From Comamonas serinivorans (GTDB taxonomy: Bacteria > Pseudomonadota > Gammaproteobacteria > Burkholderiales > Burkholderiaceae_C): a stretch of DNA of 64,000 nt. Below, in pieces: positions 1-64,000 of this stretch (within the stretch, counting starts at the first letter, position 1; each line of letters starts with the position of its first letter). The stretch lies in contig NZ_CP021455.1 of the NCBI RefSeq assembly GCF_002158865.1, forward strand, positions 1,096,835 to 1,160,834. The letters are read 5' to 3'. The notes beneath the pieces are model-generated. The model made no database searches. It was not told where the DNA came from and was given only the letters and a program-made list of their open reading frames with translations. The position numbers and the translations under genes were made by a program.

Positions 1-537
1 GCGCGCTGGGCCAACGTGCAGGACTTCTGCGACTGGATCGTGGGCCGCTGCGGCGGCGAGATCGAGGACGGCACCAACGTGATGAGCGAGCGCCGCAGCG
101 TGCTCGAGGTGGCGCAGACCATCGCCCTCATCACCTCGCTGAAGGAGAAGGAGCAGGACGCCAACCAGATCACGCTGTCCACCCTGCATGCCAGCAAGGG
201 GCTCGAGTGGCCGCACGTGATGCTGGTGGGCGTGGTCGAAGGCCTGCTGCCGTTCCAGAGCGATGCCGAGGGCGCCCCCCCCATGACCGCCCAGCGCGTG
301 GAGGAGGAGCGTCGGCTGATGTACGTGGGCATCACGCGCGCGCAGCGCAGCCTGCAGGTGAGCTGGAGCCGTCAGCGCAAGAAAGGGCGCAGCCACGTGC
401 CGGCCTTGCCCAGCCGCTTCATCGGCGAGATGGCGCTGAACCACGCCACCACCCGCGAAGACCCGCGCGAAAAGCTCAAGGCCTTGCGTGCGGAGTTCGC
501 CAAGCGCGCCGCCAGCGCGCCGCGCGGCAATGCCTGA
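1..537 (+). CDS. rep: UvrD/Rep-family ATP-dependent DNA helicase, C-terminal fragment (start lies upstream of window)
   Basis: Helicase motif VI region LSTLHASKGLEWPHV and RRLMYVGITRAQRSL; ORF is open from nt 1. Confidence 0.8.
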   Translation, partial: ARWANVQDFCDWIVGRCGGEIEDGTNVMSERRSVLEVAQTIALITSLKEKEQDANQITLSTLHASKGLEWPHVMLVGVVEGLLPFQSDAEGAPPMTAQRVEEERRLMYVGITRAQRSLQVSWSRQRKKGRSHVPALPSRFIGEMALNHATTREDPREKLKALRAEFAKRAASAPRGNA

Positions 538-596
538 TCAAGGGTATGACTGTGCTTCCGTTGTTTCTACATCGGCAATGAGGCGATACTGCGCAT
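538..596. repeat. R1 nested-palindrome intergenic repeat unit
   Basis: GGGTATGACTG..CTTCCGTT..ATCGGCAATG..GCGATACTGCGC; overlaps the ATG of the next ORF. Confidence 0.6.
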
Positions 597-1095
597 GATG
601 CATCCCGACGCCACGACCCACACCAATCCCGCTTCGTCGGATGCTCGGGCCACCTTGCGCCTGCACGGCCTGGTGCCTTGCGGGGCCTGGGCGCCCGGCC
701 GCTACGCCAGCGTGAGCCATTTGCGCGACCAATGCGCGTTTGGCCTCGCCTACGAGGTGCAGGCCGATTGGCGCACGCGGCCGCATGTGGTGTACGCCTT
801 CGTCGCCGGCGAGGCGGTGCTCTATGTCGGCGAAACCTCGGCCGGCATGGCGGCGCGCTTTGCCGGTTACCGCTACGGCAACCCCCTGGTCAGCGACACG
901 GACAACCGTGTCAAGCTCGCCCTCACGCGCACCCTGCAGGCGGGCGGCAGCGTGGCCATCTGGGCCACGCAACCGCAGGCCAGCCTCAGCCTGCCGGACG
1001 GCACGGTGTTGACCGTGCCCGCCAGCAAGCCGCTGGAGGAGGTCCTGATCGCGCGGATTCGGCCCGAGCTGAATGTGAAAATGCTCGCTGTCTGA
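595..1095 (+). CDS. hypothetical protein with divergent GIY-YIG-like nuclease motifs
   Basis: VVYAFVAGEAVLYVGET ... ARFAGYR ... EEVLIARIRPELN matches GIY-(10aa)-YVG, R, E, N spacing. Confidence 0.45.
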   Translation: MMHPDATTHTNPASSDARATLRLHGLVPCGAWAPGRYASVSHLRDQCAFGLAYEVQADWRTRPHVVYAFVAGEAVLYVGETSAGMAARFAGYRYGNPLVSDTDNRVKLALTRTLQAGGSVAIWATQPQASLSLPDGTVLTVPASKPLEEVLIARIRPELNVKMLAV

Positions 1096-1112
1096 TTTGC
1101 TGGATCGCCCCC

Positions 1113-1760
1113 ATGCCTCAACCCCACGACACCGCCACGTCCCTGTCTTCGCCCGTCACGTTCACGCGCCTGGTGCGGGCGCGCCTGTGGCGCTGGGCCG
1201 GTTTGATGGGGGTGCTGGGGCTCACGGCCTGCGCCTCGGACGATTTCATGCGGCAGTACCAGGACATCGGCCGCACGACCTTGCCCGCGCTGCCCACGCC
1301 GCGGGCCACGGCCGAACCAGGCACCTGCCGGGACGTGACGCGCATGACCGCCCGCGACCTCTACGGCGAGTGGCGGCTCAGCCTGCTCAAGCCCAACGTG
1401 GGCGGCCACATGCGGCTGTCGCAGCACCCCGAGTTCTCGGAAAGCCTGCGCGGCCACATCGCCTACGGCGACGTGCAGGCCATTGCCTCGGGCGACGTCA
1501 CGGCCGGCCAGTTCGACCTCGACGAGTCTGCGGACGGCAAGCGCATGACCGCCACCTGGTCCGGCAAACTGACGCCCGCCGCCTGTGGCAACGAAATCCG
1601 CGGCACCTGGACCGACCTGGAGCGCGACCAGAGCAGCGCTTTCGTGCTTCGGCGCGTGGGCGGCGCAGCGGCTGCGGCCGACGCCGCCAGCACGCCCGTG
1701 CGCGACGAACTGCCCGATGGCGTGCAGGTGTTGCCGGTGCCCGAACCGTCGCTGAACTGA
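1113..1760 (+). CDS. putative lipoprotein (lipobox LTAC)
   Basis: N-terminus MPQPHD..WAGLMGVLGLTACASDD; start chosen at ATG 1113 within longer ORF 678..1760. Confidence 0.55.
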   Translation: MPQPHDTATSLSSPVTFTRLVRARLWRWAGLMGVLGLTACASDDFMRQYQDIGRTTLPALPTPRATAEPGTCRDVTRMTARDLYGEWRLSLLKPNVGGHMRLSQHPEFSESLRGHIAYGDVQAIASGDVTAGQFDLDESADGKRMTATWSGKLTPAACGNEIRGTWTDLERDQSSAFVLRRVGGAAAAADAASTPVRDELPDGVQVLPVPEPSLN

Positions 1761-1829
1761 GGCCTCAGCCGGGGCTGCGCGTGGCGCGGCTCCGGGCCGC
1801 GTCGGGCAAACAAACGCGTGGGATGCGGA

Positions 1830-2906
1830 TCAGGCGGCGTGGCCCGTGGCCAGGCTGCTCCGCGTCCTGACCTCGCCCGTTCGCTCGTCGATGGGCAGCA
1901 AGGGCAGGCGATCGCGGTGGTCGCCATACAGGCGCGCCACGCGTTCGTCCAGGCTGGGGTGGCTGGCCAGGCGTTCGCGCCAGCCACTGGCATTCTGTTC
2001 CCACTCGACCAGCAGCAGGTGGGCCATGGGCGCCCACAGCACGTCGCCCAGCGGCAGGCGGTTGGCGCGGCTGACGCTGTGCGTGACCTGCTGCGTCATC
2101 ACCTTGCGCAGCACGCCGCCCAGGCCGTCCACGTCGCGCGTCCACTGCACAGCGTGCGCGTCGGCCAGAAACTCGCGCTCGCGCGAGGCTGCGGCCTGCA
2201 GCAGGCGCGCGCCCAGCCAGCCCACGAAGCCCAGCGCCATGAACAGCCAGCCGATGGCGATCAGCTTGGGCAGCGGCAGGTCTTCGCGGCTGGTGTCGCT
2301 CATCCACTGGCCGTAGGTGTGCACCATGGCCAGGCCGCCCACCATGCCCATGAGCTGCAGGTTGAAGGCGGTGTCGCCCTCGCGCAGGTGGCTGCACTCG
2401 TGCGCCACCAGGCCTTGCAGCTCGCGGCGCGACAGGTGGGTGAGCGCGCCCTGCGTGACCACGATCAGCCAGTCCTTGGGCGTGAGCCCCAGCGCGAAGG
2501 CGTTGATCTCGTCGGCGCGGGGCAGCAGCATGACGCGCGGGCGGCGCATCTGGGCCGACAGCGCCATTTCGCTGACGATGTTGGCCAGCCGCTGCTCGGC
2601 AAAGCTGTGGGCCGTGCGCAGCTCGCGCGCACCCAGCCGCTGCGCCAGGCGCTCGCTGCCCTGGCGGATGACGCCGGCTTCCAGCCACCAGCCGCCCAGC
2701 GTCAGGAACAGCGCAATGCCCACGAAGGGCCAGGCCACCTTGGCGGGCAGGTGAAACGGCTGGCCGCTGACCAGGCTGATGACCCAGGCGCCACCCGCCA
2801 GCACGCCCAGCGGCGCCAGCACCGTGGCGGCGCTGACCAGGGCGAACGCCAGCATCAGCCGGCGCGAGCGTCGGCGGGCGGTGGCCTGGTGATCGAAGAA
2901 GCGCAT
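1830..2906 (-). CDS. M48-family Zn metalloprotease (HtpX-like)
   Basis: HECSHL (HExxH) motif, N-terminal TM segments. Confidence 0.85.
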   Translation of the reverse strand: MRFFDHQATARRRSRRLMLAFALVSAATVLAPLGVLAGGAWVISLVSGQPFHLPAKVAWPFVGIALFLTLGGWWLEAGVIRQGSERLAQRLGARELRTAHSFAEQRLANIVSEMALSAQMRRPRVMLLPRADEINAFALGLTPKDWLIVVTQGALTHLSRRELQGLVAHECSHLREGDTAFNLQLMGMVGGLAMVHTYGQWMSDTSREDLPLPKLIAIGWLFMALGFVGWLGARLLQAAASREREFLADAHAVQWTRDVDGLGGVLRKVMTQQVTHSVSRANRLPLGDVLWAPMAHLLLVEWEQNASGWRERLASHPSLDERVARLYGDHRDRLPLLPIDERTGEVRTRSSLATGHAA

Positions 2907-2927
2907 GGCGGCATCAGCAGGTTGTGA

Positions 2928-2982
2928 TGGGGGTATGGGCGAGTTGTCGATTTTGTGTCATCGGAAATATGGCCATACCCTG
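2928..2982. repeat. R1 repeat unit
   Basis: GGGGGTATGGGCGAG TTGTCGATtttgtgtcATCGGAAATATGG CCATACCCTG. Confidence 0.65.
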
Positions 2983-3122
2983 TAAAAAATGGGGTGAAGG
3001 CGTGCCTGGCCGCCGTCACCGGTGCAGGGCCTGGGTGTGTGCCGGGTCCGGCGGAGTCAACGCGTCACCGGCCAGGCGGCCCTGCAGCGTGTGGACCCGC
3101 GCTGCGCAACGGCGCCGCGCCC

Positions 3123-3710
3123 TCAAAACTGCACCTTGACGGGCTGCCGCTCGGCCTCGCTTTGCGTGGCCTGCAGCGCGCTGGCGGGCGTGAAGCCGGC
3201 CAGGCGCGCGACGAGCACCGTGGGCACGACCTGGCTGGCCGTGTTGAAGTCCAGCACGGCATCGTTGAACGCCTGGCGCGCAAAGCCGATGCGGTTTTCC
3301 GTGCTCGTCAGCTCTTCGCTGAGCTCGCGCATGGTCTGGTCCGCTTTCAGGTCGGGGTAGGCCTCGGACACCACCATCAGGCGCCCCAGGGCGCCCCCCA
3401 GCAGGCCATCGGCGGCGGCCAGGCCGGCCATGGCCTGGGCGTTGCCGGGTTCGCGCCGGGCCACCGCGGCGGCCGACTGCGCCTGGCCGCGGGCCGCGAT
3501 GACGGCCTGCAGCGTGTCGTGCTCGTGGCTCAGGTACTTCTTCGCCACCTCGACCAGGTTGGGCACCAGGTCGTGGCGGCGCTTGAGCTGCACGTCGATC
3601 TGGGCGAACGCATTGGCGATGCGGTTGCGCAGCTCGACCAAGCGGTTGTAGGCCATGACGGCCCAGACGATCACGCAAGCCAGCACGGCCGCTGCAATCC
3701 ACCATCCCAT
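3123..3710 (-). CDS. lemA: LemA family protein
   Basis: MGWWIAAAVLACVIV..YNRLVELRNRIANAFAQIDVQLKRRHDLVPNLV typical LemA; upstream part of ORF 3123..4499 is spurious. Confidence 0.85.
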   Translation of the reverse strand: MGWWIAAAVLACVIVWAVMAYNRLVELRNRIANAFAQIDVQLKRRHDLVPNLVEVAKKYLSHEHDTLQAVIAARGQAQSAAAVARREPGNAQAMAGLAAADGLLGGALGRLMVVSEAYPDLKADQTMRELSEELTSTENRIGFARQAFNDAVLDFNTASQVVPTVLVARLAGFTPASALQATQSEAERQPVKVQF

Positions 3711-3774
3711 GTCGCACCTCCTCGATGTCGCCGCACCGTGCGGCGGTTGTGTGTCGGCCTGATGAGTCAGGGTT

Positions 3775-3800
3775 AGACATAACATGACGCATATTATGTC
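3775..3800. promoter_or_regulatory. AT-rich inverted repeat GACATAA-N11-TTATGTC in divergent promoter region
   Basis: Perfect 7-bp arms in an unusually AT-rich patch between lemA and the 4062 ORF. Confidence 0.25.
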
Positions 3801-4061
3801 CAGCGAGCCACGCCTGGACAAGCGATTTTCGGGGCAGCCGTCGCGGCAGCGCAGAGCGATCTGTGCGTCACCGCGCGCTCCGTTCATGGCGTCTGGGCAT
3901 CGATGCAGCCGTTTCGCGTTACACGGGTGGTGTCGCGGGCTGTGTGCGCTGCATCGCGGTGCGGCCGCATAGACGCCGTTGGCGGGGTCTGCAGCCGCTC
4001 GGGTTGACCGGAGCCGCCGCCAGGGCCGGTTAGGATGCTGCGCTTTGCACGGACCCGAACC

Positions 4062-4376
4062 ATGAGCTTTGCCGACAACCTGCGTGACCTGCCCGCCATC
4101 GACCACCTGGCCGCCCTCGAGCTGCTGGACGAGGCGGGCCAGGTGGTGGCCTCGATCCCGAACCAGCCCGGCAAGGCGGGTTCGCTCAAGCTGTATGCGG
4201 CCCTGGCCGCCCGCCACGGCGCCATCAACCTGGCCGCCGCCGAAGAAGGCCTGGCCTTGTTCGCCGAACACACCGAGGATGCGCGCCAGCACCCGGGCAG
4301 CCACCCCAACATCGACCGCCTGTTCGAGGTCATCGCCACGGGCAAGCCCCTGTCGGTGCGCCTGTTGCCGGCTTGA
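4062..4376 (+). CDS. hypothetical protein (small conserved-hypothetical-like)
   Basis: ORF with good GC3; start at MSFADNL. Confidence 0.5.
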   Translation: MSFADNLRDLPAIDHLAALELLDEAGQVVASIPNQPGKAGSLKLYAALAARHGAINLAAAEEGLALFAEHTEDARQHPGSHPNIDRLFEVIATGKPLSVRLLPA

Positions 4377-4406
4377 GGGGAGCCTCCTCGCGGTGTTTTG
4401 ATTCAA

Positions 4407-4459
4407 GGGGGTATGCGCCCATTTCCGTTTAAAGAAAAACGCAAGTGGATGCATACCCC
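4407..4459. repeat. R1 repeat unit
   Basis: GGGGGTATGCGCCC ATTTCCGTTTaaagaaAAACGcaaGTGG ATGCATACCCC. Confidence 0.65.
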
Positions 4460-4617
4460 ATGCATTGCGTGCGGATAAAGGGTGGCGCCATGCCGTCATG
4501 GCCAGCCATCCCGTCCCGGTGCCTCGGCCCCGCGCATGGGCTCAGGCACTTGGCCAGACGCCGACCCTACGGGCCGCCCGCCAACCGCAGACCCCCCATC
4601 GAGGTGGGTGCCGCCGG

Positions 4618-6603
4618 TCACTCGGGTGAGGGCGTCGGATCAGGGTGCCGCCTGCAGCCGTCAGTCGCCGGCTGCAACAGGTCTTGCACGCGTGCGCGCA
4701 TGGTCTCCAGCGTCTGCGCTTCGGGGGGCATGGCCTCGCCCACGCTCAGGCCCACCGGGCTGAAGGTCCCACGCCGGAATGGCTTGGTCATGGCGCCCGT
4801 GGGTTCGATGCGCGAGAAGTAGCTGCCCCAGAGGTTGGTCAGCGCCATGGGCACCACGGGCACGCTCAGGCCGTCGGCGCGCGCCTGCTCCAGGATCTTC
4901 AGCACCCCGCTCTTGAACGCACCCAGCTCGCCGTCGCGCGTGATGGCGCCTTCGGGGAAGATGGCCAGCAGCTCGCCTTCGCGCAGCACCTGGGCGGCTT
5001 CGACGAAGGCGCGCTCGTAGGCCGCGGGGTCGTCGCGTGCGGGGGCGATGGGGATGGCCTTGGCGAGCTTGAACAGCCAGCCCAGCACGGGCACCTTGAA
5101 GATCTGGTGGTCCATGATGAAGCGGATGGGCCGCGGGCTGGCCGCCATCAGCAGCACGGCGTCGATGAAGCTGACGTGGTTGGCGATGAGCACGGCCGGA
5201 CCGTCGGCCGGGATGTGGTCACGCCCGGTGATGCGGAAGCGGTACACCAGCTTGGTGAGCACCCAGGCGTGAAAGCGCAGCCAGTACTCGGGCACCAGGA
5301 AGAAGATGTAGGCCGCCACCAGCGCATTGGCGATGCCGGTGAACAGGAAGATCTGCGGGATGGAGAAGCCGGCCTGCAGCAGCGCGCCCGCGATCACGGC
5401 CGAGGCGATCATGAACAGCGCGTTGAGGATGTTGTTGGCCGCGATGATGCGCGCGCGGTGCGAGGGCCGGGCGCGCAGCTGGATGAGCGCGTACATGGGC
5501 ACGCTGAACAGGCCGGTGAACATCGACATCAGGCCCAGGTCGGCCATCACGCGCCAGTGCGCGCCCTGTTGCAGAAAGCCGCCCACGTCGAACAGGCCAC
5601 TGGCGGGCGGCGCGGGCAGGCTGCGCGTGGCGAAGAACAGGTCGATGGCGAACACCGTCATGCCGATGGCGCCCACGGGCACCAGCCCGATCTCGACCTG
5701 GTGGCCCGACAGCTTTTCGCACAGCAGCGCCCCCACGCCGATGCCGACCGAGAACACGGCCAGCAGCAGCGAGGCGACGTGGGCGTCGCAGTGCAGCACT
5801 TCTTTGGCAAAGGCCGGAAACTGGCTGAGGAACACAGCGCCGAAGAACCACATCCACGAGATGCCCAGCAGCGAGCGGAACACGGCCAGCTGCTCGTGCG
5901 CCAGGCGCAGGTTGCGCCAGGTTTCGGTCACAGGGTTCCAGTTCACCTGCAAGCCGGGGTCGGTGGCCGGCGACACAGGGATGAACTGCGCCGCAAGCCG
6001 CCCCAGCAGGGCCAGCACCACGCACGAGATGCCCACCCATTCGGGCCCCACCTGCGGCACCACCACCAGCACCCCGCCCACCAGCTGGCCCAGCAAGATG
6101 GCGACGAAGGTGCCCATTTCGACCATGCCGTTGCCGCCCGTCAGTTCGCGCTCGGACAGGTGCTGCGGCAGGTAGGCGAACTTCACCGGGCCGAACAGGG
6201 TGGAGTGCAGGCCCATGAGGAAGGTGCACAGCAGCAGCACCGGCACGTTGGCGCTGAAGAAGCCCCAGGCCGCCAGGGCCATGATGGCCACCTCCAGCCA
6301 TTTGACGAAGCGGATCAGCGCGCGCTTTTCCAGCTTGTCGGCCAGCTGGCCGCTGGTGGCCGAGAACACCAGATAGGGCAGGATGAACAGCGCGCCGATC
6401 ACCAGGCCCGCCATGTCGGCCGGCAGCCAGCTCACCTGCAGCATGTAGGTCACCATCACGGTGAACGCGAACTTGAAGAGGTTGTCGTTCGCGGCGCCGG
6501 CAAACTGGGTCCAAAAAAACGGCGCAAAGCGGCGCTGGCCCAGCAAGGCGAACTGCCCGGAGGGCGCTTGGCCGGCCTGGGCCTGGCGGGTCGATTCGGT
6601 CAT
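4618..6603 (-). CDS. MFS transporter fused to 1-acyl-sn-glycerol-3-phosphate acyltransferase domain (LplT/Aas-like lysophospholipid transporter-acyltransferase)
   Basis: 12-TM MFS N-half; C-half has acyltransferase motifs LIANHVSFIDAV and FPEGAITRDG. Confidence 0.8.
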   Translation of the reverse strand: MTESTRQAQAGQAPSGQFALLGQRRFAPFFWTQFAGAANDNLFKFAFTVMVTYMLQVSWLPADMAGLVIGALFILPYLVFSATSGQLADKLEKRALIRFVKWLEVAIMALAAWGFFSANVPVLLLCTFLMGLHSTLFGPVKFAYLPQHLSERELTGGNGMVEMGTFVAILLGQLVGGVLVVVPQVGPEWVGISCVVLALLGRLAAQFIPVSPATDPGLQVNWNPVTETWRNLRLAHEQLAVFRSLLGISWMWFFGAVFLSQFPAFAKEVLHCDAHVASLLLAVFSVGIGVGALLCEKLSGHQVEIGLVPVGAIGMTVFAIDLFFATRSLPAPPASGLFDVGGFLQQGAHWRVMADLGLMSMFTGLFSVPMYALIQLRARPSHRARIIAANNILNALFMIASAVIAGALLQAGFSIPQIFLFTGIANALVAAYIFFLVPEYWLRFHAWVLTKLVYRFRITGRDHIPADGPAVLIANHVSFIDAVLLMAASPRPIRFIMDHQIFKVPVLGWLFKLAKAIPIAPARDDPAAYERAFVEAAQVLREGELLAIFPEGAITRDGELGAFKSGVLKILEQARADGLSVPVVPMALTNLWGSYFSRIEPTGAMTKPFRRGTFSPVGLSVGEAMPPEAQTLETMRARVQDLLQPATDGCRRHPDPTPSPE

Positions 6604-6901
6604 GGGGGCTTGGGTCCTGTGACGGCCTGGGGAAATGCGAGTGTGCGGCGCAGATTGTGAAGCCATGGCCGGCCGCACGGCCAGCGCCTGGACAGGCGGC
6701 GACGCCGCCAGGCTTGGTCGGATGCGTCGTCGTCCCCATCGACGCGGCGAACAGCTACGGTGAGTGGAGAGGACCAAGAGGGCAGGCCTGGGGCATTCGC
6801 CTGAGGACAGGGCGGCCACGCCGCCTCGCAGCGTCGCCCGAGGTGCCGGACGCGCGGCGGCCGGTGGACTCGGTGGGCGGCAGCGCGAACGCGACCCGGC
6901 A

Positions 6902-7753
6902 TCAGCGCCGCCGCATGGCCCAGCCGATGGGCACCACCGCCAGCGCCGCCACCGCGTGCTTGAGGCTGTGGCCGGCCACCCAGCCCTGGGTCAGCTCGAA
7001 CACGGCGTGGTCGCCCAGCTCCAGCACCTTGGCGGCGATGTAGGCCAGCACCACCCAAAGCCAGCGCACCCCCAGGCCGTCCGGCCGGTTGGGACTCAGG
7101 CCCAGACCCACCAGCAGCGCCAAGCCGGCGCCTTGCACCAGCGCCCAGGGCGTCATGTTGCCCACCTGCCAAGCCCACAGGGCCGCGCTGGCCGAGGCCA
7201 GCAGCAGCGGCAGCGGCAGCGCGCGACCCAGGCGGGGGCTCACGCGGTCGGCCACAGCCAGGCCGATCACGCCGGCAAAGGCCAGCGACATGCCGAGCCG
7301 GTCCACGGCCAGGCCCGCATCGCCGGGCGCCCAGTGGTAGACGCTGGAGCCCGCGGCCGTGGCGATCAGGCCCAGCACCACCCATCGCACGAGCACCATG
7401 CAAGTATGGTCGGCCATTCGATCATGGATGAAGGTAGATGAACCGATACCCGATGAAAAGATGGCGGCTCGCCGCCACAGCCACAGCGCCGCCAGGACGA
7501 ACGGTGCGTTGCTGAGCACGTCCAGGGCGTGCGGCAGTGCGCCCCAGGCGCGCTGGTCGGCGAAGTCGTGGTAGCCGGCGGGCAAGGGTGCGGCGGGCAG
7601 GCCGGCGGCCAGCACCACGGCGGCCAGCAAGGCCAGCAGCACGAGCCACTCGGCGCGGCGCAAGGGACCGAGGGCAGGGTGGGCGGGTTGGACGACGCCG
7701 GCCACGCCGGTAGACGGGGACGGGCGAGCGGCGGGCGGGCGAGCGTGTGGCAT
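6902..7753 (-). CDS. ceramidase-family-like membrane protein carrying an in-frame R1 repeat insertion; start uncertain
   Basis: N-term PAGYHDFADQRAWG..SNAPFVLAALW, later YHWAPGD and GHSLKH; 18 codons (7402-7455) have atypical low GC3. Confidence 0.5.
   Translation of the reverse strand: MPHARPPAARPSPSTGVAGVVQPAHPALGPLRRAEWLVLLALLAAVVLAAGLPAAPLPAGYHDFADQRAWGALPHALDVLSNAPFVLAALWLWRRAAIFSSGIGSSTFIHDRMADHTCMVLVRWVVLGLIATAAGSSVYHWAPGDAGLAVDRLGMSLAFAGVIGLAVADRVSPRLGRALPLPLLLASASAALWAWQVGNMTPWALVQGAGLALLVGLGLSPNRPDGLGVRWLWVVLAYIAAKVLELGDHAVFELTQGWVAGHSLKHAVAALAVVPIGWAMRRR
7402..7455. repeat. R1 repeat unit, degenerate, located inside the ceramidase-like ORF
   Basis: AAGTATGGTCGGCC...ACCGATACCCGATG; 54 nt = 18 codons, no stop in the gene frame. 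Confidence 0.45.
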
Positions 7754-7901
7754 TAGGCGCGACAAGGGGTGGACGCAGAAGTGGCCTGCACTGTGCGCAA
7801 GGCGCCGCCAACCGTCGCGTACATTGCGCCTCGGTGGCGCGGCTTCACGCTCAGGGTATCGTCGCACGCGCCCGAACCATCGACACGGAGGGAGGATTTC
7901 G

Positions 7902-8633
7902 ATGAGCACCACGCAGGACCTGGTCACCGCACTCAAACACGAACTGAAGGCCGCGCAGATGACCTATGCGGACCTGGCCAAGGAGCTCGGCATGGCCGAG
8001 TCCAGCGTCAAACGCATGCTGGCCAAAGGCGACATGCCGCTGACCCGCATCGACGCCATCTGCCGTGCGCTCAAGCTCGACTTTGCCGACCTGGCGCGCC
8101 GCGTGGCCGACGCCCAGCCCCTGCTCAGCCAGCTCACGCAGGCCCAGGAGGTGGCCGTGGTGGCGGACAAAAAGCTGCTGCTGTGCGCCATCTGCGTGCT
8201 GAGCCACTGGACGCTGGAGCAGATCTGCGAGGCCTACCGCATCGACGAGCCCGAGTGCATCCGCCACCTGGTGATGCTCGACCGCATCGGCATCATCGAG
8301 CTGCGGCCGCTGAACCGCTACCGCCTGAAGCTGGCCAAGACCTTCCGCTGGCGGCCCAACGGCCCGGTGATGGATTTCTTCCGCGAGAACGTGCTGCTGG
8401 ATTACTACGGCGGCAGCTTCGACCGCGACGACGAGGTGCTGCAGCTGGTGCACGGCACCATCGGCCACAGCATGGGGCCGGTGTTCGTCGAACGCATCCA
8501 GCGCATTGCGCAGGACTTTGCCAAGCAGCACCTGGCCGATCAGAAGCTGCCTGACGACATGCGCGAGGGCTACACCCTGCTGCTGTCCATGCGGCGCTGG
8601 GAATTCGCGGCCTTCACCGCCTTGCGGCGCTGA
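7902..8633 (+). CDS. XRE-family HTH transcriptional regulator with C-terminal domain
   Basis: N-terminal HTH (TYADLAKELGMAESSVKRMLAKG); RBS GGAGGGAGG upstream. Confidence 0.75.
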   Translation: MSTTQDLVTALKHELKAAQMTYADLAKELGMAESSVKRMLAKGDMPLTRIDAICRALKLDFADLARRVADAQPLLSQLTQAQEVAVVADKKLLLCAICVLSHWTLEQICEAYRIDEPECIRHLVMLDRIGIIELRPLNRYRLKLAKTFRWRPNGPVMDFFRENVLLDYYGGSFDRDDEVLQLVHGTIGHSMGPVFVERIQRIAQDFAKQHLADQKLPDDMREGYTLLLSMRRWEFAAFTALRR

Positions 8634-8770
8634 TCGGGGCGCGGCCCTGGACCCGGGTGTGGACCATCCCGCCGGCGGGGGAAGTCGGGCGCCGGGCTGA
8701 CGACCTGCGGGTGCCGCACATCCCGGCAAGGGTGTGAGGTCGCTGCACGGGCCTAGGGTGGAGATGTCGT

Positions 8771-8824
8771 GCAGTATGGGGCGGTCTCCGGTGCAAAGAA
8801 AACGACAGTTGGCGAATACGGGGC
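8771..8824. repeat. R1 repeat unit (degenerate)
   Basis: GCAGTATGGGGCGG TCTCCGGTGcaaagaaAACGacagTTGG CGAATACGGGGC. Confidence 0.45.
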
Positions 8825-8868
8825 GAGTGCCGATGAAGCAATCGTGACGGTGGTGGCCCGCAGCTGAG

Positions 8869-8882
8869 CTGCATTGCAGTCT
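8869..8882. promoter_or_regulatory. CTGCATTGCAG-TCT perfect 11-bp palindrome, copy 1
   Basis: CTGCA-T-TGCAG followed by TCT; identical 14-mer recurs at 9014. Confidence 0.35.
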
Positions 8883-9013
8883 TGTGGGTCTTGCCCAGTC
8901 GCCCCAGACCAGCGCGGCCGCCAGCGGCCTCGCAGGGCGCTGGCCAGGCCTGCGCGCGGCGTTGAGCATGACGCACCGAGCCGCCAGCGTGTGGTCGCTG
9001 GGGTGTGCCAGAA

Positions 9014-9027
9014 CTGCATTGCAGTCT
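9014..9027. promoter_or_regulatory. CTGCATTGCAG-TCT perfect 11-bp palindrome, copy 2
   Basis: Identical 14-mer 145 bp downstream of copy 1, ~240 bp upstream of the SDR gene. Confidence 0.35.
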
Positions 9028-9263
9028 CATACACAACCTCCAGCCACCGCAAACCGGGTGCGGCCACCTAGACTGGCGCGAGCGGTCAACGGCATGGTGG
9101 GCCCCAGGCCACGTTGAGGTGATACCGGGCCGGCACGAGGGGCTGCATGGCAGTCCCATGAATCGACCCCCAGCACCTGAGCGTGGGCCAGCCCATCGCC
9201 AGACCCAGGTTGCCCGGGCTGCATGCCGGGCGCCCCTCTTTCACCTGTTCCAGCGGAGTTTCC

Positions 9264-9992
9264 ATGAACCCACAGAAAGCTGTGCTCGTCATCGGTGCGG
9301 GCGATGCCACGGGAGGCGCGATTGCCCGCCGCTTTGCGCGCGAGGGCTACATCGCCTGCGTCACGCGCCGCAGCGCCGACAAGCTGCAGCCCCTGGTCGA
9401 GCAGATTCGCGCCGACGGCGGCCAGGCGCATGGCTTTGGCAGCGATGCCCGCCAGGAAGAGGCCATGGCCTCGTTGGTGGCGCACATCGAGCGTGACATC
9501 GCCCCCATCGAGGTGGCGGTGTTCAACATCGGCGCCAACGTGCGCTTTCCCATCACCGAGACCACCGCGCGCGTCTACTTCAAGGTGTGGGAGATGGCCT
9601 GTTTCGCCGGCTTTCTGATGGGACGCGAGGCGGCCAAGGTGATGGTGCCGCGGGGCCGCGGCACCATTCTGTTCACCGGGGCCACGGCCAGCCTGCGGGG
9701 GCGCGACGGGTTCGCGGCCTTTGCCGGCGCCAAGCACGGCTTGCGGGCGCTGGCACAGAGCATGGCGCGCGAGCTGTGGCCGAAGGGCATCCACGTCGCC
9801 CACCCCATCATCGACGGCGCCATCGACACCGACTTCATCCAGAGCAATTTCCCCGAACGCTATGCGACCAAGGCGCAGGACGGCATCGTCAACCCCGAGC
9901 GCATCGCCGAGCTGTACTGGCAGATCCACCAGCAGCCGCGCGACGCCTGGACGCACGAAACCGAGCTGCGGCCCTGGATGGAGCCGTGGTGA
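9264..9992 (+). CDS. SDR-family NAD(P)-dependent oxidoreductase
   Basis: VLVIGAGDATGGAIARRFAREG Rossmann motif; catalytic region. Confidence 0.85.
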   Translation: MNPQKAVLVIGAGDATGGAIARRFAREGYIACVTRRSADKLQPLVEQIRADGGQAHGFGSDARQEEAMASLVAHIERDIAPIEVAVFNIGANVRFPITETTARVYFKVWEMACFAGFLMGREAAKVMVPRGRGTILFTGATASLRGRDGFAAFAGAKHGLRALAQSMARELWPKGIHVAHPIIDGAIDTDFIQSNFPERYATKAQDGIVNPERIAELYWQIHQQPRDAWTHETELRPWMEPW

Positions 9993-10220
9993 GGCCGCGT
10001 GAGCCTGGGTGACGCGCCGATGTGCGCGGGCCGGCGATGATGGCGAACACGGTGGCGTGGCGATCCGCCCATGAGCCTGGACCAGCCCGGCTACGCGGGC
10101 GATGGCCGCGACCGCGTGGCTGTCACCCAGCTGGGCGCGCCGTCTTGGCCGTGGGTGAGGTGGCGTGGTCCACAGGCGCCATCGGCGCGACACCCGTTGT
10201 GATGCAAAGATGAATTAAAC

Positions 10221-10272
10221 GCAGTATGCATGGCTTGCCGTTTGAAGATGAACGGCAATGGCTGCATACTGC
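10221..10272. repeat. R1 repeat unit (near-perfect nested palindrome)
   Basis: GCAGTATGCAtggcTTGCCGTTtgaagatgAACGGCAAtggcTGCATACTGC. Confidence 0.75.
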
Positions 10273-10293
10273 ACACTGAATGCAGGAGACACC

Positions 10294-10896
10294 ATGAGCA
10301 AGACCGCGGATTTTCTGTTTGACTTCGGCAGCCCCAATGCCTACCTGAGCCACAAGGTGATCCCGCAGATCGAGGCGCGCACGGGCGCGCGGTTCACCTA
10401 CGTGCCCATTTTGCTGGGCGGCTTGTTCAAGGCGGCCAACAACCGCTCGCCCATGGAGGCCTTCGCCGACATCCCGAACAAGCTCGCCTACGAGCGCGTG
10501 GAGCGCGAGCGCTTCGTCAAGCGGCATGCGCTCACCGCCTTCCGCCACAACCCGCACTTTCCGGTCAACACGCTGCAGATCATGCGTGGCGCGGTGGCGG
10601 CGCAGCAGCTCGGCTGCTTCGAGCGCTACGTCGACGTGGTCTACGCCAGCATGTGGGAGCGCGGCGCCAACATGGCCGACGCTGCCGTCATCGCGGCCGA
10701 ACTCACGGCGGGCGGGCTGGACGCGGCGGCCATCCAGGCCGCCTCGCAGGCGCCCGAGGTCAAGGCCGGGCTGCTGGCCAACACGCAGCAGGCCTTCGAG
10801 CGCGGGGCCTTCGGCTCGCCCACCTTCTTCGTCGGCCCGGAGATCTACTTTGGCAAGGACAAGCTGCGCGAGGTCGAAGAGGCGCTGGCGGCTTGA
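10294..10896 (+). CDS. DsbA-like thioredoxin-fold protein (2-hydroxychromene-2-carboxylate isomerase family)
   Basis: FDFGSPNAYL N-term, C-term GSPTFFVG..YFGKDKL. Confidence 0.8.
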   Translation: MSKTADFLFDFGSPNAYLSHKVIPQIEARTGARFTYVPILLGGLFKAANNRSPMEAFADIPNKLAYERVERERFVKRHALTAFRHNPHFPVNTLQIMRGAVAAQQLGCFERYVDVVYASMWERGANMADAAVIAAELTAGGLDAAAIQAASQAPEVKAGLLANTQQAFERGAFGSPTFFVGPEIYFGKDKLREVEEALAA

Positions 10897-11023
10897 CGCC
10901 GAGCCTTGTTCACGGCCAACGCCGCGGCGTTGGGGCATGGCGCGGCCTGCTGAGGCAGCTCAGCGCCTGCAGCCCCATCACCACGTGCGTGCGACATTCC
11001 ATGAACCCCAAGGAGACACGGAC

Positions 11024-11437
11024 ATGAGCGACATCCATTACCAGGCCGTGCTGCCCGAGGGCTGGCAGCGCCCGCGCGGTTTTTCGCATGGCGTGGTGGC
11101 CCAGGGCAGCAAGCTGCTGCGCATCGCGGGGCAGATCGGCAGCAAGCCGGACGCGCACGGCGTGGAAGCGGGGCTGGATTTCGGCCAGCAGTGGGAGCGC
11201 GCGCTGGGGAATGTGGTGGCCGTGGTGCGCGCCGCTGGCGGCAGCGCGAGCCACCTGGTGGCGCTGCGCGTCTACGTCACCCGCATGGACGACTTTCGCG
11301 AGCACGGCGCCGCGATCGGCGCGGCCTGGTCCACGCACCTGGGCAAGCACTTTCCGGCCATGACGCTGGTGCAGGTGGCGGGCTTGCTCGATGCCCACGC
11401 CACGGTGGAGATCGAAGCCGAGGCCGTGCTGGCCTGA
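11024..11437 (+). CDS. RidA/YjgF-family protein
   Basis: ~137 aa, conserved C-terminal LVQVAGLLDAHATVEIEAEAVL. Confidence 0.8.
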   Translation: MSDIHYQAVLPEGWQRPRGFSHGVVAQGSKLLRIAGQIGSKPDAHGVEAGLDFGQQWERALGNVVAVVRAAGGSASHLVALRVYVTRMDDFREHGAAIGAAWSTHLGKHFPAMTLVQVAGLLDAHATVEIEAEAVLA

Positions 11438-11929
11438 ACGCTCGCCACGACCGGCGAGGCGCCGACGTGGCGGTTCGTCGCCATCGCGGGAAGCCCCATG
11501 CGCAGCACCAGGTGCCTGGCTGGGCTTGCAGCACTCGGCACCACCGGGTCATTGGCGTCAACGCCAGAGGTGACCGCCACCAGCTGCCTGTGGTTCAGGC
11601 CCTGGCCGTTCACCAGGCCCATACCGGCTTTGCCGGGGCGGTCTGGGCGATGGTGGATGCTGCGGTGGAGCGCCAGCCGGGAAGCGGAACATCACCTTGT
11701 CCCGACTGCTTCGGCGCAGAGCCATGACGACACAGCTGACGTGCGGGGCGGTGATGCGTGACGCGTGACGATGGCCTGTTGGATCAACAGGCAGCCGAAC
11801 TGCAAATCACCACGGCCACCTCCGCCGCTGAGCAACGGAAGTGTTCGTCATGCGGTGAGCGCGTCTGCGTCTGAGATGTCCACGACCTCCCATGCAATCC
11901 GGGGCCGTCGGCCTGGCCCGGGCGACGTG

Positions 11930-12991
11930 TCAGACAGGGGTGCCTGGCGGCCGCTCGCCCTGGCCGTGTGCAGCCTGGGTTGGCGGGATGTGCTGGGCAT
12001 CGGCGGGGGAGTTTGCGCCAGTTTCCGATGATGTTTCGGGTTCATTGACGTAATACTGCTGGCCGCCACCCGACTCGTAGTAAATGCGTGTGAGCAGCTC
12101 GCCAATCAGGCCGGCGGCGACGAAGGTGATGCCCATCAGCACCAGCATCACGCCGACGATGAGCAGCGGGCGCCCGCCGATGTCGTGACCGAACAGCTTG
12201 AGGAGGAACAGCCAGGCCAGGATGAGGAAACCCGGCGTGGCCAGCCACAGGCCCACGCCCCCGAAGGCGTGCAGCGGGCGCTGGCGGTAGCGCATCAGGA
12301 AGACCATGAGGATCAGGTCCAGGATGACGCGGAAGGTGCGGTCGATGCCGTACTTGGACACGCCGCGTGTGCGGGCGTGGTGGCGCACGGGCACCTCGGT
12401 GATGCGGGCGCCGGCATCGCGCGCCAGCGATGGGATGAAGCGGTGCAGTTCGCCATAAAGGTGGATGCGGTCGATGATGTGCCGCCGGTAGGCCTTGAGC
12501 GCGCAGCCATAGTCGTGCAGCTGCACGCCGGTGGCCTGGGAGATCAGGCGGTTGGCGATTTTGGACGGCAGCTTGCGCGAGAGCGCCGCGTCCTGCCGGT
12601 CCTTGCGCCAGCCCGAGACCATGTCCACGTCGGGATCGGTCTCGAGCCGGTTCAGCAGCAGCGGGATGTCGTCGGGCTCGTTCTGCAGGTCGGCATCCAG
12701 CGTGACCACGTAGCGGCCGCGCACGCGGTCGAAGCCCGCCTGCAGGCCGCTGGACTGGCCGTAGTTGCGGGCCAGCAGCACGGGGCGCAGCCAGGGCCGC
12801 GTGCGGGCCAGCTCGAGCAGCAGCTTGCCGCTGCCGTCGCGGGAGCCGTCGTCCACGGCAATCAGCTCGAACGACAGCGGCTGGCTGCGCATGGCGGCCT
12901 CGATGCGCGTGACCAGGTCGGGCAGGTTGTCCACCTCGTTGTAGATGGGGACGACGATGGAGACCTCAGGGGGTGTGGAAATGGGCTGCAT
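11930..12991 (-). CDS. GT2 polyprenol-phosphate glycosyltransferase (ArnC/RgtE-like, undecaprenyl-phosphate sugar transferase)
   Basis: VSIVVPIYNE..AVDDGSRDGS..TLDADLQ DxD; C-terminal TM pair. Confidence 0.85.
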   Translation of the reverse strand: MQPISTPPEVSIVVPIYNEVDNLPDLVTRIEAAMRSQPLSFELIAVDDGSRDGSGKLLLELARTRPWLRPVLLARNYGQSSGLQAGFDRVRGRYVVTLDADLQNEPDDIPLLLNRLETDPDVDMVSGWRKDRQDAALSRKLPSKIANRLISQATGVQLHDYGCALKAYRRHIIDRIHLYGELHRFIPSLARDAGARITEVPVRHHARTRGVSKYGIDRTFRVILDLILMVFLMRYRQRPLHAFGGVGLWLATPGFLILAWLFLLKLFGHDIGGRPLLIVGVMLVLMGITFVAAGLIGELLTRIYYESGGGQQYYVNEPETSSETGANSPADAQHIPPTQAAHGQGERPPGTPV

Positions 12992-13159
12992 GGCGGGTGG
13001 ATGAGGCGGGCGATGACGCATGGGCACGCTGGCGAACCGGCGTCCGGTGTCCTGGCGACAGGCCTGGCGCTGCGGGGCAGGTGGATAATCACCGCAAACG
13101 CCGATTGTGCCCATTCCGAGTTCCGTCGCGCGCTGCGCCACCGCCTGCCGCCCACCTCC

Positions 13160-14752
13160 ATGCCCCGTTCGCCCGCTGCTTCCTCAGACGCCGCCCGTCC
13201 GTCCCCTGCGCAGCGGCCCTGGCTGCAAGCCCTGTACGACAACCCCTGGCCCTGGCTGCTGGCCTTTTTGCTGGCCCACGTGGTGTCGCGCGGCGTGATC
13301 TCAACCGGCATGAAATGGGACGAGTCCGAGCAGATTCTCTGGTCGCAGCAGCTGGCCCTGGGCTATGGCGCGCAGCCGCCGCTCTACACCTGGCTGCAGT
13401 GGGCCGTGATCCAGGTGCTGGGGCCGTCGGTGCTGGCGCTGGCGCTGGTCAAGCACGCGGCCATTGGCCTGACCTATGTGCTGGCCTGGCTGGCCGCGCG
13501 GCAGCTGCTCACGGCGCGCGGTGCCTTCTGGGTCGCCAGCGGGCTGCTGCTGATGCCGCCTTTCGGCTGGAACGCGGTGCGCGACCTGACCCACACCGTG
13601 CTCGTCACGGCGATGGCGCTGGGCCTGTGCGGGGCCGTGCTGCGCCTGGTGCAGGCGCCCAGACCGGGCCACTACGCGCTGGTGGGCCTGTTCTGCGGCC
13701 TGGGCATGATGGCCAAGTACAGCTTTGCCCTGAGCATCGGCGCGTTCTTCGTCGCCTGCCTCACGGTGCCGCAGGCGCGGCGCGCCCTGTTTCAGCGCGG
13801 CTGGTGGCTGGCGCCGCTGGTGGGCCTGCTGATCTTCGCGCCCAACGGCTGGTGGGTGCTGAACCATTGGCACGAGGCCACGGCGGCCACCCTGGACAAG
13901 ATGGAGATCTCGCAGCAGGTGTCGGTCTTCACCGGCGCCGCGAACCTGCTGCAGATCACGGCGTCCACGTTGCTGCTGTGGGCCCTGGTGGTGGTGCTGG
14001 CCTTTCGCGGCCAGCTGCGCGCGCCCTTGCCCGCCGACGCCGATGCCCGCTGGCCCTGGCGCAGCTGGGCCTGGCCGCTGCTGGGGCGCTACCTGCTGTT
14101 CGTCGGCCTGGCCATGGTGGCCATGGTCGTGCTGGGCGATGTGAGCAACTTCAAGGAGCGCTGGCTGCTGCCCCTGGTGGCCGTGGTGCCGTTGGCGTTC
14201 TTCGTCTGGCGCCCGTCGCTGCAGGCCGACGACAACCCGCGCGGCGGCCTGTACACCGGGGCGGTGCTGGTGTTCGCGCTGATCTTCTTCGCCATGGCGA
14301 CGGCGCGGCCCTGGGTGGCCGGTGCACGCAACCAGGACAAGCCCGGCGAGGCCGACGAGCTGACTTTTCCGGTGCCCGAGCTGGCGGCCCGGCTGCGCCA
14401 GGCGGGCTACGACGGGCGTGGCGACATCGTGGGCGCCGACCACATGCTGGCGGCCATGATGCGGTCCGAGTTTCCCCAGGTGCAGGCGCGCGGCTGCGCG
14501 CCTTTGCCAGGTCGCACGCCGGCGGCCTGCGTGGCCCAGGCCCTGCAGCAGGCGCGTGCCACAGGGCGGGGCCTGCTGCTGGTGTCGCGTGCCCGTGACG
14601 CGGGCTGGTGGGCCGCAGTATTGCCCCAGACTGGTTACAAAGAGTACGAGAGCATGGCCATACCTTCTTCCAAAATGCCTGTTGACGCGGCACCGATGCC
14701 GTTCCATTTCGTGTGGGTGCCCCCGCAGACCGTGCCGGGGGCGCAGCCATGA
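13160..14752 (+). CDS. GT39-family (ArnT/PMT-like) membrane glycosyltransferase
   Basis: Multi-TM, periplasmic loop KWDESEQ (DE motif); start taken at first in-frame ATG after spurious N-extension. Confidence 0.75.
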
Positions 14753-15768
14753 GCACGGTGCTGGTCACCGGCGTGGCGGGCTTCATCGGCATGCATTGCG
14801 CGCGCGAGCTGCTGGGCCAGGGCCACCAGGTCGTGGGCATCGACAACCTCAACGCCTACTACGAGGTCTCGCTCAAGCAAGCGCGGCTGGCCCAGCTGCA
14901 GGCGCACCCGCATGCCGCGAACTTCCGCTTCGAGCGGCTGGACGTGGCCGACCGCGACGGCATGGCCCGGTTGTTCGACGCCACGCGCCCCACGCGCGTG
15001 CTGCACCTGGCCGCCCAGGCCGGCGTGCGCTACTCCATCGACCAGCCCGACGACTACACCGACGCCAACCTGCTGGGCTTTGGCAACGTGCTGCAGAACG
15101 GCCGCCGCCACGCCGTGCAGCACCTGGTGTATGCCAGCAGCTCCAGCGTCTACGGCGGCAACGCCAAGATGCCCTATGCCGAGCGCGATGCCGTCGACCA
15201 CCCCATCAGCTACTACGCGGCCACCAAGAAGGCCAACGAGCTGATGGCGCACACCTACGCCCACCTTTACGGCATGCCGACGACGGGCTTGCGCTTCTTC
15301 ACCGTCTATGGGCCCTGGGGCCGGCCCGACATGGCCTTGTTCAAGTTCACGCGCGCCATGCTGGCGGGCGAGGCCATCGACGTCTACGGCCAGGGCCAGC
15401 TGGTGCGCGACTTCACCTTCATCGACGACATCGTCCAGGGGGTGCTGCGCGTGCTGGACAAACCCGCCACGCCCGATGCCCAGTACGACGCCATGGTGCC
15501 CAATCCGGGAACGAGCACGGCCCCATACCGCATCTTCAACATCGGCAACAGCCAGCCCACGGTGCTGATGGACTACATCGCCGCCATCGAGCGCGCCCTG
15601 GGCGTCACCGCCAACAAACGCATGCTGCCCATTCAGCCGGGCGACATGCAGGCCACTTCGGCCGACACGCGTGCCCTGCGCGACTGGGTCGGCTTCGAGC
15701 CCGGCACGCCCGTGACCGTCGGCGTGCAGCGCTTCGTGGATTGGTACAGGGAGTTTTTCCGCACATGA
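14749..15768 (+). CDS. NAD-dependent epimerase (UDP-glucuronate 4-epimerase-like)
   Basis: [25 protein letters not shown] (YxxxK); start overlaps upstream stop (ATGA). Confidence 0.85.
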
Positions 15769-17135
15769 AAGTCACCGTATTTGGCACCGGCTACGTGGGC
15801 CTGGTGCAGGGGGCCGTGCTGGCCGATGCCGGCCACCACGTGCTCTGCGTGGACGTGGACGCCGACAAGGTGGCGGGCCTCCAGGCCGGCCGCATGCCCA
15901 TCCACGAGCCTGGCCTGGAGGCGCTGGTGCACCGCACCCAGCAGCTCGGCCGGCTGGACTTCACCACCGATGCCGCCGAGGGCGTGCGCCGCAGTCCCGT
16001 CATCTTCCTGGCCGTGGGCACGCCGCCCGACGAGGACGGCAGCGCCGACCTGCAGTACGTGCTGGCCGTCGCGCGCACCATCGCCACGCACATGGATGGC
16101 CCCCGCACCGTCATCAACAAATCGACGGTGCCCGTGGGCACGGCCGACAAGGTGGCGCAGGTGTTGCGCCAGGTGCTGGCCGAGCGCGGTGCCGACCACG
16201 TGTTCGACGTCGTCTCCAACCCCGAATTCCTCAAGGAGGGCGCCGCCGTGGCCGATTGCCAGCGGCCGGACCGCATCATCGTCGGCACCGACAGCCCGCG
16301 GGCCGAAGCCCAGCTGCGCGAGCTGTACGCGCCCTTCAACCGCAACCACGACAAGATCGTGGTGATGGACGTGAAGAGCGCCGAGCTGACCAAGTACGCC
16401 GCCAACGCCATGCTGGCGACCAAGATCAGCTTCATGAACGAGATCGCCAACATCGCCGAGCGCATGGGGGCCGACATCGAGGCCGTGCGCCGCGGCATCG
16501 GCAGCGATCCGCGCATCGGCTACCACTTCATCTACCCCGGGGTGGGCTATGGCGGCAGCTGCTTTCCCAAGGACGTGAAGGCCCTCATCCACACCGCACA
16601 AGAGGCCGGCTTCGAGCCCACGCTGCTCGACGCCGTGGAGGCACGCAACCGCGCCCAGCGCGAGGTGCTGTTCTCGAAGATCAGTGCGCATTACGCGGCC
16701 CGGGGCGGGTCGCTGGCCGGCAAGACCGTCGCCGTCTGGGGCCTGGCCTTCAAGCCCAACACCGACGACATGCGCGAAGCGCCCAGCCGCAACCTGCTGC
16801 AGGCCCTGTGGCAGGCCGGCGCCACCGTGCAGGCGCATGACCCCGTGGCCATGGCCGAGGCCCGCCGCATCTTCGGCGAGCGCCCCGACCTGCGCCTGGT
16901 GGACAGCCCCATGGCCGCGCTGCAGGGGGCCGACTGCCTGGCCATCGTGACCGAGTGGCAGAGCTTTCGCGTGCCCGATTTCGACGAGCTGGCCCAGGCC
17001 CTGACAGACCGCATCGTGTTCGACGGCCGCAACCTGTACGACCCCGCCGTGGTCGCCCGCCACGGGCTGACCTACGTGTCGATCGGTCGGCCGGTGCGCG
17101 GTGAGCCCGCCGGAGACTGGCTGAATCCGGTTTGA
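15765..17135 (+). CDS. ugd: UDP-glucose 6-dehydrogenase
   Basis: [20 protein letters not shown] catalytic Cys; start overlaps upstream stop. Confidence 0.9.
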
Positions 17136-17142
17136 ACATCAG

Positions 17143-17195
17143 CCAGTATGGGTTGGTTGCCGTTGATGAAAAAACGGCAATGAGCTTATACCCCC
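17143..17195. repeat. R1 repeat unit
   Basis: CCAGTATGGGTTGG TTGCCGTTgatgaaaaAACGGCAATG AGCTTATACCCCC. Confidence 0.7.
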
Positions 17196-17219
17196 ATTCA
17201 AGATGACACAAGGCAAGCC

Positions 17220-18149
17220 ATGAGCATCGGCCGCAGCATTCGCCTGTTCCTGGTGGACGGGTCTTCCAATGGCCTGCTGACCGCAGAAATCATGAACTGG
17301 ACCGGCCACGTGCTGACCGGTCCGCGCAGCAAGCTGGCCGAGGTGGTGCGGCGGCCCGAGTGCGCGCGCACCGGCATCTACTTCCTGATCGGCCCCGATC
17401 CCGACAACGCCTTGCTGACGCGCGTCTACATCGGTGAATCCGACGATGTGGCGGAGCGCCTCAAGCAGCACAACCGGCCCGAAACCCCGGACGGCAGGGG
17501 CGGCAAGGACTTCTGGGAGCGCGTGTGCCTGGTCACCAGCAAGGACATGAACCTGACCAAGGCGCACGCCAAGTACCTGGAGAGCAAGCTCATCGGCATC
17601 GCCACGGCTGCGGGGCGCTGCGTGGTGTCCAACGGCACGGCGCACGACTACGGGGCGCTGCCCGAGTCCGACCGCGCCGACATGGCGTACTTCCTCGACC
17701 AGATCCGCACCGTGCTGCCCGTGCTGGGCTTCGACTTTCTGCACGAGGCGCGACGGGCGCCGTCCACCTTGCCCGTCCCGCCGGTGGCCGACGCGCAAGG
17801 CTTCGAGATGAGCGTGCCGCGCCATGGCATCCAGGCCTTCGCCAAAGAGGTGGATGGCGAGTTCGTGGTGCAGCAGGGCTCGCGCGCACGCGGCAGCTGG
17901 ATCGGCGGCATCAGCGGCTACCAGGGGCTGTTTGAACAGCTGGTGGCCAGCGGCATCCTGCAGGCCGACGGGGCCGACCACTGCCGGTTTGCCGAGGACC
18001 ACGCCTTCAGCAGCCCCAGTGCCGCCGCGTCGGTGGTGTGCGGCCGCATCGCCAACGGCCGCACCAGCTGGCTGGTGCAAGGCAGCTTGCAAACCTATGC
18101 CGATTGGCAGGACGCCCAGCTCAAGGCCGACGGGGCGCCAGCCGAGTGA
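17220..18149 (+). CDS. GIY-YIG nuclease domain protein with C-terminal DUF4357-like domain
   Basis: TGIYFLIG..RVYIGESDDVAERLKQHNR canonical GIY-YIG; C-terminal conserved domain. Confidence 0.8.
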   Translation: MSIGRSIRLFLVDGSSNGLLTAEIMNWTGHVLTGPRSKLAEVVRRPECARTGIYFLIGPDPDNALLTRVYIGESDDVAERLKQHNRPETPDGRGGKDFWERVCLVTSKDMNLTKAHAKYLESKLIGIATAAGRCVVSNGTAHDYGALPESDRADMAYFLDQIRTVLPVLGFDFLHEARRAPSTLPVPPVADAQGFEMSVPRHGIQAFAKEVDGEFVVQQGSRARGSWIGGISGYQGLFEQLVASGILQADGADHCRFAEDHAFSSPSAAASVVCGRIANGRTSWLVQGSLQTYADWQDAQLKADGAPAE

Positions 18150-18518
18150 CGCGCGACTGGCTGTGAGGACGCGCTGACGCGCTGGGCAAACGCAGCCATT
18201 GGTGCGCCCCTCACCGCCGGCCGTTCAGGGGGTGCACCGTGTTGCCAACTTGGCGCCTCGCCTTTTTGCCGCGACCGCGCGGAGCAGCTTCCTTCACGGT
18301 CACTTTGCTTCGGCGTCCCGTGACAAGTATGCGCAGGCGAATGGCGCACGCGAGGACACGCGTAGGCGGTACACAGGCCGTGTCAACACAAACCGCGTGG
18401 TCACCTGCGACCACCCCGAGCCGCCGGTGAGGGCTGCGCATCGGCTGCGTGGCCCGCGGGGGCCACGCCGGTTCGCGCCCCGCGGCGGGTGCCAGGCTGG
18501 CGCAGACCCTGGGCCGAC

Positions 18519-19406
18519 TCAGCGCCCGAAGGCGAACACGGCCGGGTCGTGCTTGCTGGGCAGGGCCACGGCATTCGCCTCGGCGTTCGCCCCGCTGGCG
18601 CGCAGCCAGCTGCGCCACTGGCTCACGCTGCCGCTGCGCGTGTGGCCGCCCGGCAGGGTCAGGCCCCAGCTCAGCGACAGCCGCGTGTTGGGCTGCAAGC
18701 CTTGCACCAGCGCCTGCAGCAGCGCGGCGTTGCGGAACGGGGTTTCGATGGCGATCTGCGTTTGCCCGGTTTTGAGCGCGTGCGCCTCCAGCTGCTTGAT
18801 GCGCGTGCTGCGTTGGCTGGCGTCCTGCGGCAGGTAGCCGATGAAGGCAAAGCTCTGCCCGTTCAGGCCGCTGGCGGCCAGCGCCAGCAGCAGCGACACC
18901 GGGCCGGGCAGGACGACCACGGGCACGCCCAGGGCATGTGCGGCCCGCACCACGGCGCTGCCGGGGTCGGCAATCGCGGGCATGCCGGCCTCGCTGATCA
19001 GGCCCACGTCCAGGCCTTGCTGGGTGGGGGCCAGCCAGGCGCGGGCCGCGGCCTCGGTCTGGCGGCCGGCCTCGTGGGTGCCGTCGTGGTCGCCCTGCTT
19101 GTGCGCGGCGCGCGGCAGTTCGCTGATCTGCATCTGCTGCAGCGGCACGGCCAGCGGGCAGACCTCGCCGATGCGTTTGAGCACGGCCCGGGCCGTCTTG
19201 GCGTTTTCGCACACCCAGTGCGTGATCTGCGAGGCGGTGTGCAGCACGCCGTGGGGCAGCACCTCGGTGATGGGCACACCCGCTTCGCAGCCGAAGTCCA
19301 GCGGCGCCGGCACCAGCACCAGGCGCCCCGGCGCACGCGGGCTTGGTTGCTCGCTGGGGGATGAAGAAACTTCGGCAGTATCGGGATTTTCCGTTGAGTG
19401 CGTCAT
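18519..19406 (-). CDS. tetrapyrrole-methylase-fold SAM-dependent methyltransferase (RsmI-like); N-terminus uncertain
   Basis: LVLVPAPLDFG ~ LYVVPTPIGN; YLPQDASQR, TPFRN; first ~25 codons have low GC3 and lie inside an R1 repeat. Confidence 0.65.
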   Translation of the reverse strand: MTHSTENPDTAEVSSSPSEQPSPRAPGRLVLVPAPLDFGCEAGVPITEVLPHGVLHTASQITHWVCENAKTARAVLKRIGEVCPLAVPLQQMQISELPRAAHKQGDHDGTHEAGRQTEAAARAWLAPTQQGLDVGLISEAGMPAIADPGSAVVRAAHALGVPVVVLPGPVSLLLALAASGLNGQSFAFIGYLPQDASQRSTRIKQLEAHALKTGQTQIAIETPFRNAALLQALVQGLQPNTRLSLSWGLTLPGGHTRSGSVSQWRSWLRASGANAEANAVALPSKHDPAVFAFGR

Positions 19407-19427
19407 CGGTAATGCTAGATACTGGGT
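19375..19427. repeat. R1 repeat unit spanning the Maf stop and the RsmI-like ATG
   Basis: GCAGTATCGGGA TTTTCCGTTgagtgcgtcATCGGtAATG CTAGATACTGGGTC. Confidence 0.6.
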
Positions 19428-20047
19428 CAGATGGGCATGCCGACGGCACGCAGCAAGCGGCAGGTGCGGATCAGCGGCAGGCCGATGAGGGCCGTGGGGT
19501 CGTCGTTGTCGATGGCGTCGAGCAGGCTGATGCCCAGGCCTTCGCTCTTGGCGCTGCCGGCGCAGTCGTAGGGCTGCTCGGCGTGCAGGTAGTGCTCGAT
19601 CTCGGCCTCCGTCAGCGTGCGAAAGCGCACGGCCACCTCCGCCACCTCGTGCTGCACAAAGCCGATGTCCTGGCAGACCACGGCCACGGCGGTGTGAAAC
19701 CGCACGGTCTGCCCGCTCATGCGCGTGAGCTGCGCCACCGCACGCTCGTGCGTGCCAGGCTTGCCCAGCGGCTCGCCATGCAGGTCGGCCACCTGGTCCG
19801 ACCCGATGACCGCGGCGTCGGGCCGCTGGCGCGCGACCGCCTGGGCCTTGGCCACCGCCAGGCGCAGCGCCAGGGCGCCGGGCAGCTCGCCCGCCAGCGG
19901 CGTCTCGTCCACCTCGGGCCCGATCACCTCGAAGGGCAAGCGCAGCCGGTGCATCAGCTCGGCCCGGTAGCGCGAGGTGGAGCCCAGCACCAGCGGACGC
20001 GGCAGGTTGAGGGACGAATTGAGGGAGATTTCGTGGACGTGCGACAT
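19427..20047 (-). CDS. maf: Maf-like nucleoside triphosphate pyrophosphatase
   Basis: LVLGSTSRYRAELM..IGSDQV..EGLGISLLD. Confidence 0.8.
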   Translation of the reverse strand: MSHVHEISLNSSLNLPRPLVLGSTSRYRAELMHRLRLPFEVIGPEVDETPLAGELPGALALRLAVAKAQAVARQRPDAAVIGSDQVADLHGEPLGKPGTHERAVAQLTRMSGQTVRFHTAVAVVCQDIGFVQHEVAEVAVRFRTLTEAEIEHYLHAEQPYDCAGSAKSEGLGISLLDAIDNDDPTALIGLPLIRTCRLLRAVGMPI

Positions 20048-33276: not shown

Positions 33277-33306
33277 GACCCTTGATTCATCCGGCGCGTT
33301 CTTGAT
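33277..33306. promoter_or_regulatory. direct repeats CTTGATTCA x2 just upstream of rtcR ATG (candidate RtcR/UAS site)
   Basis: CTTGATTCA at 33277-85 and 33298-306; related CTTGATTTG at ~33193; TGAATC motif also upstream of the second sigma54 promoter. Confidence 0.3.
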
Positions 33307-33312
33307 TCAGCC

Positions 33313-34965
33313 ATGAAACCCATTCACGTCATCACCTTCCTGGGCACCCAGCTGGACAGCGGCAACGGTGCCGGCCGCTGGGAGAAGTGGCGGCCCACCG
33401 TGGCGCTGACCCAGCACGAGGACATGGAGGTCGCGCGGCTGGACCTGCTGCTGACCGGGCCCAGCCACCGGGCGCTGGCCGAGCGCGTGCGCGCCGACAT
33501 CGGCACGGTGTCGCCCGCCACCGAGGTCGTGCTGCACGAGTTGGCCGTGGACGATCCCTGGGACTTCGACGTCGTCTACACGCAGCTGTTCGATTGGGCC
33601 CGCGCGCAGGCCTTCGATACCGAGGCCGCGCAGTACTGGGCGCACATCACCACCGGCACGCATGTGGCGCAGATCTGCCTGTTCCTGCTGACCGAGTCGC
33701 GCGTGCTGCCCGGGGTGCTGTGCCAGACCTCGCCGCCCAAGCGGCAGCGCGAGGGCGCGGCCGGTGCCTACACGCTGATCGACCTCGACCTCTCGCGCTA
33801 CGACGCCATCGCCCAGCGCCATGCGGCCGACCAGCGCGATGCAGTGGCCTTCCTGAAAAGCGGCATCGCCACGCGCAATGCGCGCTTCAACGCGCTCATC
33901 GACGAGGTCGAGCGCGTGGCCGTGCGCTCCACCGCGCCGGTGCTGTTCGTGGGGCCCACGGGCGCGGGCAAGTCCTTCCTGGCCCGGCGCATGCACGAGC
34001 TGAAGAAATCGCGCCACCAGATCAACGGCGCCTTCGTCGAAGTCAACTGCGCCACGCTGCGTGGCGACGGCGCGGCCTCGACGCTGTTCGGCCACAAGCG
34101 CGGTGCTTTCACCGGCGCCGCCACCGACCGGCCCGGCCTGCTGCGCGCCGCCGATGGTGGGCTGCTGTTCCTCGACGAAATCGGCGAGCTGGGGGCCGAC
34201 GAGCAGGCCATGCTGCTCATGGCCATCGAAGACAAGCGCTTCTACCCCCTGGGTTCGGACCGCGAGGTGACCAGCGACTTTCAGCTGGTGGCGGGCACCA
34301 ACCGCGACCTGCGCGCCGAGGTCGCCGCGGGGCGGTTTCGCGAAGACCTGTTCTCGCGCATCAACCTGTGGACCTACGAGCTGCCTGGCCTGGCGGGCCG
34401 GCCTGAGGACATCGAACCCAACGTCGACTACCTGCTCACCCGCCATGCGCAAGCCTCGCGCCGCGCGGCCCGCTTCAACGTCGAAGCGCGCCGCGCCTAC
34501 CTGCGCTTTGCGCAAAGCGGCGAAGCGCTGTGGCGCGGCAATTTCCGCGACCTGTATGCCAGCGTGACGCGCCTGGCGACCCTGGCCGAGGGCGGGCGCA
34601 TCACCGAGCCGCTGGTGGTGGCTGAGATCAAACGGCTGCGCTGGATGTGGACGCGCGACAGCGCGGTGGCGGCGCCCGGCGCGCGCGCCTCGGGGGGCTC
34701 GCCGGGGGCGATGGCGGTCGATGCGGCGAGCGTGGACCTGGCCGACTTCTACGACGAAGCGGCCCTGGAGCAGATCGACCTGTTCGACCGCGTGCAGCTG
34801 CAGGGCGTCATCGCGGTGTGCCAGCGCTCGCGCACGCTGTCGGACGCGGGGCGCCAGCTGTACCAGGCCTCGCGGGCGCAACGCGCGGCGTTGAACGATT
34901 CGGACCGCCTGCGCAAGTACCTGGCCAAGTTCAACCTGAGCTGGGACCGCGTCAGCACACGATGA
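33313..34965 (+). CDS. rtcR: RtcR, sigma54-dependent transcriptional activator with N-terminal CARF domain
   Basis: MKPIHVITFLGTQLD..RWEKWRPTV (CARF); AAA+ core VLFVGPTGAGKS..GAFTGA..GLLFLDEIGEL. Confidence 0.85.
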   Translation: MKPIHVITFLGTQLDSGNGAGRWEKWRPTVALTQHEDMEVARLDLLLTGPSHRALAERVRADIGTVSPATEVVLHELAVDDPWDFDVVYTQLFDWARAQAFDTEAAQYWAHITTGTHVAQICLFLLTESRVLPGVLCQTSPPKRQREGAAGAYTLIDLDLSRYDAIAQRHAADQRDAVAFLKSGIATRNARFNALIDEVERVAVRSTAPVLFVGPTGAGKSFLARRMHELKKSRHQINGAFVEVNCATLRGDGAASTLFGHKRGAFTGAATDRPGLLRAADGGLLFLDEIGELGADEQAMLLMAIEDKRFYPLGSDREVTSDFQLVAGTNRDLRAEVAAGRFREDLFSRINLWTYELPGLAGRPEDIEPNVDYLLTRHAQASRRAARFNVEARRAYLRFAQSGEALWRGNFRDLYASVTRLATLAEGGRITEPLVVAEIKRLRWMWTRDSAVAAPGARASGGSPGAMAVDAASVDLADFYDEAALEQIDLFDRVQLQGVIAVCQRSRTLSDAGRQLYQASRAQRAALNDSDRLRKYLAKFNLSWDRVSTR

Positions 34966-34966
34966 T

Positions 34967-35019
34967 GGGGTATGGTGTGAATGCCGTTTTCCATGAAACG
35001 GAAATGGCCTGATACTGCC
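34967..35019. repeat. R1 repeat unit immediately after rtcR stop
   Basis: GGGGTATGGTGTGAA TGCCGTTTTccatgAAACGGaAATGG CCTGATACTGCC. Confidence 0.7.
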
Positions 35020-35133
35020 AAGGCTAAGCATTCCACAATGGGATGATCAACAGCGCGCCCGCCGGCTTGCACGGTGGGGCGCATGCAGCGGCTGGCCCAA
35101 GGCCGGGTGCACGACATGGAGAGGGAGACGCAC

Positions 35134-35802
35134 ATGGCGCAGTACATCGAGGTCATTGGACAGGCCAGCGTGAGCGAAGTGGCCGTGGAGCAGCGCGTGG
35201 CGCTGACGGTGTCGCACCGCGGCAAGGGCGGTGGCATGTCGGACAAGGTGGTGGCGCACAAGGCCACGCAGCAGCGTGAGCGGGTGATCGCCACGCTGCT
35301 GGCCCACGGCATGCGGGAGCACGAATTGCATGAGGGCGGCATGGACAGCGGCACCTGGCACTTCAAGCGCAAGCGCGAGGTGCACCACAGCCACCGCATC
35401 CTGCTGATCTGCGAGGACGACGCGCGCCTGTTTGCGGCCCTCGAGGCCCTGGCGCCGCTGCAGGACGAGGGCGAGCTTGACTTGCAACTGGACATGCTGG
35501 ACGCCCGCTACGAGGTGCCGGCCGGTGCGCTGAGCGGGGCGCAGCAGGCGGCGGTGGCGCATGCCCGTGAGCATGCGAATGGCCTGGCGCAGGCTGCCGG
35601 CGTGGCGCTGGGCGCGGTGGTGCAGGTGCAAGAGCTGGCGCCGGCGCGGGAGCGTTCGGGTGCCTATGGCGAGTCCTGGTATGGCTTGGCCGCCGCAGGC
35701 GGCGCGGCTGCGGCACCGGCCATGACCCTCTTGGCGAGTAACCAGCGCACGCGCACCTTGAGCTACCGCGTGCGCTTTGCGCTGCAGCGGGCTGTGCCCT
35801 GA
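35134..35802 (+). CDS. SIMPL/DUF541-like protein without signal peptide
   Basis: YIEVIGQASVSEVAVEQRVALTV ... ARYEVPAGALSGAQQAAVAHAREHANGLAQAAGVALGAVVQVQE; RBS GGAGAGGGAG. Confidence 0.5.
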   Translation: MAQYIEVIGQASVSEVAVEQRVALTVSHRGKGGGMSDKVVAHKATQQRERVIATLLAHGMREHELHEGGMDSGTWHFKRKREVHHSHRILLICEDDARLFAALEALAPLQDEGELDLQLDMLDARYEVPAGALSGAQQAAVAHAREHANGLAQAAGVALGAVVQVQELAPARERSGAYGESWYGLAAAGGAAAAPAMTLLASNQRTRTLSYRVRFALQRAVP

Positions 35803-35882
35803 CGCGCGTCGTTCGCCGCAACGCCTGGGCCGCGGTGGCCTGAATGTCGGTCCGACCGTGCACTGGGCAGGACGTGGGGCCA

Positions 35883-35915
35883 GTGAATCGCCTGCAACGC
35901 CCCTGCAGACGATTC
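35883..35915. promoter_or_regulatory. inverted repeat TGAATCG-N19-CGATTCA, candidate enhancer (UAS) ~125 bp upstream of the sigma54 promoter
   Basis: 7-bp perfect arms; shares the TGAATC core with the CTTGATTCA repeats upstream of rtcR. Confidence 0.3.
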
Positions 35916-36024
35916 ATGGGCGGGCGTAGAGTTCGCATCGAAAGCGATACAGTGGGATCGTGTTCGGCGGTCATGGTGGCGTGCAGCCCTGCTGTCGCCC
36001 TGGGGTGAAGCGGGATGGGCCGAA

Positions 36025-36041
36025 CTGGCACGGCCGTTGCG
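36025..36041 (+). promoter_or_regulatory. sigma54 (RpoN) promoter, near-consensus
   Basis: CTGGCACGGCCGTTGCG = YTGGCACGr-N3-TTGC with exact -24/-12 spacing; ~15 nt upstream of the tRNA-like element. Confidence 0.6.
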
Positions 36042-36055
36042 AAGGATGAGGTGAA

Positions 36056-36149
36056 CGTGGGCCCAGGTCTGGGGTGGCGCAAAGCGAGCGCGTCGGACTT
36101 GAATCCGAAGGGTGCTGGTGCAAGTCCAGCCCCCAGACCTGGGCCCGCG
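36056..36149 (+). ncRNA. tRNA-like cloverleaf closed by 16-19 bp perfect helix (Y-RNA/YrlA-like candidate ncRNA)
   Basis: GGGCCCAGGTCTGGGG(36059-74)/CCCCAGACCTGGGCCC(36131-46); inner arms GCGC-AAAGCGA-GCGC, CGGA-CTTGAAT-TCCG, GCTGG-TGCAAGT-CCAGC with 2-nt and 5-6-nt linkers as in tRNA. Confidence 0.5.
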
Positions 36150-36422
36150 AAACCCGGGGGCGCGACGGCGCGAGGCAGGCCTTGACGCGGCGGCCGTGTC
36201 GGCAAGGGTGCAGCGAGAAGCGGCTACCAGGCCGGTTGCCACGCATCGCAGCCCGTCGGCCAGCCCGACCGGCAGGGGATGAGGTCAGGTGTGCAACGGT
36301 CTGGCGCAGTTCAAGGAGAACGCCCGACCATGCATCGGGAAGGTGCTGGACAAGCCAGCCGCCAGACCGTTGCGCATGGGCCAGTCCCCGTCCCGATCCA
36401 CACGAACACAGGGAGAGCGGCC

Positions 36423-39320
36423 ATGGGCCAGCACGACGAAGAGCACTCACCGGACGCCGGTGAGCACCCGGTGCCGCCGGCGCATGCGGCATCCGGGCTT
36501 GCCCAGGCGAACCCGGGCTGGGCAGCCGGCCAGCTTGCACGCGCCCGTGCGGCTTTGGCACAGGCACAGGTACAGCGGGACCCGTCAGGGCCCGACGCGG
36601 CCGGCGCTGCGTCATCCGCGGATACCGACGCTGCAGGCCACGCCGTGGCGCGTGCGCTGGCCAAGGTGAATGCCTGGCGCCAGGCCTTGGCCGGCATGGC
36701 CAGTGGCGAGCTGCAGGTGGGGTCGCGCACGCCGCTGCGCAACGTGGCGGCCTGGCTCACGCCGAATGTGTTGCACGGCGGATTCGCCTCGGGCCAGCTG
36801 ATGGCCGGGGGGCGCGCGCAAGCACACGAGACGCACTGGCTGGCGCAACTGGCGGCCGGTCAGCCGCTGGGCAGCACGCCGACCGACTGTGCCCGGATGG
36901 CCACGCTGGCGGCACAGCCCGTGGACCGCAGCACGCTGCCCCAGAAGCTGGACCGCACGCCGCTGAACGACTGGTTCCTGACCGAGGCGGGCCTGCAGCA
37001 GCTGATGCAGTGGCTGGACGACGGCCGCTGGCGCATCGCCGTGCCCGAGGAGGGCGCCTTGCTGGTGGTGGCCTGGCTGCTGAGGCAGGGGCATGACACC
37101 TCGGCGGCCCGCCTGTTGGACACCCTGTCGCCCTACTGGCACCGCGTTCGCTTTTACCCGCAGCCCGCTGCGACGCCCATGCCGGCGCTCGACCGCGTGA
37201 GCCTGCGCAGCGCGCAGGACGTGATGGCGCAGTTGAACCAGCTGCAGACGCCGCCCGCGGTGCTGGCCCAGCACCAAGCCATCCACGTGTGGCGCCCCTT
37301 GCTCGACGAGCTGGTGCTGCTGTGGCTGCAGGCCGTGCCCGGCGCGCTGCACGGCCCTGACGCTGCCGCGGCCCATGGCGAATCCGGGCGAGGTGCCGAC
37401 GGCGCCGTGACGGATGCGCTGCCGCGCCTGCGTGCCGGCACGCGCGAGGCCGAAGGCGGCTTGCCCCTGGCCGAGCCCGACGCCGACTGGCGGCAGCAGG
37501 CGGCGGCCTGGCGCCTGCGGGCGCGCGAGGCCGAGGCGCAGCACACGCGCAGCCGGGCGCACCGCAAGCCCGGCTCGCACGTGGCGCAGTTGTGGGCCAT
37601 GCTGGACCAGGTGCTGCAAGGTCAGGCCCTGAGCGAGGCACAGCGCCGCCGGCTGCGCTTTGTGCTGGCGTGCCAGGTCAGCGCCCATGGCGTGCCAGGC
37701 GATGCGAGGCACCACACCTGGCGCGCCGCGCAACGGGCGCAGACCGACACCGTGTGGCGCGCCCACTGGGCGTACGCACTGGCCGCGCGCGTGCAGGCGC
37801 AGGGCCCCTACGCGCTGGGCGATGGCCTGCCGGATCTGGACACCGCGCTGCAAGCTGCCACGGCGCAAGAGGCACAACAACATGCGCACCTGCCCGAAGG
37901 CACCGTGGTCTGGCCCAGCCTGCGCCGCAAGCTGCGCCGCGCCCACTTGGCCACCGTGCCGCAGCTGGTGCAAGCCGGCATCGTGCCGTCGAGCGAGGTG
38001 CTGGCCAGCGTGCTGCCCGGCACCACGGGCGCACAGCTGGCGCGCACCATGCCCGATGCGGCCAGCGCGCGGCTGCTGGGCGCGCTGTGGCGTGCGTTTC
38101 GCGGGCGACGCTCGGTGCTGCTGCTGAACCACGAGTCGCAGGTGCGCTTTCACGAGCTGCCCTGGGTGCTGCGCTTGCAGCAGCACGCCTGCGTGCCGGC
38201 GACGGCCGCCGGGACCGAGGGCGATTCGGCACATCGCTGGGACATGGCCGGCCTGGCGCGCAGCCAGGCGTTGGCGCAGCTGGATGCGGCCGCGCGCCTG
38301 GCGCTGACGCAATTCCCGCAATCGGCCTTCCCGAACCCGCTGCTGTGGGAGCTTCGCGCGCTGGCCGAGCAGGGTGGCTGGCAGCCGCCGTGGGTCGAAG
38401 ACATCGCGGCCGACATCTTCATGGGCAGCTTTGGGCCCAAGTTCGGGCAGGCCGTGCACGACGCGCTGCCCTGGTTGCAGGGCAGCCTGTATGCGCAGCA
38501 TTTCCAGCTCGACCTGGAGGCGCTGCGCCTGGCCATGGCGCCGGCCGTGGCCTGCCACGCGGCCTTTCAGCGTTACGCCGAAACGCCAGCGGGCTCACCC
38601 GGCAACCCCGCGGCCAAGCGCGAACAACAGGCCTTGCTGCAGCGCTATCACGCGGCGCCCGACCTGCTGGTGGCGCACCTGCGTGCGCGCACGGGCTGGT
38701 CGGCCGACGCCCGCGGCGTGGGCGCGAATGGCGCCGTCATCGAGCAGATGGGCCTGGTCAGCACGGCCAACTTCGCGCCGCTGGCGCAGCGCTTTGGCTG
38801 GGGCGTGGCCGGTGCCGGTTTGCGCGATGCCACGGCCCAGGCGCGCGAGCTCCAGGGGTGGGCGCAGGCCGCACGCACGGGCTTCGAGCGGCTGTGCGCG
38901 GGGCTGGACCTGGGCGTGCGCGAAGCCGGCGCCATGCTGGACAAGCCGCCAACCCAGATCCAGGCGACAAACCCGGCGGATGCCCATGCGGCAGCGACAG
39001 AAGCCCAGGCCGCCGACCGCCTGCTGGCCGAGCGCGTGCGCCGGGCCGCCACCAGCTGGCGCCAGGTCGTGCTGCTGCTGAGCCTGCTGCCCGCCGAGCA
39101 GCAGCGCGCCAACCTGCTGGGCATGCAGCGCCACCTCGCGGCCTGTGACACCCCCGCCAGCCGGGGCGTGACGCGCGCCCTGGCGCCCCAGCTGGCCGAC
39201 CTGATGGCCTGTGTGCAAGGCCAGGCGCGCGACGCCGGTCGGCCACCGTTCCACGGCTGGACCCAGCCAGGGCAGCGGGGCGTGCTGTTCACCCTGCGCC
39301 AGGGCCTGAAGGCCGGGTGA
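36423..39320 (+). CDS. large hypothetical protein (~965 aa), Ala/Leu-rich, no recognised domain; sits where RtcB is normally found
   Basis: 3-kb ORF on the operon strand with high GC3; SD GGGAGAG 5 nt before ATG 36423 (alternative ATGs at 36330 and 36279 have low-GC3 codons). Confidence 0.55.
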   Translation: MGQHDEEHSPDAGEHPVPPAHAASGLAQANPGWAAGQLARARAALAQAQVQRDPSGPDAAGAASSADTDAAGHAVARALAKVNAWRQALAGMASGELQVGSRTPLRNVAAWLTPNVLHGGFASGQLMAGGRAQAHETHWLAQLAAGQPLGSTPTDCARMATLAAQPVDRSTLPQKLDRTPLNDWFLTEAGLQQLMQWLDDGRWRIAVPEEGALLVVAWLLRQGHDTSAARLLDTLSPYWHRVRFYPQPAATPMPALDRVSLRSAQDVMAQLNQLQTPPAVLAQHQAIHVWRPLLDELVLLWLQAVPGALHGPDAAAAHGESGRGADGAVTDALPRLRAGTREAEGGLPLAEPDADWRQQAAAWRLRAREAEAQHTRSRAHRKPGSHVAQLWAMLDQVLQGQALSEAQRRRLRFVLACQVSAHGVPGDARHHTWRAAQRAQTDTVWRAHWAYALAARVQAQGPYALGDGLPDLDTALQAATAQEAQQHAHLPEGTVVWPSLRRKLRRAHLATVPQLVQAGIVPSSEVLASVLPGTTGAQLARTMPDAASARLLGALWRAFRGRRSVLLLNHESQVRFHELPWVLRLQQHACVPATAAGTEGDSAHRWDMAGLARSQALAQLDAAARLALTQFPQSAFPNPLLWELRALAEQGGWQPPWVEDIAADIFMGSFGPKFGQAVHDALPWLQGSLYAQHFQLDLEALRLAMAPAVACHAAFQRYAETPAGSPGNPAAKREQQALLQRYHAAPDLLVAHLRARTGWSADARGVGANGAVIEQMGLVSTANFAPLAQRFGWGVAGAGLRDATAQARELQGWAQAARTGFERLCAGLDLGVREAGAMLDKPPTQIQATNPADAHAAATEAQAADRLLAERVRRAATSWRQVVLLLSLLPAEQQRANLLGMQRHLAACDTPASRGVTRALAPQLADLMACVQGQARDAGRPPFHGWTQPGQRGVLFTLRQGLKAG

Positions 39321-39710
39321 GCAGGTCGGGTGAGGTCAGGTGAAGCCAGCGGGGCCATGGGGCCCCATCTTCCAGGTTGGCCCGAATGGTGACCGTGGGT
39401 CTGGGTGCCGGTGCTGCCGCCCCAGGCGTTCGCTGTGGGCGCCTGGCGGACTGGCGCCGAGGAACGGAGGAGCTTGCGCGACAATCCGGCATCCGGTCCG
39501 GGCGAGGCTCGCTAGGACATGGCCATGGCGCGCGGCGGTCAGCACGCGGCGGTGTCGGCCCCGCAGCCGCGCGATCCCGGTGGTCGGGTGCAAGTGCCCT
39601 GTCGGCTTGCGTTCCACGCCAACAGGCCTGCTGCCGTGCCTCGTGCCATGTCAACCGTTGCTTGACGGTCGGCGGGCCCCGTGCCCACGCCGTGTTGTTC
39701 AGAAGTACCC

Positions 39711-40454
39711 ATGCCTTTACGCATCGACGAAGCCATCACCCAGCTGGATCACGGCTGGCTCAGCCATTTGAAATCGCAGGGTTACGGCGGCGATGCCTTG
39801 CGCCAGGCGATCGACCTGGTGCTGTACGCCCAACAGCAGGCGGCGGCGCGCAACAGCGCCGAGTTCAAGGCCGCCATCGCGCGCGTCAACCACCTGGTGG
39901 GGGCGGGCATCGCGTGTGACAACAACGGCGACTACCTGTACACGGCCGAGTGGCGCGACCCGGCTTGCGCCGGGCTGGGCTTCGCCATCGAATACGCGGC
40001 CGACCCGGCCAGCTGGCGGGCCGAGTTCCGCATGCCCGGCTGCTGGCCGCACACCGTGGACAACCTCGACATCACCGACACCCGCGCTGTGGACCACGAC
40101 TTTGCGCTCTGGCTGGCGCGCGCCAGTGCCCGCCATTTCACGCACCTGATCGAACGCCAGCTGCCCGAAGGCGAAGCACTGCGCGCGCCCTGTACGGCGG
40201 CCGTGCGGGCCGGCACCTGGGCCGAATTCGTGTGCCTGCACCCACTGCAACCCGTGGCCCGCCTGGGGCACGAGCGGCTGGAGCAGGCCGCCTGGTCGGC
40301 CCAATACCCCAGTGCCGCCCAGCGCGAGTTGCAGGCCCGCTTCGATGTGCAGAGCGCCTTGCTGCTGCGCTTGATCGTGGTTCAGCAGGCAGCATGGGCT
40401 TGGCATGAAGAGTATGGCGACAATCGCGATGACGATTCAACGGGAAGGCATTGA
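39711..40454 (+). CDS. hypothetical protein (~247 aa); last ~16 codons and the stop are encoded by an R1 repeat
   Basis: ORF with typical codon usage until ~40405, then runs into repeat GAAGAGTATGGCGAC... Confidence 0.45.
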   Translation: MPLRIDEAITQLDHGWLSHLKSQGYGGDALRQAIDLVLYAQQQAAARNSAEFKAAIARVNHLVGAGIACDNNGDYLYTAEWRDPACAGLGFAIEYAADPASWRAEFRMPGCWPHTVDNLDITDTRAVDHDFALWLARASARHFTHLIERQLPEGEALRAPCTAAVRAGTWAEFVCLHPLQPVARLGHERLEQAAWSAQYPSAAQRELQARFDVQSALLLRLIVVQQAAWAWHEEYGDNRDDDSTGRH

Positions 40455-40460
40455 TACTCC
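40407..40460. repeat. R1 repeat unit (variant inner)
   Basis: GAAGAGTATGGCGACA ATCGCGATGACGATTCAACGGGAAGGCATT GATACTCC. Confidence 0.55.
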
Positions 40461-40987
40461 ATTTGATGTGGCGCTTGCTGAGGGCTGCTTGCCCGACACC
40501 GGAAGGCTGGCGTCGACGCAGGGACATGACGCGTGGCCAGCGGTGCATGGGCTCGCCAGCCGCCCGCACAGCGCCCCCAACCCGCTGACTGGGCGTCCTG
40601 ATGCAGCAGGCCTGGCTCGACCTGCCCGTGCTCTTTCGCCTGCATGCGCAGGCGCGTGGCCAACAGGTGGCGCAGCCCGAGCGGGCCGATGGGGTGTTCG
40701 CCATCCAGGGCACGGCCAGCGCGCAGCCTCACACCGTCCGAGACGGACCGCATCCGGGCCGATTGCCTGTGAAGGCGGGCTTGCAAGGGGCGCTGCATGG
40801 ATCGCTGGCGCGCTGGATGAATCAAGCCAGTTTGGCTTGCGGTGGCTGAGCCGTGGCGAGGCGCAGGCGCCCTCGACGCCAAGTGCTTGATCCGGCAAGG
40901 GTTTGCGCGGCTCGCCTGTTGATTTGGCGGGGCCTGGCACGCCGCGTGCAACGAGGATGGCCACACACAACTCAACTGGGAGCACAC

Positions 40988-42193
40988 ATGCCAACCGACG
41001 ACCAGGTGGAGGCGAAGCCGCGTCACCGTGACCCAGCTCGCACGGCCACCGCCGCAGACACCAAAAGCGTGACCGGCGCAGCGCAGACGGGCCGTGGCGC
41101 AGCCATCGAGATCGATGGCTCGCAGGGCGAGGGCGGCGGGCAGATCCTGCGCACGGCGCTGGCCTTGTCCATGATCACCGGCCAGCCGCTGCACCTGCGC
41201 GCCATCCGCGCCAAGCGGCCCAAGCCCGGGCTCATGCGCCAGCACCTGATGTGCGTGCAGGCGGCCGCGCAGGTCAGCGGGGCCCACATCAGCGGGGCCG
41301 AGCTGGGGGCCACCGAGTTGCGCTTCGCGCCGGGCCCGGTGCGGGCGAGCGCCTACGAATTTGCCATGGCCAGCGCAGGCAGCTGCATGCTGGTGCTGCA
41401 GACCGTGCTGCCGGCGTTGATGCTGGCCGATGCCCCCAGCACGCTGGTGCTGCGGGGCGGCACGCACAACCCCATGGCGCCCAGCTTCCACTTTGTGCGC
41501 GATGCCTTTGCGCCGCTGGTGCAGCGCCTGGGCGCCGGCCTGACGCTGCAGCTGCAGCGGCTGGGCTTTTACCCCGCAGGCGGTGGCGAGGTCACGGCCA
41601 CCATCACGCCTGCGGCCCGCCTGACCCCGTTCGACCTGACCGAGCGTGGCGAGCTGCAGCAGGGCGATGCTCTGTGCCTGACGCCGGGGCTGTCGGGGTC
41701 GATCGCGCGCCGCGAGCTGACGGCGCTGGGCCAGGCCATGGGCTGGGGCGAGGACCGCTTGCGCTTTGGCGAGGCCAGGCAGCACGAGGGGCCGGGCAAT
41801 GCCTTGATCGCCCGCCTGCGCTACGCCCACGTGACCGAGGTGTTCGTCGAGCTTGGGGCCCGCAACCTGTCGTCGGAGCAGGTGGCCGGCAAGCTGGTGC
41901 AGGCCATCCGGGCGTTTCAACGCCGGCCAGGTGCCGCGGTGGGCCCACACTTGGCCGACCAGCTGGTGCTGCTGCAGGCCCTGGCCGTGTGGCAGGCCGG
42001 ACGGACCGGCAGCCAGGCGGATGCGCCCCACGCCGATGTGCCCCAGGCGGATGTGCCGCAAGCACGCTTCTCGTGCAGCGAGGTGACCGAGCACTTGCGC
42101 ACCAACTGCGTGGTGATCGAACGCTTTCTGCCCGTGCGCTGCACGCTGACCCAGGGCCCTGTGTCCCGGGTGACGGTGCGCTGGGCGGGGTGA
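40988..42193 (+). CDS. rtcA: RNA 3'-terminal phosphate cyclase
   Basis: IEIDGSQGEGGGQILRTALALSMITGQPLHLRAIRAKRPKPGL matches RtcA N-terminal signature; ~40-aa N-extension if ATG 40988 (SD GGGAG) is used. Confidence 0.85.
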   Translation: MPTDDQVEAKPRHRDPARTATAADTKSVTGAAQTGRGAAIEIDGSQGEGGGQILRTALALSMITGQPLHLRAIRAKRPKPGLMRQHLMCVQAAAQVSGAHISGAELGATELRFAPGPVRASAYEFAMASAGSCMLVLQTVLPALMLADAPSTLVLRGGTHNPMAPSFHFVRDAFAPLVQRLGAGLTLQLQRLGFYPAGGGEVTATITPAARLTPFDLTERGELQQGDALCLTPGLSGSIARRELTALGQAMGWGEDRLRFGEARQHEGPGNALIARLRYAHVTEVFVELGARNLSSEQVAGKLVQAIRAFQRRPGAAVGPHLADQLVLLQALAVWQAGRTGSQADAPHADVPQADVPQARFSCSEVTEHLRTNCVVIERFLPVRCTLTQGPVSRVTVRWAG

Positions 42194-42365
42194 GTCCCGC
42201 GCGCCAGTCGGGGCACTGAGGCGGGCTGGCGGGGCCCCTGGCCTCGCCGGCCGGGCCCATGCCATCCCGCGCAAGGCCCGCCGGCGCCGAGGTGCCCGGC
42301 GCCGCGCAACGGACGATGCGCGGAGCTAGGGCCGGGGTGAGCGGGATGGGCGACAATCGCGCGCC

Positions 42366-43250
42366 ATGACTGCAGCCAACCCCTCTGCGGATTCGACCGT
42401 GAATTCCAACGCCTACATCCTGACCCTGTCTTGCCCCGACCGCACGGGCATCGTCCATGCCGTTTCGGGCTTTCTGCTGGAGCAGGGCGGCAACATCGAA
42501 GAAGCCGCGCAATTCAACGACCCGGGCACCGGCCTGTTCTTCATGCGCGTGCGTTTTGCCAGTGCCAGCGCGGACTACGAGGCCCTGCGCGCCAAGCTGA
42601 CCGACTTCGCCAAGCCGCTGGACATGAAGCTGCGCCTGTATTCGACCAGCGAGCCCATGCGCACGGTGATCTTCGTCAGCAAGGAAGGCCACTGCCTCAA
42701 CGACCTGCTGTTCCGCTGGAAGTCGGGCCTGCTGCCCATCGACATCCGCGCCATCGTCAGCAACCACCGCGACTTCTACCAGCTGGCCGCGAGCTACAAC
42801 ATCCCGTTCCACCACCTGCCCATGACCCGGGACAACAAGGCCGAGGTCGAGGCCAAGCAGTTCGAGATCATCAAGCAGGAAAGCGCCGACCTGGTGGTGC
42901 TGGCGCGCTACATGCAGATCCTGTCGGATGACCTGTGCCGCAAGCTGGCGGGGCGGGCCATCAACATCCACCACAGCTTCCTGCCCAGCTTCAAGGGCGC
43001 ACGCCCCTACTACCAGGCGCACGAGCGCGGGGTGAAGCTCATCGGCGCCACGGCGCACTACGTGACGGCCGACCTCGACGAGGGGCCCATCATCGAGCAG
43101 GACGTGGCGCGCGTGGACCACTCGCGCACCGTGGAAGACCTGACCGCCATCGGCCGCGACACCGAGAGCCAGGTGCTGGCCCGCGCCGTGAAGTGGCACA
43201 GCGAGCACCGCGTGCTGCTCAATGGCCACAAGACCGTGGTGTTCCGCTGA
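42366..43250 (+). CDS. purU: formyltetrahydrofolate deformylase
   Basis: N-terminal ACT domain + formyltransferase core (ARYMQILS..INIHHSFLPSFKGA). Confidence 0.9.
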   Translation: MTAANPSADSTVNSNAYILTLSCPDRTGIVHAVSGFLLEQGGNIEEAAQFNDPGTGLFFMRVRFASASADYEALRAKLTDFAKPLDMKLRLYSTSEPMRTVIFVSKEGHCLNDLLFRWKSGLLPIDIRAIVSNHRDFYQLAASYNIPFHHLPMTRDNKAEVEAKQFEIIKQESADLVVLARYMQILSDDLCRKLAGRAINIHHSFLPSFKGARPYYQAHERGVKLIGATAHYVTADLDEGPIIEQDVARVDHSRTVEDLTAIGRDTESQVLARAVKWHSEHRVLLNGHKTVVFR

Positions 43251-43388
43251 GCGCCTGAACGGGCGTCGTTCGCGGGTTTTGGGGAGTGCGCCGGCACGCC
43301 GGATGCCGGGTGCTCAACGGGGCCTGCATCGCACGCCGCAGCGCCAGCGGTGCGTGTCGTGTCTGGACGAGGTTGATGGGTGTGTGAC

Positions 43389-43440
43389 GGGGTATTGGGT
43401 CAGCCCCGTTCATATATCAACGGCGAGTAAGCCATACCCC
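43389..43440. repeat. R1 repeat unit
   Basis: GGGGTATTGGGTCAG CCCCGTTcatatatcAACGGcgagtaa GCCATACCCC. Confidence 0.65.
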
Positions 43441-43599
43441 TGATTGATTCGGGTGTGGCATTCACGCCATCCAGCGCCGAGGATGAGGCGCTCAAGAGGA
43501 GCACCACCACTGACGCCTGGCCACCCGCGCATCCCGCATGGCGGCGCGTGCAATCGGCCACGCGGCCACGCCGTCGACCTGCCGCGTTGGGCACGCGAC

Positions 43600-44067
43600 T
43601 CAGCGTGCGCTGGATTCGCCGGCCGCGGGCTGCACCGGCCTGGGGCTTGCGCTGTTGGCCGCCGGCACCACGGCAGGCTGCGCGGGCTTGCGTGCGGGTG
43701 CTGGGGCCGTCGCAGCGCGGGCGGCGGGGCGCGTGCCGCCAACCGGCAACTCGGCATACGGGCGCGACAAGCCGTTGGCCAGGCAGTTGCGCATGGCCTC
43801 GCGGCGCAGCTGCGTCGTGTGCTTGGTCGACTCCCCCTGCACGGCGTTCGAGCTGCGGCGGCAATCGCGCTCGATCGCGGCTTCGGCCTTGGCGCGTCGT
43901 TGCAGGCAGGCCTTGAACTCGCTGGGGCGCTGTTCGGCTGGCAGGGCTTGCAACTCGTGTTGGCACATCTGCATGCGCGTGGGCACGTGCCCGGCGGCGA
44001 CGCCGTCGGCCTGGGCGGCGGACCAGGGCAGCGTCAGGACCAACAGAAGCGGGGTGAGGGGTTTCAT
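43600..44067 (-). CDS. PsiF-like secreted protein
   Basis: Signal peptide MKPLTPLLLVLTLPWSAAQA; RMQMCQHE..EFKACLQRR resembles PsiF repeat. Confidence 0.55.
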   Translation of the reverse strand: MKPLTPLLLVLTLPWSAAQADGVAAGHVPTRMQMCQHELQALPAEQRPSEFKACLQRRAKAEAAIERDCRRSSNAVQGESTKHTTQLRREAMRNCLANGLSRPYAELPVGGTRPAARAATAPAPARKPAQPAVVPAANSASPRPVQPAAGESSAR

Positions 44068-44729
44068 GGTGACCGCATTGTCTCCGAGTCCCTGGCCGGC
44101 CCGCGTGACGATGCTGGCCGGTGTGGCGTGATGGAAACGGTGCAGGCGGCGCCCGCGCGTGGCCTGTAGATCCAGTGCGAATGCGCGTCGCGGGTCGCTG
44201 CGTGCGCCTCATGCCGACACGCGCGGCCACACAGGCTGTGTGGCTTGTCCTGCGGCTTCAGAGCGCTCAGGTGCATGCGCCGACGCTGATCGCCGGCTTC
44301 CACCGCCTGCGGCTTGGCCCATGCCCCTTAGACCGCGTGGCGCCGATGTGGCCAGCCGTGGGCATTCGACTGGGCAGCCGTTGGCGAGCGGTGCTTGGCG
44401 CGCCGGATGCGATCGTGTGGCTGAGCAGGACCAGTTCGGCAAAGGCGAGTGGCTTGGCACGCCGGTTTGGCATGCTGATTTGCAAAACAGTTGTGAGCAC
44501 GCGCCTGGGGCCTGGCCCTGGGGCAAGATCGGGCGTTTGGCGCGCATGGCCGCGGCGCGTGGGCCCGTGCGGTCATCGCAATGGCTTCGCGGCCGGCTGG
44601 TGTGCCAGCGCGGCGTGGTTCGCTGGGACCGGCGAGGCTGGCGCGGGCAGGCTGCCTGCGACGCCTTGCACTACGTGCGACTTGCGCATGCGGCCGCAGG
44701 CGCGGGTGAATGGGACGAAGGATGTGGGC

Positions 44730-45134
44730 ATGCAGGCCTTGATGGGGTTGATGTGGTTGCTGGTGTTTCAGGCGGGGGGCGAGTTGCTGGCCCAGAGCCT
44801 GGGACTGGCCTTGCCGGGGGCGGTGCTGGGCATGGCCCTGCTGGTGGTGGCCTTGCGCTGGCGCGCGGTGCGCGAGCCGGTGGCGGCCTGTGCCGACTTC
44901 CTGCTCACGCACCTGTCGCTGCTGTTCGTACCGGCCGGCGTGGGGGTCCTGGCCCACATGGGGCTGGTGACGCAGCATGGCCTGGTGCTGCTGGTCATCC
45001 TGCTGGTGTCCACCGCCATCGGGCTGGTGGTGACTGCCGTGCTGCTGAACTGGCTCACGCGCCATGAAGCCGCTCCATCGGCCGTCCCGCCTGGCGCGGC
45101 GTCGCTCCCTTCGTCGACGGAGCAGGGCGGATGA
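44730..45134 (+). CDS. CidA/LrgA-family holin-like membrane protein
   Basis: ~134 aa, 4 TM; start at ATG 44730 within longer ORF. Confidence 0.7.
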   Translation: MQALMGLMWLLVFQAGGELLAQSLGLALPGAVLGMALLVVALRWRAVREPVAACADFLLTHLSLLFVPAGVGVLAHMGLVTQHGLVLLVILLVSTAIGLVVTAVLLNWLTRHEAAPSAVPPGAASLPSSTEQGG

Positions 45135-45880
45135 CGGCGCTCTCTGCCTGGGCCGGCCAGGCCGCAGCGCTGTGGCACAGCTGGGCGGCCACGCCGCTGT
45201 TCGGGCTCACGCTCACGCTCATGGTGTACCTGGCGGTGCAAACCGTGTACCGGCGCCTGGGCAACCTGACCTGGGCCAACCCCGTGTTCTGGTCGGTGCT
45301 GGTGGTGGCCGTGGTGCTCAGCGTCACCGGCGTGCCCTATGCGCGCTATTTCGCCAGCGCGCAGTTCATCCACCTGTTGCTGGGCCCGGCCGTGGTGGCC
45401 ATGGCCTGGCCGCTGTGGCAGCGCCGCGCGGCCTTGCGCCAGCGCGGCGTCAAGCTGTTGGCCGTGGCGATGGTGGGCGGCGCATGCGCCGCCGGCTCGG
45501 CCGTGCTCATGGCCTGGTGGTGGGGGCTGCCGCGCGAGGTGATCCTCTCGCTGGCGCCCAAGTCGGTCACCACGCCGGTGGCCATGGGCGTGGCCGACGC
45601 GATCGGTGGCATCCCGGCCCTGTCGGCGGTGTTCGCGGTGCTGACCGGCATGATCGGCGCCATTGGCGGCAAGACCGTGTTTGCCCTGCTGCGCCTGCCG
45701 GCCACCAGCCGCGGCGACATGGTGCGCGGCTTTGCCATGGGCACGGCGGCGCATGGCATCGGCTCGGCGCGCGCGCTGCAGGTCAACGCCGAGGCGGGCG
45801 CCTACGCCGGCCTGGCCATGGGGCTGCAATCGCTGCTGGCGGCCCTGCTGATTCCGCTGCTGGTGCAACTGTGGCCGTGA
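45131..45880 (+). CDS. LrgB/CidB-family membrane protein
   Basis: Overlapping start (ATGA) with upstream cidA-like gene; multi-TM. Confidence 0.8.
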   Translation: MTALSAWAGQAAALWHSWAATPLFGLTLTLMVYLAVQTVYRRLGNLTWANPVFWSVLVVAVVLSVTGVPYARYFASAQFIHLLLGPAVVAMAWPLWQRRAALRQRGVKLLAVAMVGGACAAGSAVLMAWWWGLPREVILSLAPKSVTTPVAMGVADAIGGIPALSAVFAVLTGMIGAIGGKTVFALLRLPATSRGDMVRGFAMGTAAHGIGSARALQVNAEAGAYAGLAMGLQSLLAALLIPLLVQLWP

Positions 45881-46023
45881 AGGCGGGTGGTCGGGCGGCC
45901 AGGCGAGCGCGTTCACCGTGGCCGACGTGGCGCGCGGCCATGGCGTCTGCCCCACGCCACTGAACACCACGCCCGCAACCGGGGTGGTGCTTTGATGGCC
46001 CAGGGCGGCGCTGCGCGCAGCAT

Positions 46024-46102
46024 GCGCTCTGCCGCGGTTCGCGTGGGATGCCGCGCCGCCACGAATGCAATTGAGAATGCATGGCATGTGCATGCAGAGC
46101 GC
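46024..46102. promoter_or_regulatory. inverted repeat GCGCTCTGC ... GCAGAGCGC flanking GAATGCA direct repeats upstream of bfr
   Basis: 9-bp arms 61 nt apart, ~90 nt upstream of bfr ATG. Confidence 0.2.
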
Positions 46103-46192
46103 CAATCAGGGGACATTGCGCCGCCGCTTTGTGGACGGCCCTGGGGGCGGGGATACTCTGGGCATTCGGATGAACCCTGAGGAGAATCGACC

Positions 46193-46669
46193 ATGCAAGG
46201 CGACGCCCAAGTTGTGGACTGCCTGATCGCGCTGCTGCGCGGCGAGCTTGCCGCACGCGACCAGTATTTCGTGCATTCGCGCACCTACGAGGACCAGGGC
46301 TTCACCAAGCTCTACGAGCGCCTCAACCACGAAATGGAAGAGGAAACGCAGCACGCCGACGCCATCCTGCGCCGCATCCTCATGCTGGGGGCGCGACCCG
46401 ACATGCGGCCCACCGCCTTCGAGCCGGGCCTGACGGTGCCCGACATGCTGCGCAAGGACCTGGCCACCGAGTACGAGGTGCGCGCCAACCTGCAGGCCGG
46501 CATTGCGCTGTGCGAGGCGCAGCGTGACTTCGTCACGCGCGACATCCTGCTCGCGCAGCTCCGCGACACCGAGGAAGACCACGCTTACTGGCTCGAAAAG
46601 CAGCTCGGCCTGATCGACAAGGTGGGCCTGCAGAACTACCTGCAGTCGCAGACCAGCGCTGGCGTGTGA
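46193..46669 (+). CDS. bfr: bacterioferritin
   Basis: [51 protein letters not shown]. Confidence 0.9.
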
Positions 46670-46984
46670 CAGCGCGGCGGGCCTTGGCTGGCTCGGCCAG
46701 CGGGTGACTGGTTGGCGGCGGGGCTTTGTCCCTGACCGCGGGCACTCGACCTTGGCGCGCCGCCGTTCCCTCCACCCGTTCGCTTGTTCAGCGGTGCGCC
46801 ACAGCTGCCGGCGAACACGGTGTTGCCACCTCCGTCAAGGGCAGACTCACCGCCAACACCTCACAGCCCACACCAACCATCTGACCTGTGCAGCCCTTGG
46901 CCATCCGCCACCCGGTGGTTGACGAGCTGTCAGCGTTTGCAACCAGCCATGACACATGTGGGTGCAGTGTATGGCTTTAGGTGT

Positions 46985-47041
46985 GACCAGTATGGGTTGA
47001 TTGTCGTTGTTCAAAAAACGGAAATGGCCGCATACTGGGTC
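46985..47041. repeat. R1 repeat unit with partial 5' tandem duplication just upstream
   Basis: GACCAGTATGGGTTGA TTGTCGTTgttcaaaaAACGgAAATGG CCGCATACTGGGTC; preceded by GCAGTGTATGGCTTTAGG. Confidence 0.7.
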
Positions 47042-47158
47042 AGCTGTTGAATGACCTGCGGCATGCCAGACGACCAACCGGTCCATCGCAGCCCGCGCGT
47101 GGGGCCACCCCAGGTGGTCATAATGGCCCCCGTCTCAACTGACCTGGATGCCCTTCGA

Positions 47159-47626
47159 ATGACCAAGTTCCATGTGCCCTTGCTCGCCGCCCTGATGGCC
47201 ACCGCGTTGACCGCCTGTGCGGGCAACCCCGGTGACAAGTCCGCCGCTGCCGCGCAGCCGCAGCCGGCCGCAGCGCCCGCCGCGCCGGGCAAGGCCGTGA
47301 CCACCGCGAGCGGCCTGACCTACCAGAGCCTGAAGGACGGCACGGGCGCATCGCCCAAGGCCACCAACACCGTGCGCGTGCACTACCACGGCACCCTGGC
47401 GGACGGCAAGGTCTTCGACAGCTCGGTGCAGCGCGGCCAGCCGGCCGAATTCCGCCTGAACCAGGTCATCCCCTGCTGGACCGAAGGCGTGCAGATGATG
47501 AAGGTCGGCGGCAAGGCCAAGCTGACCTGCCCGCCGCAGATCGCCTACGGTGCCCGCGGCGCCGGCGGCGTGATCCCGCCCAACGCCACGCTGACCTTCG
47601 AGGTCGAGTTGCTCGACGTCAAGTGA
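47159..47626 (+). CDS. FKBP-type peptidyl-prolyl cis-trans isomerase, lipoprotein
   Basis: Lipobox LTACAGN; FKBP core VHYHGTLADGKVFDSS..FRLNQVIPCWTEG. Confidence 0.8.
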   Translation: MTKFHVPLLAALMATALTACAGNPGDKSAAAAQPQPAAAPAAPGKAVTTASGLTYQSLKDGTGASPKATNTVRVHYHGTLADGKVFDSSVQRGQPAEFRLNQVIPCWTEGVQMMKVGGKAKLTCPPQIAYGARGAGGVIPPNATLTFEVELLDVK

Positions 47627-47657
47627 CGCCTGGCCTGCAAGCGGCAGGCCATGACAC

Positions 47658-47683
47658 AGCCGACCTCAGGGTCGGCTTTTTTG
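47658..47683 (+). terminator. Rho-independent terminator
   Basis: AGCCGACC-tcag-GGTCGGCT followed by TTTTTTG, 32 nt after FKBP stop. Confidence 0.65.
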
Positions 47684-47909
47684 TGGGCGAGCCGGGCGGT
47701 GACGCTGGCTTCGGGTGTGATGCGGTGAGCGCCCTGTGTCACCTCGCCCACGGCTTGCCATGGCGGTGCAGCGGGACTGACCCATCGGCGTCGGGGCTGC
47801 GGCCGTGAAGCGATGGCGGTTGCTGCACCACCGCCTGTGCGCCAGGGGGCGGCTGAGTGGCGGCCCGATGGCCCGGCGCGGGCGGGAACGGGGTTATCCT
47901 CCGCGTCCC

Positions 47910-49190
47910 ATGTCATTTCACTCTCTGGGCTTGAGCCCCGCGCTGGCGCGCGCCGCCGCCGACCTGGCCTTTGACCAGCCCACGCCGATTCAGGCCGAGG
48001 CGGTGCCCGTCATCCTGCGCGGGGCCGACCTGCTGGCGCGCGCGCAGACGGGCTCGGGCAAGACGGCGGCGTTTGCGCTGCCGCTGCTGCAGGCCTTCGA
48101 GATCTCGCCAGACCAGGGCCCGCGCCGCGTGCAGGCGCTGGTGCTGGCACCCACGCGCGAGCTGGCGGCCCAGATCGGCGAGACGCTGCGCAGCCTGGCG
48201 CGGCACCTGGCGCGGGCGCCGCGCATCGCGGTGGTGTTCGGCGGGGCGTCCATCAACCCCCAGATGATGCGGCTGCGCGGTGGCGCCGACATCGTGGTGG
48301 CCACGCCGGGGCGGCTGCTCGACCTGGTGGACCACAACGCGCTGCGTCTCGCCGAGGTGCGCACGCTGGTGCTCGACGAAGCCGACCGTTTGCTCGACCT
48401 GGGCTTTGCCGACGAGCTGGGCCGTGTGCTGGCGCTGTTGCCGGCGCGGCGGCAGAACCTGCTGTTCTCGGCCACGTATGGCGGCGCGGTGCAGGCGCTG
48501 GCCGAGCGCCTGTTGCACGAGCCGGTGCAGGTCACGATCGCAGCGCCTGCAGTGGCTGACGCGCTGGTGCAGCAACGCGCCATCGCCGTCGATGCGGCCC
48601 AGCGCGCACCGCTGTTGCGCCACCTGCTGCGCCATGCGGGCTGGAGCCGGGTGCTGGTGTTCGTGGCCACGCAACATGCGACGGAGCACCTGGCTGCCAA
48701 GCTGCGCAGCCACGGCATCGCCGCCGCGCCGCTGCACGGGCAATTGAGCCAAGGCGCACGCACGCAGGCGCTGGAGGCCTTCAAGGCCGCGCAGGTGCAG
48801 GTGCTGGTGGCCACCGACCTGGCCGCGCGCGGCATCGACATCGCCCAGCTGCCCGTGGTACTGAACTACGACCTGCCGCGCTCCACCGTCGACTACACGC
48901 ACCGCATCGGCCGCACCGCGCGGGCCGGGCAGGCCGGGCTGGCGGTGAGTTTCGTCAGCGCCGAGACCGAGGCCCATTTCGCGCTGATCGAAAAGCGCCA
49001 GGGCCTGAGCCTGACGCGCGAGCAGATTGCCGGCTTTGAACCCACGCAGACCGACGCGCTACCGCTGGCATTGGTCGATGGCACGGGCGGCATCAAGGGC
49101 AAGCGGCCGAGCAAGAAGGACAAGCTGCGGGCCGCCGCCGCCGCCGCAGCAGCAGCAGCCGCCGCCGACAGCCCGCACCAGGCGGACTGA
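47910..49190 (+). CDS. DEAD-box ATP-dependent RNA helicase (RhlE-like)
   Basis: Q-motif, AQTGSGKT, DEAD, SAT, HRIGRTARAG; poly-Ala basic C-tail. Confidence 0.9.
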   Translation: MSFHSLGLSPALARAAADLAFDQPTPIQAEAVPVILRGADLLARAQTGSGKTAAFALPLLQAFEISPDQGPRRVQALVLAPTRELAAQIGETLRSLARHLARAPRIAVVFGGASINPQMMRLRGGADIVVATPGRLLDLVDHNALRLAEVRTLVLDEADRLLDLGFADELGRVLALLPARRQNLLFSATYGGAVQALAERLLHEPVQVTIAAPAVADALVQQRAIAVDAAQRAPLLRHLLRHAGWSRVLVFVATQHATEHLAAKLRSHGIAAAPLHGQLSQGARTQALEAFKAAQVQVLVATDLAARGIDIAQLPVVLNYDLPRSTVDYTHRIGRTARAGQAGLAVSFVSAETEAHFALIEKRQGLSLTREQIAGFEPTQTDALPLALVDGTGGIKGKRPSKKDKLRAAAAAAAAAAAADSPHQAD

Positions 49191-49251
49191 CGCGTAGCGA
49201 GCGTCAGGCCTGCGCGGGCCGGATGTCTGTGTCCAGGCTGGCGCATTGCAT

Positions 49252-49305
49252 GCCAGTATGGGGAAGATGCCGTTGTTAAAAAAACGGGAGGGGCTAGATA
49301 CTGCC
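49252..49305. repeat. R1 repeat unit
   Basis: GCCAGTATGGGGAAGA TGCCGTTgttaaaaaaACGGgagg GGCTAGATACTGCC. Confidence 0.65.
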
Positions 49306-49372
49306 TGCTCGCTGCGCCTGCGTGGCATCACGCCGTGCAGCGGTCCGGCGCTTGGCTTGCGATGGCGCCTCG

Positions 49373-50305
49373 TCAGTCGTCCACGTCATCGTCGGGTGCA
49401 ACGCCTTGCGCCGCGGCCTGCGGGTAGATGGCCTGCACGCACGCCAGCCAAGCACGGGCGGCGCGCGAGAGGCGACCGCGCCGCCACAACAGGACCACGT
49501 CCCAGGCCAGCTCGGGCTCGATGAGCGGGCGGCTGGCCACGCGGGCGGGGTCGAAGCGCGCGATGACGTGCTCGAACATGACGCCCACGCCCAGGTTGGC
49601 GGCCACGAGGTCGCCGAGGAAATCCCAGTAACGCGTCTGCAGCTTCACCTCGGGCGTGAAGCCGGCTGCGGCGCAGGCGTCGAGCACGGCCTGGTGCAGG
49701 TGAAAGTCGGACGTGTAGAGGACGAAGGGCTGATCGGCCAGCTCGCGCCAGCGCACGGGCTGGTGGGGGTCGGCAACGGCCGCGGCCGGGAAGACCGCGC
49801 GCGTGACCTGGTGGGCGAGCACCCACTGCTGCAGCTCGGGATCGCGTTCGCCCCCGGGCTCGTCCCCCAGGCCCACCGTCATGTCGACCTCGCCGTCGAT
49901 CACCGCCTGACGCAGGCCGCGCGCGCCCAGCTCGGCCACCTGCAGCGTGACGCCCGGATGCAGCCGGGCAAAGCGCGCCAGCACCGGGGCCATGTAGTGG
50001 CCGCTGGTGGGCATGACGCCGACGGTGAGGGTGCCGCGTGCCATGCCGTCGACCTCGGCCACCTCCTGCTGCAGGCGCTGTGCATCGGCCAGCAGCTGCT
50101 GGCCGCGCGCGAACACGACCTGGCCGGCGTCGGTCAGCCGCACGCCACGGCCCTGGCGCACCAGCAGCGGGCCGCCCAGCTCGTCTTCGAGTGCGCGCAC
50201 CATCTTGCTGATGGTGGGCTGGGTGACGAACACGGCCTGGGCAGCGCGCGAGAAGCTGTTGTGGTTGACGACTTCGACGAAGTAGCGGAGCGCGCGCAAG
50301 TCCAT
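49373..50305 (-). CDS. LysR-family transcriptional regulator (CidR-like, divergent from cidA/lrgB pair)
   Basis: HTH FSRAAQAVFVTQPTISKMVRALE. Confidence 0.85.
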   Translation of the reverse strand: MDLRALRYFVEVVNHNSFSRAAQAVFVTQPTISKMVRALEDELGGPLLVRQGRGVRLTDAGQVVFARGQQLLADAQRLQQEVAEVDGMARGTLTVGVMPTSGHYMAPVLARFARLHPGVTLQVAELGARGLRQAVIDGEVDMTVGLGDEPGGERDPELQQWVLAHQVTRAVFPAAAVADPHQPVRWRELADQPFVLYTSDFHLHQAVLDACAAAGFTPEVKLQTRYWDFLGDLVAANLGVGVMFEHVIARFDPARVASRPLIEPELAWDVVLLWRRGRLSRAARAWLACVQAIYPQAAAQGVAPDDDVDD

Positions 50306-50322
50306 GGTGGATCAATCATTCG

Positions 50323-50379
50323 TAGGGTGAATTGATTTCATGAAAATAAGTCATTTTGAGAATATCAGCGTAAACCCTA
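50323..50379. promoter_or_regulatory. divergent promoter/operator region: TAGGGT...ACCCTA inverted repeat enclosing LysR-type T-N11-A palindrome ATTTCATGAAAAT
   Basis: AT-rich 85-bp intergenic region between the LysR gene and the cidA-like gene. Confidence 0.35.
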
Positions 50380-50389
50380 GGATGGGGCC

Positions 50390-50899
50390 ATGTCTCAGCC
50401 CCTGCAGAACGCGGACTTGTCGCACACCCACGCCGCACGCGCCGCCAAGGCCGCCCGGGCGCTGACCGGCGTGGTGGCGCAGGTGGCGGTGCTCAGCGCC
50501 ATCTGGGTGGCCATGGAGCAGCTGCGGCTGCTCCTGGGCTGGCGCATGCCGGCGGGCTTGCTGGGCCTGGCGCTGCTGGCCCTGGGCCTGTTCGCAGGCT
50601 GGGTGAAGGCCGATTGGCTGCGGCGGGGCACCAACTGGCTGTTGGCCGACATGCTGCTGTTCTTCGTGCCCGCCATGCTGGTGGTCACCGACTACCCCGA
50701 TCTGGTGCGCGCGCAGGGCTGGCGCATCCTGGCGGTGATCGTGCTGTCCACGGCGTGCGTGCTGGCCGTCACCGCGGTGGCGGTGGACCGGGTGTACCGC
50801 CTGGAGCTGGCGTGGGCGCGCCGCCGGTCCACCCGGCGTGCGCGGCTGAAGGTGCATGGGTATCAGGCTGCATCGATCGATCAACAAACGCAAAGCTGA
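50390..50899 (+). CDS. CidA/LrgA-family membrane protein (second copy)
   Basis: 4 TM; divergent from LysR regulator. Confidence 0.7.
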   Translation: MSQPLQNADLSHTHAARAAKAARALTGVVAQVAVLSAIWVAMEQLRLLLGWRMPAGLLGLALLALGLFAGWVKADWLRRGTNWLLADMLLFFVPAMLVVTDYPDLVRAQGWRILAVIVLSTACVLAVTAVAVDRVYRLELAWARRRSTRRARLKVHGYQAASIDQQTQS

Positions 50900-50939
50900 A
50901 GTACTGCGCCATGATGAAACCAAACACCGAGGGCGTGCC

Positions 50940-51644
50940 ATGCTGACCGCCGTGTCCCCGGAAGCGGTCGCCCTGGGCTCGCTGCTGGTCACGGTGGCTT
51001 GCTATGTGCTGAACAAACGCCTCTACCGCGCCTGCCCGCATGTGCTGCTGATGCCGTTGATCGCCACGCCCGCGCTGCTCATCGCGCTGGCCTGTGCGTT
51101 GCAGGTGAGCCATGGGCAGTACATGACCCACACGCACTGGCTGGTCTGGCTGCTGGGCCCCACCACGGTGGCGTTTGCCCTGCCGCTGTACGACCACCGG
51201 CAGGTGCTGGCGCGGCACGGGCTGTCCATCGGCACCGGGGTGGTGGTGGCCAGCGCCGTGTCGATCTGCACCACGGTGTGGCTGGCGCGTTGGCTGGGGC
51301 TGCCGGTGGCGGTGCAAAAAGGCCTGGCTGTGCGCTCGGTCACGACGCCGTTCGCCATCGAGGCCGAGCGCGCACTGGGCGGCCCGACCGACCTGGCCGC
51401 GCTGTTCGTGCTGTTGACGGGGGTGGCCGGCATGTTGCTGGGCGGGTTGGCCCTGCGCGGGCTGCCCCGCGTGCGCGAGCGCCTGGCCGGCGGCGCGGTG
51501 TTGGGCGCGGCGGCCCACGGCACGGGCGTGGCCACGGCGCGCCAGCTGGGCGAGGTGCAGGCGGTGGTCGCGTCGCTGGTGATGATGATCGCCGGGGCGG
51601 TGAACGTGCTGATCGCGCCGTGGGTGCGCCTGGTGTTCTTCTGA
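50940..51644 (+). CDS. LrgB/CidB-family membrane protein (second copy)
   Basis: Multi-TM; start at ATG 50940. Confidence 0.75.
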   Translation: MLTAVSPEAVALGSLLVTVACYVLNKRLYRACPHVLLMPLIATPALLIALACALQVSHGQYMTHTHWLVWLLGPTTVAFALPLYDHRQVLARHGLSIGTGVVVASAVSICTTVWLARWLGLPVAVQKGLAVRSVTTPFAIEAERALGGPTDLAALFVLLTGVAGMLLGGLALRGLPRVRERLAGGAVLGAAAHGTGVATARQLGEVQAVVASLVMMIAGAVNVLIAPWVRLVFF

Positions 51645-51770
51645 CCCGTGTCGGCGTCGGCGCGATGCCGGCAGAGGTGACCGGCAGCTGGCTTTGGCAG
51701 CTTCGCGCTCGACACGGCGGCATGCGCCCCCCCAAAATGTTGTCGTTTGTAACGAAGCGAGGAGGCCGAC

Positions 51771-52634
51771 ATGGGCAACAGGGCATGCGCAAGCGGGGGC
51801 CGGTGCGGCGTGTTGGTCATCGGCGCCTGGCTGGCGGGCAGTGCCGCGGCGGCGGTGGTCACCACGCCGGCCGGGGTGCTGGTGGGGCCGGCCGGCGATG
51901 CGCCGGTGGCCGAGGTCTGGCAGCGCACCAACGTGCGCGTCGGGTCGTCGGCGGGCATCACGGCGGACTACCCGAACGCCAGCACGGCGTCGGGCCTGTT
52001 GACCTCGGACAGCGTGAACGGCAAGGCCGACTGGCAGTACCTGGCCGCCACCCCCTTGGGCCCCCTGAGCAGCTTCCGCTCGGCCACCTACCAGTGGTAC
52101 CGCGACGGCGCCAGCACCGTGGCGGGGCATTTCAGCCCGTTGCTGCGCATGCTGGTCGATGTGGATGGCAACCCGGCCACCACAGACCTGGCCTGGGTCA
52201 TTTACGAACGCGGCGCCATCGATGCCGTGACCCCGGTGCCAACCGACACCTGGGTCACCGAAACCATCGACGGCGACACGCGGGTGTGGGTGCATCAGGT
52301 GGGCTCGACCAACAACCAGGTGCCCTACACGCGGATGGCGGACTTCGCCGCCGGCACGCATGTGCCCGAAGCCGGCGGCACCCAGATCACGGGCGCCAGC
52401 CTGATCCTGGGCTTGCAGGCGGGCATCGGCTCGGGCTGGGACGGCGTGTTTCGCGGCGCGGTCGACCACATCGGCCTGGTGGCCCAGCGCAGCCTGGGGC
52501 CGGACAACTTCGAGCTGGCGCCCCCACCGCCGAGTCCCGCGCCCGCGGCCGTGCCGGCCGCATCGTGGTGGAGCCTGCTGGGACTGGGCAGCCTGCTGGT
52601 CTGCTGGGGCGCGTGGCGCCGCCGCAGGGCTTGA
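51771..52634 (+). CDS. secreted protein with C-terminal IPTL/PEP-CTERM-like sorting signal
   Basis: N-terminal signal; C-term VPAASWWSLLGLGSLLVCWGAWRRRRA (motif, TM helix, Arg cluster). Confidence 0.5.
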   Translation: MGNRACASGGRCGVLVIGAWLAGSAAAAVVTTPAGVLVGPAGDAPVAEVWQRTNVRVGSSAGITADYPNASTASGLLTSDSVNGKADWQYLAATPLGPLSSFRSATYQWYRDGASTVAGHFSPLLRMLVDVDGNPATTDLAWVIYERGAIDAVTPVPTDTWVTETIDGDTRVWVHQVGSTNNQVPYTRMADFAAGTHVPEAGGTQITGASLILGLQAGIGSGWDGVFRGAVDHIGLVAQRSLGPDNFELAPPPPSPAPAAVPAASWWSLLGLGSLLVCWGAWRRRRA

Positions 52635-52901
52635 TGCACACGGGCTTGGCGTGGCTGGACGATGGCCTGGCCCACCAAGCCGCGCAGGACCTGGCCTCGG
52701 GCGGCGCGGCGTGCGCCCGCGCGCTCGCGTTGGTTCGGCCTCGCGTCCAACCGCCTGGTGCCCGCAGCACCCACCGCACGGCGGGCACAGGCCCGGCGAA
52801 AGCCTGGCCGGATCGGCACGGGAGCCGGCCGCGGCCGCACGCATACCCGTGAAGGCTGGATGAGGGCTGCATTCACTCCCGGGCGTCGTGACCGCCCGGG
52901 C

Positions 52902-53345
52902 TCACGCCAGGTACTGCGCGGCGAACTCGGCGCTGGGGGCAATGGGCGTGATCACGTCGATCAGCGTGCCCTCGGGCCCCTGGGCGATGAAGTGGCGCTG
53001 GCCAAAGGCCTCGCTGCGCAGCGGCAGCAGGATGGGCAGCACCTCGCGCAGGCGCGCCCACTCGGCGTCCACGTCCGCCACCTCCAGGTTCAGCAGCAGG
53101 CCGTGCGCCCGGGCGCCGCGCTGGGCTGCGGGCACGGTGTCGTGGCTGGCGTCCAGCACGGCCAGGTTGGCCTGAGGATTGCCCGCGGACTGCAGGTGCA
53201 CGTACCAGCTGCTCTCGAACAGGGCCTGAAAGTCGAAGTGGGTGCGGAAGAAGGTGGCGGTCTGCGCCACGTGGGCGGTCATCAGCACCGGGTAGAACGA
53301 GCGGATGGGCGACGCGGTGACAGGGCTGGCAGCAGGGGAGGGCAT
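52902..53345 (-). CDS. VOC/glyoxalase-family protein
   Basis: ~148 aa, glyoxalase-fold-like pattern. Confidence 0.6.
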
Positions 53346-53357
53346 GGCGATTCCTTC

Positions 53358-53397
53358 AAAACATACAATCTGCATGTCTAAAGATTAAAACATACAG
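53358..53397. promoter_or_regulatory. candidate TetR operator: AAAACATACA direct repeat x2 and AATCT..AGATT palindrome
   Basis: AT-rich divergent region between VOC and TetR genes. Confidence 0.3.
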
Positions 53398-53406
53398 GCT
53401 GCACGC

Positions 53407-54000
53407 ATGCAAGACAAGCCCACCCGAACCAACGCCGAACGCACGCAGGCCACGCGCGGTGCCCTCCTCACCGCGGCCCGCGCGCTGTTTGTGCAGCGCG
53501 GGTATGCCGACACCAGCACGCCCGAGATCGTGGCCGCCGCCGAGGTCACGCGCGGCGCGCTGTACCACCACTTCGCGGACAAGCGGGCGCTGTTCCTGGC
53601 CGTGGCGCAGGCTTCGGCGTTCGAGGTGGCCGAGGCCGTGGCGCACGCGAGCGACGGGGCCCCCGATGCCGTGCAGGCCCTGAACCGGGGCGCGCAGGCC
53701 TACCTGCAAGCCATGGCCGAGGCCGGGCGCGCGCGCGTGCTGCTCGTCGAGGCGCCGGCGGTGCTGTCGGCACCCGAGCTGCTGGCCCTGAGCGACCAGG
53801 CGGGTGCCCAGGCCTTGGCGCAGGGCCTGGGCGAGTTGTTTGGCGAGCGGGGCGTGGCGGTGCCCGCCGACGAACTGCATGCGCTGGCCCAGCTGTTGTC
53901 GGCCGCGTTCGACCGCATGGCCCTGGCGCTGGCGCGGGGCGAGGCGGTCGAACCCTATGCGGCCGCCATGCAGCGCCTGCTGGCGGGCTTGGCGGGCTGA
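53407..54000 (+). CDS. TetR/AcrR-family transcriptional regulator
   Basis: N-terminal TetR HTH (TRGALLTAARALFVQRGYADTSTPEIVAAAEVTRGALYHHF). Confidence 0.85.
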   Translation: MQDKPTRTNAERTQATRGALLTAARALFVQRGYADTSTPEIVAAAEVTRGALYHHFADKRALFLAVAQASAFEVAEAVAHASDGAPDAVQALNRGAQAYLQAMAEAGRARVLLVEAPAVLSAPELLALSDQAGAQALAQGLGELFGERGVAVPADELHALAQLLSAAFDRMALALARGEAVEPYAAAMQRLLAGLAG

Positions 54001-54053
54001 GGAAGGCCTTTGGCGCGGGGCCGCTGCAGAAGCCGTGCTGCGCCGTTGTGGAG

Positions 54054-54108
54054 GATGAGTATCAGCCCATTGCCGTTCATCAACAAACGGTGATGGGGTG
54101 ATACGGTC
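54054..54108. repeat. R1 repeat unit
   Basis: GATGAGTATCAGCCCA TTGCCGTTcatcaacaAACGGtgATGG GGTGATACGGTC. Confidence 0.6.
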
Positions 54109-54127
54109 TGAAAATGGTTGAGGCCTG

Positions 54128-55264
54128 TCAAACGCCCATCTGGTCGAGTGCGGCCTGAAGCTGTGCCACGCTGCGGTCCACGTTGCCCCACTTGTCCAGG
54201 CCGAACAACCCGAGGCGGAAGGTCCGGAAGTCCGGCCCTTCGCCGCATTGCAGCGGCACGCCGGCGGCGGCCTGAACGCCCACGGCTGCGAACTTGCGCG
54301 TGTTCTGGATGTCCGGGTCGCTGGTGTAGCTCACCACCACGCCGGGCGACTGGAAGCCCGCGGCTGCCACGCTGGGGAAGCCGCGTGATTCGAGCAGGGC
54401 CCGCACCTGCGTGCCCAGCGCGATCTGCTGGTCGCGCAGCGTGGCCAGGCCGCGGTCGCGCGCTTCGAGCATGGTGTCGCGCACCTGGGCCAGTGCATCC
54501 GTGGGCATGGTGGTGTGGTAGGCGTGCTGGCCATTCACATAGCCTTCGGCGATCTGCAGCCACTTCTTCAGATCGCAGGCAAAGCTGGAACTGGTGGTGC
54601 CGTCGATGGCGGCGCGGGCACGCTCGTTCAGCATGACGAAGGCGCCGCAGGGCGAGGCGCTCCAGCCCTTTTGCGGGGCGCTGATGAGCACGTCGACGCC
54701 GGTTGCCGCCATGTCCACCCAGATCGCGCCCGAGGCGATGCAGTCCAGCACGAACAGCGCACCCACCTCGTGCGCGGCGTCGGCCACCGTGCGCAGGTAG
54801 TCGTCGGGCAGCAGGATGCCGCTGGCGGTTTCGCAATGCGGGGCGAACACGACCTTGGGCTTTTCGGCGCGGATGGTGGCCGCCACCTCGTCCGCCGGCA
54901 TGGGTGTCCAGGGCGCCTGCGGGCCGCTGCCGACCTGGCGGGCCGCGCAGACGGTGGCGCCGCCATTCAGGCCGAAATGGCCCATGTCGAAGATCTGCGA
55001 CCAGCGGAAGCTGAAGAAGCCGTTGCGCACGATGAGCACCTTTTCGCCGTTGGCGAACTGGCGGGCCACGGCCTCCATGCCGAAGGTGCCGCTGCCGGGC
55101 ACGATGGCTGCGGTGTGGGCGTTGTAGGTGGTCTTCAGCGTGGCCAGGATGTCCTGCATGACGCCGATGAAGCGCTGGGACATGTGGTTGAGCGCGCGGT
55201 CGGTGTACACGACCGAGAACTCGAGCAGGCCATCGGGGTCGACGTGGGGCAGCAGGGCGGGCAT
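54128..55264 (-). CDS. class V PLP-dependent aminotransferase (AGXT/PhnW-like)
   Basis: SAPQKGW lysine motif; start ATG 55264. Confidence 0.8.
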   Translation of the reverse strand: MPALLPHVDPDGLLEFSVVYTDRALNHMSQRFIGVMQDILATLKTTYNAHTAAIVPGSGTFGMEAVARQFANGEKVLIVRNGFFSFRWSQIFDMGHFGLNGGATVCAARQVGSGPQAPWTPMPADEVAATIRAEKPKVVFAPHCETASGILLPDDYLRTVADAAHEVGALFVLDCIASGAIWVDMAATGVDVLISAPQKGWSASPCGAFVMLNERARAAIDGTTSSSFACDLKKWLQIAEGYVNGQHAYHTTMPTDALAQVRDTMLEARDRGLATLRDQQIALGTQVRALLESRGFPSVAAAGFQSPGVVVSYTSDPDIQNTRKFAAVGVQAAAGVPLQCGEGPDFRTFRLGLFGLDKWGNVDRSVAQLQAALDQMGV

Positions 55265-55706
55265 GGGGGTCTCCGGGTGTGGGGTGGGCAATCGGCGTGC
55301 GGACGGTGCGACCGTGCGCGGTCTGCGCCGCAGGGCGCGCGGTGCGGGAACCTGGGGCCACCGGTTGGTGGCAGCGGCCCGATTCTAGGGCGTGCCTTCA
55401 GGTGCAGCGGCGGCCCGGCTGGGCGGGTTGGGCGGCATGGCTGCGGGCGGGTGCCGCTGTGCAAGGCATCGCCCGGGCGGTCGAGGCATCTTGGCCAGAG
55501 ATGGGTCGGGGCGGTCAGGTCGCGGCGGCTGAGCGATGGCGCCACGCTGGCGATGCTGCACGCCTTTTTCCGTCTCACCTGGGCTGTGCGCGGCCCGACG
55601 TGCTTGCCGCCATGGCGTTCAGCGTGGTGGGCCATTTCGCATCGCCGGCATCGGCGGTATGGGTGGGACGTGTGTGGCGTGAATGGCCAGTTCTGAGGTT
55701 TTGATG

Positions 55707-55759
55707 TGAGTATGGCCTCATTCCCGTTGTTCATTGAACGGGAACGAGGCCATACTCAT
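55707..55759. repeat. R1 repeat unit (reverse orientation, near-perfect)
   Basis: GTGAGTATGGCCTCATTCCCGTTgttcattgAACGGGAAcGAGGCCATACTCAT. Confidence 0.75.
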
Positions 55760-55796
55760 GTGCCATGATTCGCGCCACGCGTCAGCGCGCCGCTGC

Positions 55797-57044
55797 TTAC
55801 AGCCCGGTTTCCAGCGCCAGCAGGTCGTCCACGGTCTGGCGGCGGCGAATCAGCCGCGCCTGGCCGCCATCGACCAGCACCTCGGCCGCCAGCGGGCGCG
55901 TGTTGTAGTTGCTGGACATGCTGGCGCCATACGCGCCGGTGTCGTGAATCACCAGCAAGTCGCCGACCTGCGCGGCCGGCAGCATGCGCGGCAGCACCAC
56001 GCCGCCTTCGCCCTGGGTGAACACGTCCCCCGATTCGCACAGCGGGCCCGCCACCACGCTGGCCACCTCGGCGGCCTGGCTGCCATCCCGGCGCAGCAGG
56101 CCCATGGCGTGGTAGCTGCCGTACATGGAGGGGCGCATCAGTTCGTTGAAGCCCGTGTCGACCAGCACGAAATGCGAGCGGCCCTGGTTCTTGACGGCGC
56201 GCACCTGGCCCAGCAGCACGCCCGATTCGGCCACGAGGAAACGGCCGGGCTCGATCTCCAGGTGCAGGGCATGGCCCACGATGGCCTCGGCCTGCTGACG
56301 CGCGGCATGCCACAGGCTGAAGTAGTGCGCGGTGTCGATGCGATCGCCCCCCGCCTGGTAGGGGATGGACAGCCCGCCGCCGGCCGACAGGGCCTGCAGG
56401 TCCATGCCCGCGGCGCGGGTTTGCTCGACCAGGCCGACCATGGCGCCGCAGACGTTCTGCAGGTGGGCGTAGTCCACGCCCGAGCCGATGTGCATGTGCA
56501 GGCCGACCAGCGTCAAGCCATTGCGCTGCACGGCGGCCAGGGCCGCGGCCAGGTCGCCGTGCCAGATGCCGTGCTTGCTGTGCTCGCCGCCGGTGTTGGT
56601 CTTGTTGCTGTGGCCGTGGCCGAAGCCGGGGTTGATGCGCAGCCACACGGCATGGCCGGGCGAGGCCGCGCCGAGCTGGTCCAGCATGTCGATGGAGCCG
56701 GCGTTCACGGGCACGCGGTGTTCGACCACGGTGGCGAGCGTGGCCGGGTCGAACACGTCGGCCGTGAAGACGATGGGGGCGGGCTCGTCAAACCCGGGCT
56801 GGTAGCCGGCGGCCAGCGCGCGCAGGATCTCGCCGCGCGAGACGGCATCGACCCGGACGCCGCGCTCGCGCATCAGCGACAGGATGTGGATGTTGGAGCA
56901 GGCTTTTTGCGCAAAGCGCACGGTGTCGAAGGCCTGCAGCTGGGCGATGCGCTCGCGGATGGTGGCGGCGTCATACACCCACAGCGGGGTGCCGAACTCG
57001 TCGGCCAGGGCCCAGAGCTGGGCGGCAGAAAAAGGATTGGACAT
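55797..57044 (-). CDS. lysA: diaminopimelate decarboxylase
   Basis: PLP-binding barrel, HIGSG, C-terminal CESGD. Confidence 0.9.
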   Translation of the reverse strand: MSNPFSAAQLWALADEFGTPLWVYDAATIRERIAQLQAFDTVRFAQKACSNIHILSLMRERGVRVDAVSRGEILRALAAGYQPGFDEPAPIVFTADVFDPATLATVVEHRVPVNAGSIDMLDQLGAASPGHAVWLRINPGFGHGHSNKTNTGGEHSKHGIWHGDLAAALAAVQRNGLTLVGLHMHIGSGVDYAHLQNVCGAMVGLVEQTRAAGMDLQALSAGGGLSIPYQAGGDRIDTAHYFSLWHAARQQAEAIVGHALHLEIEPGRFLVAESGVLLGQVRAVKNQGRSHFVLVDTGFNELMRPSMYGSYHAMGLLRRDGSQAAEVASVVAGPLCESGDVFTQGEGGVVLPRMLPAAQVGDLLVIHDTGAYGASMSSNYNTRPLAAEVLVDGGQARLIRRRQTVDDLLALETGL

Positions 57045-57232
57045 GGGCAGGTGGCGTGGCGTCGGCCGGTGCAAGGCTGCGTGGCCGGTGAACCCGCGAT
57101 TGTCGCCGCAACGGCGCCAGGGGGCGCCGTGCGGGTGTGTCATTGAGGCGATGCAACAGGCGCCGGTGGCCTGCAGGCCATGGGCGGCATCGGCGGCCTT
57201 GCGCCGTGCGGGCTTGCCTGGGTGTCAGCCCC

Positions 57233-58801
57233 TTATCCGTTGTCGTCGCCGCCCTCGGGCAGGCGCTCGATCCGCACGGTCTTGATGCGCTGGGGATCCA
57301 CCTCGTCCACCGTGAACGCGTAGCCCTGGTGAACCGTGCTGGCGCCGCGCGCGGGCAGCTCACCAAACACGCGCAGCAGGTAGCCGGCCAGCGAATAGGC
57401 CTCGCTGCCCTGCACCAGGCCGTCCACGCCGAGGGTGCTTTCCAGCTGGTGCAGGTCAGCCGTGCCGGCCACGCGCCAGCGCCCGTCGCCGGCCGGCTGG
57501 ATCTCCAGCTGTTCGTCCTCGTCGGGGAATTCGCCGGCAATCGCTTCCAGCACGTCGATGGGGGTGACGATGCCCTTGAGGGTGCCGTCCTCGTCGTTGA
57601 CCAGCACCAGTTGGCCCTTGGCGCTTCGCAACACGCCGATCACGTCGATGACCAGCATGGATTCGGGCACGAACACGGGCTGGCGCAGGTAGCCGTTGGG
57701 CTCCAGCCGGCCCCTCTCTTCGATGGCGCCGAGCAGGTCCTTGGCGCGGGCCACGCCCAGCACCTGGTCCAGCGAGCCCTGGCACACCGGGTACATGCCG
57801 TGCGGCGCGGCCAGCAGCTTGCGTCGGTTCACGGCGCCATCGTCATCGACGTCCACCCACGAGATGTTGGAGCGCAAGGTCATGATGGAGCGCACGTTGC
57901 GCTCGGCCAGGCGCAGCACGCCGCCCACCATGTGGCGCTCTTCGGCCGCGAAGGCCGGTTCCGGGGCATCCGGCTCGGCTCCGCCACCCGCGGTGGCCGC
58001 CTGGGTGGCCTGCGCCGTCGTGCGGTGCCCCAACAGGCTCAGCACGCGCTCGGCCGTGCGTTGGCGCAGTGGCAGGCGCGCCTCGTGCTTGGCCGCGTTG
58101 CGGTTGGCCAGCTGGTTGAAGAACTCGATCAGGATGGAGAAACCGATCGCCGCGTACAGGTAGCCCTTGGGCAGGTGGAAGCCCAGGCCCTCGGCCACCA
58201 GCGACAAGCCGATCATGAGCAGGAAGCTCAGGCACAGCACGACGACGGTGGGGTGCGCGTTGACGAAGCGCGTGAGCGGCTTGGAGGCCAGCAGCATCAC
58301 GCCGATGGAGATGACCACGGCGGCCATCATCACGGGCAGCTGGTCCACCATGCCGACGGCGGTGATCACGGCGTCGAGCGAGAACACCGCGTCGAGCACC
58401 ACGATCTGCGCCACCACGAGCGAGAAGCTCGAGTAGGCGACTGTGGCGGTGGCCTGGTGCTGCACGCCTTCCAGCCGCTCGTGCAACTCCGAGGTGGCCT
58501 TGAACAGCAGGAACAGGCCGCCAAAGAGCAGGATCAGGTCGCGTCCCGAGAACGGATGGCCGAACACGTGGAACAGCGGTGACGTGAGCGTCACCAGCCA
58601 GGAGATCACCGACAGCAGGCCCAGGCGCATGATCAGCGCGAGGCTCAGTCCGATCACGCGGGCGCGGTCACGCTGGTGCGGCGGCAGCTTCTCGGCCAGG
58701 ATGGCGATGAAGATCAGGTTGTCGATGCCCAGGACGATTTCCAGGACGACGAGCGTGGCCAGGCCGACCCAGACGGCCGGGTCGGTCAGTAATTCAAGCA
58801 T
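57233..58801 (-). CDS. TerC-family membrane protein with CBS pair and CorC/HlyC C-terminal domain
   Basis: N-terminal TerC TM core, two CBS motifs, C-terminal transporter-associated domain. Confidence 0.85.
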
Positions 58802-59112
58802 GGTGGGGATGGGTTAGGCGCGAGACCGGCCAGGCCGGCAAGGGCTGCCGGCAGCGGTGCGCACAAGAAGATGGGGGACGACCAGCACGGGATGCTGGCG
58901 GGTGGTGTCGAGCAAGGCCGTCGACTGGGGGGCTCGGCGTCGCTTGACGCAGAAGGAGAGTCCATGCGCAAAATTTTATCGGGGCCTCGAATGTCCCCGA
59001 GAGGCCCGGGCCGAAGGGGGCTTTAGCGGGCCGCCGAAGGCTGGTGCCATCGACCGGATGTCCGACAGGCATGGTCGGTCCTTCTATGCTTGGCCGTTTG
59101 AGCGGATCTCGC

Positions 59113-59703
59113 ATGCACCTTTTTCCACCGGCACACCCCTTGCTCACGCCGCGGCTGCAACTGCGGCGTTTTCGCGACACCGACTTCGCCGCGTATGCCG
59201 CCTACCACGGTGACCCGCAGGTGTACCGCTTTCTGTACCAGGCCGCACCCGAGGCCGACCGGCTGGGAACGCAGTTCGCCGAGGTGTTGCGCGCACCGTT
59301 CGACGGCGATGGGCACGCCTTGCGCCTGGCGGCCGTGCGCCAGGCCGATGAGGCCGTTGTCGGTGAGGTGCTGCTCAAGATCGCCAGCCTCGCGGCCTTG
59401 CAGCTGGAGGTGGGCTACATCTTCAACCCGCGCTTTGGCGGCCAGGGCTATGCGACTGAGGCGGTGCGCGCCCTGCTGAATTGGGGCTTCGAGGGCATGG
59501 GCGCCCACCGGATCTTTGCGCGGCTGGATGCGCTCAACACGGCCTCTGTCAAGGTGGTGGAGCGCCTGGGCATGCGCCGGGAAGCCCACTTGATCCAGAA
59601 CGACCGGTTCAACGGTGTCTGGGGAGACGAGTACATCCATGCGTTGTTGCGGTCCGAGTGGCCGCAGGTGGCTGTGTGCCCTGGCCAGGGCCCAGCAGGA
59701 TGA
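59113..59703 (+). CDS. GNAT-family N-acetyltransferase
   Basis: RimJ/RimL-like acetyl-CoA motif (FNPRFGGQGYATEAVRALLNWGF). Confidence 0.75.
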   Translation: MHLFPPAHPLLTPRLQLRRFRDTDFAAYAAYHGDPQVYRFLYQAAPEADRLGTQFAEVLRAPFDGDGHALRLAAVRQADEAVVGEVLLKIASLAALQLEVGYIFNPRFGGQGYATEAVRALLNWGFEGMGAHRIFARLDALNTASVKVVERLGMRREAHLIQNDRFNGVWGDEYIHALLRSEWPQVAVCPGQGPAG

Positions 59704-60044
59704 GGTGTTCGGCCTGGGGCAGGCCAGATGCCGGTCGAGCGACCCGGCCTCGGTCCCGATGATGGGGTGGCGAGGCATCGCAGCGCCATCTTGGGTGACT
59801 ACGCGATGGCATCGCCCATGGCGAACACCCTCTGCATGACGTGGGCGGCCACGGGTGTGAGGCTGCGTCTTGCCTGCGCGACCTGGCCGGGGGTCTGCTG
59901 ATGGATGCCATCGGCGTCGTGGCCTTCGCGCCGGTGCTGCTGGCGCGGCGCTGCTGGGCGTGGCCCTGCTGCTGCAACGCAGATCGCCCGCTCACCCGGC
60001 GCTGCAAGCCTGCTGGGCCGTTGTCCAGCCATCCACATCGCAGT

Positions 60045-60100
60045 GCAATTCTTGTGCAGTATGGGTCAACTTCCGTTTGATTGACATCGGATATGCGGGT
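60045..60100. repeat. R1 repeat unit
   Basis: GTGCAGTATGGGTCAA CTTCCGTTTgattgacATCGGATATG CGGGTATACCCATG. Confidence 0.6.
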
Positions 60101-60149
60101 ATACCCATGTTGATGTGGCGTTTGCGGTGCCCGCCCCGAAGTCGGGTGA

Positions 60150-61547
60150 TCAGTCGCGTGCCGGGGCACCGCCTGCAGCCGGCTCCCCCGTGTCAGCGGC
60201 CCCAGCCTGGGGACCACCGGGCTCGGCATCCATGGAGAAGCCGATCGTCGTGCGGCCCTGGGCGGAATGGGCCGACGCCTGCCCGCCGTGCATGCGCGCA
60301 ACGGCGCTGACGATGGCCAGACCCAGGCCGTGGTGGCGGGCGGCGTCGGTGCGCGCGGCATCCACGCGGTAGAAGCGGTCGAACAGGTGCGGCAGGTGGC
60401 TGGCATCCAGGGGCGCGCCCTGGTTGCTCACCGCCAGCGTCACCTGGCCGTTGCCAGGGACGATGTCGATGCAGAGGTCGGAGCCCGCATCGGCATGGCG
60501 CACGGCATTCGACAGCAGGTTGGACAGGGCGCGCTCCACCAGCGGCTGGTCCAAGGCGCCGACGTGGTCGCCCCGAATCCGCAGGCCCAGACCGGCCTCG
60601 GCCAACTCGGCTTCGTGGTAGCTGGCGACCCGCTGTGCCACCGCAGCCAGGCTGGCGGGTGGGCCGCGCCGTGCGAGCGCCCCGCGGTCGGCCCGGGACA
60701 GGAACAACATGTCCTGAACGATGCTGGCCATGCGGTGCAGCTCTTCGAGGTTGGCGCCCAGCGTGTCGCGCAGGGTGCCCGCATCGCGTTGCCGCCGCAG
60801 GGCAATCTCGGTGCCGCCGATGAGGTTTGCCAACGGGGTGCACAGCTCATGCGCCACGTCGGCGTTGAAGCCCTCCAGCTGCTGGTAGGCGTGCTCCAGG
60901 CGCTCCAGCAGCGCGTTGAACTGCTCGACCAGGGGCCGCAGCTCGTCGGGCTGGCCGGCGAGCAGAAGGCGTTGGTGCAGGGTGTCGGCGCTGAGCTGGC
61001 GTGCCTGGTCGGTCAGCAGCCGCAAGGGGCGCAGGCCCTGCCGCACCAGGACAAAGCCGCCGGCCGAGATCAGCGCGGCCCCGATCACGCTCGCCAGCAC
61101 CAGGATCCAGGCGATGCGGGCCAGCAGCACTTGGTCGTCGTCGATCGACAGGCCGAGTTGGCCGCTCACCCGGGGTCGGCCTGCACCCGGCACACCCGGC
61201 AGGGCGCTCTCGATGGCCCGGGTGCGTTGGGCACGGCGGGGCACGTCGCCCGCTGGCGGGCGTGCATAGAACACCGTGCCGTCGGCGTGGCGCAGCACCA
61301 GCGACATGTCGCCATGCCCGAGCAGGAACTCATCGAGCCGATGGCGCAGGTCCGCCGCGCTGGACTCCGCGAACAGGTGCGCGAGCAGGGTGGTTTTCTC
61401 GTCGAGGAAGCGCGTCTGCCGCGATTCCAGCCCCATCGCAATCGCGGCATAGATGGCGAGGCAGATGGCGGCCAGGCCGGCCAGGCTTTGCAACGCCAGC
61501 CACATCGACAGGCGTCGGCCCAGGGAATGAGGGCTGTGCGCTGTCAC
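60150..61547 (-). CDS. heavy-metal sensor histidine kinase (CusS/CopS-like)
   Basis: 2 TM, HAMP, H-box VAHELCTPL, HATPase motifs. Confidence 0.85.
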   Translation of the reverse strand: MTAHSPHSLGRRLSMWLALQSLAGLAAICLAIYAAIAMGLESRQTRFLDEKTTLLAHLFAESSAADLRHRLDEFLLGHGDMSLVLRHADGTVFYARPPAGDVPRRAQRTRAIESALPGVPGAGRPRVSGQLGLSIDDDQVLLARIAWILVLASVIGAALISAGGFVLVRQGLRPLRLLTDQARQLSADTLHQRLLLAGQPDELRPLVEQFNALLERLEHAYQQLEGFNADVAHELCTPLANLIGGTEIALRRQRDAGTLRDTLGANLEELHRMASIVQDMLFLSRADRGALARRGPPASLAAVAQRVASYHEAELAEAGLGLRIRGDHVGALDQPLVERALSNLLSNAVRHADAGSDLCIDIVPGNGQVTLAVSNQGAPLDASHLPHLFDRFYRVDAARTDAARHHGLGLAIVSAVARMHGGQASAHSAQGRTTIGFSMDAEPGGPQAGAADTGEPAAGGAPARD

Positions 61548-62233
61548 GTCGAACGGGGCTCCAGGACGTAGCCCATGCCGCGAACCGTGTGCAACAGGGG
61601 GTGCGAAAACGGCTCGTCTATCTTGCTGCGGAGTCGGCGCACGGCCACGTCGATCACGTTCGTGCCATGGTCGAAGTTCACGTCCCAGACCTGCTCGGCG
61701 ATCTCGGTGCGCGACAAGACCTCGCCCGTGCGCCGCATCAGCAACGACAGCAGCTGGAACTCCTTGGCCGACAGGTCCAGCCGCCTGCCGTTCCGCGTGG
61801 CGCGCCGGCGGACCAGGTCCAGGTGCAGATCGGCCACGGTCAGCTGCAGCGTGTCGGCCAGGCCCGGCGCGGTCGCGCGCCGCAGCAGCACCTCGATGCG
61901 GGCCAGCAGCTCGGTGAACGCAAACGGCTTGACGAGGTAGTCGTCGGCGCCGGCCTTGAGCCCCTGCACGCGGTCTTCGACCTGGCCCCGTGCGGTCAGC
62001 ATCAGGATGGGGATGTGGGCCCGCGGTGACTGCCGGAGCGCCGCCAGCACCCCCAGGCCATCGATGCCGGGCAGCATGCCGTCCAACACGATGAGGTCGT
62101 GGTGGCCTTCGGTCGCAAGGTGCAGGCCATCGATGCCGTTGTGCGTCACCTCCACCACATAGCCTTCTTCGCCCAGCCCCTTGCGCAGGTAATCGGCCAG
62201 CTTGACCTCGTCTTCGACCACCAGGATCTTCAT
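61544..62233 (-). CDS. heavy-metal response regulator (OmpR family, CusR/CopR-like)
   Basis: MKILVVEDE.. receiver + winged helix; overlaps kinase start by 4 nt. Confidence 0.9.
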   Translation of the reverse strand: MKILVVEDEVKLADYLRKGLGEEGYVVEVTHNGIDGLHLATEGHHDLIVLDGMLPGIDGLGVLAALRQSPRAHIPILMLTARGQVEDRVQGLKAGADDYLVKPFAFTELLARIEVLLRRATAPGLADTLQLTVADLHLDLVRRRATRNGRRLDLSAKEFQLLSLLMRRTGEVLSRTEIAEQVWDVNFDHGTNVIDVAVRRLRSKIDEPFSHPLLHTVRGMGYVLEPRST

Positions 62234-62392
62234 GGCGCGATCCGATCCGTGGCGCGCCTCTGACATGACAGAACTGTCATCTGCCGGACCCGTTCCTGTT
62301 GGGTGCGGCTTCCTACAGTGGCCCCCATGCCTCGTGGCATGCGAGACGCGTTGAGAACACGTCCGCAATTTCCGCTGACAGGAGTGATCACC

Positions 62393-62716
62393 ATGAACAA
62401 GACTTTTTCCATTTTGACCATTGTCGCTGGCGTGCTGTCGGCCCCGGTGGCCGCGCATGCCGCATCGGCCTGGCACGAGGGCAACGGCAACGTGGTTCAG
62501 TTCACGCCCCACCACATCGGCTCCCAGCCGCGGGCCGAAGTGCAGGCCGACACCCGTGCGGCGCGCGAAGGCGGCACCCTGAGCACCTACCAGAGAGCGA
62601 TTCCCGTGCCGGGCAAAAGTTCGGCCAGCCCCAAGACGCGCGCCGAGGTGATCGAGGAGATGCGCACCCAGTCGCCGGAAGCCCGCCAGGCGTACAAGGC
62701 GCTGTACGGCGGCTGA
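62393..62716 (+). CDS. small secreted protein (DUF4148-like)
   Basis: Signal peptide; two TRA(E/A)V..E repeats typical of DUF4148. Confidence 0.5.
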   Translation: MNKTFSILTIVAGVLSAPVAAHAASAWHEGNGNVVQFTPHHIGSQPRAEVQADTRAAREGGTLSTYQRAIPVPGKSSASPKTRAEVIEEMRTQSPEARQAYKALYGG

Positions 62717-62808
62717 TCGCCGCCGGGGGGGCGCCGACGCGCGCCGCGCTCGCATCGTCCAGGCCTGGCAGACGGCCTGAGACGATCTCCCTACAATCGC
62801 CCTCGCTC

Positions 62809-63246
62809 ATGAACCAGGCATCCCTTCGCAGCGCATCGAGCGGCGGCTCCGCCGCCGCGATGCCGGCTCGCCGTCAGCGGCTGGCCGGCTGGCTGCTGCT
62901 GGCCTTGCTGTGCCTGATGCCGCTGCAATTCAGTTGGGCGGCCGTGGCCCGCTATTGCCAGCACGAGGCCGTGGCCCCGGCTCAGCAGCCCCATGCCGGG
63001 CACCACAGCCACGAGCACCGGGCGCAGGTGGCGGGCGTGGTGTCCAGCCTGCCCGATGCGGATTGCCACTACTGCCATGCCTCGGTGGCGCCGTTCGTGA
63101 TCTCGCAGTACGCGCAGCAGGCGCCCAGTGTGCCGCCCCAGCAGCGGCTGCAGTCCCCCAACCCCGCTTTCCCTGGCTGGATTCCGCCCGGCATCGACCG
63201 CCCCAATTGGCCTTGGACCGACCGTTCCGGCATGGCGGAGGCTTGA
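62809..63246 (+). CDS. small His/Cys-rich protein upstream of efflux operon (CzcI/DUF2946-like)
   Basis: Signal/TM then HAGHHSHEH and CHYCH motifs; directly upstream of OMF gene. Confidence 0.5.
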   Translation: MNQASLRSASSGGSAAAMPARRQRLAGWLLLALLCLMPLQFSWAAVARYCQHEAVAPAQQPHAGHHSHEHRAQVAGVVSSLPDADCHYCHASVAPFVISQYAQQAPSVPPQQRLQSPNPAFPGWIPPGIDRPNWPWTDRSGMAEA

Positions 63247-63306
63247 GCTTGCTTTGACCTTGGCCATGTCGGATTCACGTTGGTTCGAGACTGAACGGAG
63301 AATTCG

Positions 63307-64000
63307 ATGGGCAAAGTTCGTGTGCCGCTCGCCTGGTTGGCGTGTGCGGCCTTGGCCGGCAATGCGCTGGCGGATGAGGGTCGGCTGGGGGATGCAGCAC
63401 CCCCTGTGCGAGGCGGGTTGAGCGAGCCCGCCCCTGCGCCCGCGACGGGCGCAGGGCTGGACCTGGCGACGGCGTTGCACCGCGCCGAGGCGCGCAGCCC
63501 CGACATGGCGGCCTCACAGCTGGAGGCGGAGGCGACGCGCCACGAGCTGGCGCAGGCGGGTGTTCGGCCCAACCCTGAACTGGGGGTGGACGTGGAGGAC
63601 GCGAACCGTCGCCAGCGCACGACCACCGTGCTGCTGAGCCAGCGCATGGAGCTGGGCGGCAAGCGCGACGCGCGGGTGCAGGCCGCGCGCAAGGCCAGCG
63701 AGCTGGCCACCGTTCAGACGCAGCAGCAGCGCGTGGAAACGCGTGCGGCGGTGACCCGCGCGTTCTTCGACACCCTGATCGCGCAGGAGCGCGTCCAGCT
63801 GGCGCAAGAGGCCTTGAACCTGGCGCAGCTCGGCGCCGCGGTGGCCGACAAGCGCGTGCAGGCGGGCAAGGTGTCGCCGGTCGAGCTGACCCGGGCCCGT
63901 GTGGCCCAGGCGCAGACGCGCATGGCGCTGACCCAGGCGCAGGGCGAGCTGCAGACCAGCCTGCACGCGCTGCATGCGGCGCTGGGCGGCGACACCCGCG
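63307..64000 (+). CDS. TolC-family outer-membrane efflux protein (CusC/CzcC-like), 5' fragment running off the window
   Basis: Lipoprotein-like signal; OMF repeats; no stop before window end. Confidence 0.8.
   Translation, partial: MGKVRVPLAWLACAALAGNALADEGRLGDAAPPVRGGLSEPAPAPATGAGLDLATALHRAEARSPDMAASQLEAEATRHELAQAGVRPNPELGVDVEDANRRQRTTTVLLSQRMELGGKRDARVQAARKASELATVQTQQQRVETRAAVTRAFFDTLIAQERVQLAQEALNLAQLGAAVADKRVQAGKVSPVELTRARVAQAQTRMALTQAQGELQTSLHALHAALGGDTR

Follow-up and report, generated by a model that had tools for sequence, protein, structure and literature searches.

A lineage-specific family of 46-nt hairpin-forming repeats with REP-like behaviour in Comamonas serinivorans

Copies, geometry and surroundings of the repeat

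The window analysed here is a 64,000-nucleotide stretch of Comamonas serinivorans DNA (contig NZ_CP021455.1, positions 1,096,835 to 1,160,834). It carries 21 copies of a hairpin-forming repeat with a 46-nt core, termed R1, which is the only real repeat family of the window. The core runs from GTAT to ATAC and spans exactly 46 nt in 20 of the 21 copies (45 nt in the copy at 19378). The palindrome is usually 3 nt longer on each side, making about 52 nt in total. All 21 copies listed in the original prediction exist and share this fixed geometry, and the pattern GTATG-N30-50-CATAC occurs eight times against a chance expectation of 0.03. A covariance model with filters off recovered these 21 copies, with no further hit above 22 bits in the window. 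The copies are as follows (window coordinates; bits are covariance-model scores).

544..589, plus: 6 nt past a UvrD/Rep-like stop (gene 16-537), 5 nt before ORF 595-1095; 43.0 bits (model self-hit); decayed hairpin, z -0.04
2933..2978, plus: between two minus-strand genes, 26 nt upstream of an M48 peptidase start (1830-2906), 144 nt after the LemA stop (3123); 49.6 bits; dG -22.4 kcal/mol, z -3.9; arms G 8 / C 3 on the plus strand
4411..4456, minus: convergent junction of a DUF2322 gene (4035-4376) and an MFS/acyltransferase gene (4618-6603), with a canonical terminator-like hairpin ahead at 4374-4390; 51.2 bits minus, 47.7 plus; dG -28.7 kcal/mol
7404..7449, plus: in frame within a minus-strand alkaline-phytoceramidase-like gene (ORF 6902-7936, CCO03_04625)
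8774..8819, plus: 140 nt after an HTH_26 regulator stop (gene 7902-8633); 36.7 bits; decayed hairpin
10224..10269, plus: 231 nt after an SDR stop (9992), 24 nt upstream of a DsbA-like start (10294); 47.5 bits; dG -30.1 kcal/mol, z -6.8
17146..17191, plus: 10 nt after the UDP-glucose dehydrogenase stop (17135), 28 nt before a GIY-YIG/DUF4357 gene (17220; Pfam); 52.8 bits; dG -25.6 kcal/mol
19378..19422, plus: the 45-nt variant; 4 nt past a minus-strand Maf stop (gene 19427-20092); 31.8 bits; dG -18.3 kcal/mol; arms G 5 / C 2 on the plus strand
20874..20919, plus: convergent junction, 11 nt after the LysE stop (20862); 36.7 bits
23618..23663, plus: 5 nt after the hisD stop (23612; Pfam); 47.3 bits; GTAC replaces GTAT in this copy only
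25448..25493, plus: within a lengthy non-coding interval (24883-25617); the stop of a minus-strand DUF4136 gene is 124 nt away; 46.3 bits; dG -20.8 kcal/mol
30661..30706, plus: 8 nt after the metH stop (30652; Pfam), with the convergent gene 30723-31343 ending 16 nt away; 52.8 bits; dG -25.3 kcal/mol
32612..32657, plus: the only divergent junction occupied, 30 nt upstream of an SPFH/Band 7 start (32581); 40.5 bits
34970..35015, plus: 4 nt after the rtcR stop (34965; Pfam), 58 nt before a SIMPL gene; 45.2 bits
40412..40457, plus: overlaps the 3' end of a probable ORF (39711-40454), whose TGA stop is element positions 41-43; 43.1 bits; codon score favours the plus frame up to the element
43392..43437, plus: convergent junction, 141 nt after a purU-like stop (43250; Pfam); 42.0 bits
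46990..47035, plus: between a ferritin-like gene (stop 46669) and an FKBP gene (start about 47051-47123); 54.8 bits
49256..49301, plus: convergent junction, 65 nt after a DEAD-box helicase stop, 71 nt from a LysR stop (Pfam); 46.7 bits
54059..54104, plus: convergent junction, 58 nt after a TetR stop, 23 nt from an aminotransferase stop (Pfam); 46.3 bits; dG -28.7 kcal/mol
55710..55755, minus: palindrome perfect over 22 bp; 41 nt past a minus-strand decarboxylase stop (gene 55797-57143); 57.8 bits minus, 54.3 plus; dG -40.1 kcal/mol, z -11
60059..60104, plus: the minus-strand histidine kinase gene 60150-61547 (Pfam) has its stop 45 nt away; 38.3 bits; decayed hairpin

The positions G1 T2 A3 T4, C16 G17, T19, A28, C30 G31 and A43 T44 A45 C46 are invariant or nearly so, eight of them in 21/21 copies. 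Elsewhere the copies have diverged strongly. Two copies are on average 57% identical in all and 38% identical over the variable columns, the closest pair (46990 and 17146) is 82% identical, and among the 21 copies there is no near-identical pair that would point to recent transposition. Across the variable columns the pairwise identities are over-dispersed (p = 0.002), which argues for descent rather than convergence. All copies are single, with no clusters or dimers. One copy per 3 kb is indeed a high density, but not an unusually high one as had been supposed, since it lies within the range of published counts; Stenotrophomonas SMAG elements occur at about the same spacing, one per 3 kb.

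R1 favours the 3' ends of genes. It occupies 8/12 convergent, 11/31 co-directional and 1/12 divergent junctions, and 19 of the 20 intergenic copies adjoin a gene 3' end. This agrees with the distribution described for REPs (PMC3733652). However, the claim that most copies lie 0-10 nt from a stop codon was overstated: seven of 21 begin 4-11 nt past one (544, 17146, 19378, 20874, 23618, 30661 and 34970), and an eighth, 40412, contains the stop of a probable ORF that has no Pfam match. Neither a T/U run after the copies in the window nor a promoter-like match in R1 was found. Terminator-like sites in the window are at chance level, with only two convincing, and this scarcity counts in favour of R1 as a 3' hairpin element. 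The intergenic spacers of the window are locally AT-richer, and GATG-like words recur near R1 copies.

The one intragenic copy, 7404, lies within a membrane-protein gene. Codon phase is unbroken on either side of it, and it codes for ...GIGSSTFIHDRMADHT... within CCO03_04625. The annotated protein contains this insert whereas distant homologues do not, which shows that R1 copies arrived by insertion.

Fold, covariation and strand bias

The nested palindrome originally described holds up. An outer helix, NNN-GTAT(G)/(C)ATAC-NNN, is followed by drifting arms of roughly 10 nt in which some positions pair and others are mismatched, then by an inner 5-bp helix, CCGTT/AACGG (generalised, CCGYY/RRCGG), which closes an A/T-rich loop of 8 nt. 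An inner-stem variant that had been noted, CGAT/ATCG, is also real and has A18/T29 instead of T18/A29. The hairpins range in quality from perfect (55710) to decayed, with a mean dG of -19.6 kcal/mol, a mean z of -3.5 and a best copy at -40 kcal/mol. In six copies the fold is no more stable than that of shuffled sequence, and the boxes are still kept. Binding of double-stranded DNA would explain this observation no less well than binding of a hairpin.

RNAalifold alone found no consensus structure for R1. A cross-species alignment of 27 sequences scores 0.273 for covariation; shuffles give 0.184 +/- 0.019 (0/500 reach the real value), and sliding the partners gives only 0.11-0.14. Pair 19/28 is paired in 27/27 sequences with four pair types, pair 18/29 appears as UA 11, CG 5 and AU 3 times, and the closing pair -1/48 swaps CG and GC. 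G.T wobbles outnumber A.C mismatches 39 to 23. Complementarity of the variable columns is 46% within copies vs 37% between copies.

The arms are G-rich on the plus strand in 19/20 of the 46-nt copies (G 151, C 74). Six copies would be transcribed off the minus strand, and in 5/6 of these G-richness goes with the chromosome strand, not the transcribed strand. That the G-rich strand stays plus even where transcription would be minus argues against selection purely on RNA. Orientation itself is weakly defined, and a blind PWM/EM test yielded no robust assignment. Copy 55710, flagged at the outset as the single reversed copy, does score better reversed; so does 4411.

Relatives and known repeat systems

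A pattern scan of 185,579 species genomes found R1 absent apart from two chance matches. Three uncultured relatives (L003, L087 and L089) do carry a 46-nt R1 at the positions of window copies 4411, 7404 and 8774. The orthologue of 4411 is at 4993-5038 in L087; 7404 has orthologues in all three; and 8774 has them in L003 (2991-3036) and L087 (652-697), the former with the same derived CCGGT...CGAC states. The proteins beside these copies are 82-95% identical. In two orthologous pairs core identity is 52-61% against 17-37% in the flanks, and changes within the inner helix are compensatory. Thus, R1 copies at shared sites in related species descend by vertical inheritance, and their boxes, inner-helix pairing and exact 46-nt length are kept while flanks and arms randomise. 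R1 is specific to a lineage comprising Comamonas serinivorans and a few uncultured relatives.

How does R1 compare with repeats already described? A comparison with Rfam, part of the initial plan, gave no matching family. Correia/NEMIS elements of Neisseria, one of the proposed likenesses, are likewise miniature inverted-repeat elements that are abundant in intergenic DNA and capable of forming hairpins, and co-transcription with neighbouring genes is predicted for R1 as well. However, Correia elements measure 100-155 bp, are bounded by 26-bp terminal inverted repeats, duplicate a TA target and contain an IHF site and promoter-like ends. At 46-52 nt R1 is too short, it has no TA duplication and no promoter-like match, and it is flanked by inverted complements, not by direct repeats, so this identity was rejected. 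The BRE repeats of Comamonadaceae/Bordetella (Hot et al. 2011, PMC3110155) are also intergenic and at times inside ORFs. They are about 90 bp long, often tandem and present in at most 29 copies per genome (PMC3110155), and their sequence and architecture are unrelated to R1.

The REP likeness stands in part. The GTAG/CGTC superfamilies, including E. coli REP/BIME and Stenotrophomonas SMAG, are like R1 short imperfect palindromes with G.T pairs in their stems, restricted to a species or genus, mostly downstream of coding regions in unidirectional or convergent gaps, and occasionally intragenic (Di Nocera et al. 2013, PMC3733652). REPs are present in hundreds of copies, and the same is predicted for R1, whose count of 21 refers to the window. 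Dense intergenic imperfect palindromes, enrichment at gene 3' ends, one in-frame copy and one IS200-like gene assigned to K07491 in the genome annotation support the comparison. In contrast, R1 units are 46-52 nt rather than 20-40 bp, and the stem has about 19-22 positions with a drifting middle rather than 6-13 bp (PMC3733652). Its tetranucleotide is a paired GTAT at both ends, not the unpaired GTAG/CGTC at one end by which those superfamilies are defined (PMC3733652), and the T in fourth position lies outside every described GTAG variant. GTAG families are found chiefly in gammaproteobacteria and CGTC families chiefly in alphaproteobacteria (PMC3733652), whereas the host of R1 belongs to the betaproteobacteria. 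R1 was therefore rejected as a GTAG or CGTC REP. It was also rejected as a BIME, because REPs form HH/TT dimers and BIME-like clusters whereas R1 is always single. REPIN-RAYT systems (Bertels & Rainey 2011, PMC3116915; bioRxiv 10.1101/2021.07.10.451892) resemble R1 in the long hairpin of two inverted arms and a short spacer, in vertical inheritance with long persistence within one lineage, and in a single-copy transposase (for R1, a candidate gene). However, REPIN arms are palindromic REPs, which the R1 arm is not, and R1 copies (57% mean identity) are far more diverged than a REPIN population around its master sequence, so this assignment too was rejected.

Origin and function

Could R1 be a site that the host maintains as double-stranded DNA? 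Here a protein that organises the chromosome or controls its topology would bind, as a dimer or tetramer, four boxes at fixed spacing, GTAT-N10-CCGTT-N8-AACGG-N10-ATAC. An example would be a gyrase-type or nucleoid-associated factor acting where supercoils build up, at the ends of genes; the palindromy would reflect protein symmetry rather than a hairpin. The outer boxes lie 42 bp apart centre to centre, about four helical turns. Boxes and spacing are invariant even where the hairpin has decayed to a z of about 0 and persist at orthologous sites, complementarity is just modestly higher within than between copies, and there is one copy per junction with convergent junctions enriched. However, a protein reading bases would not need the covariation at -1/48 and 18/29, unless its specificity co-evolved. 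The frequent G.T wobbles also speak against this reading. The in-frame gene insertion and the subfamily structure point to a mobile origin, and no candidate binding protein was found. This explanation is unlikely.

Somewhat less probable still is a purely host-evolved RNA signal that was never mobile: a lineage-specific terminator, or a 3'-end or processing hairpin for an RNA-binding protein or RNase, bidirectional between convergent genes. The 3'-end placement, the seven copies close behind stop codons and the scarcity of canonical hairpin-plus-T-run terminators would all suit such a signal, and the palindrome folds in transcripts of both directions. However, R1 has no downstream T/U run and no Rfam match, many stems are weak, G-richness tracks the chromosome strand, one copy is inside a coding region, and copies 544, 10224 and 17146 sit 5-28 nt upstream of starts within probable operons. 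Finally, one could take R1 for an artefact of chance or base composition in the AT-rich intergenic DNA of a genome with 70% G+C. Local AT-richness and GATG-like words might speak for this, but the pattern statistics, the eight invariant positions with their fixed span and the orthologous copies in other species refute it.

The preferred reading, slightly more probable than not, is that R1 is an old, vertically inherited REP-like miniature insertion element with RAYT-type recognition and a 3' hairpin role. A search for an IS200/RAYT-like gene elsewhere in the genome, as first proposed, did turn one up in the published annotation: orf00815_1 (222 aa, 'transposase IS200', K07491), outside the window and the single such gene. 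K07491 is rayT (PMC10878065), although the KEGG assignment is by homology and the term also covers ordinary IS200 transposases, which counts against a RAYT-R1 link. The high divergence of the copies likewise counts against a REP-like element. Nevertheless, a RAYT-type transposase probably recognises R1 in its folded single-stranded form, and this candidate HUH/Y1 enzyme would be the likeliest protein still to recognise it.

R1 probably also works as a 3' hairpin when transcribed. Enterobacterial REPs have been shown to act as barriers to 3'-5' exonucleases and as mRNA ends or processing sites. Transcribed in 3' UTRs and intercistronic spacers, the R1 hairpin may be a similar barrier or, alternatively, mark an mRNA end or processing site. 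In line with the original prediction, R1 may stabilise mRNA and may depend on a RAYT. R1 is thus a new family of an ordinary element type, REP-like in behaviour and with a signature of its own, which the candidate transposase may have spread and perhaps still maintains.

The R1 family and its hairpin

R1 is a real family of hairpin-capable repeats with a fixed geometry. The original prediction was that at least 21 copies lie in the 64 kb, and all 21 listed positions do carry an element of ~50% G+C, in a window that is ~70% G+C overall (copies are named here by the first base of the core, the G of GTAT). Anchored on both outer tetranucleotides, 20 copies measure exactly 46 nt from GTAT to ATAC, and copy 19378 measures 45 nt. 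The consensus is RGTATGG-N5-TTnCCGTT-N8-AACGGnAATGG-N4-SATACY, with invariant or near-invariant positions at G1 T2 A3 T4, C16 G17, T19, A28, C30 G31 and A43 T44 A45 C46. The tag is GTAT in 20/21 copies and GTAC in one. Beyond GTAT/ATAC the palindrome usually extends by three variable, complementary nucleotides (cca/tgg, ggg/ccc, gca/tgc, gga/tcc).

Chance does not account for this pattern: GTATG-N30-50-CATAC matches eight times in the window versus 0.03 expected from shuffles. A repeat search found R1 to be the sole genuine repeat family there, and the copies are always singletons, the closest neighbours being 1.4 kb apart. A covariance model built from the 21 copies, and run with filters off, scores them at 32-58 bits. 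These 21 recoveries are self-hits; the model's informative result is that no further copy in the window scores above 22 bits.

RNAalifold alone found no consensus structure for the 21 copies. A symmetric structure was set by hand and then tested with shuffles and slid partners. In this imposed structure 71% of cells pair versus 35-43% with slid partners, and double-sided changes exceed those of all 500 shuffles. In the variable columns, Watson-Crick complementarity is 46% within a copy versus 37% between copies (z 3.7). Up to 22 positions pair per unit, the core being 46 nt, or 52 nt including closing pairs. Folding averages a dG of -19.6 kcal/mol and a z of -3.5, with a quality that varies widely among copies. 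A perfect 22-bp hairpin forms in copy 55710 (-40 kcal/mol, z -11), and copies 10224, 4411 and 54059 are good hairpins, whereas the folding of copies 544, 7404, 8774, 23618, 40412 and 60059 does not surpass that of shuffled sequence.

The copies are also well diverged. On average, two copies are 57% identical overall, or 38% when only the variable columns are counted; the highest value is 80%. The identities are over-dispersed (p 0.002), 17146 and 46990 being the closest pair; hence common descent holds for at least some of the copies.

One further property is a strand asymmetry. On the + strand the arms, the ~10-nt segments between the outer and inner boxes, hold 151 G versus 74 C, and among the 20 copies of 46 nt, 19 have more G than C. 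Mismatches follow suit (GG 36 versus CC 9; G.T 39 versus A.C 23). Blind orientation of the copies by PWM/EM has many local optima, the best solution being a 12:8 split. A common orientation for 19/21 copies was dropped because this assignment is not robust, and only the model-free excess of G over C is retained. The + strand G-richness holds in five of the six copies readable from the minus strand (2933, 19378, 25448, 60059 and 7404; 55710 is neutral). The GC skew of the whole window is positive, which suggests that the G-rich strand is leading-strand sequence.

Several other roles were considered for R1 and rejected. As a promoter, the distance from TTGCCG (-35) to CATACT (-10) would be 24 nt, and no promoter-like match falls within a copy. 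A conserved small ORF from the ATG of GTATGG was discarded because it stops after 2-11 codons at varying positions. For an IHF site in the loop, inspection gave no consistent WATCAANNNNTTR. An intrinsic (Rho-independent) terminator has a G+C-rich stem with a T/U run behind it, whereas R1 is ~50% G+C and has no T run, and none of 25 terminator-like matches is an R1 hairpin; match 7478-7461 (minus strand) merely abuts copy 7404. Both terminator-like and promoter-like motifs occur in the window at chance-level frequency. In the 60 kb scanned, canonical intrinsic terminators are convincing at just two sites, 4374-4390 and 47658-47677 (+), the former located between a stop codon and copy 4411. Comparison with the Rfam catalogue, a check proposed with the original prediction, gave no RNA family for R1 at gathering thresholds, and in permissive scans of two copies the matches were all to generic hairpins (miRNA precursors) and scored far below threshold.

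R1 and its neighbouring genes

R1 sits on the 3' sides of genes, as REPs do. This was read from a gene map drawn from a codon-usage score and checked against Pfam.

R1 copies by type of gene junction in the window
Convergent junctions: 12 in total, 8 with an R1 copy
Co-directional junctions: 31 in total, 11 with an R1 copy
Divergent junctions: 12 in total, 1 with an R1 copy

It had been claimed that most copies start 0-10 nt from a stop codon. A close position stands for seven copies, which lie 4-11 nt from the stop codons of a UvrD/Rep-like gene, ugd, maf, lysE, hisD, metH and rtcR, but these are not a majority of the 21. A GIY-YIG and DUF4357 nuclease-like gene (17220-18149, +) begins 28 nt past copy 17146, directly after ugd; no relation to R1 is implied. 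Upstream of metH is an SAH riboswitch (27729-27850, +; Rfam 48 bits), an expected and ordinary arrangement. In an otherwise compact genome, long stretches (630-840 nt) without coding signal occur at 24883-25617, 35803-36644, 8634-9263 and 32582-33312, and three of them hold an R1 copy.

Two further RNA-like features were seen. One is a tRNA-like RNA at 36068-36139 (+; Rfam tRNA 52.8 bits), for which ARAGORN reports an abnormal anticodon loop. It sits between rtcR/SIMPL and a 1013-codon ORF (36279-39320, no Pfam match), which is followed by RtcA at 40988-42193. The layout of 33313-42193 recalls the Salmonella rsr-yrlBA-rtcBA locus, in which the Y-RNA-like YrlA has a tRNA-mimic domain. The other is a match to Bcj11 (Burkholderia sRNA 11; 69 bits) at 5794-5915 (-), wholly within, and on the strand of, the MFS/acyltransferase ORF 4618-6603. 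Either the model has caught a conserved coding segment, or an sRNA lies inside the gene.

R1 arrived by insertion. Copy 7404 lies in frame inside the alkaline-phytoceramidase-like gene CCO03_04625, whose annotated protein contains the encoded peptide. The segment is missing in distant homologues, which makes this copy an insertion. The probable ORF 39711-40454 takes its stop codon from copy 40412. R1 extends into at least one, and probably two, coding regions.

The ceramidase-like gene also provides a view of R1 in relatives. The gene order HTH_26, ceramidase-like gene, MFS/acyltransferase is common to the window and three ENA metagenome contigs from uncultured relatives (L003, L087 and L089), in which the proteins are 90-95% (HTH) and 86-89% (MFS) identical to those of the window.

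46-nt R1 copies in metagenome contigs of relatives
L003 4393-4438: within the ceramidase-like orthologue, in frame
L003 2991-3036: past the HTH gene
L003 10080-10125: in a convergent junction
L087 2340-2385: inside a gene
L087 652-697: past the HTH gene
L087 4993-5038: 27 nt past the MFS gene stop
L089 632-677: intragenic

By gene position, each of window copies 7404, 8774 and 4411 has an orthologue among these. The derived states CCGGT...CGAC are common to copy 8774 and its L003 counterpart, and in two orthologous pairs the core is 52-61% identical versus 17-37% for the flanks. Across the relatives the inner helix changes in a compensatory manner, from CCGTT/AACGG to CCGCT/AGCGG or CCGCC/GGCGG. 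An alignment of 27 sequences has a covariation score of 0.273 versus 0.184 +/- 0.019 in shuffles (0/500 reach it) and 0.11-0.14 with slid partners; pair 19/28 is paired in 27/27 sequences with four pair types. Orthologous copies together with compensatory changes show that the family is old and vertically inherited, and that its boxes, inner pairing and length are under constraint.

An Ottowia sp. (GCA_047975795.1, contig L004 ~8590-8715) has a ceramidase-like homologue with a different, AT-rich in-frame insert (SILRNKLLNWKQINAAF...), which occupies the same loop as R1 in the C. serinivorans clade. Perhaps this loop is an insertion hot spot, or simply insert-tolerant.

Known element classes and wider distribution

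A resemblance to REP/BIME elements had been proposed, and it holds for placement and copy number. GTAG/CGTC REPs are 20-40 bp palindromic units with a 6-13 bp stem and, at one end, an unpaired GTAG tag (variants GYAG, GYRG, GTRG, GTMG, GTGG) or CGTC tag; they are extragenic, numerous and found mainly between unidirectional and convergent ORFs (Di Nocera 2013, PMC3733652). Like them, R1 is abundant (21 copies/64 kb) and favours convergent and co-directional junctions. However, the fourth base of its tag is T, outside the described variants; the tag is present at both ends (GTAT/ATAC) and base-paired rather than one-sided and unpaired; and the unit exceeds 40 bp (46 nt for the core, 52 nt once the closing pairs are counted). 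Nor does R1 form the inverted dimers or clusters of E. coli REP/BIME. REPINs consist of two inverted REPs, each an imperfect palindrome, with a spacer, and form near-identical populations around a master sequence (Bertels & Rainey, PMC3116915). In contrast, the R1 arms (GTATGGnnnnnTTGCCGTT) are not self-complementary by inspection, and the copies are too diverged.

The suggested likeness to Correia/NEMIS elements did not survive. Those MITEs are 100-155 bp long, end in inverted repeats and duplicate a TA target site. R1 is only 46-52 nt and has no target duplication, its flanking triplets being inverted complements (cca/tgg, ggg/ccc, gca/tgc) and not direct repeats. The betaproteobacterial BRE is a different element of ~90 bp (PMC3110155), and the spaced motifs of Acidovorax and Polaromonas are also different (PMC5217627). 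The REP surveys consulted do not mention the family. The catalogued REP, BIME, REPIN, Correia and BRE classes do not supply a name for R1. It works like a REP yet falls outside the catalogued families, and is not surprising in kind.

The strict pattern GTAT-N10-CCGTT-N8-AACGG-N10-ATAC matches eight window copies. In 185,579 species genomes it has only two matches, in an actinobacterial MAG and in Olsenella, both unrelated G+C-rich hairpins ascribed to chance. A looser pattern gave 78 single matches in metagenomes, isolated and all weak by the covariance model, as chance predicts. No copies were found in Ottowia, at the metH loci of the closest named relatives Comamonas sp. 4034 and C. guangdongensis, or at that of the ENA contig with the closest MetH (90% identical). 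Searched by BLAST against plasmids and phages, two copies gave nothing relevant. A short hairpin on C. guangdongensis contig L086 (14904-14943; GTATGCAAGT...ACTTGCATAC, 40 nt, 13 bits) has an outer GTATGCA/TGCATAC box common to the R1 relatives. The likeness may be coincidental or reflect very distant kinship.

What might read R1

The preferred reading, given a probability of about 0.55, is that a RAYT-type HUH transposase would recognise R1 as a folded single strand, and that R1 within a transcript would serve as a 3' hairpin barrier. In a REP/RAYT system the gene for this Y1 HUH enzyme is flanked by its cognate repeats. By Pfam, the window encodes no Y1 transposase or any other transposase. 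An IS200/RAYT-like gene was to be sought elsewhere in the genome, and the published annotation of strain SP-35 has one, orf00815_1. It adjoins gltB, encodes 222 aa, is assigned to KEGG K07491 and, at 62% identity, has 'transposase IS200 [Comamonas sp. B-9]' as its best match (PMC6307125, supplementary file 2). K07491 is rayT (PMC10878065). The gene is ~250 ORFs from the window, given that rtcR is orf01072 in the same table (PMC6307125). As the cognate enzyme of R1 it is a candidate, a lead and not a result.

The main rival, judged unlikely, is that R1 serves as a binding site on duplex DNA; the strongest point for it is that all boxes are kept in the six hairpin-dead copies. What if R1 is not, or is no longer, selfish? 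In this rather doubtful scenario it would be a host 'punctuation' signal of a small comamonad clade, its GTAT/ATAC and CCGYY/RRCGG boxes read at an exact 46-nt span by a dedicated gene-end-marking protein, either on duplex DNA or on the folded strand that replication exposes. That R1 is purely an RNA signal evolved by the host, for termination or processing, is distinctly improbable: R1 lacks U runs, copies lie within operons and within a gene, and the G-richness tracks the chromosome strand, not the transcribed strand.

If true, the punctuation idea would explain why orthologous boxes and length are kept while neighbouring proteins diverge by 10-18%, why convergent junctions have a single copy (8/12 occupied), and why the arms are G-rich on one chromosome strand irrespective of transcription direction.

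In practice, R1 is a sequence to mask or annotate in C. serinivorans. With R1 the REP catalogue gains a palindromic family from a betaproteobacterium that has neither a GTAG nor a CGTC tag and whose density is close to the highest reported. For REP specialists it is moderately interesting for its GTAT tag, its exact-length conservation across species and its high density. The copies are old enough for constraint to be read directly: boxes, inner pairing and the exact 46-nt length persist in several species at orthologous positions as the rest drifts. R1 is therefore well suited to the question of what sustains REP-like elements: recognition by a transposase, or a role as RNA or as DNA.

Follow-up and report, generated by a model that had tools for sequence, protein, structure and literature searches.

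A tRNA-like RNA with its ends sealed in a long helix, and a paralogous neighbour, precede the gene of an uncharacterised all-alpha protein in an rtc locus of Comamonas serinivorans

The DNA analysed here (hereafter the window) is a stretch of 64,000 nucleotides from Comamonas serinivorans (NZ_CP021455.1:1096835-1160834), and the features considered below lie on its plus strand. They begin with rtcR (33313-34965), which encodes a sigma-54 enhancer-binding activator with an N-terminal RtcR/CARF domain (Pfam RtcR, 6.3e-76; Sigma54_activat, 5.5e-49), followed by a gene of the DUF541/SIMPL type (35074-35802) and by a sigma-54 type promoter, TGGCAC-N5-TTGC, which was recognised by pattern match at 36026-36040, about 15 nt before a long RNA helix. 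Two tRNA-like elements, element 1 (36056-36149) and element 2 (36290-36376), then precede a gene for an all-alpha protein of 965 aa (36423-39320), which was delineated by a GC3 frame plot and homolog search and has a Shine-Dalgarno-like GGGAGAG at 36409-36415. Next comes an ORF of 257 aa (39681-40454), for which GC3 supports coding. It is 68 % identical to a 327-aa gene of a related locus, L002, and is conserved downstream of the 965-aa protein gene within this clade, and no match to it was found in Pfam, NCBIfam, PADLOC or the PDB. Tblastn and the comparison of locus maps further revealed, at 40619-40772, the C-terminal remnant of a 726-aa gene, which in L002 lies between the 327-aa gene and rtcA and is also present in the related loci L001 and L087. 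A second sigma-54 type motif, TGGCACGCCGCGTGC, is seen at 40935-40949, about 36 nt before the likely start codon of rtcA, and its L002 equivalent (12366-12380 in that locus) lies 35 nt before the rtcA gene there. The rtcA gene itself (about 40985-42193, with M45 at 40985 as the likely start) encodes the RNA 3'-terminal phosphate cyclase, as indicated by matches to Pfam RTC (4.6e-74) and to the NCBIfam equivalog NF003246 (372.7 bits, above cutoff). No rtcB was seen in the rtc locus of the window, and tblastn with the Ro60 protein of L002 recovered no TROVE/Ro60 gene from the 64 kb. An initial annotation of element 1, made from the sequence by itself, had guessed at an rtc setting, and the presence of RtcR, the sigma-54 promoter and RtcA bears out that guess.

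The upstream promoter is conserved along with the RNA. Its core, TGGCACGGC-N3-TGC, is invariant and gapless in its spacing to the helix in the window, L001, L002 and L087, while the flanks diverge, and in L002 an RtcR gene likewise lies directly upstream. From the usual spacing to the -12 element, the predicted transcription start falls at about 36052, leaving 3-5 nt to the helix. Neither a sigma-70 promoter nor a convincing terminator was found around the elements. The signal that activates RtcR is a 5' tRNA half with a terminal 2',3'-cyclic phosphate, and the activation depends on RtcA (PMC7790460). Hence, what lies behind the RtcR/sigma-54 promoter of the window should switch on when broken tRNAs accumulate.

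Element 1 is closed by a helix of 19 bp, including one G-U, with arms at 36056-36074 and 36131-36149, exactly where an inverted repeat had been proposed. The 16-nt perfect core of these arms has no further copy in the 64-kb window beyond its two positions. The minimum free energy (MFE) of the 106-nt stretch of element 1 is -68.7 kcal/mol, against -42.1 +/- 3.7 kcal/mol for shuffles (z = -7.1), and 0 of 200 shuffles folded as well. The Rfam tRNA model RF00005 aligns end-to-end with positions 36068-36138 at 52.8 bits (E 1.7e-8; gathering score 29), and this alignment gives the normal tRNA order of acceptor, D, anticodon, variable, T and acceptor parts. The cloverleaf thus delimited is made up of the 56 nt that the helix encloses and of its inner 7 bp. 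The single-sequence MFE structure of the plus strand keeps the long helix and draws the interior differently, so that the cloverleaf rests on the covariance-model match and on the covariation of the family described below. Rfam 15, searched over 33000-43500 at E <= 10, recovered no family besides this tRNA match. Hence, of the covariance-model comparisons that had been suggested, the one with tRNA was positive and the one with Y RNA yielded no match at that threshold.

In its details, this cloverleaf departs from a tRNA in ways that the initial annotation had largely anticipated. The D arm (GCGC/AAAGCGA/GCGC) has a noncanonical loop devoid of G18G19, and the T arm (GCUGG/UGCAAGU/CCAGC) has G at position 55, with U54, C56 and A58 being retained. 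ARAGORN reports element 1 as a 'tRNA-???' with a 2-base anticodon, from which it follows that the 'anticodon' loop has 6 nt, CUUGAA. Furthermore, the 12 nt that follow position 72 (73-84) base-pair with the 5' leader, and this pairing covaries, so that element 1 has neither a free acceptor end nor the free 7-bp acceptor stem whose absence had been claimed. In both elements of the window U1 pairs with A72, and C73 is itself paired. Sequence and covariance analysis therefore confirm the view that element 1 is a tRNA-like non-coding RNA, held closed at its ends by a long helix, rather than a functional tRNA: a clear match to the tRNA model is combined with a 6-nt loop, G55 and a sealed acceptor.

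Comparison with related sequences, which had been proposed as a check, revealed that the helix of element 1 covaries. Across four related sequences all 19 pairs are kept, with 97.4 % of the cells being paired as against 22-51 % when the arms are slid relative to each other, and 8 of the 12 pairs beyond the acceptor stem have changed on both sides. This retention of pairing, along with the two-sided changes, indicates that the helix is more than a product of chance. G-U pairs occupy 7 cells of the helix extension and 14 cells of the family cloverleaf. As these would be A-C mismatches on the opposite strand, the RNA is to be read from the plus strand. Among 97 members of the family, pairing beyond the 7-bp acceptor reaches 8-12 bp in the window, L001 and L002 alone, the other 92 having 0-2 bp. 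The long-helix clade comprises three independent lineages, namely the window, L002/L003 and L001/L087, and scans of metagenomes for further members found none, so that the covariation of the extension rests on four sequences from three lineages. Within these bounds, the sequence comparisons point to selection on the long helix, confined to the Comamonas/RtcR clade.

A second sealed tRNA mimic, which the initial annotation had not noticed, lies downstream of element 1, separated from it by a 140-nt spacer of no unusual structure (z = +0.85). This element 2 (36290-36376; core 36300-36368) emerged from its MFE structure, from the family model R1 and as an inverted repeat (I3). Its closing helix has 17-18 bp, with arms at 36290-36306 and 36360-36376, and its MFE structure is a clean cloverleaf (-58.3 kcal/mol; z = -5.2) with a 7-nt loop, CCAUGCA, that has C at position 33, and a 5-nt T-loop. 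It is detected neither by Rfam nor by ARAGORN, and family model R1 gives it 53.1 bits (E 2e-10). As this score falls within the range of true tRNAs (25-58 bits), its family membership also rests on its position and on its paralogy to element 1, with which it has direct repeats (D1/D3) in common that cover the acceptor strand UCUGG(G/C)G, the variable region and the T stem. The related loci L001, L002/L003 and L087 each contain both elements. Element 2 is kept in L001, L002 and L087 with 97.7 % pairing, as against 30-39 % in slid controls, and its helix has undergone fewer changes than that of element 1.

The 965-aa protein encoded behind these elements is 100 % identical to C. serinivorans CCO03_04750, which is annotated as a shorter product. 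No match to it was found in Pfam, NCBIfam or PADLOC, nor did Foldseek against the PDB (best E 0.13), a sequence profile of the PDB or BFVD reveal a fold relative. The AlphaFold2 model is almost entirely helical (pLDDT 84.8, pTM 0.82). An alignment of the protein family, at about 35 % identity, contains eight invariant arginines and several invariant acidic residues, which are compatible with nucleic-acid binding or with catalysis and prove neither. As the protein lacks a recognisable RNA-binding domain or fold relative, the case for its binding RNA comes solely from gene linkage. We considered a remote homology to TROVE/Ro60 and rejected it, as Ro60 structures are absent among the fold hits, and an identity as a HEPN or HD nuclease was likewise rejected, as such motifs are absent among the invariant residues. 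A profile search of 1.84 billion representatives, clustered at 50 % identity, recovered 1,855 clusters at E <= 1e-3 and 1,021 at E <= 1e-30. The homologs are nearly all of 720-840 aa and match in a single stretch, and the family is seen in Actinobacteria, Proteobacteria, Planctomycetota, Verrucomicrobiota, Acidobacteriota, Chloroflexota and Cyanobacteria. Tblastn of the protein found nothing in phages and, among plasmids, only seven actinobacterial megaplasmids, so that the module of RNA and protein genes is not obviously mobile or phage-borne.

To trace the RNA alongside this protein we used 80 reference-genome loci, which together with metagenomic ones provided 85 sources, and searched them with ARAGORN and then with a purpose-built covariance model. 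This model, R1, was built from an alignment of 34 diverse members, in which the cloverleaf is 99.6 % paired and compensatory changes are seen at 17 of 21 pairs. R1 recovered 97 elements in 75 of the 85 sources, all of which immediately precede, in the same orientation, a gene homologous to that of the 965-aa protein. A single copy is present in 55 loci, two copies in 19 and four in one, and 10 of the 85 loci have no such RNA even with the search filters off. Element 1 scores 76.3 bits, most family members 63-93 bits and the true tRNAs of the same loci 25-58 bits. The layout of the window, with the elements at 36056-36376 and the gene start at 36423 on the same strand, matches that of the family. 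In loci of the actinobacterial type the long ORF begins, with an ATG, 2-4 nt past the 3' end of the acceptor in 53 of 53 cases, from which it follows that RNA and mRNA must form one transcript. Most family members have a normal acceptor stem of 7 bp, 16 of 97 have an encoded CCA following the discriminator, and the actinobacterial members are characterised by C1-G72, a G73 discriminator and the T-loop GGCGGAA, which has neither U54 nor U55. Clustering of the neighbouring ORFs revealed no third conserved gene, and Pfam assigned mostly unrelated functions to the 30 flanking ORFs analysed. RNA-repair genes do recur at family loci: RtcB is encoded directly upstream in a Pirellulaceae genome (L026), and genes for an RNA ligase and an HD + P-loop kinase are adjacent at a Massilia locus. 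We found no description of this RNA-protein pair in the full-text literature, a search that did not extend to the 2016 survey of RNA repair by Burroughs and Aravind. Thus, element 1 appears to be the first visible member of a large and apparently undescribed RNA-protein family.

An unusual property of the family lies in its 'anticodon' loop. Among 95 unique sequences C32 is present in all 95 and U33 in 93, while positions 34-37 have near-maximal entropy. In the actinobacterial type (n = 67) the pairwise difference is 0.66 at positions 34-36 versus 0.10 in the rest of the RNA, and in the other members (n = 32) the corresponding values are 0.68 and 0.27. Likewise, tandem copies within one locus differ mainly in this loop. 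It has 7 nt in 84 of 99 elements, the rest being made up of 11 loops of 6 nt and 4 of 5 nt. Compared with the four-fold sites of the adjacent ORF, positions 34-36 diverge 1.3-2.2 times faster in every divergence bin, a comparison that is indicative only, since the calibrator is lowered by GC3 bias and the pairs are not independent of one another. The commonest triplet in the actinobacterial members is CGG (Pro), and dozens of others, such as ACU, AGG and UCA, are borne by near-identical bodies, which argues against a role in decoding.

Several explanations might account for these observations. It is extremely improbable that element 1 is a chance palindrome, a decayed tRNA pseudogene, a MITE or a protein-binding site at the DNA level. 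Repeats derived from tRNAs are common, as are integration scars, and the position of element 1 is intergenic, but its stability is far beyond that of shuffles, its position, structure and compensatory changes are conserved in related loci, and its G-U pairs are sensible only in an RNA of the plus strand. A MITE, which the initial annotation had named as the alternative to its own reading, or an integration scar was rejected in view of the helix covariation and of the lack of another arm copy in the 64 kb, the sole related sequence being the tandem paralogue. A working, chargeable tRNA, serving either as a spare decoder resistant to anticodon nucleases or, like tRNAProX, as an aminoacyl carrier for the partner protein, is suggested by the 7-nt loop with C32 and U33 of most members (84 of 99), by their normal acceptor stem and occasional encoded CCA, and by a precedent for one body with swapped anticodons (PMC10404621). 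However, we hold it to be highly improbable: element 1 combines a 6-nt loop and G55 with the loss of G18G19 and with paired positions 73-84, and the family places the triplets listed above on near-identical bodies, has loops of 5-6 nt in 15 of 99 members and, in actinobacteria, has a T-loop without U54/U55 and a G discriminator in place of the A73 of tRNAProX. A further possibility is that the elements act purely in cis as leaders, providing a processing, stability or autoregulatory signal (RNase P/Z 'punctuation' or a translational operator), with any released RNA being functionless. Their constant location in the 5' UTR on the strand of the gene is in keeping with this, as are the actinobacterial ATGs at 2-4 nt, which would yield a near-leaderless mRNA after 3' processing, the nearness of the window helix to the predicted start (3-5 nt), which recalls a protective 5' stem-loop, and the unconstrained anticodon, which fits the absence of a decoding role. 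We nevertheless regard a purely cis-acting role as unlikely, for the tRNA body with its non-canonical D and T loops is conserved across phyla beyond the needs of RNase P/Z, 20 loci have 2-4 tandem copies, C32 and U33 are invariant or nearly so, and the extended helix of the window clade buries the RNase P and RNase Z sites, contrary to the idea of processing.

The initial annotation had favoured a genuine bacterial Y RNA, in which the terminal helix binds Ro60/Rsr and the tRNA-like part tethers an effector, as in rsr-yrlBA-rtcBA. Much of the architecture agrees with this proposal: element 1 lies in an rtc locus under RtcR, has a long end-to-end stem joined to a tRNA-like part, and occurs in tandem with a second such RNA like yrlB-yrlA. 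Moreover, Yrn1 has the same arm order, a 5-bp stem and a 6-nt 'anticodon' loop (PMC4201824), GGUCUGG in the 5' strand agrees with 5 of the 7 bases of the metazoan GGUCCGA, and L002 has a gene with TROVE and vWA_Ro60 domains 3.8 kb upstream. However, this gene is encoded on the other strand and follows an unrelated transporter gene, and among the loci of the RNA family with neighbours examined a Ro60 gene was found only in L002/L003. The window itself has no TROVE gene by tblastn, the helix is perfect and unbulged and has no GNCGAAN0-1G motif, the arm order differs from the YrlA permutation, and no Rfam family of the Y-RNA type matches at E <= 10. The linkage of the RNA family to an uncharacterised, different protein in 75 of 85 loci, mostly in copies without the long helix, is decisive against membership in the YrlA or bacterial Y-RNA family. 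Thus, the tRNA-like nature, the sealed ends and the rtc locus survive from the original reading and the family assignment falls, with arm order, Rsr motif, rsr neighbour and Y-RNA model all being at variance with it, and we consider a genuine Y RNA improbable.

Instead, we favour, at a probability of roughly 0.55, the interpretation that elements 1 and 2 constitute a dedicated tRNA-mimic non-coding RNA, a partner or ligand of the 965-aa protein, most likely acting as a decoy or gate in a response to tRNA damage. The observed structure, covariation, gene linkage, promoter motif and locus composition are consistent with this interpretation, and several lines of evidence argue for it. In 75 of 85 loci the RNA, on the same strand, is the immediate upstream neighbour of the homolog, with no other neighbour being universally conserved, and a tie to tRNA damage is provided by RtcR, the conserved sigma-54 promoter and RtcA, by RtcB in L026 and by the RNA ligase and HD + P-loop kinase of Massilia. 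The near-constant C32 and U33 beside fast-diverging positions 34-36 likewise speak for it, as do the invariant arginines and acidic residues of the protein and its confident model. On the other side, the 965-aa protein has no RNA-binding domain or fold relative, 10 of the 85 loci have no RNA, a location in the 5' UTR would fit a purely cis-acting role just as well, no more than three independent lineages represent the long-helix clade, and the Ro60 gene 3.8 kb away in L002 leaves room for Rsr binding in this clade.

Under the dedicated-partner interpretation, the pair would be an ancient, self-contained module of two parts, with 1-4 tandem tRNA-like genes followed by the protein gene, that is found in many phyla, and the protein would recognise the conserved tRNA body, with the tip of the anticodon loop being left to change freely. 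This module appears, in the Comamonas-type clade, to have been placed behind an RtcR/sigma-54 promoter and next to rtcA, so that breakage of tRNAs would activate the promoter at 36026. The nascent 5' leader would then fold into two tRNA-shaped units, the acceptor ends of which are closed off by the extended helices. Pairing between 5' leader and 3' trailer would have evolved in this clade alone, lengthening the acceptor stem to 18-19 bp at about 4 nt from the predicted start. Both the RNase P site and the positions of the discriminator and CCA would be hidden within the extended helix, and the result would be a closed, non-chargeable look-alike of a tRNA with a Y-RNA-like architecture, in which sealing would block RNase P cleavage, CCA addition and charging. 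The helix may also provide a stable 5' end and probably a site of double-strand cleavage through which the RNA is processed and freed from the mRNA. The co-translated 965-aa protein would bind the tRNA-shaped units, and the resulting complex may act on, or compete with, tRNA-shaped molecules. A related idea has been put forward by the authors of the RtcR study (PMC7790460) for YrlA, the tRNA-like domain of which they suggested to be a possible competitive inhibitor of the anticodon nuclease.

tRNA-shaped non-coding RNAs of RNA-repair operons are already known in the form of the Y RNAs, and element 1 points to a second, much larger class, in which the gene of an unannotated protein, represented by about 1,855 clusters, has a dedicated tRNA mimic joined to it. 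The evolutionary signature of a frozen RNA body with a free-running anticodon is unusual, and the RNA and protein form a testable pair. In C. serinivorans, a direct regulatory link would lead to this pair from RtcR, to our knowledge the sole known sensor of broken tRNAs. If the two do form a complex, it would define a new bacterial RNP, would provide a new rtc effector for genomes that have rtcR and rtcA at the locus without rtcB, and would account for many of the puzzling 'tRNA' predictions that bear random anticodons in Streptomyces and elsewhere. In a broader and doubtful extension, which we offer only tentatively, there might be a widespread and hitherto unrecognised bacterial RNP system of dedicated tRNA mimics, with an anticodon under diversifying selection, and a novel-fold protein of about 800 aa, functioning in surveillance of, or as a decoy against, anticodon nucleases or tRNA damage. 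Here, the loop would be a genome-specific 'bait', and the Comamonadaceae would have wired the system to RtcR.

The layout of the locus has parallels in well-known systems. In the thrU-tyrU-glyT-thrT-tufB operon of Escherichia coli, tRNAs precede the gene of a tRNA-binding protein on one transcript, these being ordinary, essential tRNAs and EF-Tu. The likeness lies in tRNA-shaped RNAs ahead of a gene, while in the present case the RNAs are non-canonical and the protein is uncharacterised. Type III toxin-antitoxin systems of the ToxIN-like type have short pseudoknot-repeat antitoxins and toxins that are small endoribonucleases of about 170 aa. Their resemblance is one of layout only, with tandem structured RNAs upstream on one transcript, and PADLOC reports no match at the window locus.

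The comparison with Y RNAs is closer. In YrlA, the T arm, a closed acceptor-like stem and the D arm follow in that order, with the terminal stem in the position of the anticodon stem (Chen et al. 2014, PMC4201824). The 5' strand of its terminal stem contains the GNCGAAN0-1G motif, a proposed Rsr-binding site, and the RNA is encoded beside rsr (PMC4201824). Like YrlA, element 1 is a tRNA-mimic non-coding RNA of an RtcR-controlled RNA-repair locus with a second related RNA adjoining, and in both the 5' and 3' ends lie in a long helix with no free CCA end. In contrast, element 1 has the D-anticodon-variable-T order and a terminal stem that extends the acceptor, whereas YrlA is circularly permuted. 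Neither the GNCGAAN0-1G motif nor a bulged helix is found in its 5' strand, CGUGGGCCCAGGUCUGGGG, and flanks, and it is genetically linked to a different protein, with no rsr in the 64-kb window. The Yrn1 RNA of Deinococcus radiodurans has its terminal stem where the acceptor would be, a 6-nt loop on a 5-bp 'anticodon' stem, a T arm and only partial D-loop features, without a variable arm, and lies upstream of rsr with a bulged Ro-binding helix of the metazoan type (PMC4201824). In its acceptor-position terminal stem, 5-bp stem, 6-nt loop and T arm, element 1 is nearer to Yrn1 than to YrlA. However, it differs in having a full cloverleaf that matches the tRNA model at 52.8 bits and a perfect, unbulged helix. 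The GGUCUGG noted above, which agrees with the metazoan sequence at 5 of 7 bases, comes from the conserved acceptor sequence UCUGGGG.

With regard to the family as a whole, the relevant comparison is with tRNAProX of Streptomyces and Kitasatospora, which has A73 and G72, receives its amino acid from ProRS and functions in ribosomal decoding, and is found next to the gene of a ProRS isoform, ProRSx (PMC10404621). Both families have one conserved body with differing anticodons and a dedicated protein gene beside them, and the likeness extends to the C1-G72 pair of the actinobacterial members and to CGG (Pro) as their commonest triplet. The present family differs in its G discriminator (in actinobacteria), its non-canonical T-loop and its loops of 5-6 nt in some members, and its neighbour is an unrelated all-alpha protein and not a ProRS, with the copies in the window further having sealed acceptor ends. 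Thus, tRNAProX/ProRSx is the nearest precedent for a single tRNA body bearing many anticodons, from which the RNAs described here differ in their defining features.

The rtcA gene of C. serinivorans probably has an RtcR-dependent promoter of its own and is more than the last gene of a single operon, because a sigma-54 type motif precedes it both in the window and in L002, a related locus of the long-helix clade. The window copy, the second motif of this type there (TGGCAC-N6-TGC, 40935-40949, + strand), lies about 35 nt upstream of the rtcA start codon, and the same motif is found at a like distance of about 35 nt from the start codon of L002 rtcA (L002 12366-12380). A 726-aa gene of unknown function has left a C-terminal remnant in the window (40619-40772, + strand). 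This gene is intact in L002, where it sits between rtcA and a 327-aa gene, the counterpart of the 257-aa ORF in the window, and it is also present in the long-helix loci L001 and L087; C. serinivorans appears to have lost it. At the other end of the region, an inserted DUF541/SIMPL gene (35074-35802, + strand) separates rtcR from the sigma-54 promoter, and the equivalent position in L002 is devoid of such a gene. L002 also encodes a Ro60 protein (TROVE + vWA_Ro60; L002 351-1919, - strand), 3.8 kb upstream of its elements and on the opposite strand, with a glutamate symporter gene between it and rtcR.

Another sealed tRNA-like element, a paralogue of element 1 (36056-36149), is seen at 36290-36376 (+ strand). 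Neither Rfam nor ARAGORN matched this second element, which overlaps the spurious N-terminal extension of a 1013-aa ORF call. Other RNA matches in the window include a SAH riboswitch with a long insertion (27729-27850, + strand; RF01057, 48 bits), followed by a long ORF, and a hit for Burkholderia sRNA Bcj11 (5794-5915, - strand; RF02835, 69 bits) that may lie inside a coding sequence.

In the actinobacterial-type loci (within L008-L086, with the ORF/RNA junction at locus positions of about 3960-4060), the ATG of the approximately 790-aa ORF lies 2-4 nt past the 3' end of the tRNA-like acceptor in all 53 of 53 cases. Here, tRNA-type 3' processing would generate an almost leaderless mRNA. In Yinghuangia aomiensis the homolog of the downstream all-alpha protein is preceded by four tandem tRNA-like copies with differing loop triplets (L035 3641-3973).

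RNA-repair genes also adjoin such modules elsewhere. In a Pirellulaceae MAG, the RtcB gene (L026 2154-3704) directly precedes a pair of tRNA-like genes and the homolog on the same strand. In Massilia (L004 and L082) an EF-G paralogue that carries additional EFG_IV fragments flanks the module upstream, and an RNA ligase (PF09414) together with an HD + AAA_33 kinase flanks it downstream; the arrangement looks like a healing-and-sealing RNA-repair cassette that may be linked to translation.

Follow-up and report, generated by a model that had tools for sequence, protein, structure and literature searches.

In bacteria, tmRNA and its partner SmpB, a small beta-barrel, are as a rule encoded by genes that are neither adjacent nor co-transcribed, and tmRNA carries an mRNA-like domain but lacks an anticodon arm. 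In type III toxin-antitoxin systems, a small endoribonuclease toxin processes RNAs made of short pseudoknot repeats. Ro60 is recognised by a TROVE HEAT-repeat ring followed by a vWA domain, its Y RNA YrlA by a Ro60-binding stem and a partial tRNA-like domain, and RtcB by a His/Cys metal site and a GMP-accepting His. Ro60 (Rsr) and the Y RNAs YrlA and YrlB occur in RtcR-controlled rsr-yrlBA-rtcBA operons (PMC4201824), and RtcR responds to damaged tRNA (PMC7790460, PMC10159003). In Streptomyces and Kitasatospora, non-canonical tRNAs called tRNA-ProX lie beside ProRSx, a class II prolyl-tRNA synthetase isoform, and decode on the ribosome (PMC10404621).

The locus presented here is an operon of Comamonas serinivorans, located in a window of 64 kb (the whole stretch of DNA that was analysed), in which a 965-aa protein is encoded downstream of two tRNA-like elements (Table 1). 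It resembles the Ro60/YrlA system in placing a helical protein beside small RNAs with tRNA-like domains and a long closing stem, in its presumed control by RtcR and sigma-54, and in having RtcA or RtcB alongside. However, the window protein gave neither a TROVE or vWA_Ro60 match in Pfam nor a fold match, its RNAs match the tRNA model and not Rfam YrlA, the RNAs of the family are complete cloverleafs including the anticodon arm, and the module coexists with both Ro60 and YrlA in one locus, L030. Searching with YrlA (RF02553) gave no match at E <= 0.1 in window positions 30000-46000, and YrlA was found elsewhere, in L091 (71.8 bits) and L030 (52.5 bits); genuine Ro60 was detected by Pfam in L002, L030 and L091. 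The window RNAs are therefore not YrlA Y RNAs, as the Rfam result and the coexistence in L030 both indicate. The earlier note had proposed an RNA-binding scaffold or Ro60 analogue: RNA binding is favoured by genomic context and by the basic pI, but no similarity to Ro60/TROVE in sequence or fold accompanies it.

Other systems share parts of this arrangement. As with tmRNA and SmpB, a dedicated tRNA-like RNA is combined with a dedicated protein in an apparent tie to problems of the translation apparatus; similarity between the two systems was not found, and no Rfam tmRNA family matched in the window region. Actinobacterial members share with tRNA-ProX a common body (C1:G72), differing anticodons and an adjoining dedicated protein gene, but they are paired with an unrelated all-alpha protein, have non-canonical T and D loops and carry an essentially unconstrained anticodon. 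ToxIN-like systems also have an RNA gene immediately 5' of the protein gene in one transcript, sometimes in tandem, whereas the RNA is here a cloverleaf and the protein matches no nuclease family. Exportin-t-type alpha-solenoid tRNA binders are likewise large, all-helical and of similar size, and karyopherins (importin-beta, Kap95, exportin-1) are among the weak Foldseek matches of the window protein, but these matches are not significant (E >= 0.4, TM ~0.1) and give no sign of common ancestry or of a shared binding mode.

Table 1. Features of the operon, in window positions.
Feature	Position	Strand	Basis
rtcR, sigma-54 activator with RtcR/CARF-type N-terminal domain	33313..34965	+	Pfam RtcR 6.3e-76, Sigma54_activat 5.5e-49
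Putative sigma-54 (-24/-12) consensus TGGCACGGCCGTTGC	36026..36040	+	16 nt upstream of first long helix
tRNA-like element 1	36056..36149 (cloverleaf core 36068-36139)	+	Rfam tRNA 52.8 bits, family model R1 71.4 bits
tRNA-like element 2	36289..36377 (core 36300-36368)	+	R1 50.8 bits, E = 1.9e-10
Ribosome-binding site GGGAGAG	36411..36417	+	Read from sequence; 5 nt before ATG at 36423
965-aa all-alpha protein CCO03_04750	36423..39320	+	Homology, family size, AF2 model
247-aa protein CCO03_04755, accessory gene	39711..40454	+	80% identical to L001 gene
Remnant of ~690-730-aa gene, C-terminal ~60 codons	40589..40769	+	tblastn with L001 and L002 proteins
rtcA, RNA 3'-phosphate cyclase, last operon gene	40988..42193	+	Pfam RTC 4.6e-74

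The gene of the 965-aa protein is real and intact. Its ORF runs uninterrupted on the + strand to 39320, and GC at codon positions 1, 2 and 3 of the 36423 frame, counted over 36600-39300, is about 0.78, 0.52 and 0.90, the usual coding signature of high-GC DNA. An antisense ORF of 648 aa (36612-38558) would carry the 0.90 GC class at its codon position 1, which favours the + strand reading and justifies its earlier dismissal as noise. Homologues with 63%, 62% and 55% identity span 97-99% of the query, so that no frameshift interrupts the gene. A start at 36423 is supported by the N-termini of the closest homologues, in which MNQHD or MSQHD aligns with MGQHD of the window, and by the conservation of GGGAGAG and ATG in L001-L003; the alternative 1013-aa reading from 36279 would traverse the core of element 2. 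The GenBank model, of 891 aa, thus begins about 74 codons too late. The earlier note had seen a gene on the operon strand with high GC at third positions and a ribosome-binding site, and had named a lack of homologues, a noncoding GC-frame pattern and a frameshift between two genes as grounds for abandoning it; homologues are abundant, the frame pattern is that of coding DNA and the gene is single.

This protein belongs to a large, uncharacterised bacterial family whose abundance lies far beyond chance. A word-indexed search returned 39 homologues and an exhaustive HMM profile search 1,855 cluster representatives (clusters at 50% identity), 1,017 of these with E <= 1e-30. The family, especially common in Streptomyces, is present in at least 508 species genomes from many phyla, and its members measure about 800 aa (750-965 aa). 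The window protein is homologous to them over its full length and has their motifs GSRTP...GGFATG, PEEGALL, FRRRRSLLLL, AADIFMG, NGxxxEQ and AYAWRQ. An alignment of 24 sequences from several phyla (A1) contains 62 invariant columns, with the acidic or polar residues E136, E209, D295, D664, N769 and E774 among them; six Arg (R412, R434, R456, R562, R563 and R880) are also invariant, and the median pI of the family is 9.2. As the earlier note had described it, the protein is helical and Ala-rich (19% Ala), its confident AF2 model being all-alpha (pLDDT 82.7, pTM 0.79), and carries no recognisable motif: searches of Pfam, NCBIfam and PADLOC gave no match, nor did Pfam at E <= 1 across the 24 members or a sequence-profile search of PDB. 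The structural comparison which that note had proposed produced no significant Foldseek match, and the fold search in PDB and BFVD yielded no structural relative. The lack of a recognisable RNA-binding fold in the model counts against RNA binding, and the invariant acidic and polar residues could equally mark the active site of an enzyme instead of a scaffold.

The protein gene has a constant companion. In 61 of 80 sampled genomes ARAGORN called tRNA-like genes directly upstream on the same strand; the flanks, approximately 1.6 Mb in all, contained only about eight unrelated tRNAs. With a family covariance model (R1), such genes were found upstream in 71 of the 80 with scores of 64-92 bits, ordinary tRNAs in the flanks scoring 33-57 bits. 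Each of these loci has one to four of them directly before the protein gene, on the same strand and with fixed orientation and spacing. The linkage is ancient, vertical and nearly universal, and the pairing of RNA and protein is the hallmark of the whole family. Loci without an adjacent RNA gene (about 11% of the sampled members) fall essentially into a single clade of the protein tree, a distribution consistent with a single loss; no substitute conserved RNA was found upstream in that clade, and the protein can therefore exist without an RNA encoded in cis. Covariation strongly supports the cloverleaf, with pairing in 99.8% of cells and double-sided changes at 17 of the 21 pairs: the RNA is under selection as RNA and forms a genuine cloverleaf whose anticodon is unconstrained. 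Genomic context differs between genera, and all-against-all clustering of neighbouring ORFs revealed no protein neighbour shared across the family beyond synteny among close relatives, leaving the tRNA-like RNA as the sole constant partner.

In the window, the product of rtcR, 71% identical to its Variovorax counterpart, is the presumed regulator of the operon. The putative sigma-54 site is the sole exact match to TGGCAC-N5-TTGC in the 64 kb, and its TGGCACGGC...TGCG block is conserved in L001-L003. Both elements lie downstream of rtcR and of this site, and both are recovered by the family model (Table 1). Element 1 scores 52.8 bits with Rfam tRNA (RF00005) against a gathering score of 29, and has a 6-nt anticodon loop where a canonical tRNA has 7 nt, ARAGORN reporting a 'tRNA-???' with a 2-nt anticodon. 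Its acceptor stem is lengthened into a helix of about 19 bp, with compensatory changes in L001 and L002, and hence encodes no free CCA end; its minimum free energy is -65.7 kcal/mol (z = -7.5). Element 2, with equivalents in L001 and L002, has shortened D and T loops and an 18-bp closing helix, and its minimum free energy structure is a clean cloverleaf (z = -5.0). Closing helices of 17-19 bp without CCA thus replace the free 7-bp acceptor stem in both. Co-expression of RNA and protein is built in, since the elements lie between the putative promoter and the ribosome-binding site here and the RNA abuts the start codon in Streptomyces.

Downstream, the start of the 247-aa protein is set by a conserved CCCATGCC; this protein has only nine homologues in 5.8 billion proteins, is confined to the narrow clade of the window and has no Pfam or NCBIfam match. 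A gene of about 690-730 aa, labelled 'TerD family protein' in GenBank in other genomes, where it has an Rtc context, remains intact in both L001 and L002, but most of it is deleted here, tblastn with those proteins matching only their residues ~672-732. With this third operon gene deleted, the system may be partly degenerate in C. serinivorans. RtcA is 64% identical to that of Variovorax and probably starts at the ATG at 40988, which is preceded by GGGAG.

The link of the module to Rtc and RNA-repair operons recurs in four separate clades. The first is that of the window, with RtcR and RtcA; the second is represented by a Pirellulaceae MAG (L030), with RtcR and RtcB, and with Ro60 and a YrlA Y RNA in the operon of the module; the third by Chloracidobacterium (L018), with RtcR, RtcB and RtcA, together with L072, which has the partner of about 690 aa; the fourth, in Massilia, has an RNA ligase, an HD-kinase and an EF-G paralogue. 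The proposed functional tie to the adjacent non-coding RNA and the Rtc operon is supported, this RNA consisting in the window of two tRNA-like elements behind a sigma-54 consensus downstream of rtcR. The idea that the protein stands in the position of RtcB, as its replacement, did not hold. An intact RtcB precedes the module in L018 and L030, and the module, coexisting there with RtcB or Ro60, is an add-on and no substitute for either. RtcB queries matched nowhere in the 64 kb window by tblastn, and a cryptic RtcB was rejected on the lack of an RtcB domain (PF01139) match, the all-alpha model and this coexistence. As to a role in the pathway, the four clades speak for it, but most members, all those of Streptomyces included, lie outside Rtc operons, most have no RNA-repair genes nearby, and an Rtc-related role may therefore be clade-specific.

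We propose, with a probability of about one half, that the protein and the tRNA-like RNA of its own transcript make up a two-part RNA-protein module, in which the protein binds the RNA and has a part in responding to damage of tRNA or other RNA. In the window, RtcR switched on by damaged tRNA ends would drive the candidate sigma-54 promoter, and the transcript would open with a pair of tRNA-like domains, each held by a long helix, before encoding the 965-aa protein, the clade-specific 247-aa protein and RtcA. The basic, all-helical protein would recognise the body of the RNA (acceptor, D and T arms, variable loop and anticodon stem) and leave the anticodon loop free, and the complex, comparable to that of Ro60 with its Y RNA, may work together with damaged tRNA or RNA of the translation apparatus or have it as a target.

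In a rather unlikely explanation, the tRNA-like element is a cis signal only, for processing or stability: cleavage by RNase P or RNase Z would remove it and leave the mRNA with its mature 5' end, often a leaderless one, and the function of the protein would be unrelated to the RNA. The Streptomyces junction suits this reading, its ATG lying 0-3 nt past the called 3' end of the RNA with no room for a Shine-Dalgarno sequence, such that processing would yield a nearly leaderless mRNA. Outside Actinobacteria many copies have an encoded CCA or CC, like genuine tRNA precursors, and one whole clade manages without the element. However, an exclusive tie to one protein family across many phyla would be left unexplained, as would tandem arrays of two to four copies. 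In Actinobacteria the RNA body is 92-98% identical while fourfold sites are saturated (~0.55), and this near-frozen part includes the anticodon stem and the variable loop; end-processing by RNase P or Z should not need an anticodon stem. In the window clade, moreover, the acceptor stems are buried in their long helices, and the ribosome-binding site and ATG, which are normal, follow at distances of about 55 and 285 nt. A pairing of the Streptomyces start codon with a 5' 'CAT' flank was also considered and dropped, as it applied by eye to only about half of the loci.

Another improbable reading is that of a conflict system, in which the RNA would be a bait or antitoxin, its anticodon loop mimicking the targets of anticodon nucleases or other tRNA-directed toxins, and the protein a sensor or effector responding when the bait is cleaved or modified. 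Its appeal comes from the anticodon and the two bases after it, which alone evolve fast while the rest of the RNA is frozen, and which differ even between orthologous, syntenic Streptomyces loci. Copy number varying from one to four, genomic contexts that vary among genera, and the presence of the module beside RtcR, RtcB and RtcA, which are induced by cleaved tRNA, or beside an RNA ligase and HD-kinase fit it as well. The anticodon, whose identity falls to 0.36 in Actinobacteria, evolves no more slowly than fourfold sites but shows no clear excess over neutral expectation; this fits a plain lack of constraint, and the rate alone indicates no function. Positions 37-38 are often unlike those of real tRNA loops when inspected by eye (for example U37 after UCC), the protein has no PADLOC match and no recognisable toxin or nuclease domain, and the clustering of neighbouring ORFs revealed no defence-island or mobile-element neighbours. 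A related, equally doubtful elaboration joins the bait to the proposed ribonucleoprotein, which would act as a sentinel: the exposed and rapidly changing anticodon loop of its decoy tRNA would attract anticodon nucleases or tRNA-modifying toxins of phages or competitors, and the damage would be sensed or repaired through the protein, feeding RtcR, RtcB and RtcA where the module sits in an Rtc operon.

The protein is still less likely to be an enzyme using the aminoacylated tRNA-like RNA as substrate or cofactor, in the manner of aminoacyl-tRNA-dependent transferases, with the anticodon setting the amino acid loaded. A full cloverleaf with a 7-bp acceptor stem, followed by an encoded CCA in many copies outside Actinobacteria, would serve such a purpose, and an active site could be made up of the invariant Arg, acidic and polar residues. 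In Actinobacteria the RNA carries C1:G72, a proline identity element (PMC10404621), and its commonest anticodon is CGG. However, a free acceptor end is missing from the RNAs of the window clade, the anticodon loop of many copies measures only 6 nt, and the actinobacterial ones lack the canonical D-loop GG and T-loop TPsiC. Neither Pfam nor fold searches showed similarity to a known aminoacyl-tRNA-dependent enzyme fold or family. Cognate codons of the anticodon are no more or less frequent in the linked ORF (Wilcoxon p = 0.38), by which a dedicated decoder for that ORF is rejected.

Incidental adjacency, the gene being island cargo integrated beside ordinary tRNA genes, is barely tenable: tRNA genes are common integration sites and contexts do differ among genera, but the RNAs belong to a single family, have the same odd features in different phyla, score far above flanking tRNAs and keep a fixed orientation and spacing, no integrase or other conserved neighbour is present, and no repeat of the tRNA 3' end was found within 10 kb downstream in 61 loci, tandem copies of the element aside, so that an integrative island is effectively refuted.

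We found no prior description of this module in the literature covered. If the pairing is functional, a widespread RNA-protein module has apparently gone undescribed so far and its RNA would represent a new class of tRNA mimic; with no detectable relative of known structure, the fold of the protein and any activity it has would be new as well. Annotation pipelines probably label such genes as ordinary tRNA-Pro, tRNA-Gly or tRNA-Trp, as ARAGORN does here, and this mislabelling would distort tRNA gene counts and estimates of codon capacity in Actinobacteria. The near-leaderless Streptomyces junction would constitute a bacterial mRNA 5' end set by tRNA punctuation. The recurrence in Rtc operons provides a new component for the open question of which substrates RtcB and RtcA repair and how this repair is wired. 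Should the sentinel reading be true, the module would be a new class of RNA-based sensor of damage or infection across many bacterial phyla.

The reading frame of the 965-aa protein, whose product is 100% identical to CCO03_04750 of Comamonas serinivorans, runs on the forward strand without interruption to its end at 39320. Over 36600-39300, the GC contents at positions 1, 2 and 3 of this frame are ~0.78, 0.52 and 0.90, a type of pattern that is the standard coding signature in high-GC genomes. In the antisense 648-aa ORF the 0.90 class would fall on codon position 1, which marks it as a shadow ORF; the earlier note was thus right to regard the forward frame as a real gene and the opposing one as noise. 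Since homologues of 55-63% identity span 97-99% of the protein, neither a frameshift nor a gene fusion is involved. The earlier note had named three outcomes that would count against its gene (no homologues, a noncoding GC frame or a frameshift splitting two genes); each was checked and none was found. Its start at 36423 also stands: the N-terminal MGQHD aligns to the MNQHD or MSQHD starts of the three closest homologues, GGGAGAG and the ATG are kept in three related contigs, and a structured RNA lies upstream. Judged on this evidence, the GenBank 891-aa model, whose first codon lies ~74 codons past the conserved ATG, starts too late. A longer, 1013-aa reading from 36279 was rejected because it would traverse the structured RNA.

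As the earlier note had stated from inspection, the protein carries no recognizable domain: Pfam, NCBIfam and PADLOC gave no match, no domain was matched in 24 family members even at E ≤ 1, and a sequence search of the PDB returned no relative. The AlphaFold2 model, computed from a 24-sequence alignment, is of high confidence (mean pLDDT 82.7, pTM 0.79) and wholly helical, in agreement with the predicted helical character, and Foldseek searches with it yielded generic helical noise in both the PDB (best E 0.41) and BFVD (best E 0.023). Despite the lack of database matches, the family has many, well-conserved members. In an exhaustive profile search, 1,855 cluster representatives reached E ≤ 0.001 (1,017 at E ≤ 1e-30), of which the best 150 are nearly all 720-840 residues long and match end to end. 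With one genome scanned per species, the gene turned up in at least 508 genomes, including many Streptomyces and other Actinobacteria, Planctomycetota, Verrucomicrobiota, Acidobacteriota, Chloroflexota, Cyanobacteria, Myxococcus and several Proteobacteria. The alignment contains 62 invariant columns, with motifs such as GSRTP...W.T.EV..GGFATG, PEEGALL, FRRRRSLLLL, AADIFMG, NGxxxEQ and AYAWRQ, and the proteins are basic (median pI 9.2).

Features of the rtc region in the window (R1, covariance model built from the linked tRNA-like RNAs)
Feature	Position	Remarks
SPFH/Band 7 gene	31421-32581 (-)	upstream of rtcR, opposite strand
rtcR	33313-34965	
SIMPL/DUF541 gene	35074-35802	between rtcR and sigma-54 site
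Sigma-54 site TGGCAC-N5-TTGC	36026-36040	sole exact match in 64 kb; conserved in related contigs
tRNA-like element 1	core 36068-36139	Rfam and ARAGORN; 6-nt anticodon loop
tRNA-like element 2	core 36300-36368, helix 36289-36377	R1 only; missed by Rfam and ARAGORN
965-aa ORF	36423-39320 (+)	
247-aa ORF	39711-40454	confined to the window's narrow clade
C-terminal remnant (last ~60 codons) of a ~690-730-aa gene	40589-40769	intact in the related contigs L001 and L002
rtcA	probably 40988-42193	

Element 2, which is followed by the RBS, the 965-aa ORF and the 247-aa ORF, is more degenerate than element 1 and falls within the part of the longest ORF (start 36279) that precedes 36423. The acceptor stems of both elements are prolonged into helices of 17-19 bp (z = -7.5 and -5.0), with compensatory changes in these extensions in L001 and L002, and both elements lack a free CCA end. 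RtcB, Ro60 and YrlA are all absent from the window. L002 lacks the SIMPL/DUF541 gene, probably an unrelated insertion.

A tRNA-like gene is found upstream in almost all homologue loci examined, in several phyla. ARAGORN placed same-strand tRNA-like genes immediately upstream of the family gene in 61 of 80 species genomes, with only ~8 unrelated tRNAs in the ~1.6 Mb of flanking DNA. R1 raised the linkage to 71/80, scoring linked elements at 64-92 bits against 33-57 bits for ordinary flank tRNAs. This association is statistically overwhelming and bears out the tie to the adjacent ncRNA proposed earlier. The eleven loci devoid of the RNA (nine of the 80, namely L013, L016, L035, L040, L041, L042, L049, L054 and L077, plus L006 and L009) occupy one part of the protein tree, from which L077 is absent, and carry no other conserved upstream element; their distribution would fit a single loss, and the RNA may have been lost or be encoded elsewhere in the genome. 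Because no protein neighbour is common to the whole family and its loci contain neither att-like repeats nor integrases, the constant unit consists of the RNA and the protein.

Support for the cloverleaf is strong: 99.8% of alignment cells are paired, against 33-43% in shifted-register controls, and 17/21 pairs carry double-sided changes. These RNAs differ from housekeeping tRNAs in starting with C1 or U1 and in sharing a conserved variable-loop region, AGGGCGC; actinobacterial ones have a GGCGGAA T loop and a D loop without GG. Among 47 distinct actinobacterial sequences, entropy lies almost entirely at positions 34-37, with 18 different 7-nt anticodon loops and one of 6 nt, and even orthologous loci in synteny have different loops. 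At saturation of the fourfold-degenerate sites in the linked ORF (identity 0.55), identity is still 92% in the RNA body but only 36% in the anticodon; at fourfold identities of 0.68-0.72, anticodon identity is 0.37-0.54. The anticodon, being less identical than these sites, has a rate of change that equals or exceeds that of synonymous positions, which would fit either no constraint or diversifying selection. Decoding appears unlikely, since the linked ORF's codon use is unrelated to the anticodon and many non-actinobacterial copies have 6-nt loops. Tandem arrays of 2-4 genes, each copy with a different anticodon, occur in L039 (9641-9973), L044, L050, L056, L065, L067, L068, L069, L076, L081 and L085, and related Streptomyces differ in copy number at loci that are orthologous and syntenic.

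In four regions of the protein tree, each separate from the others, the module lies beside genes for RNA repair. In the window clade it accompanies RtcR and RtcA, with Ro60 also nearby in L002. In a Pirellulaceae MAG (L030), a divergent rtcR precedes Ro60, YrlA, RtcB, two tRNA-likes and the family protein; at 7946-8087 and 9777-9947, the YrlA Y RNA (52.5 bits in Rfam, short of the gathering score) and both family-type RNAs share one Ro60-RtcB operon and are therefore distinct classes able to coexist. In Chloracidobacterium (L018), a divergent rtcR is followed by DUF6847, two ORFs with no family match, an intein-containing RtcB (Intein_splicing domain within the RtcB match, 6717-8669), RtcA, one tRNA-like and the family protein. 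Massilia (L004 4223-12502; L086) combines an EF-G paralogue of 680 aa, two small stand-alone EFG_IV proteins, tRNA-like(s) and the family protein with, opposite them, an RNA ligase (PF09414) and an HD-plus-AAA_33 kinase protein, a set suggestive of a repair cluster for tRNA or ribosomes independent of Rtc. The ~690-730-aa partner, labelled 'TerD family protein' in GenBank, has more than 1,100 homologues and no Pfam match. In Variovorax it is a 691-aa protein of a classical Rtc operon (L091: rtcR, Ro60, YrlA, RtcB, zf_Tbcl, a metallo-beta-lactamase-fold protein, RlaP, the 691-aa protein, RtcA) and it also lies beside the family gene in L072, a relative of L018. It would therefore seem to be a further, uncharacterised accessory gene of Rtc systems. 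Most family members, including all those of Streptomyces, stand alone. Because it coexists with RtcB, Ro60 and YrlA, the module is an add-on to Rtc operons, and the earlier description 'in the RtcB position' is misleading.

We infer that the family protein and its co-transcribed tRNA-like RNA form a complex, given their exclusive and ancient linkage, obligatory co-expression, the basic protein, the recurrent siting among genes handling damaged tRNA, and strong conservation of the RNA in parts that end-processing should not need. The protein would bind the conserved RNA body, leaving the anticodon loop free, and in C. serinivorans the module would be induced through RtcR, which two reports link to damaged tRNA ends (PMC7790460, PMC10159003). 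RNA binding, RtcR regulation and activity are all putative. The conserved RNA body tells against the foremost rival, a purely cis-acting processing element, which we consider improbable; in its favour, the Streptomyces ATG lies 0-3 nt past the called RNA 3' end (L012-L090, e.g. L015 9890-9968, GGC-tt-ATG). This junction is too short for a Shine-Dalgarno sequence, and tRNA-style 3' processing would yield a near-leaderless mRNA. A bait-and-effector conflict system is slightly less probable still, and an enzyme using the charged tRNA-like RNA as substrate is quite unlikely. Incidental adjacency to an integration site is effectively excluded by the lack of att-like repeats and integrases.

Ro60 with its YrlA Y RNA is the closest analogue of such a complex. 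The earlier suggestion of a Ro60 analogue survives in the form of a putative RNA-binding partner; the protein itself lacks the TROVE and vWA domains and the window RNAs do not match the YrlA model. tmRNA-SmpB, tRNA-ProX/ProRSx and type III toxin-antitoxin systems each have only single features in common with the module. A full-text literature search, whose coverage excluded the 2016 RNA-repair survey of Burroughs and Aravind, found no description of it, and on present evidence the family is new, as is its association with a tRNA mimic. This association bears on the long-standing question of the role of Rtc systems, in whose pathway the module may act, as the earlier note suggested.
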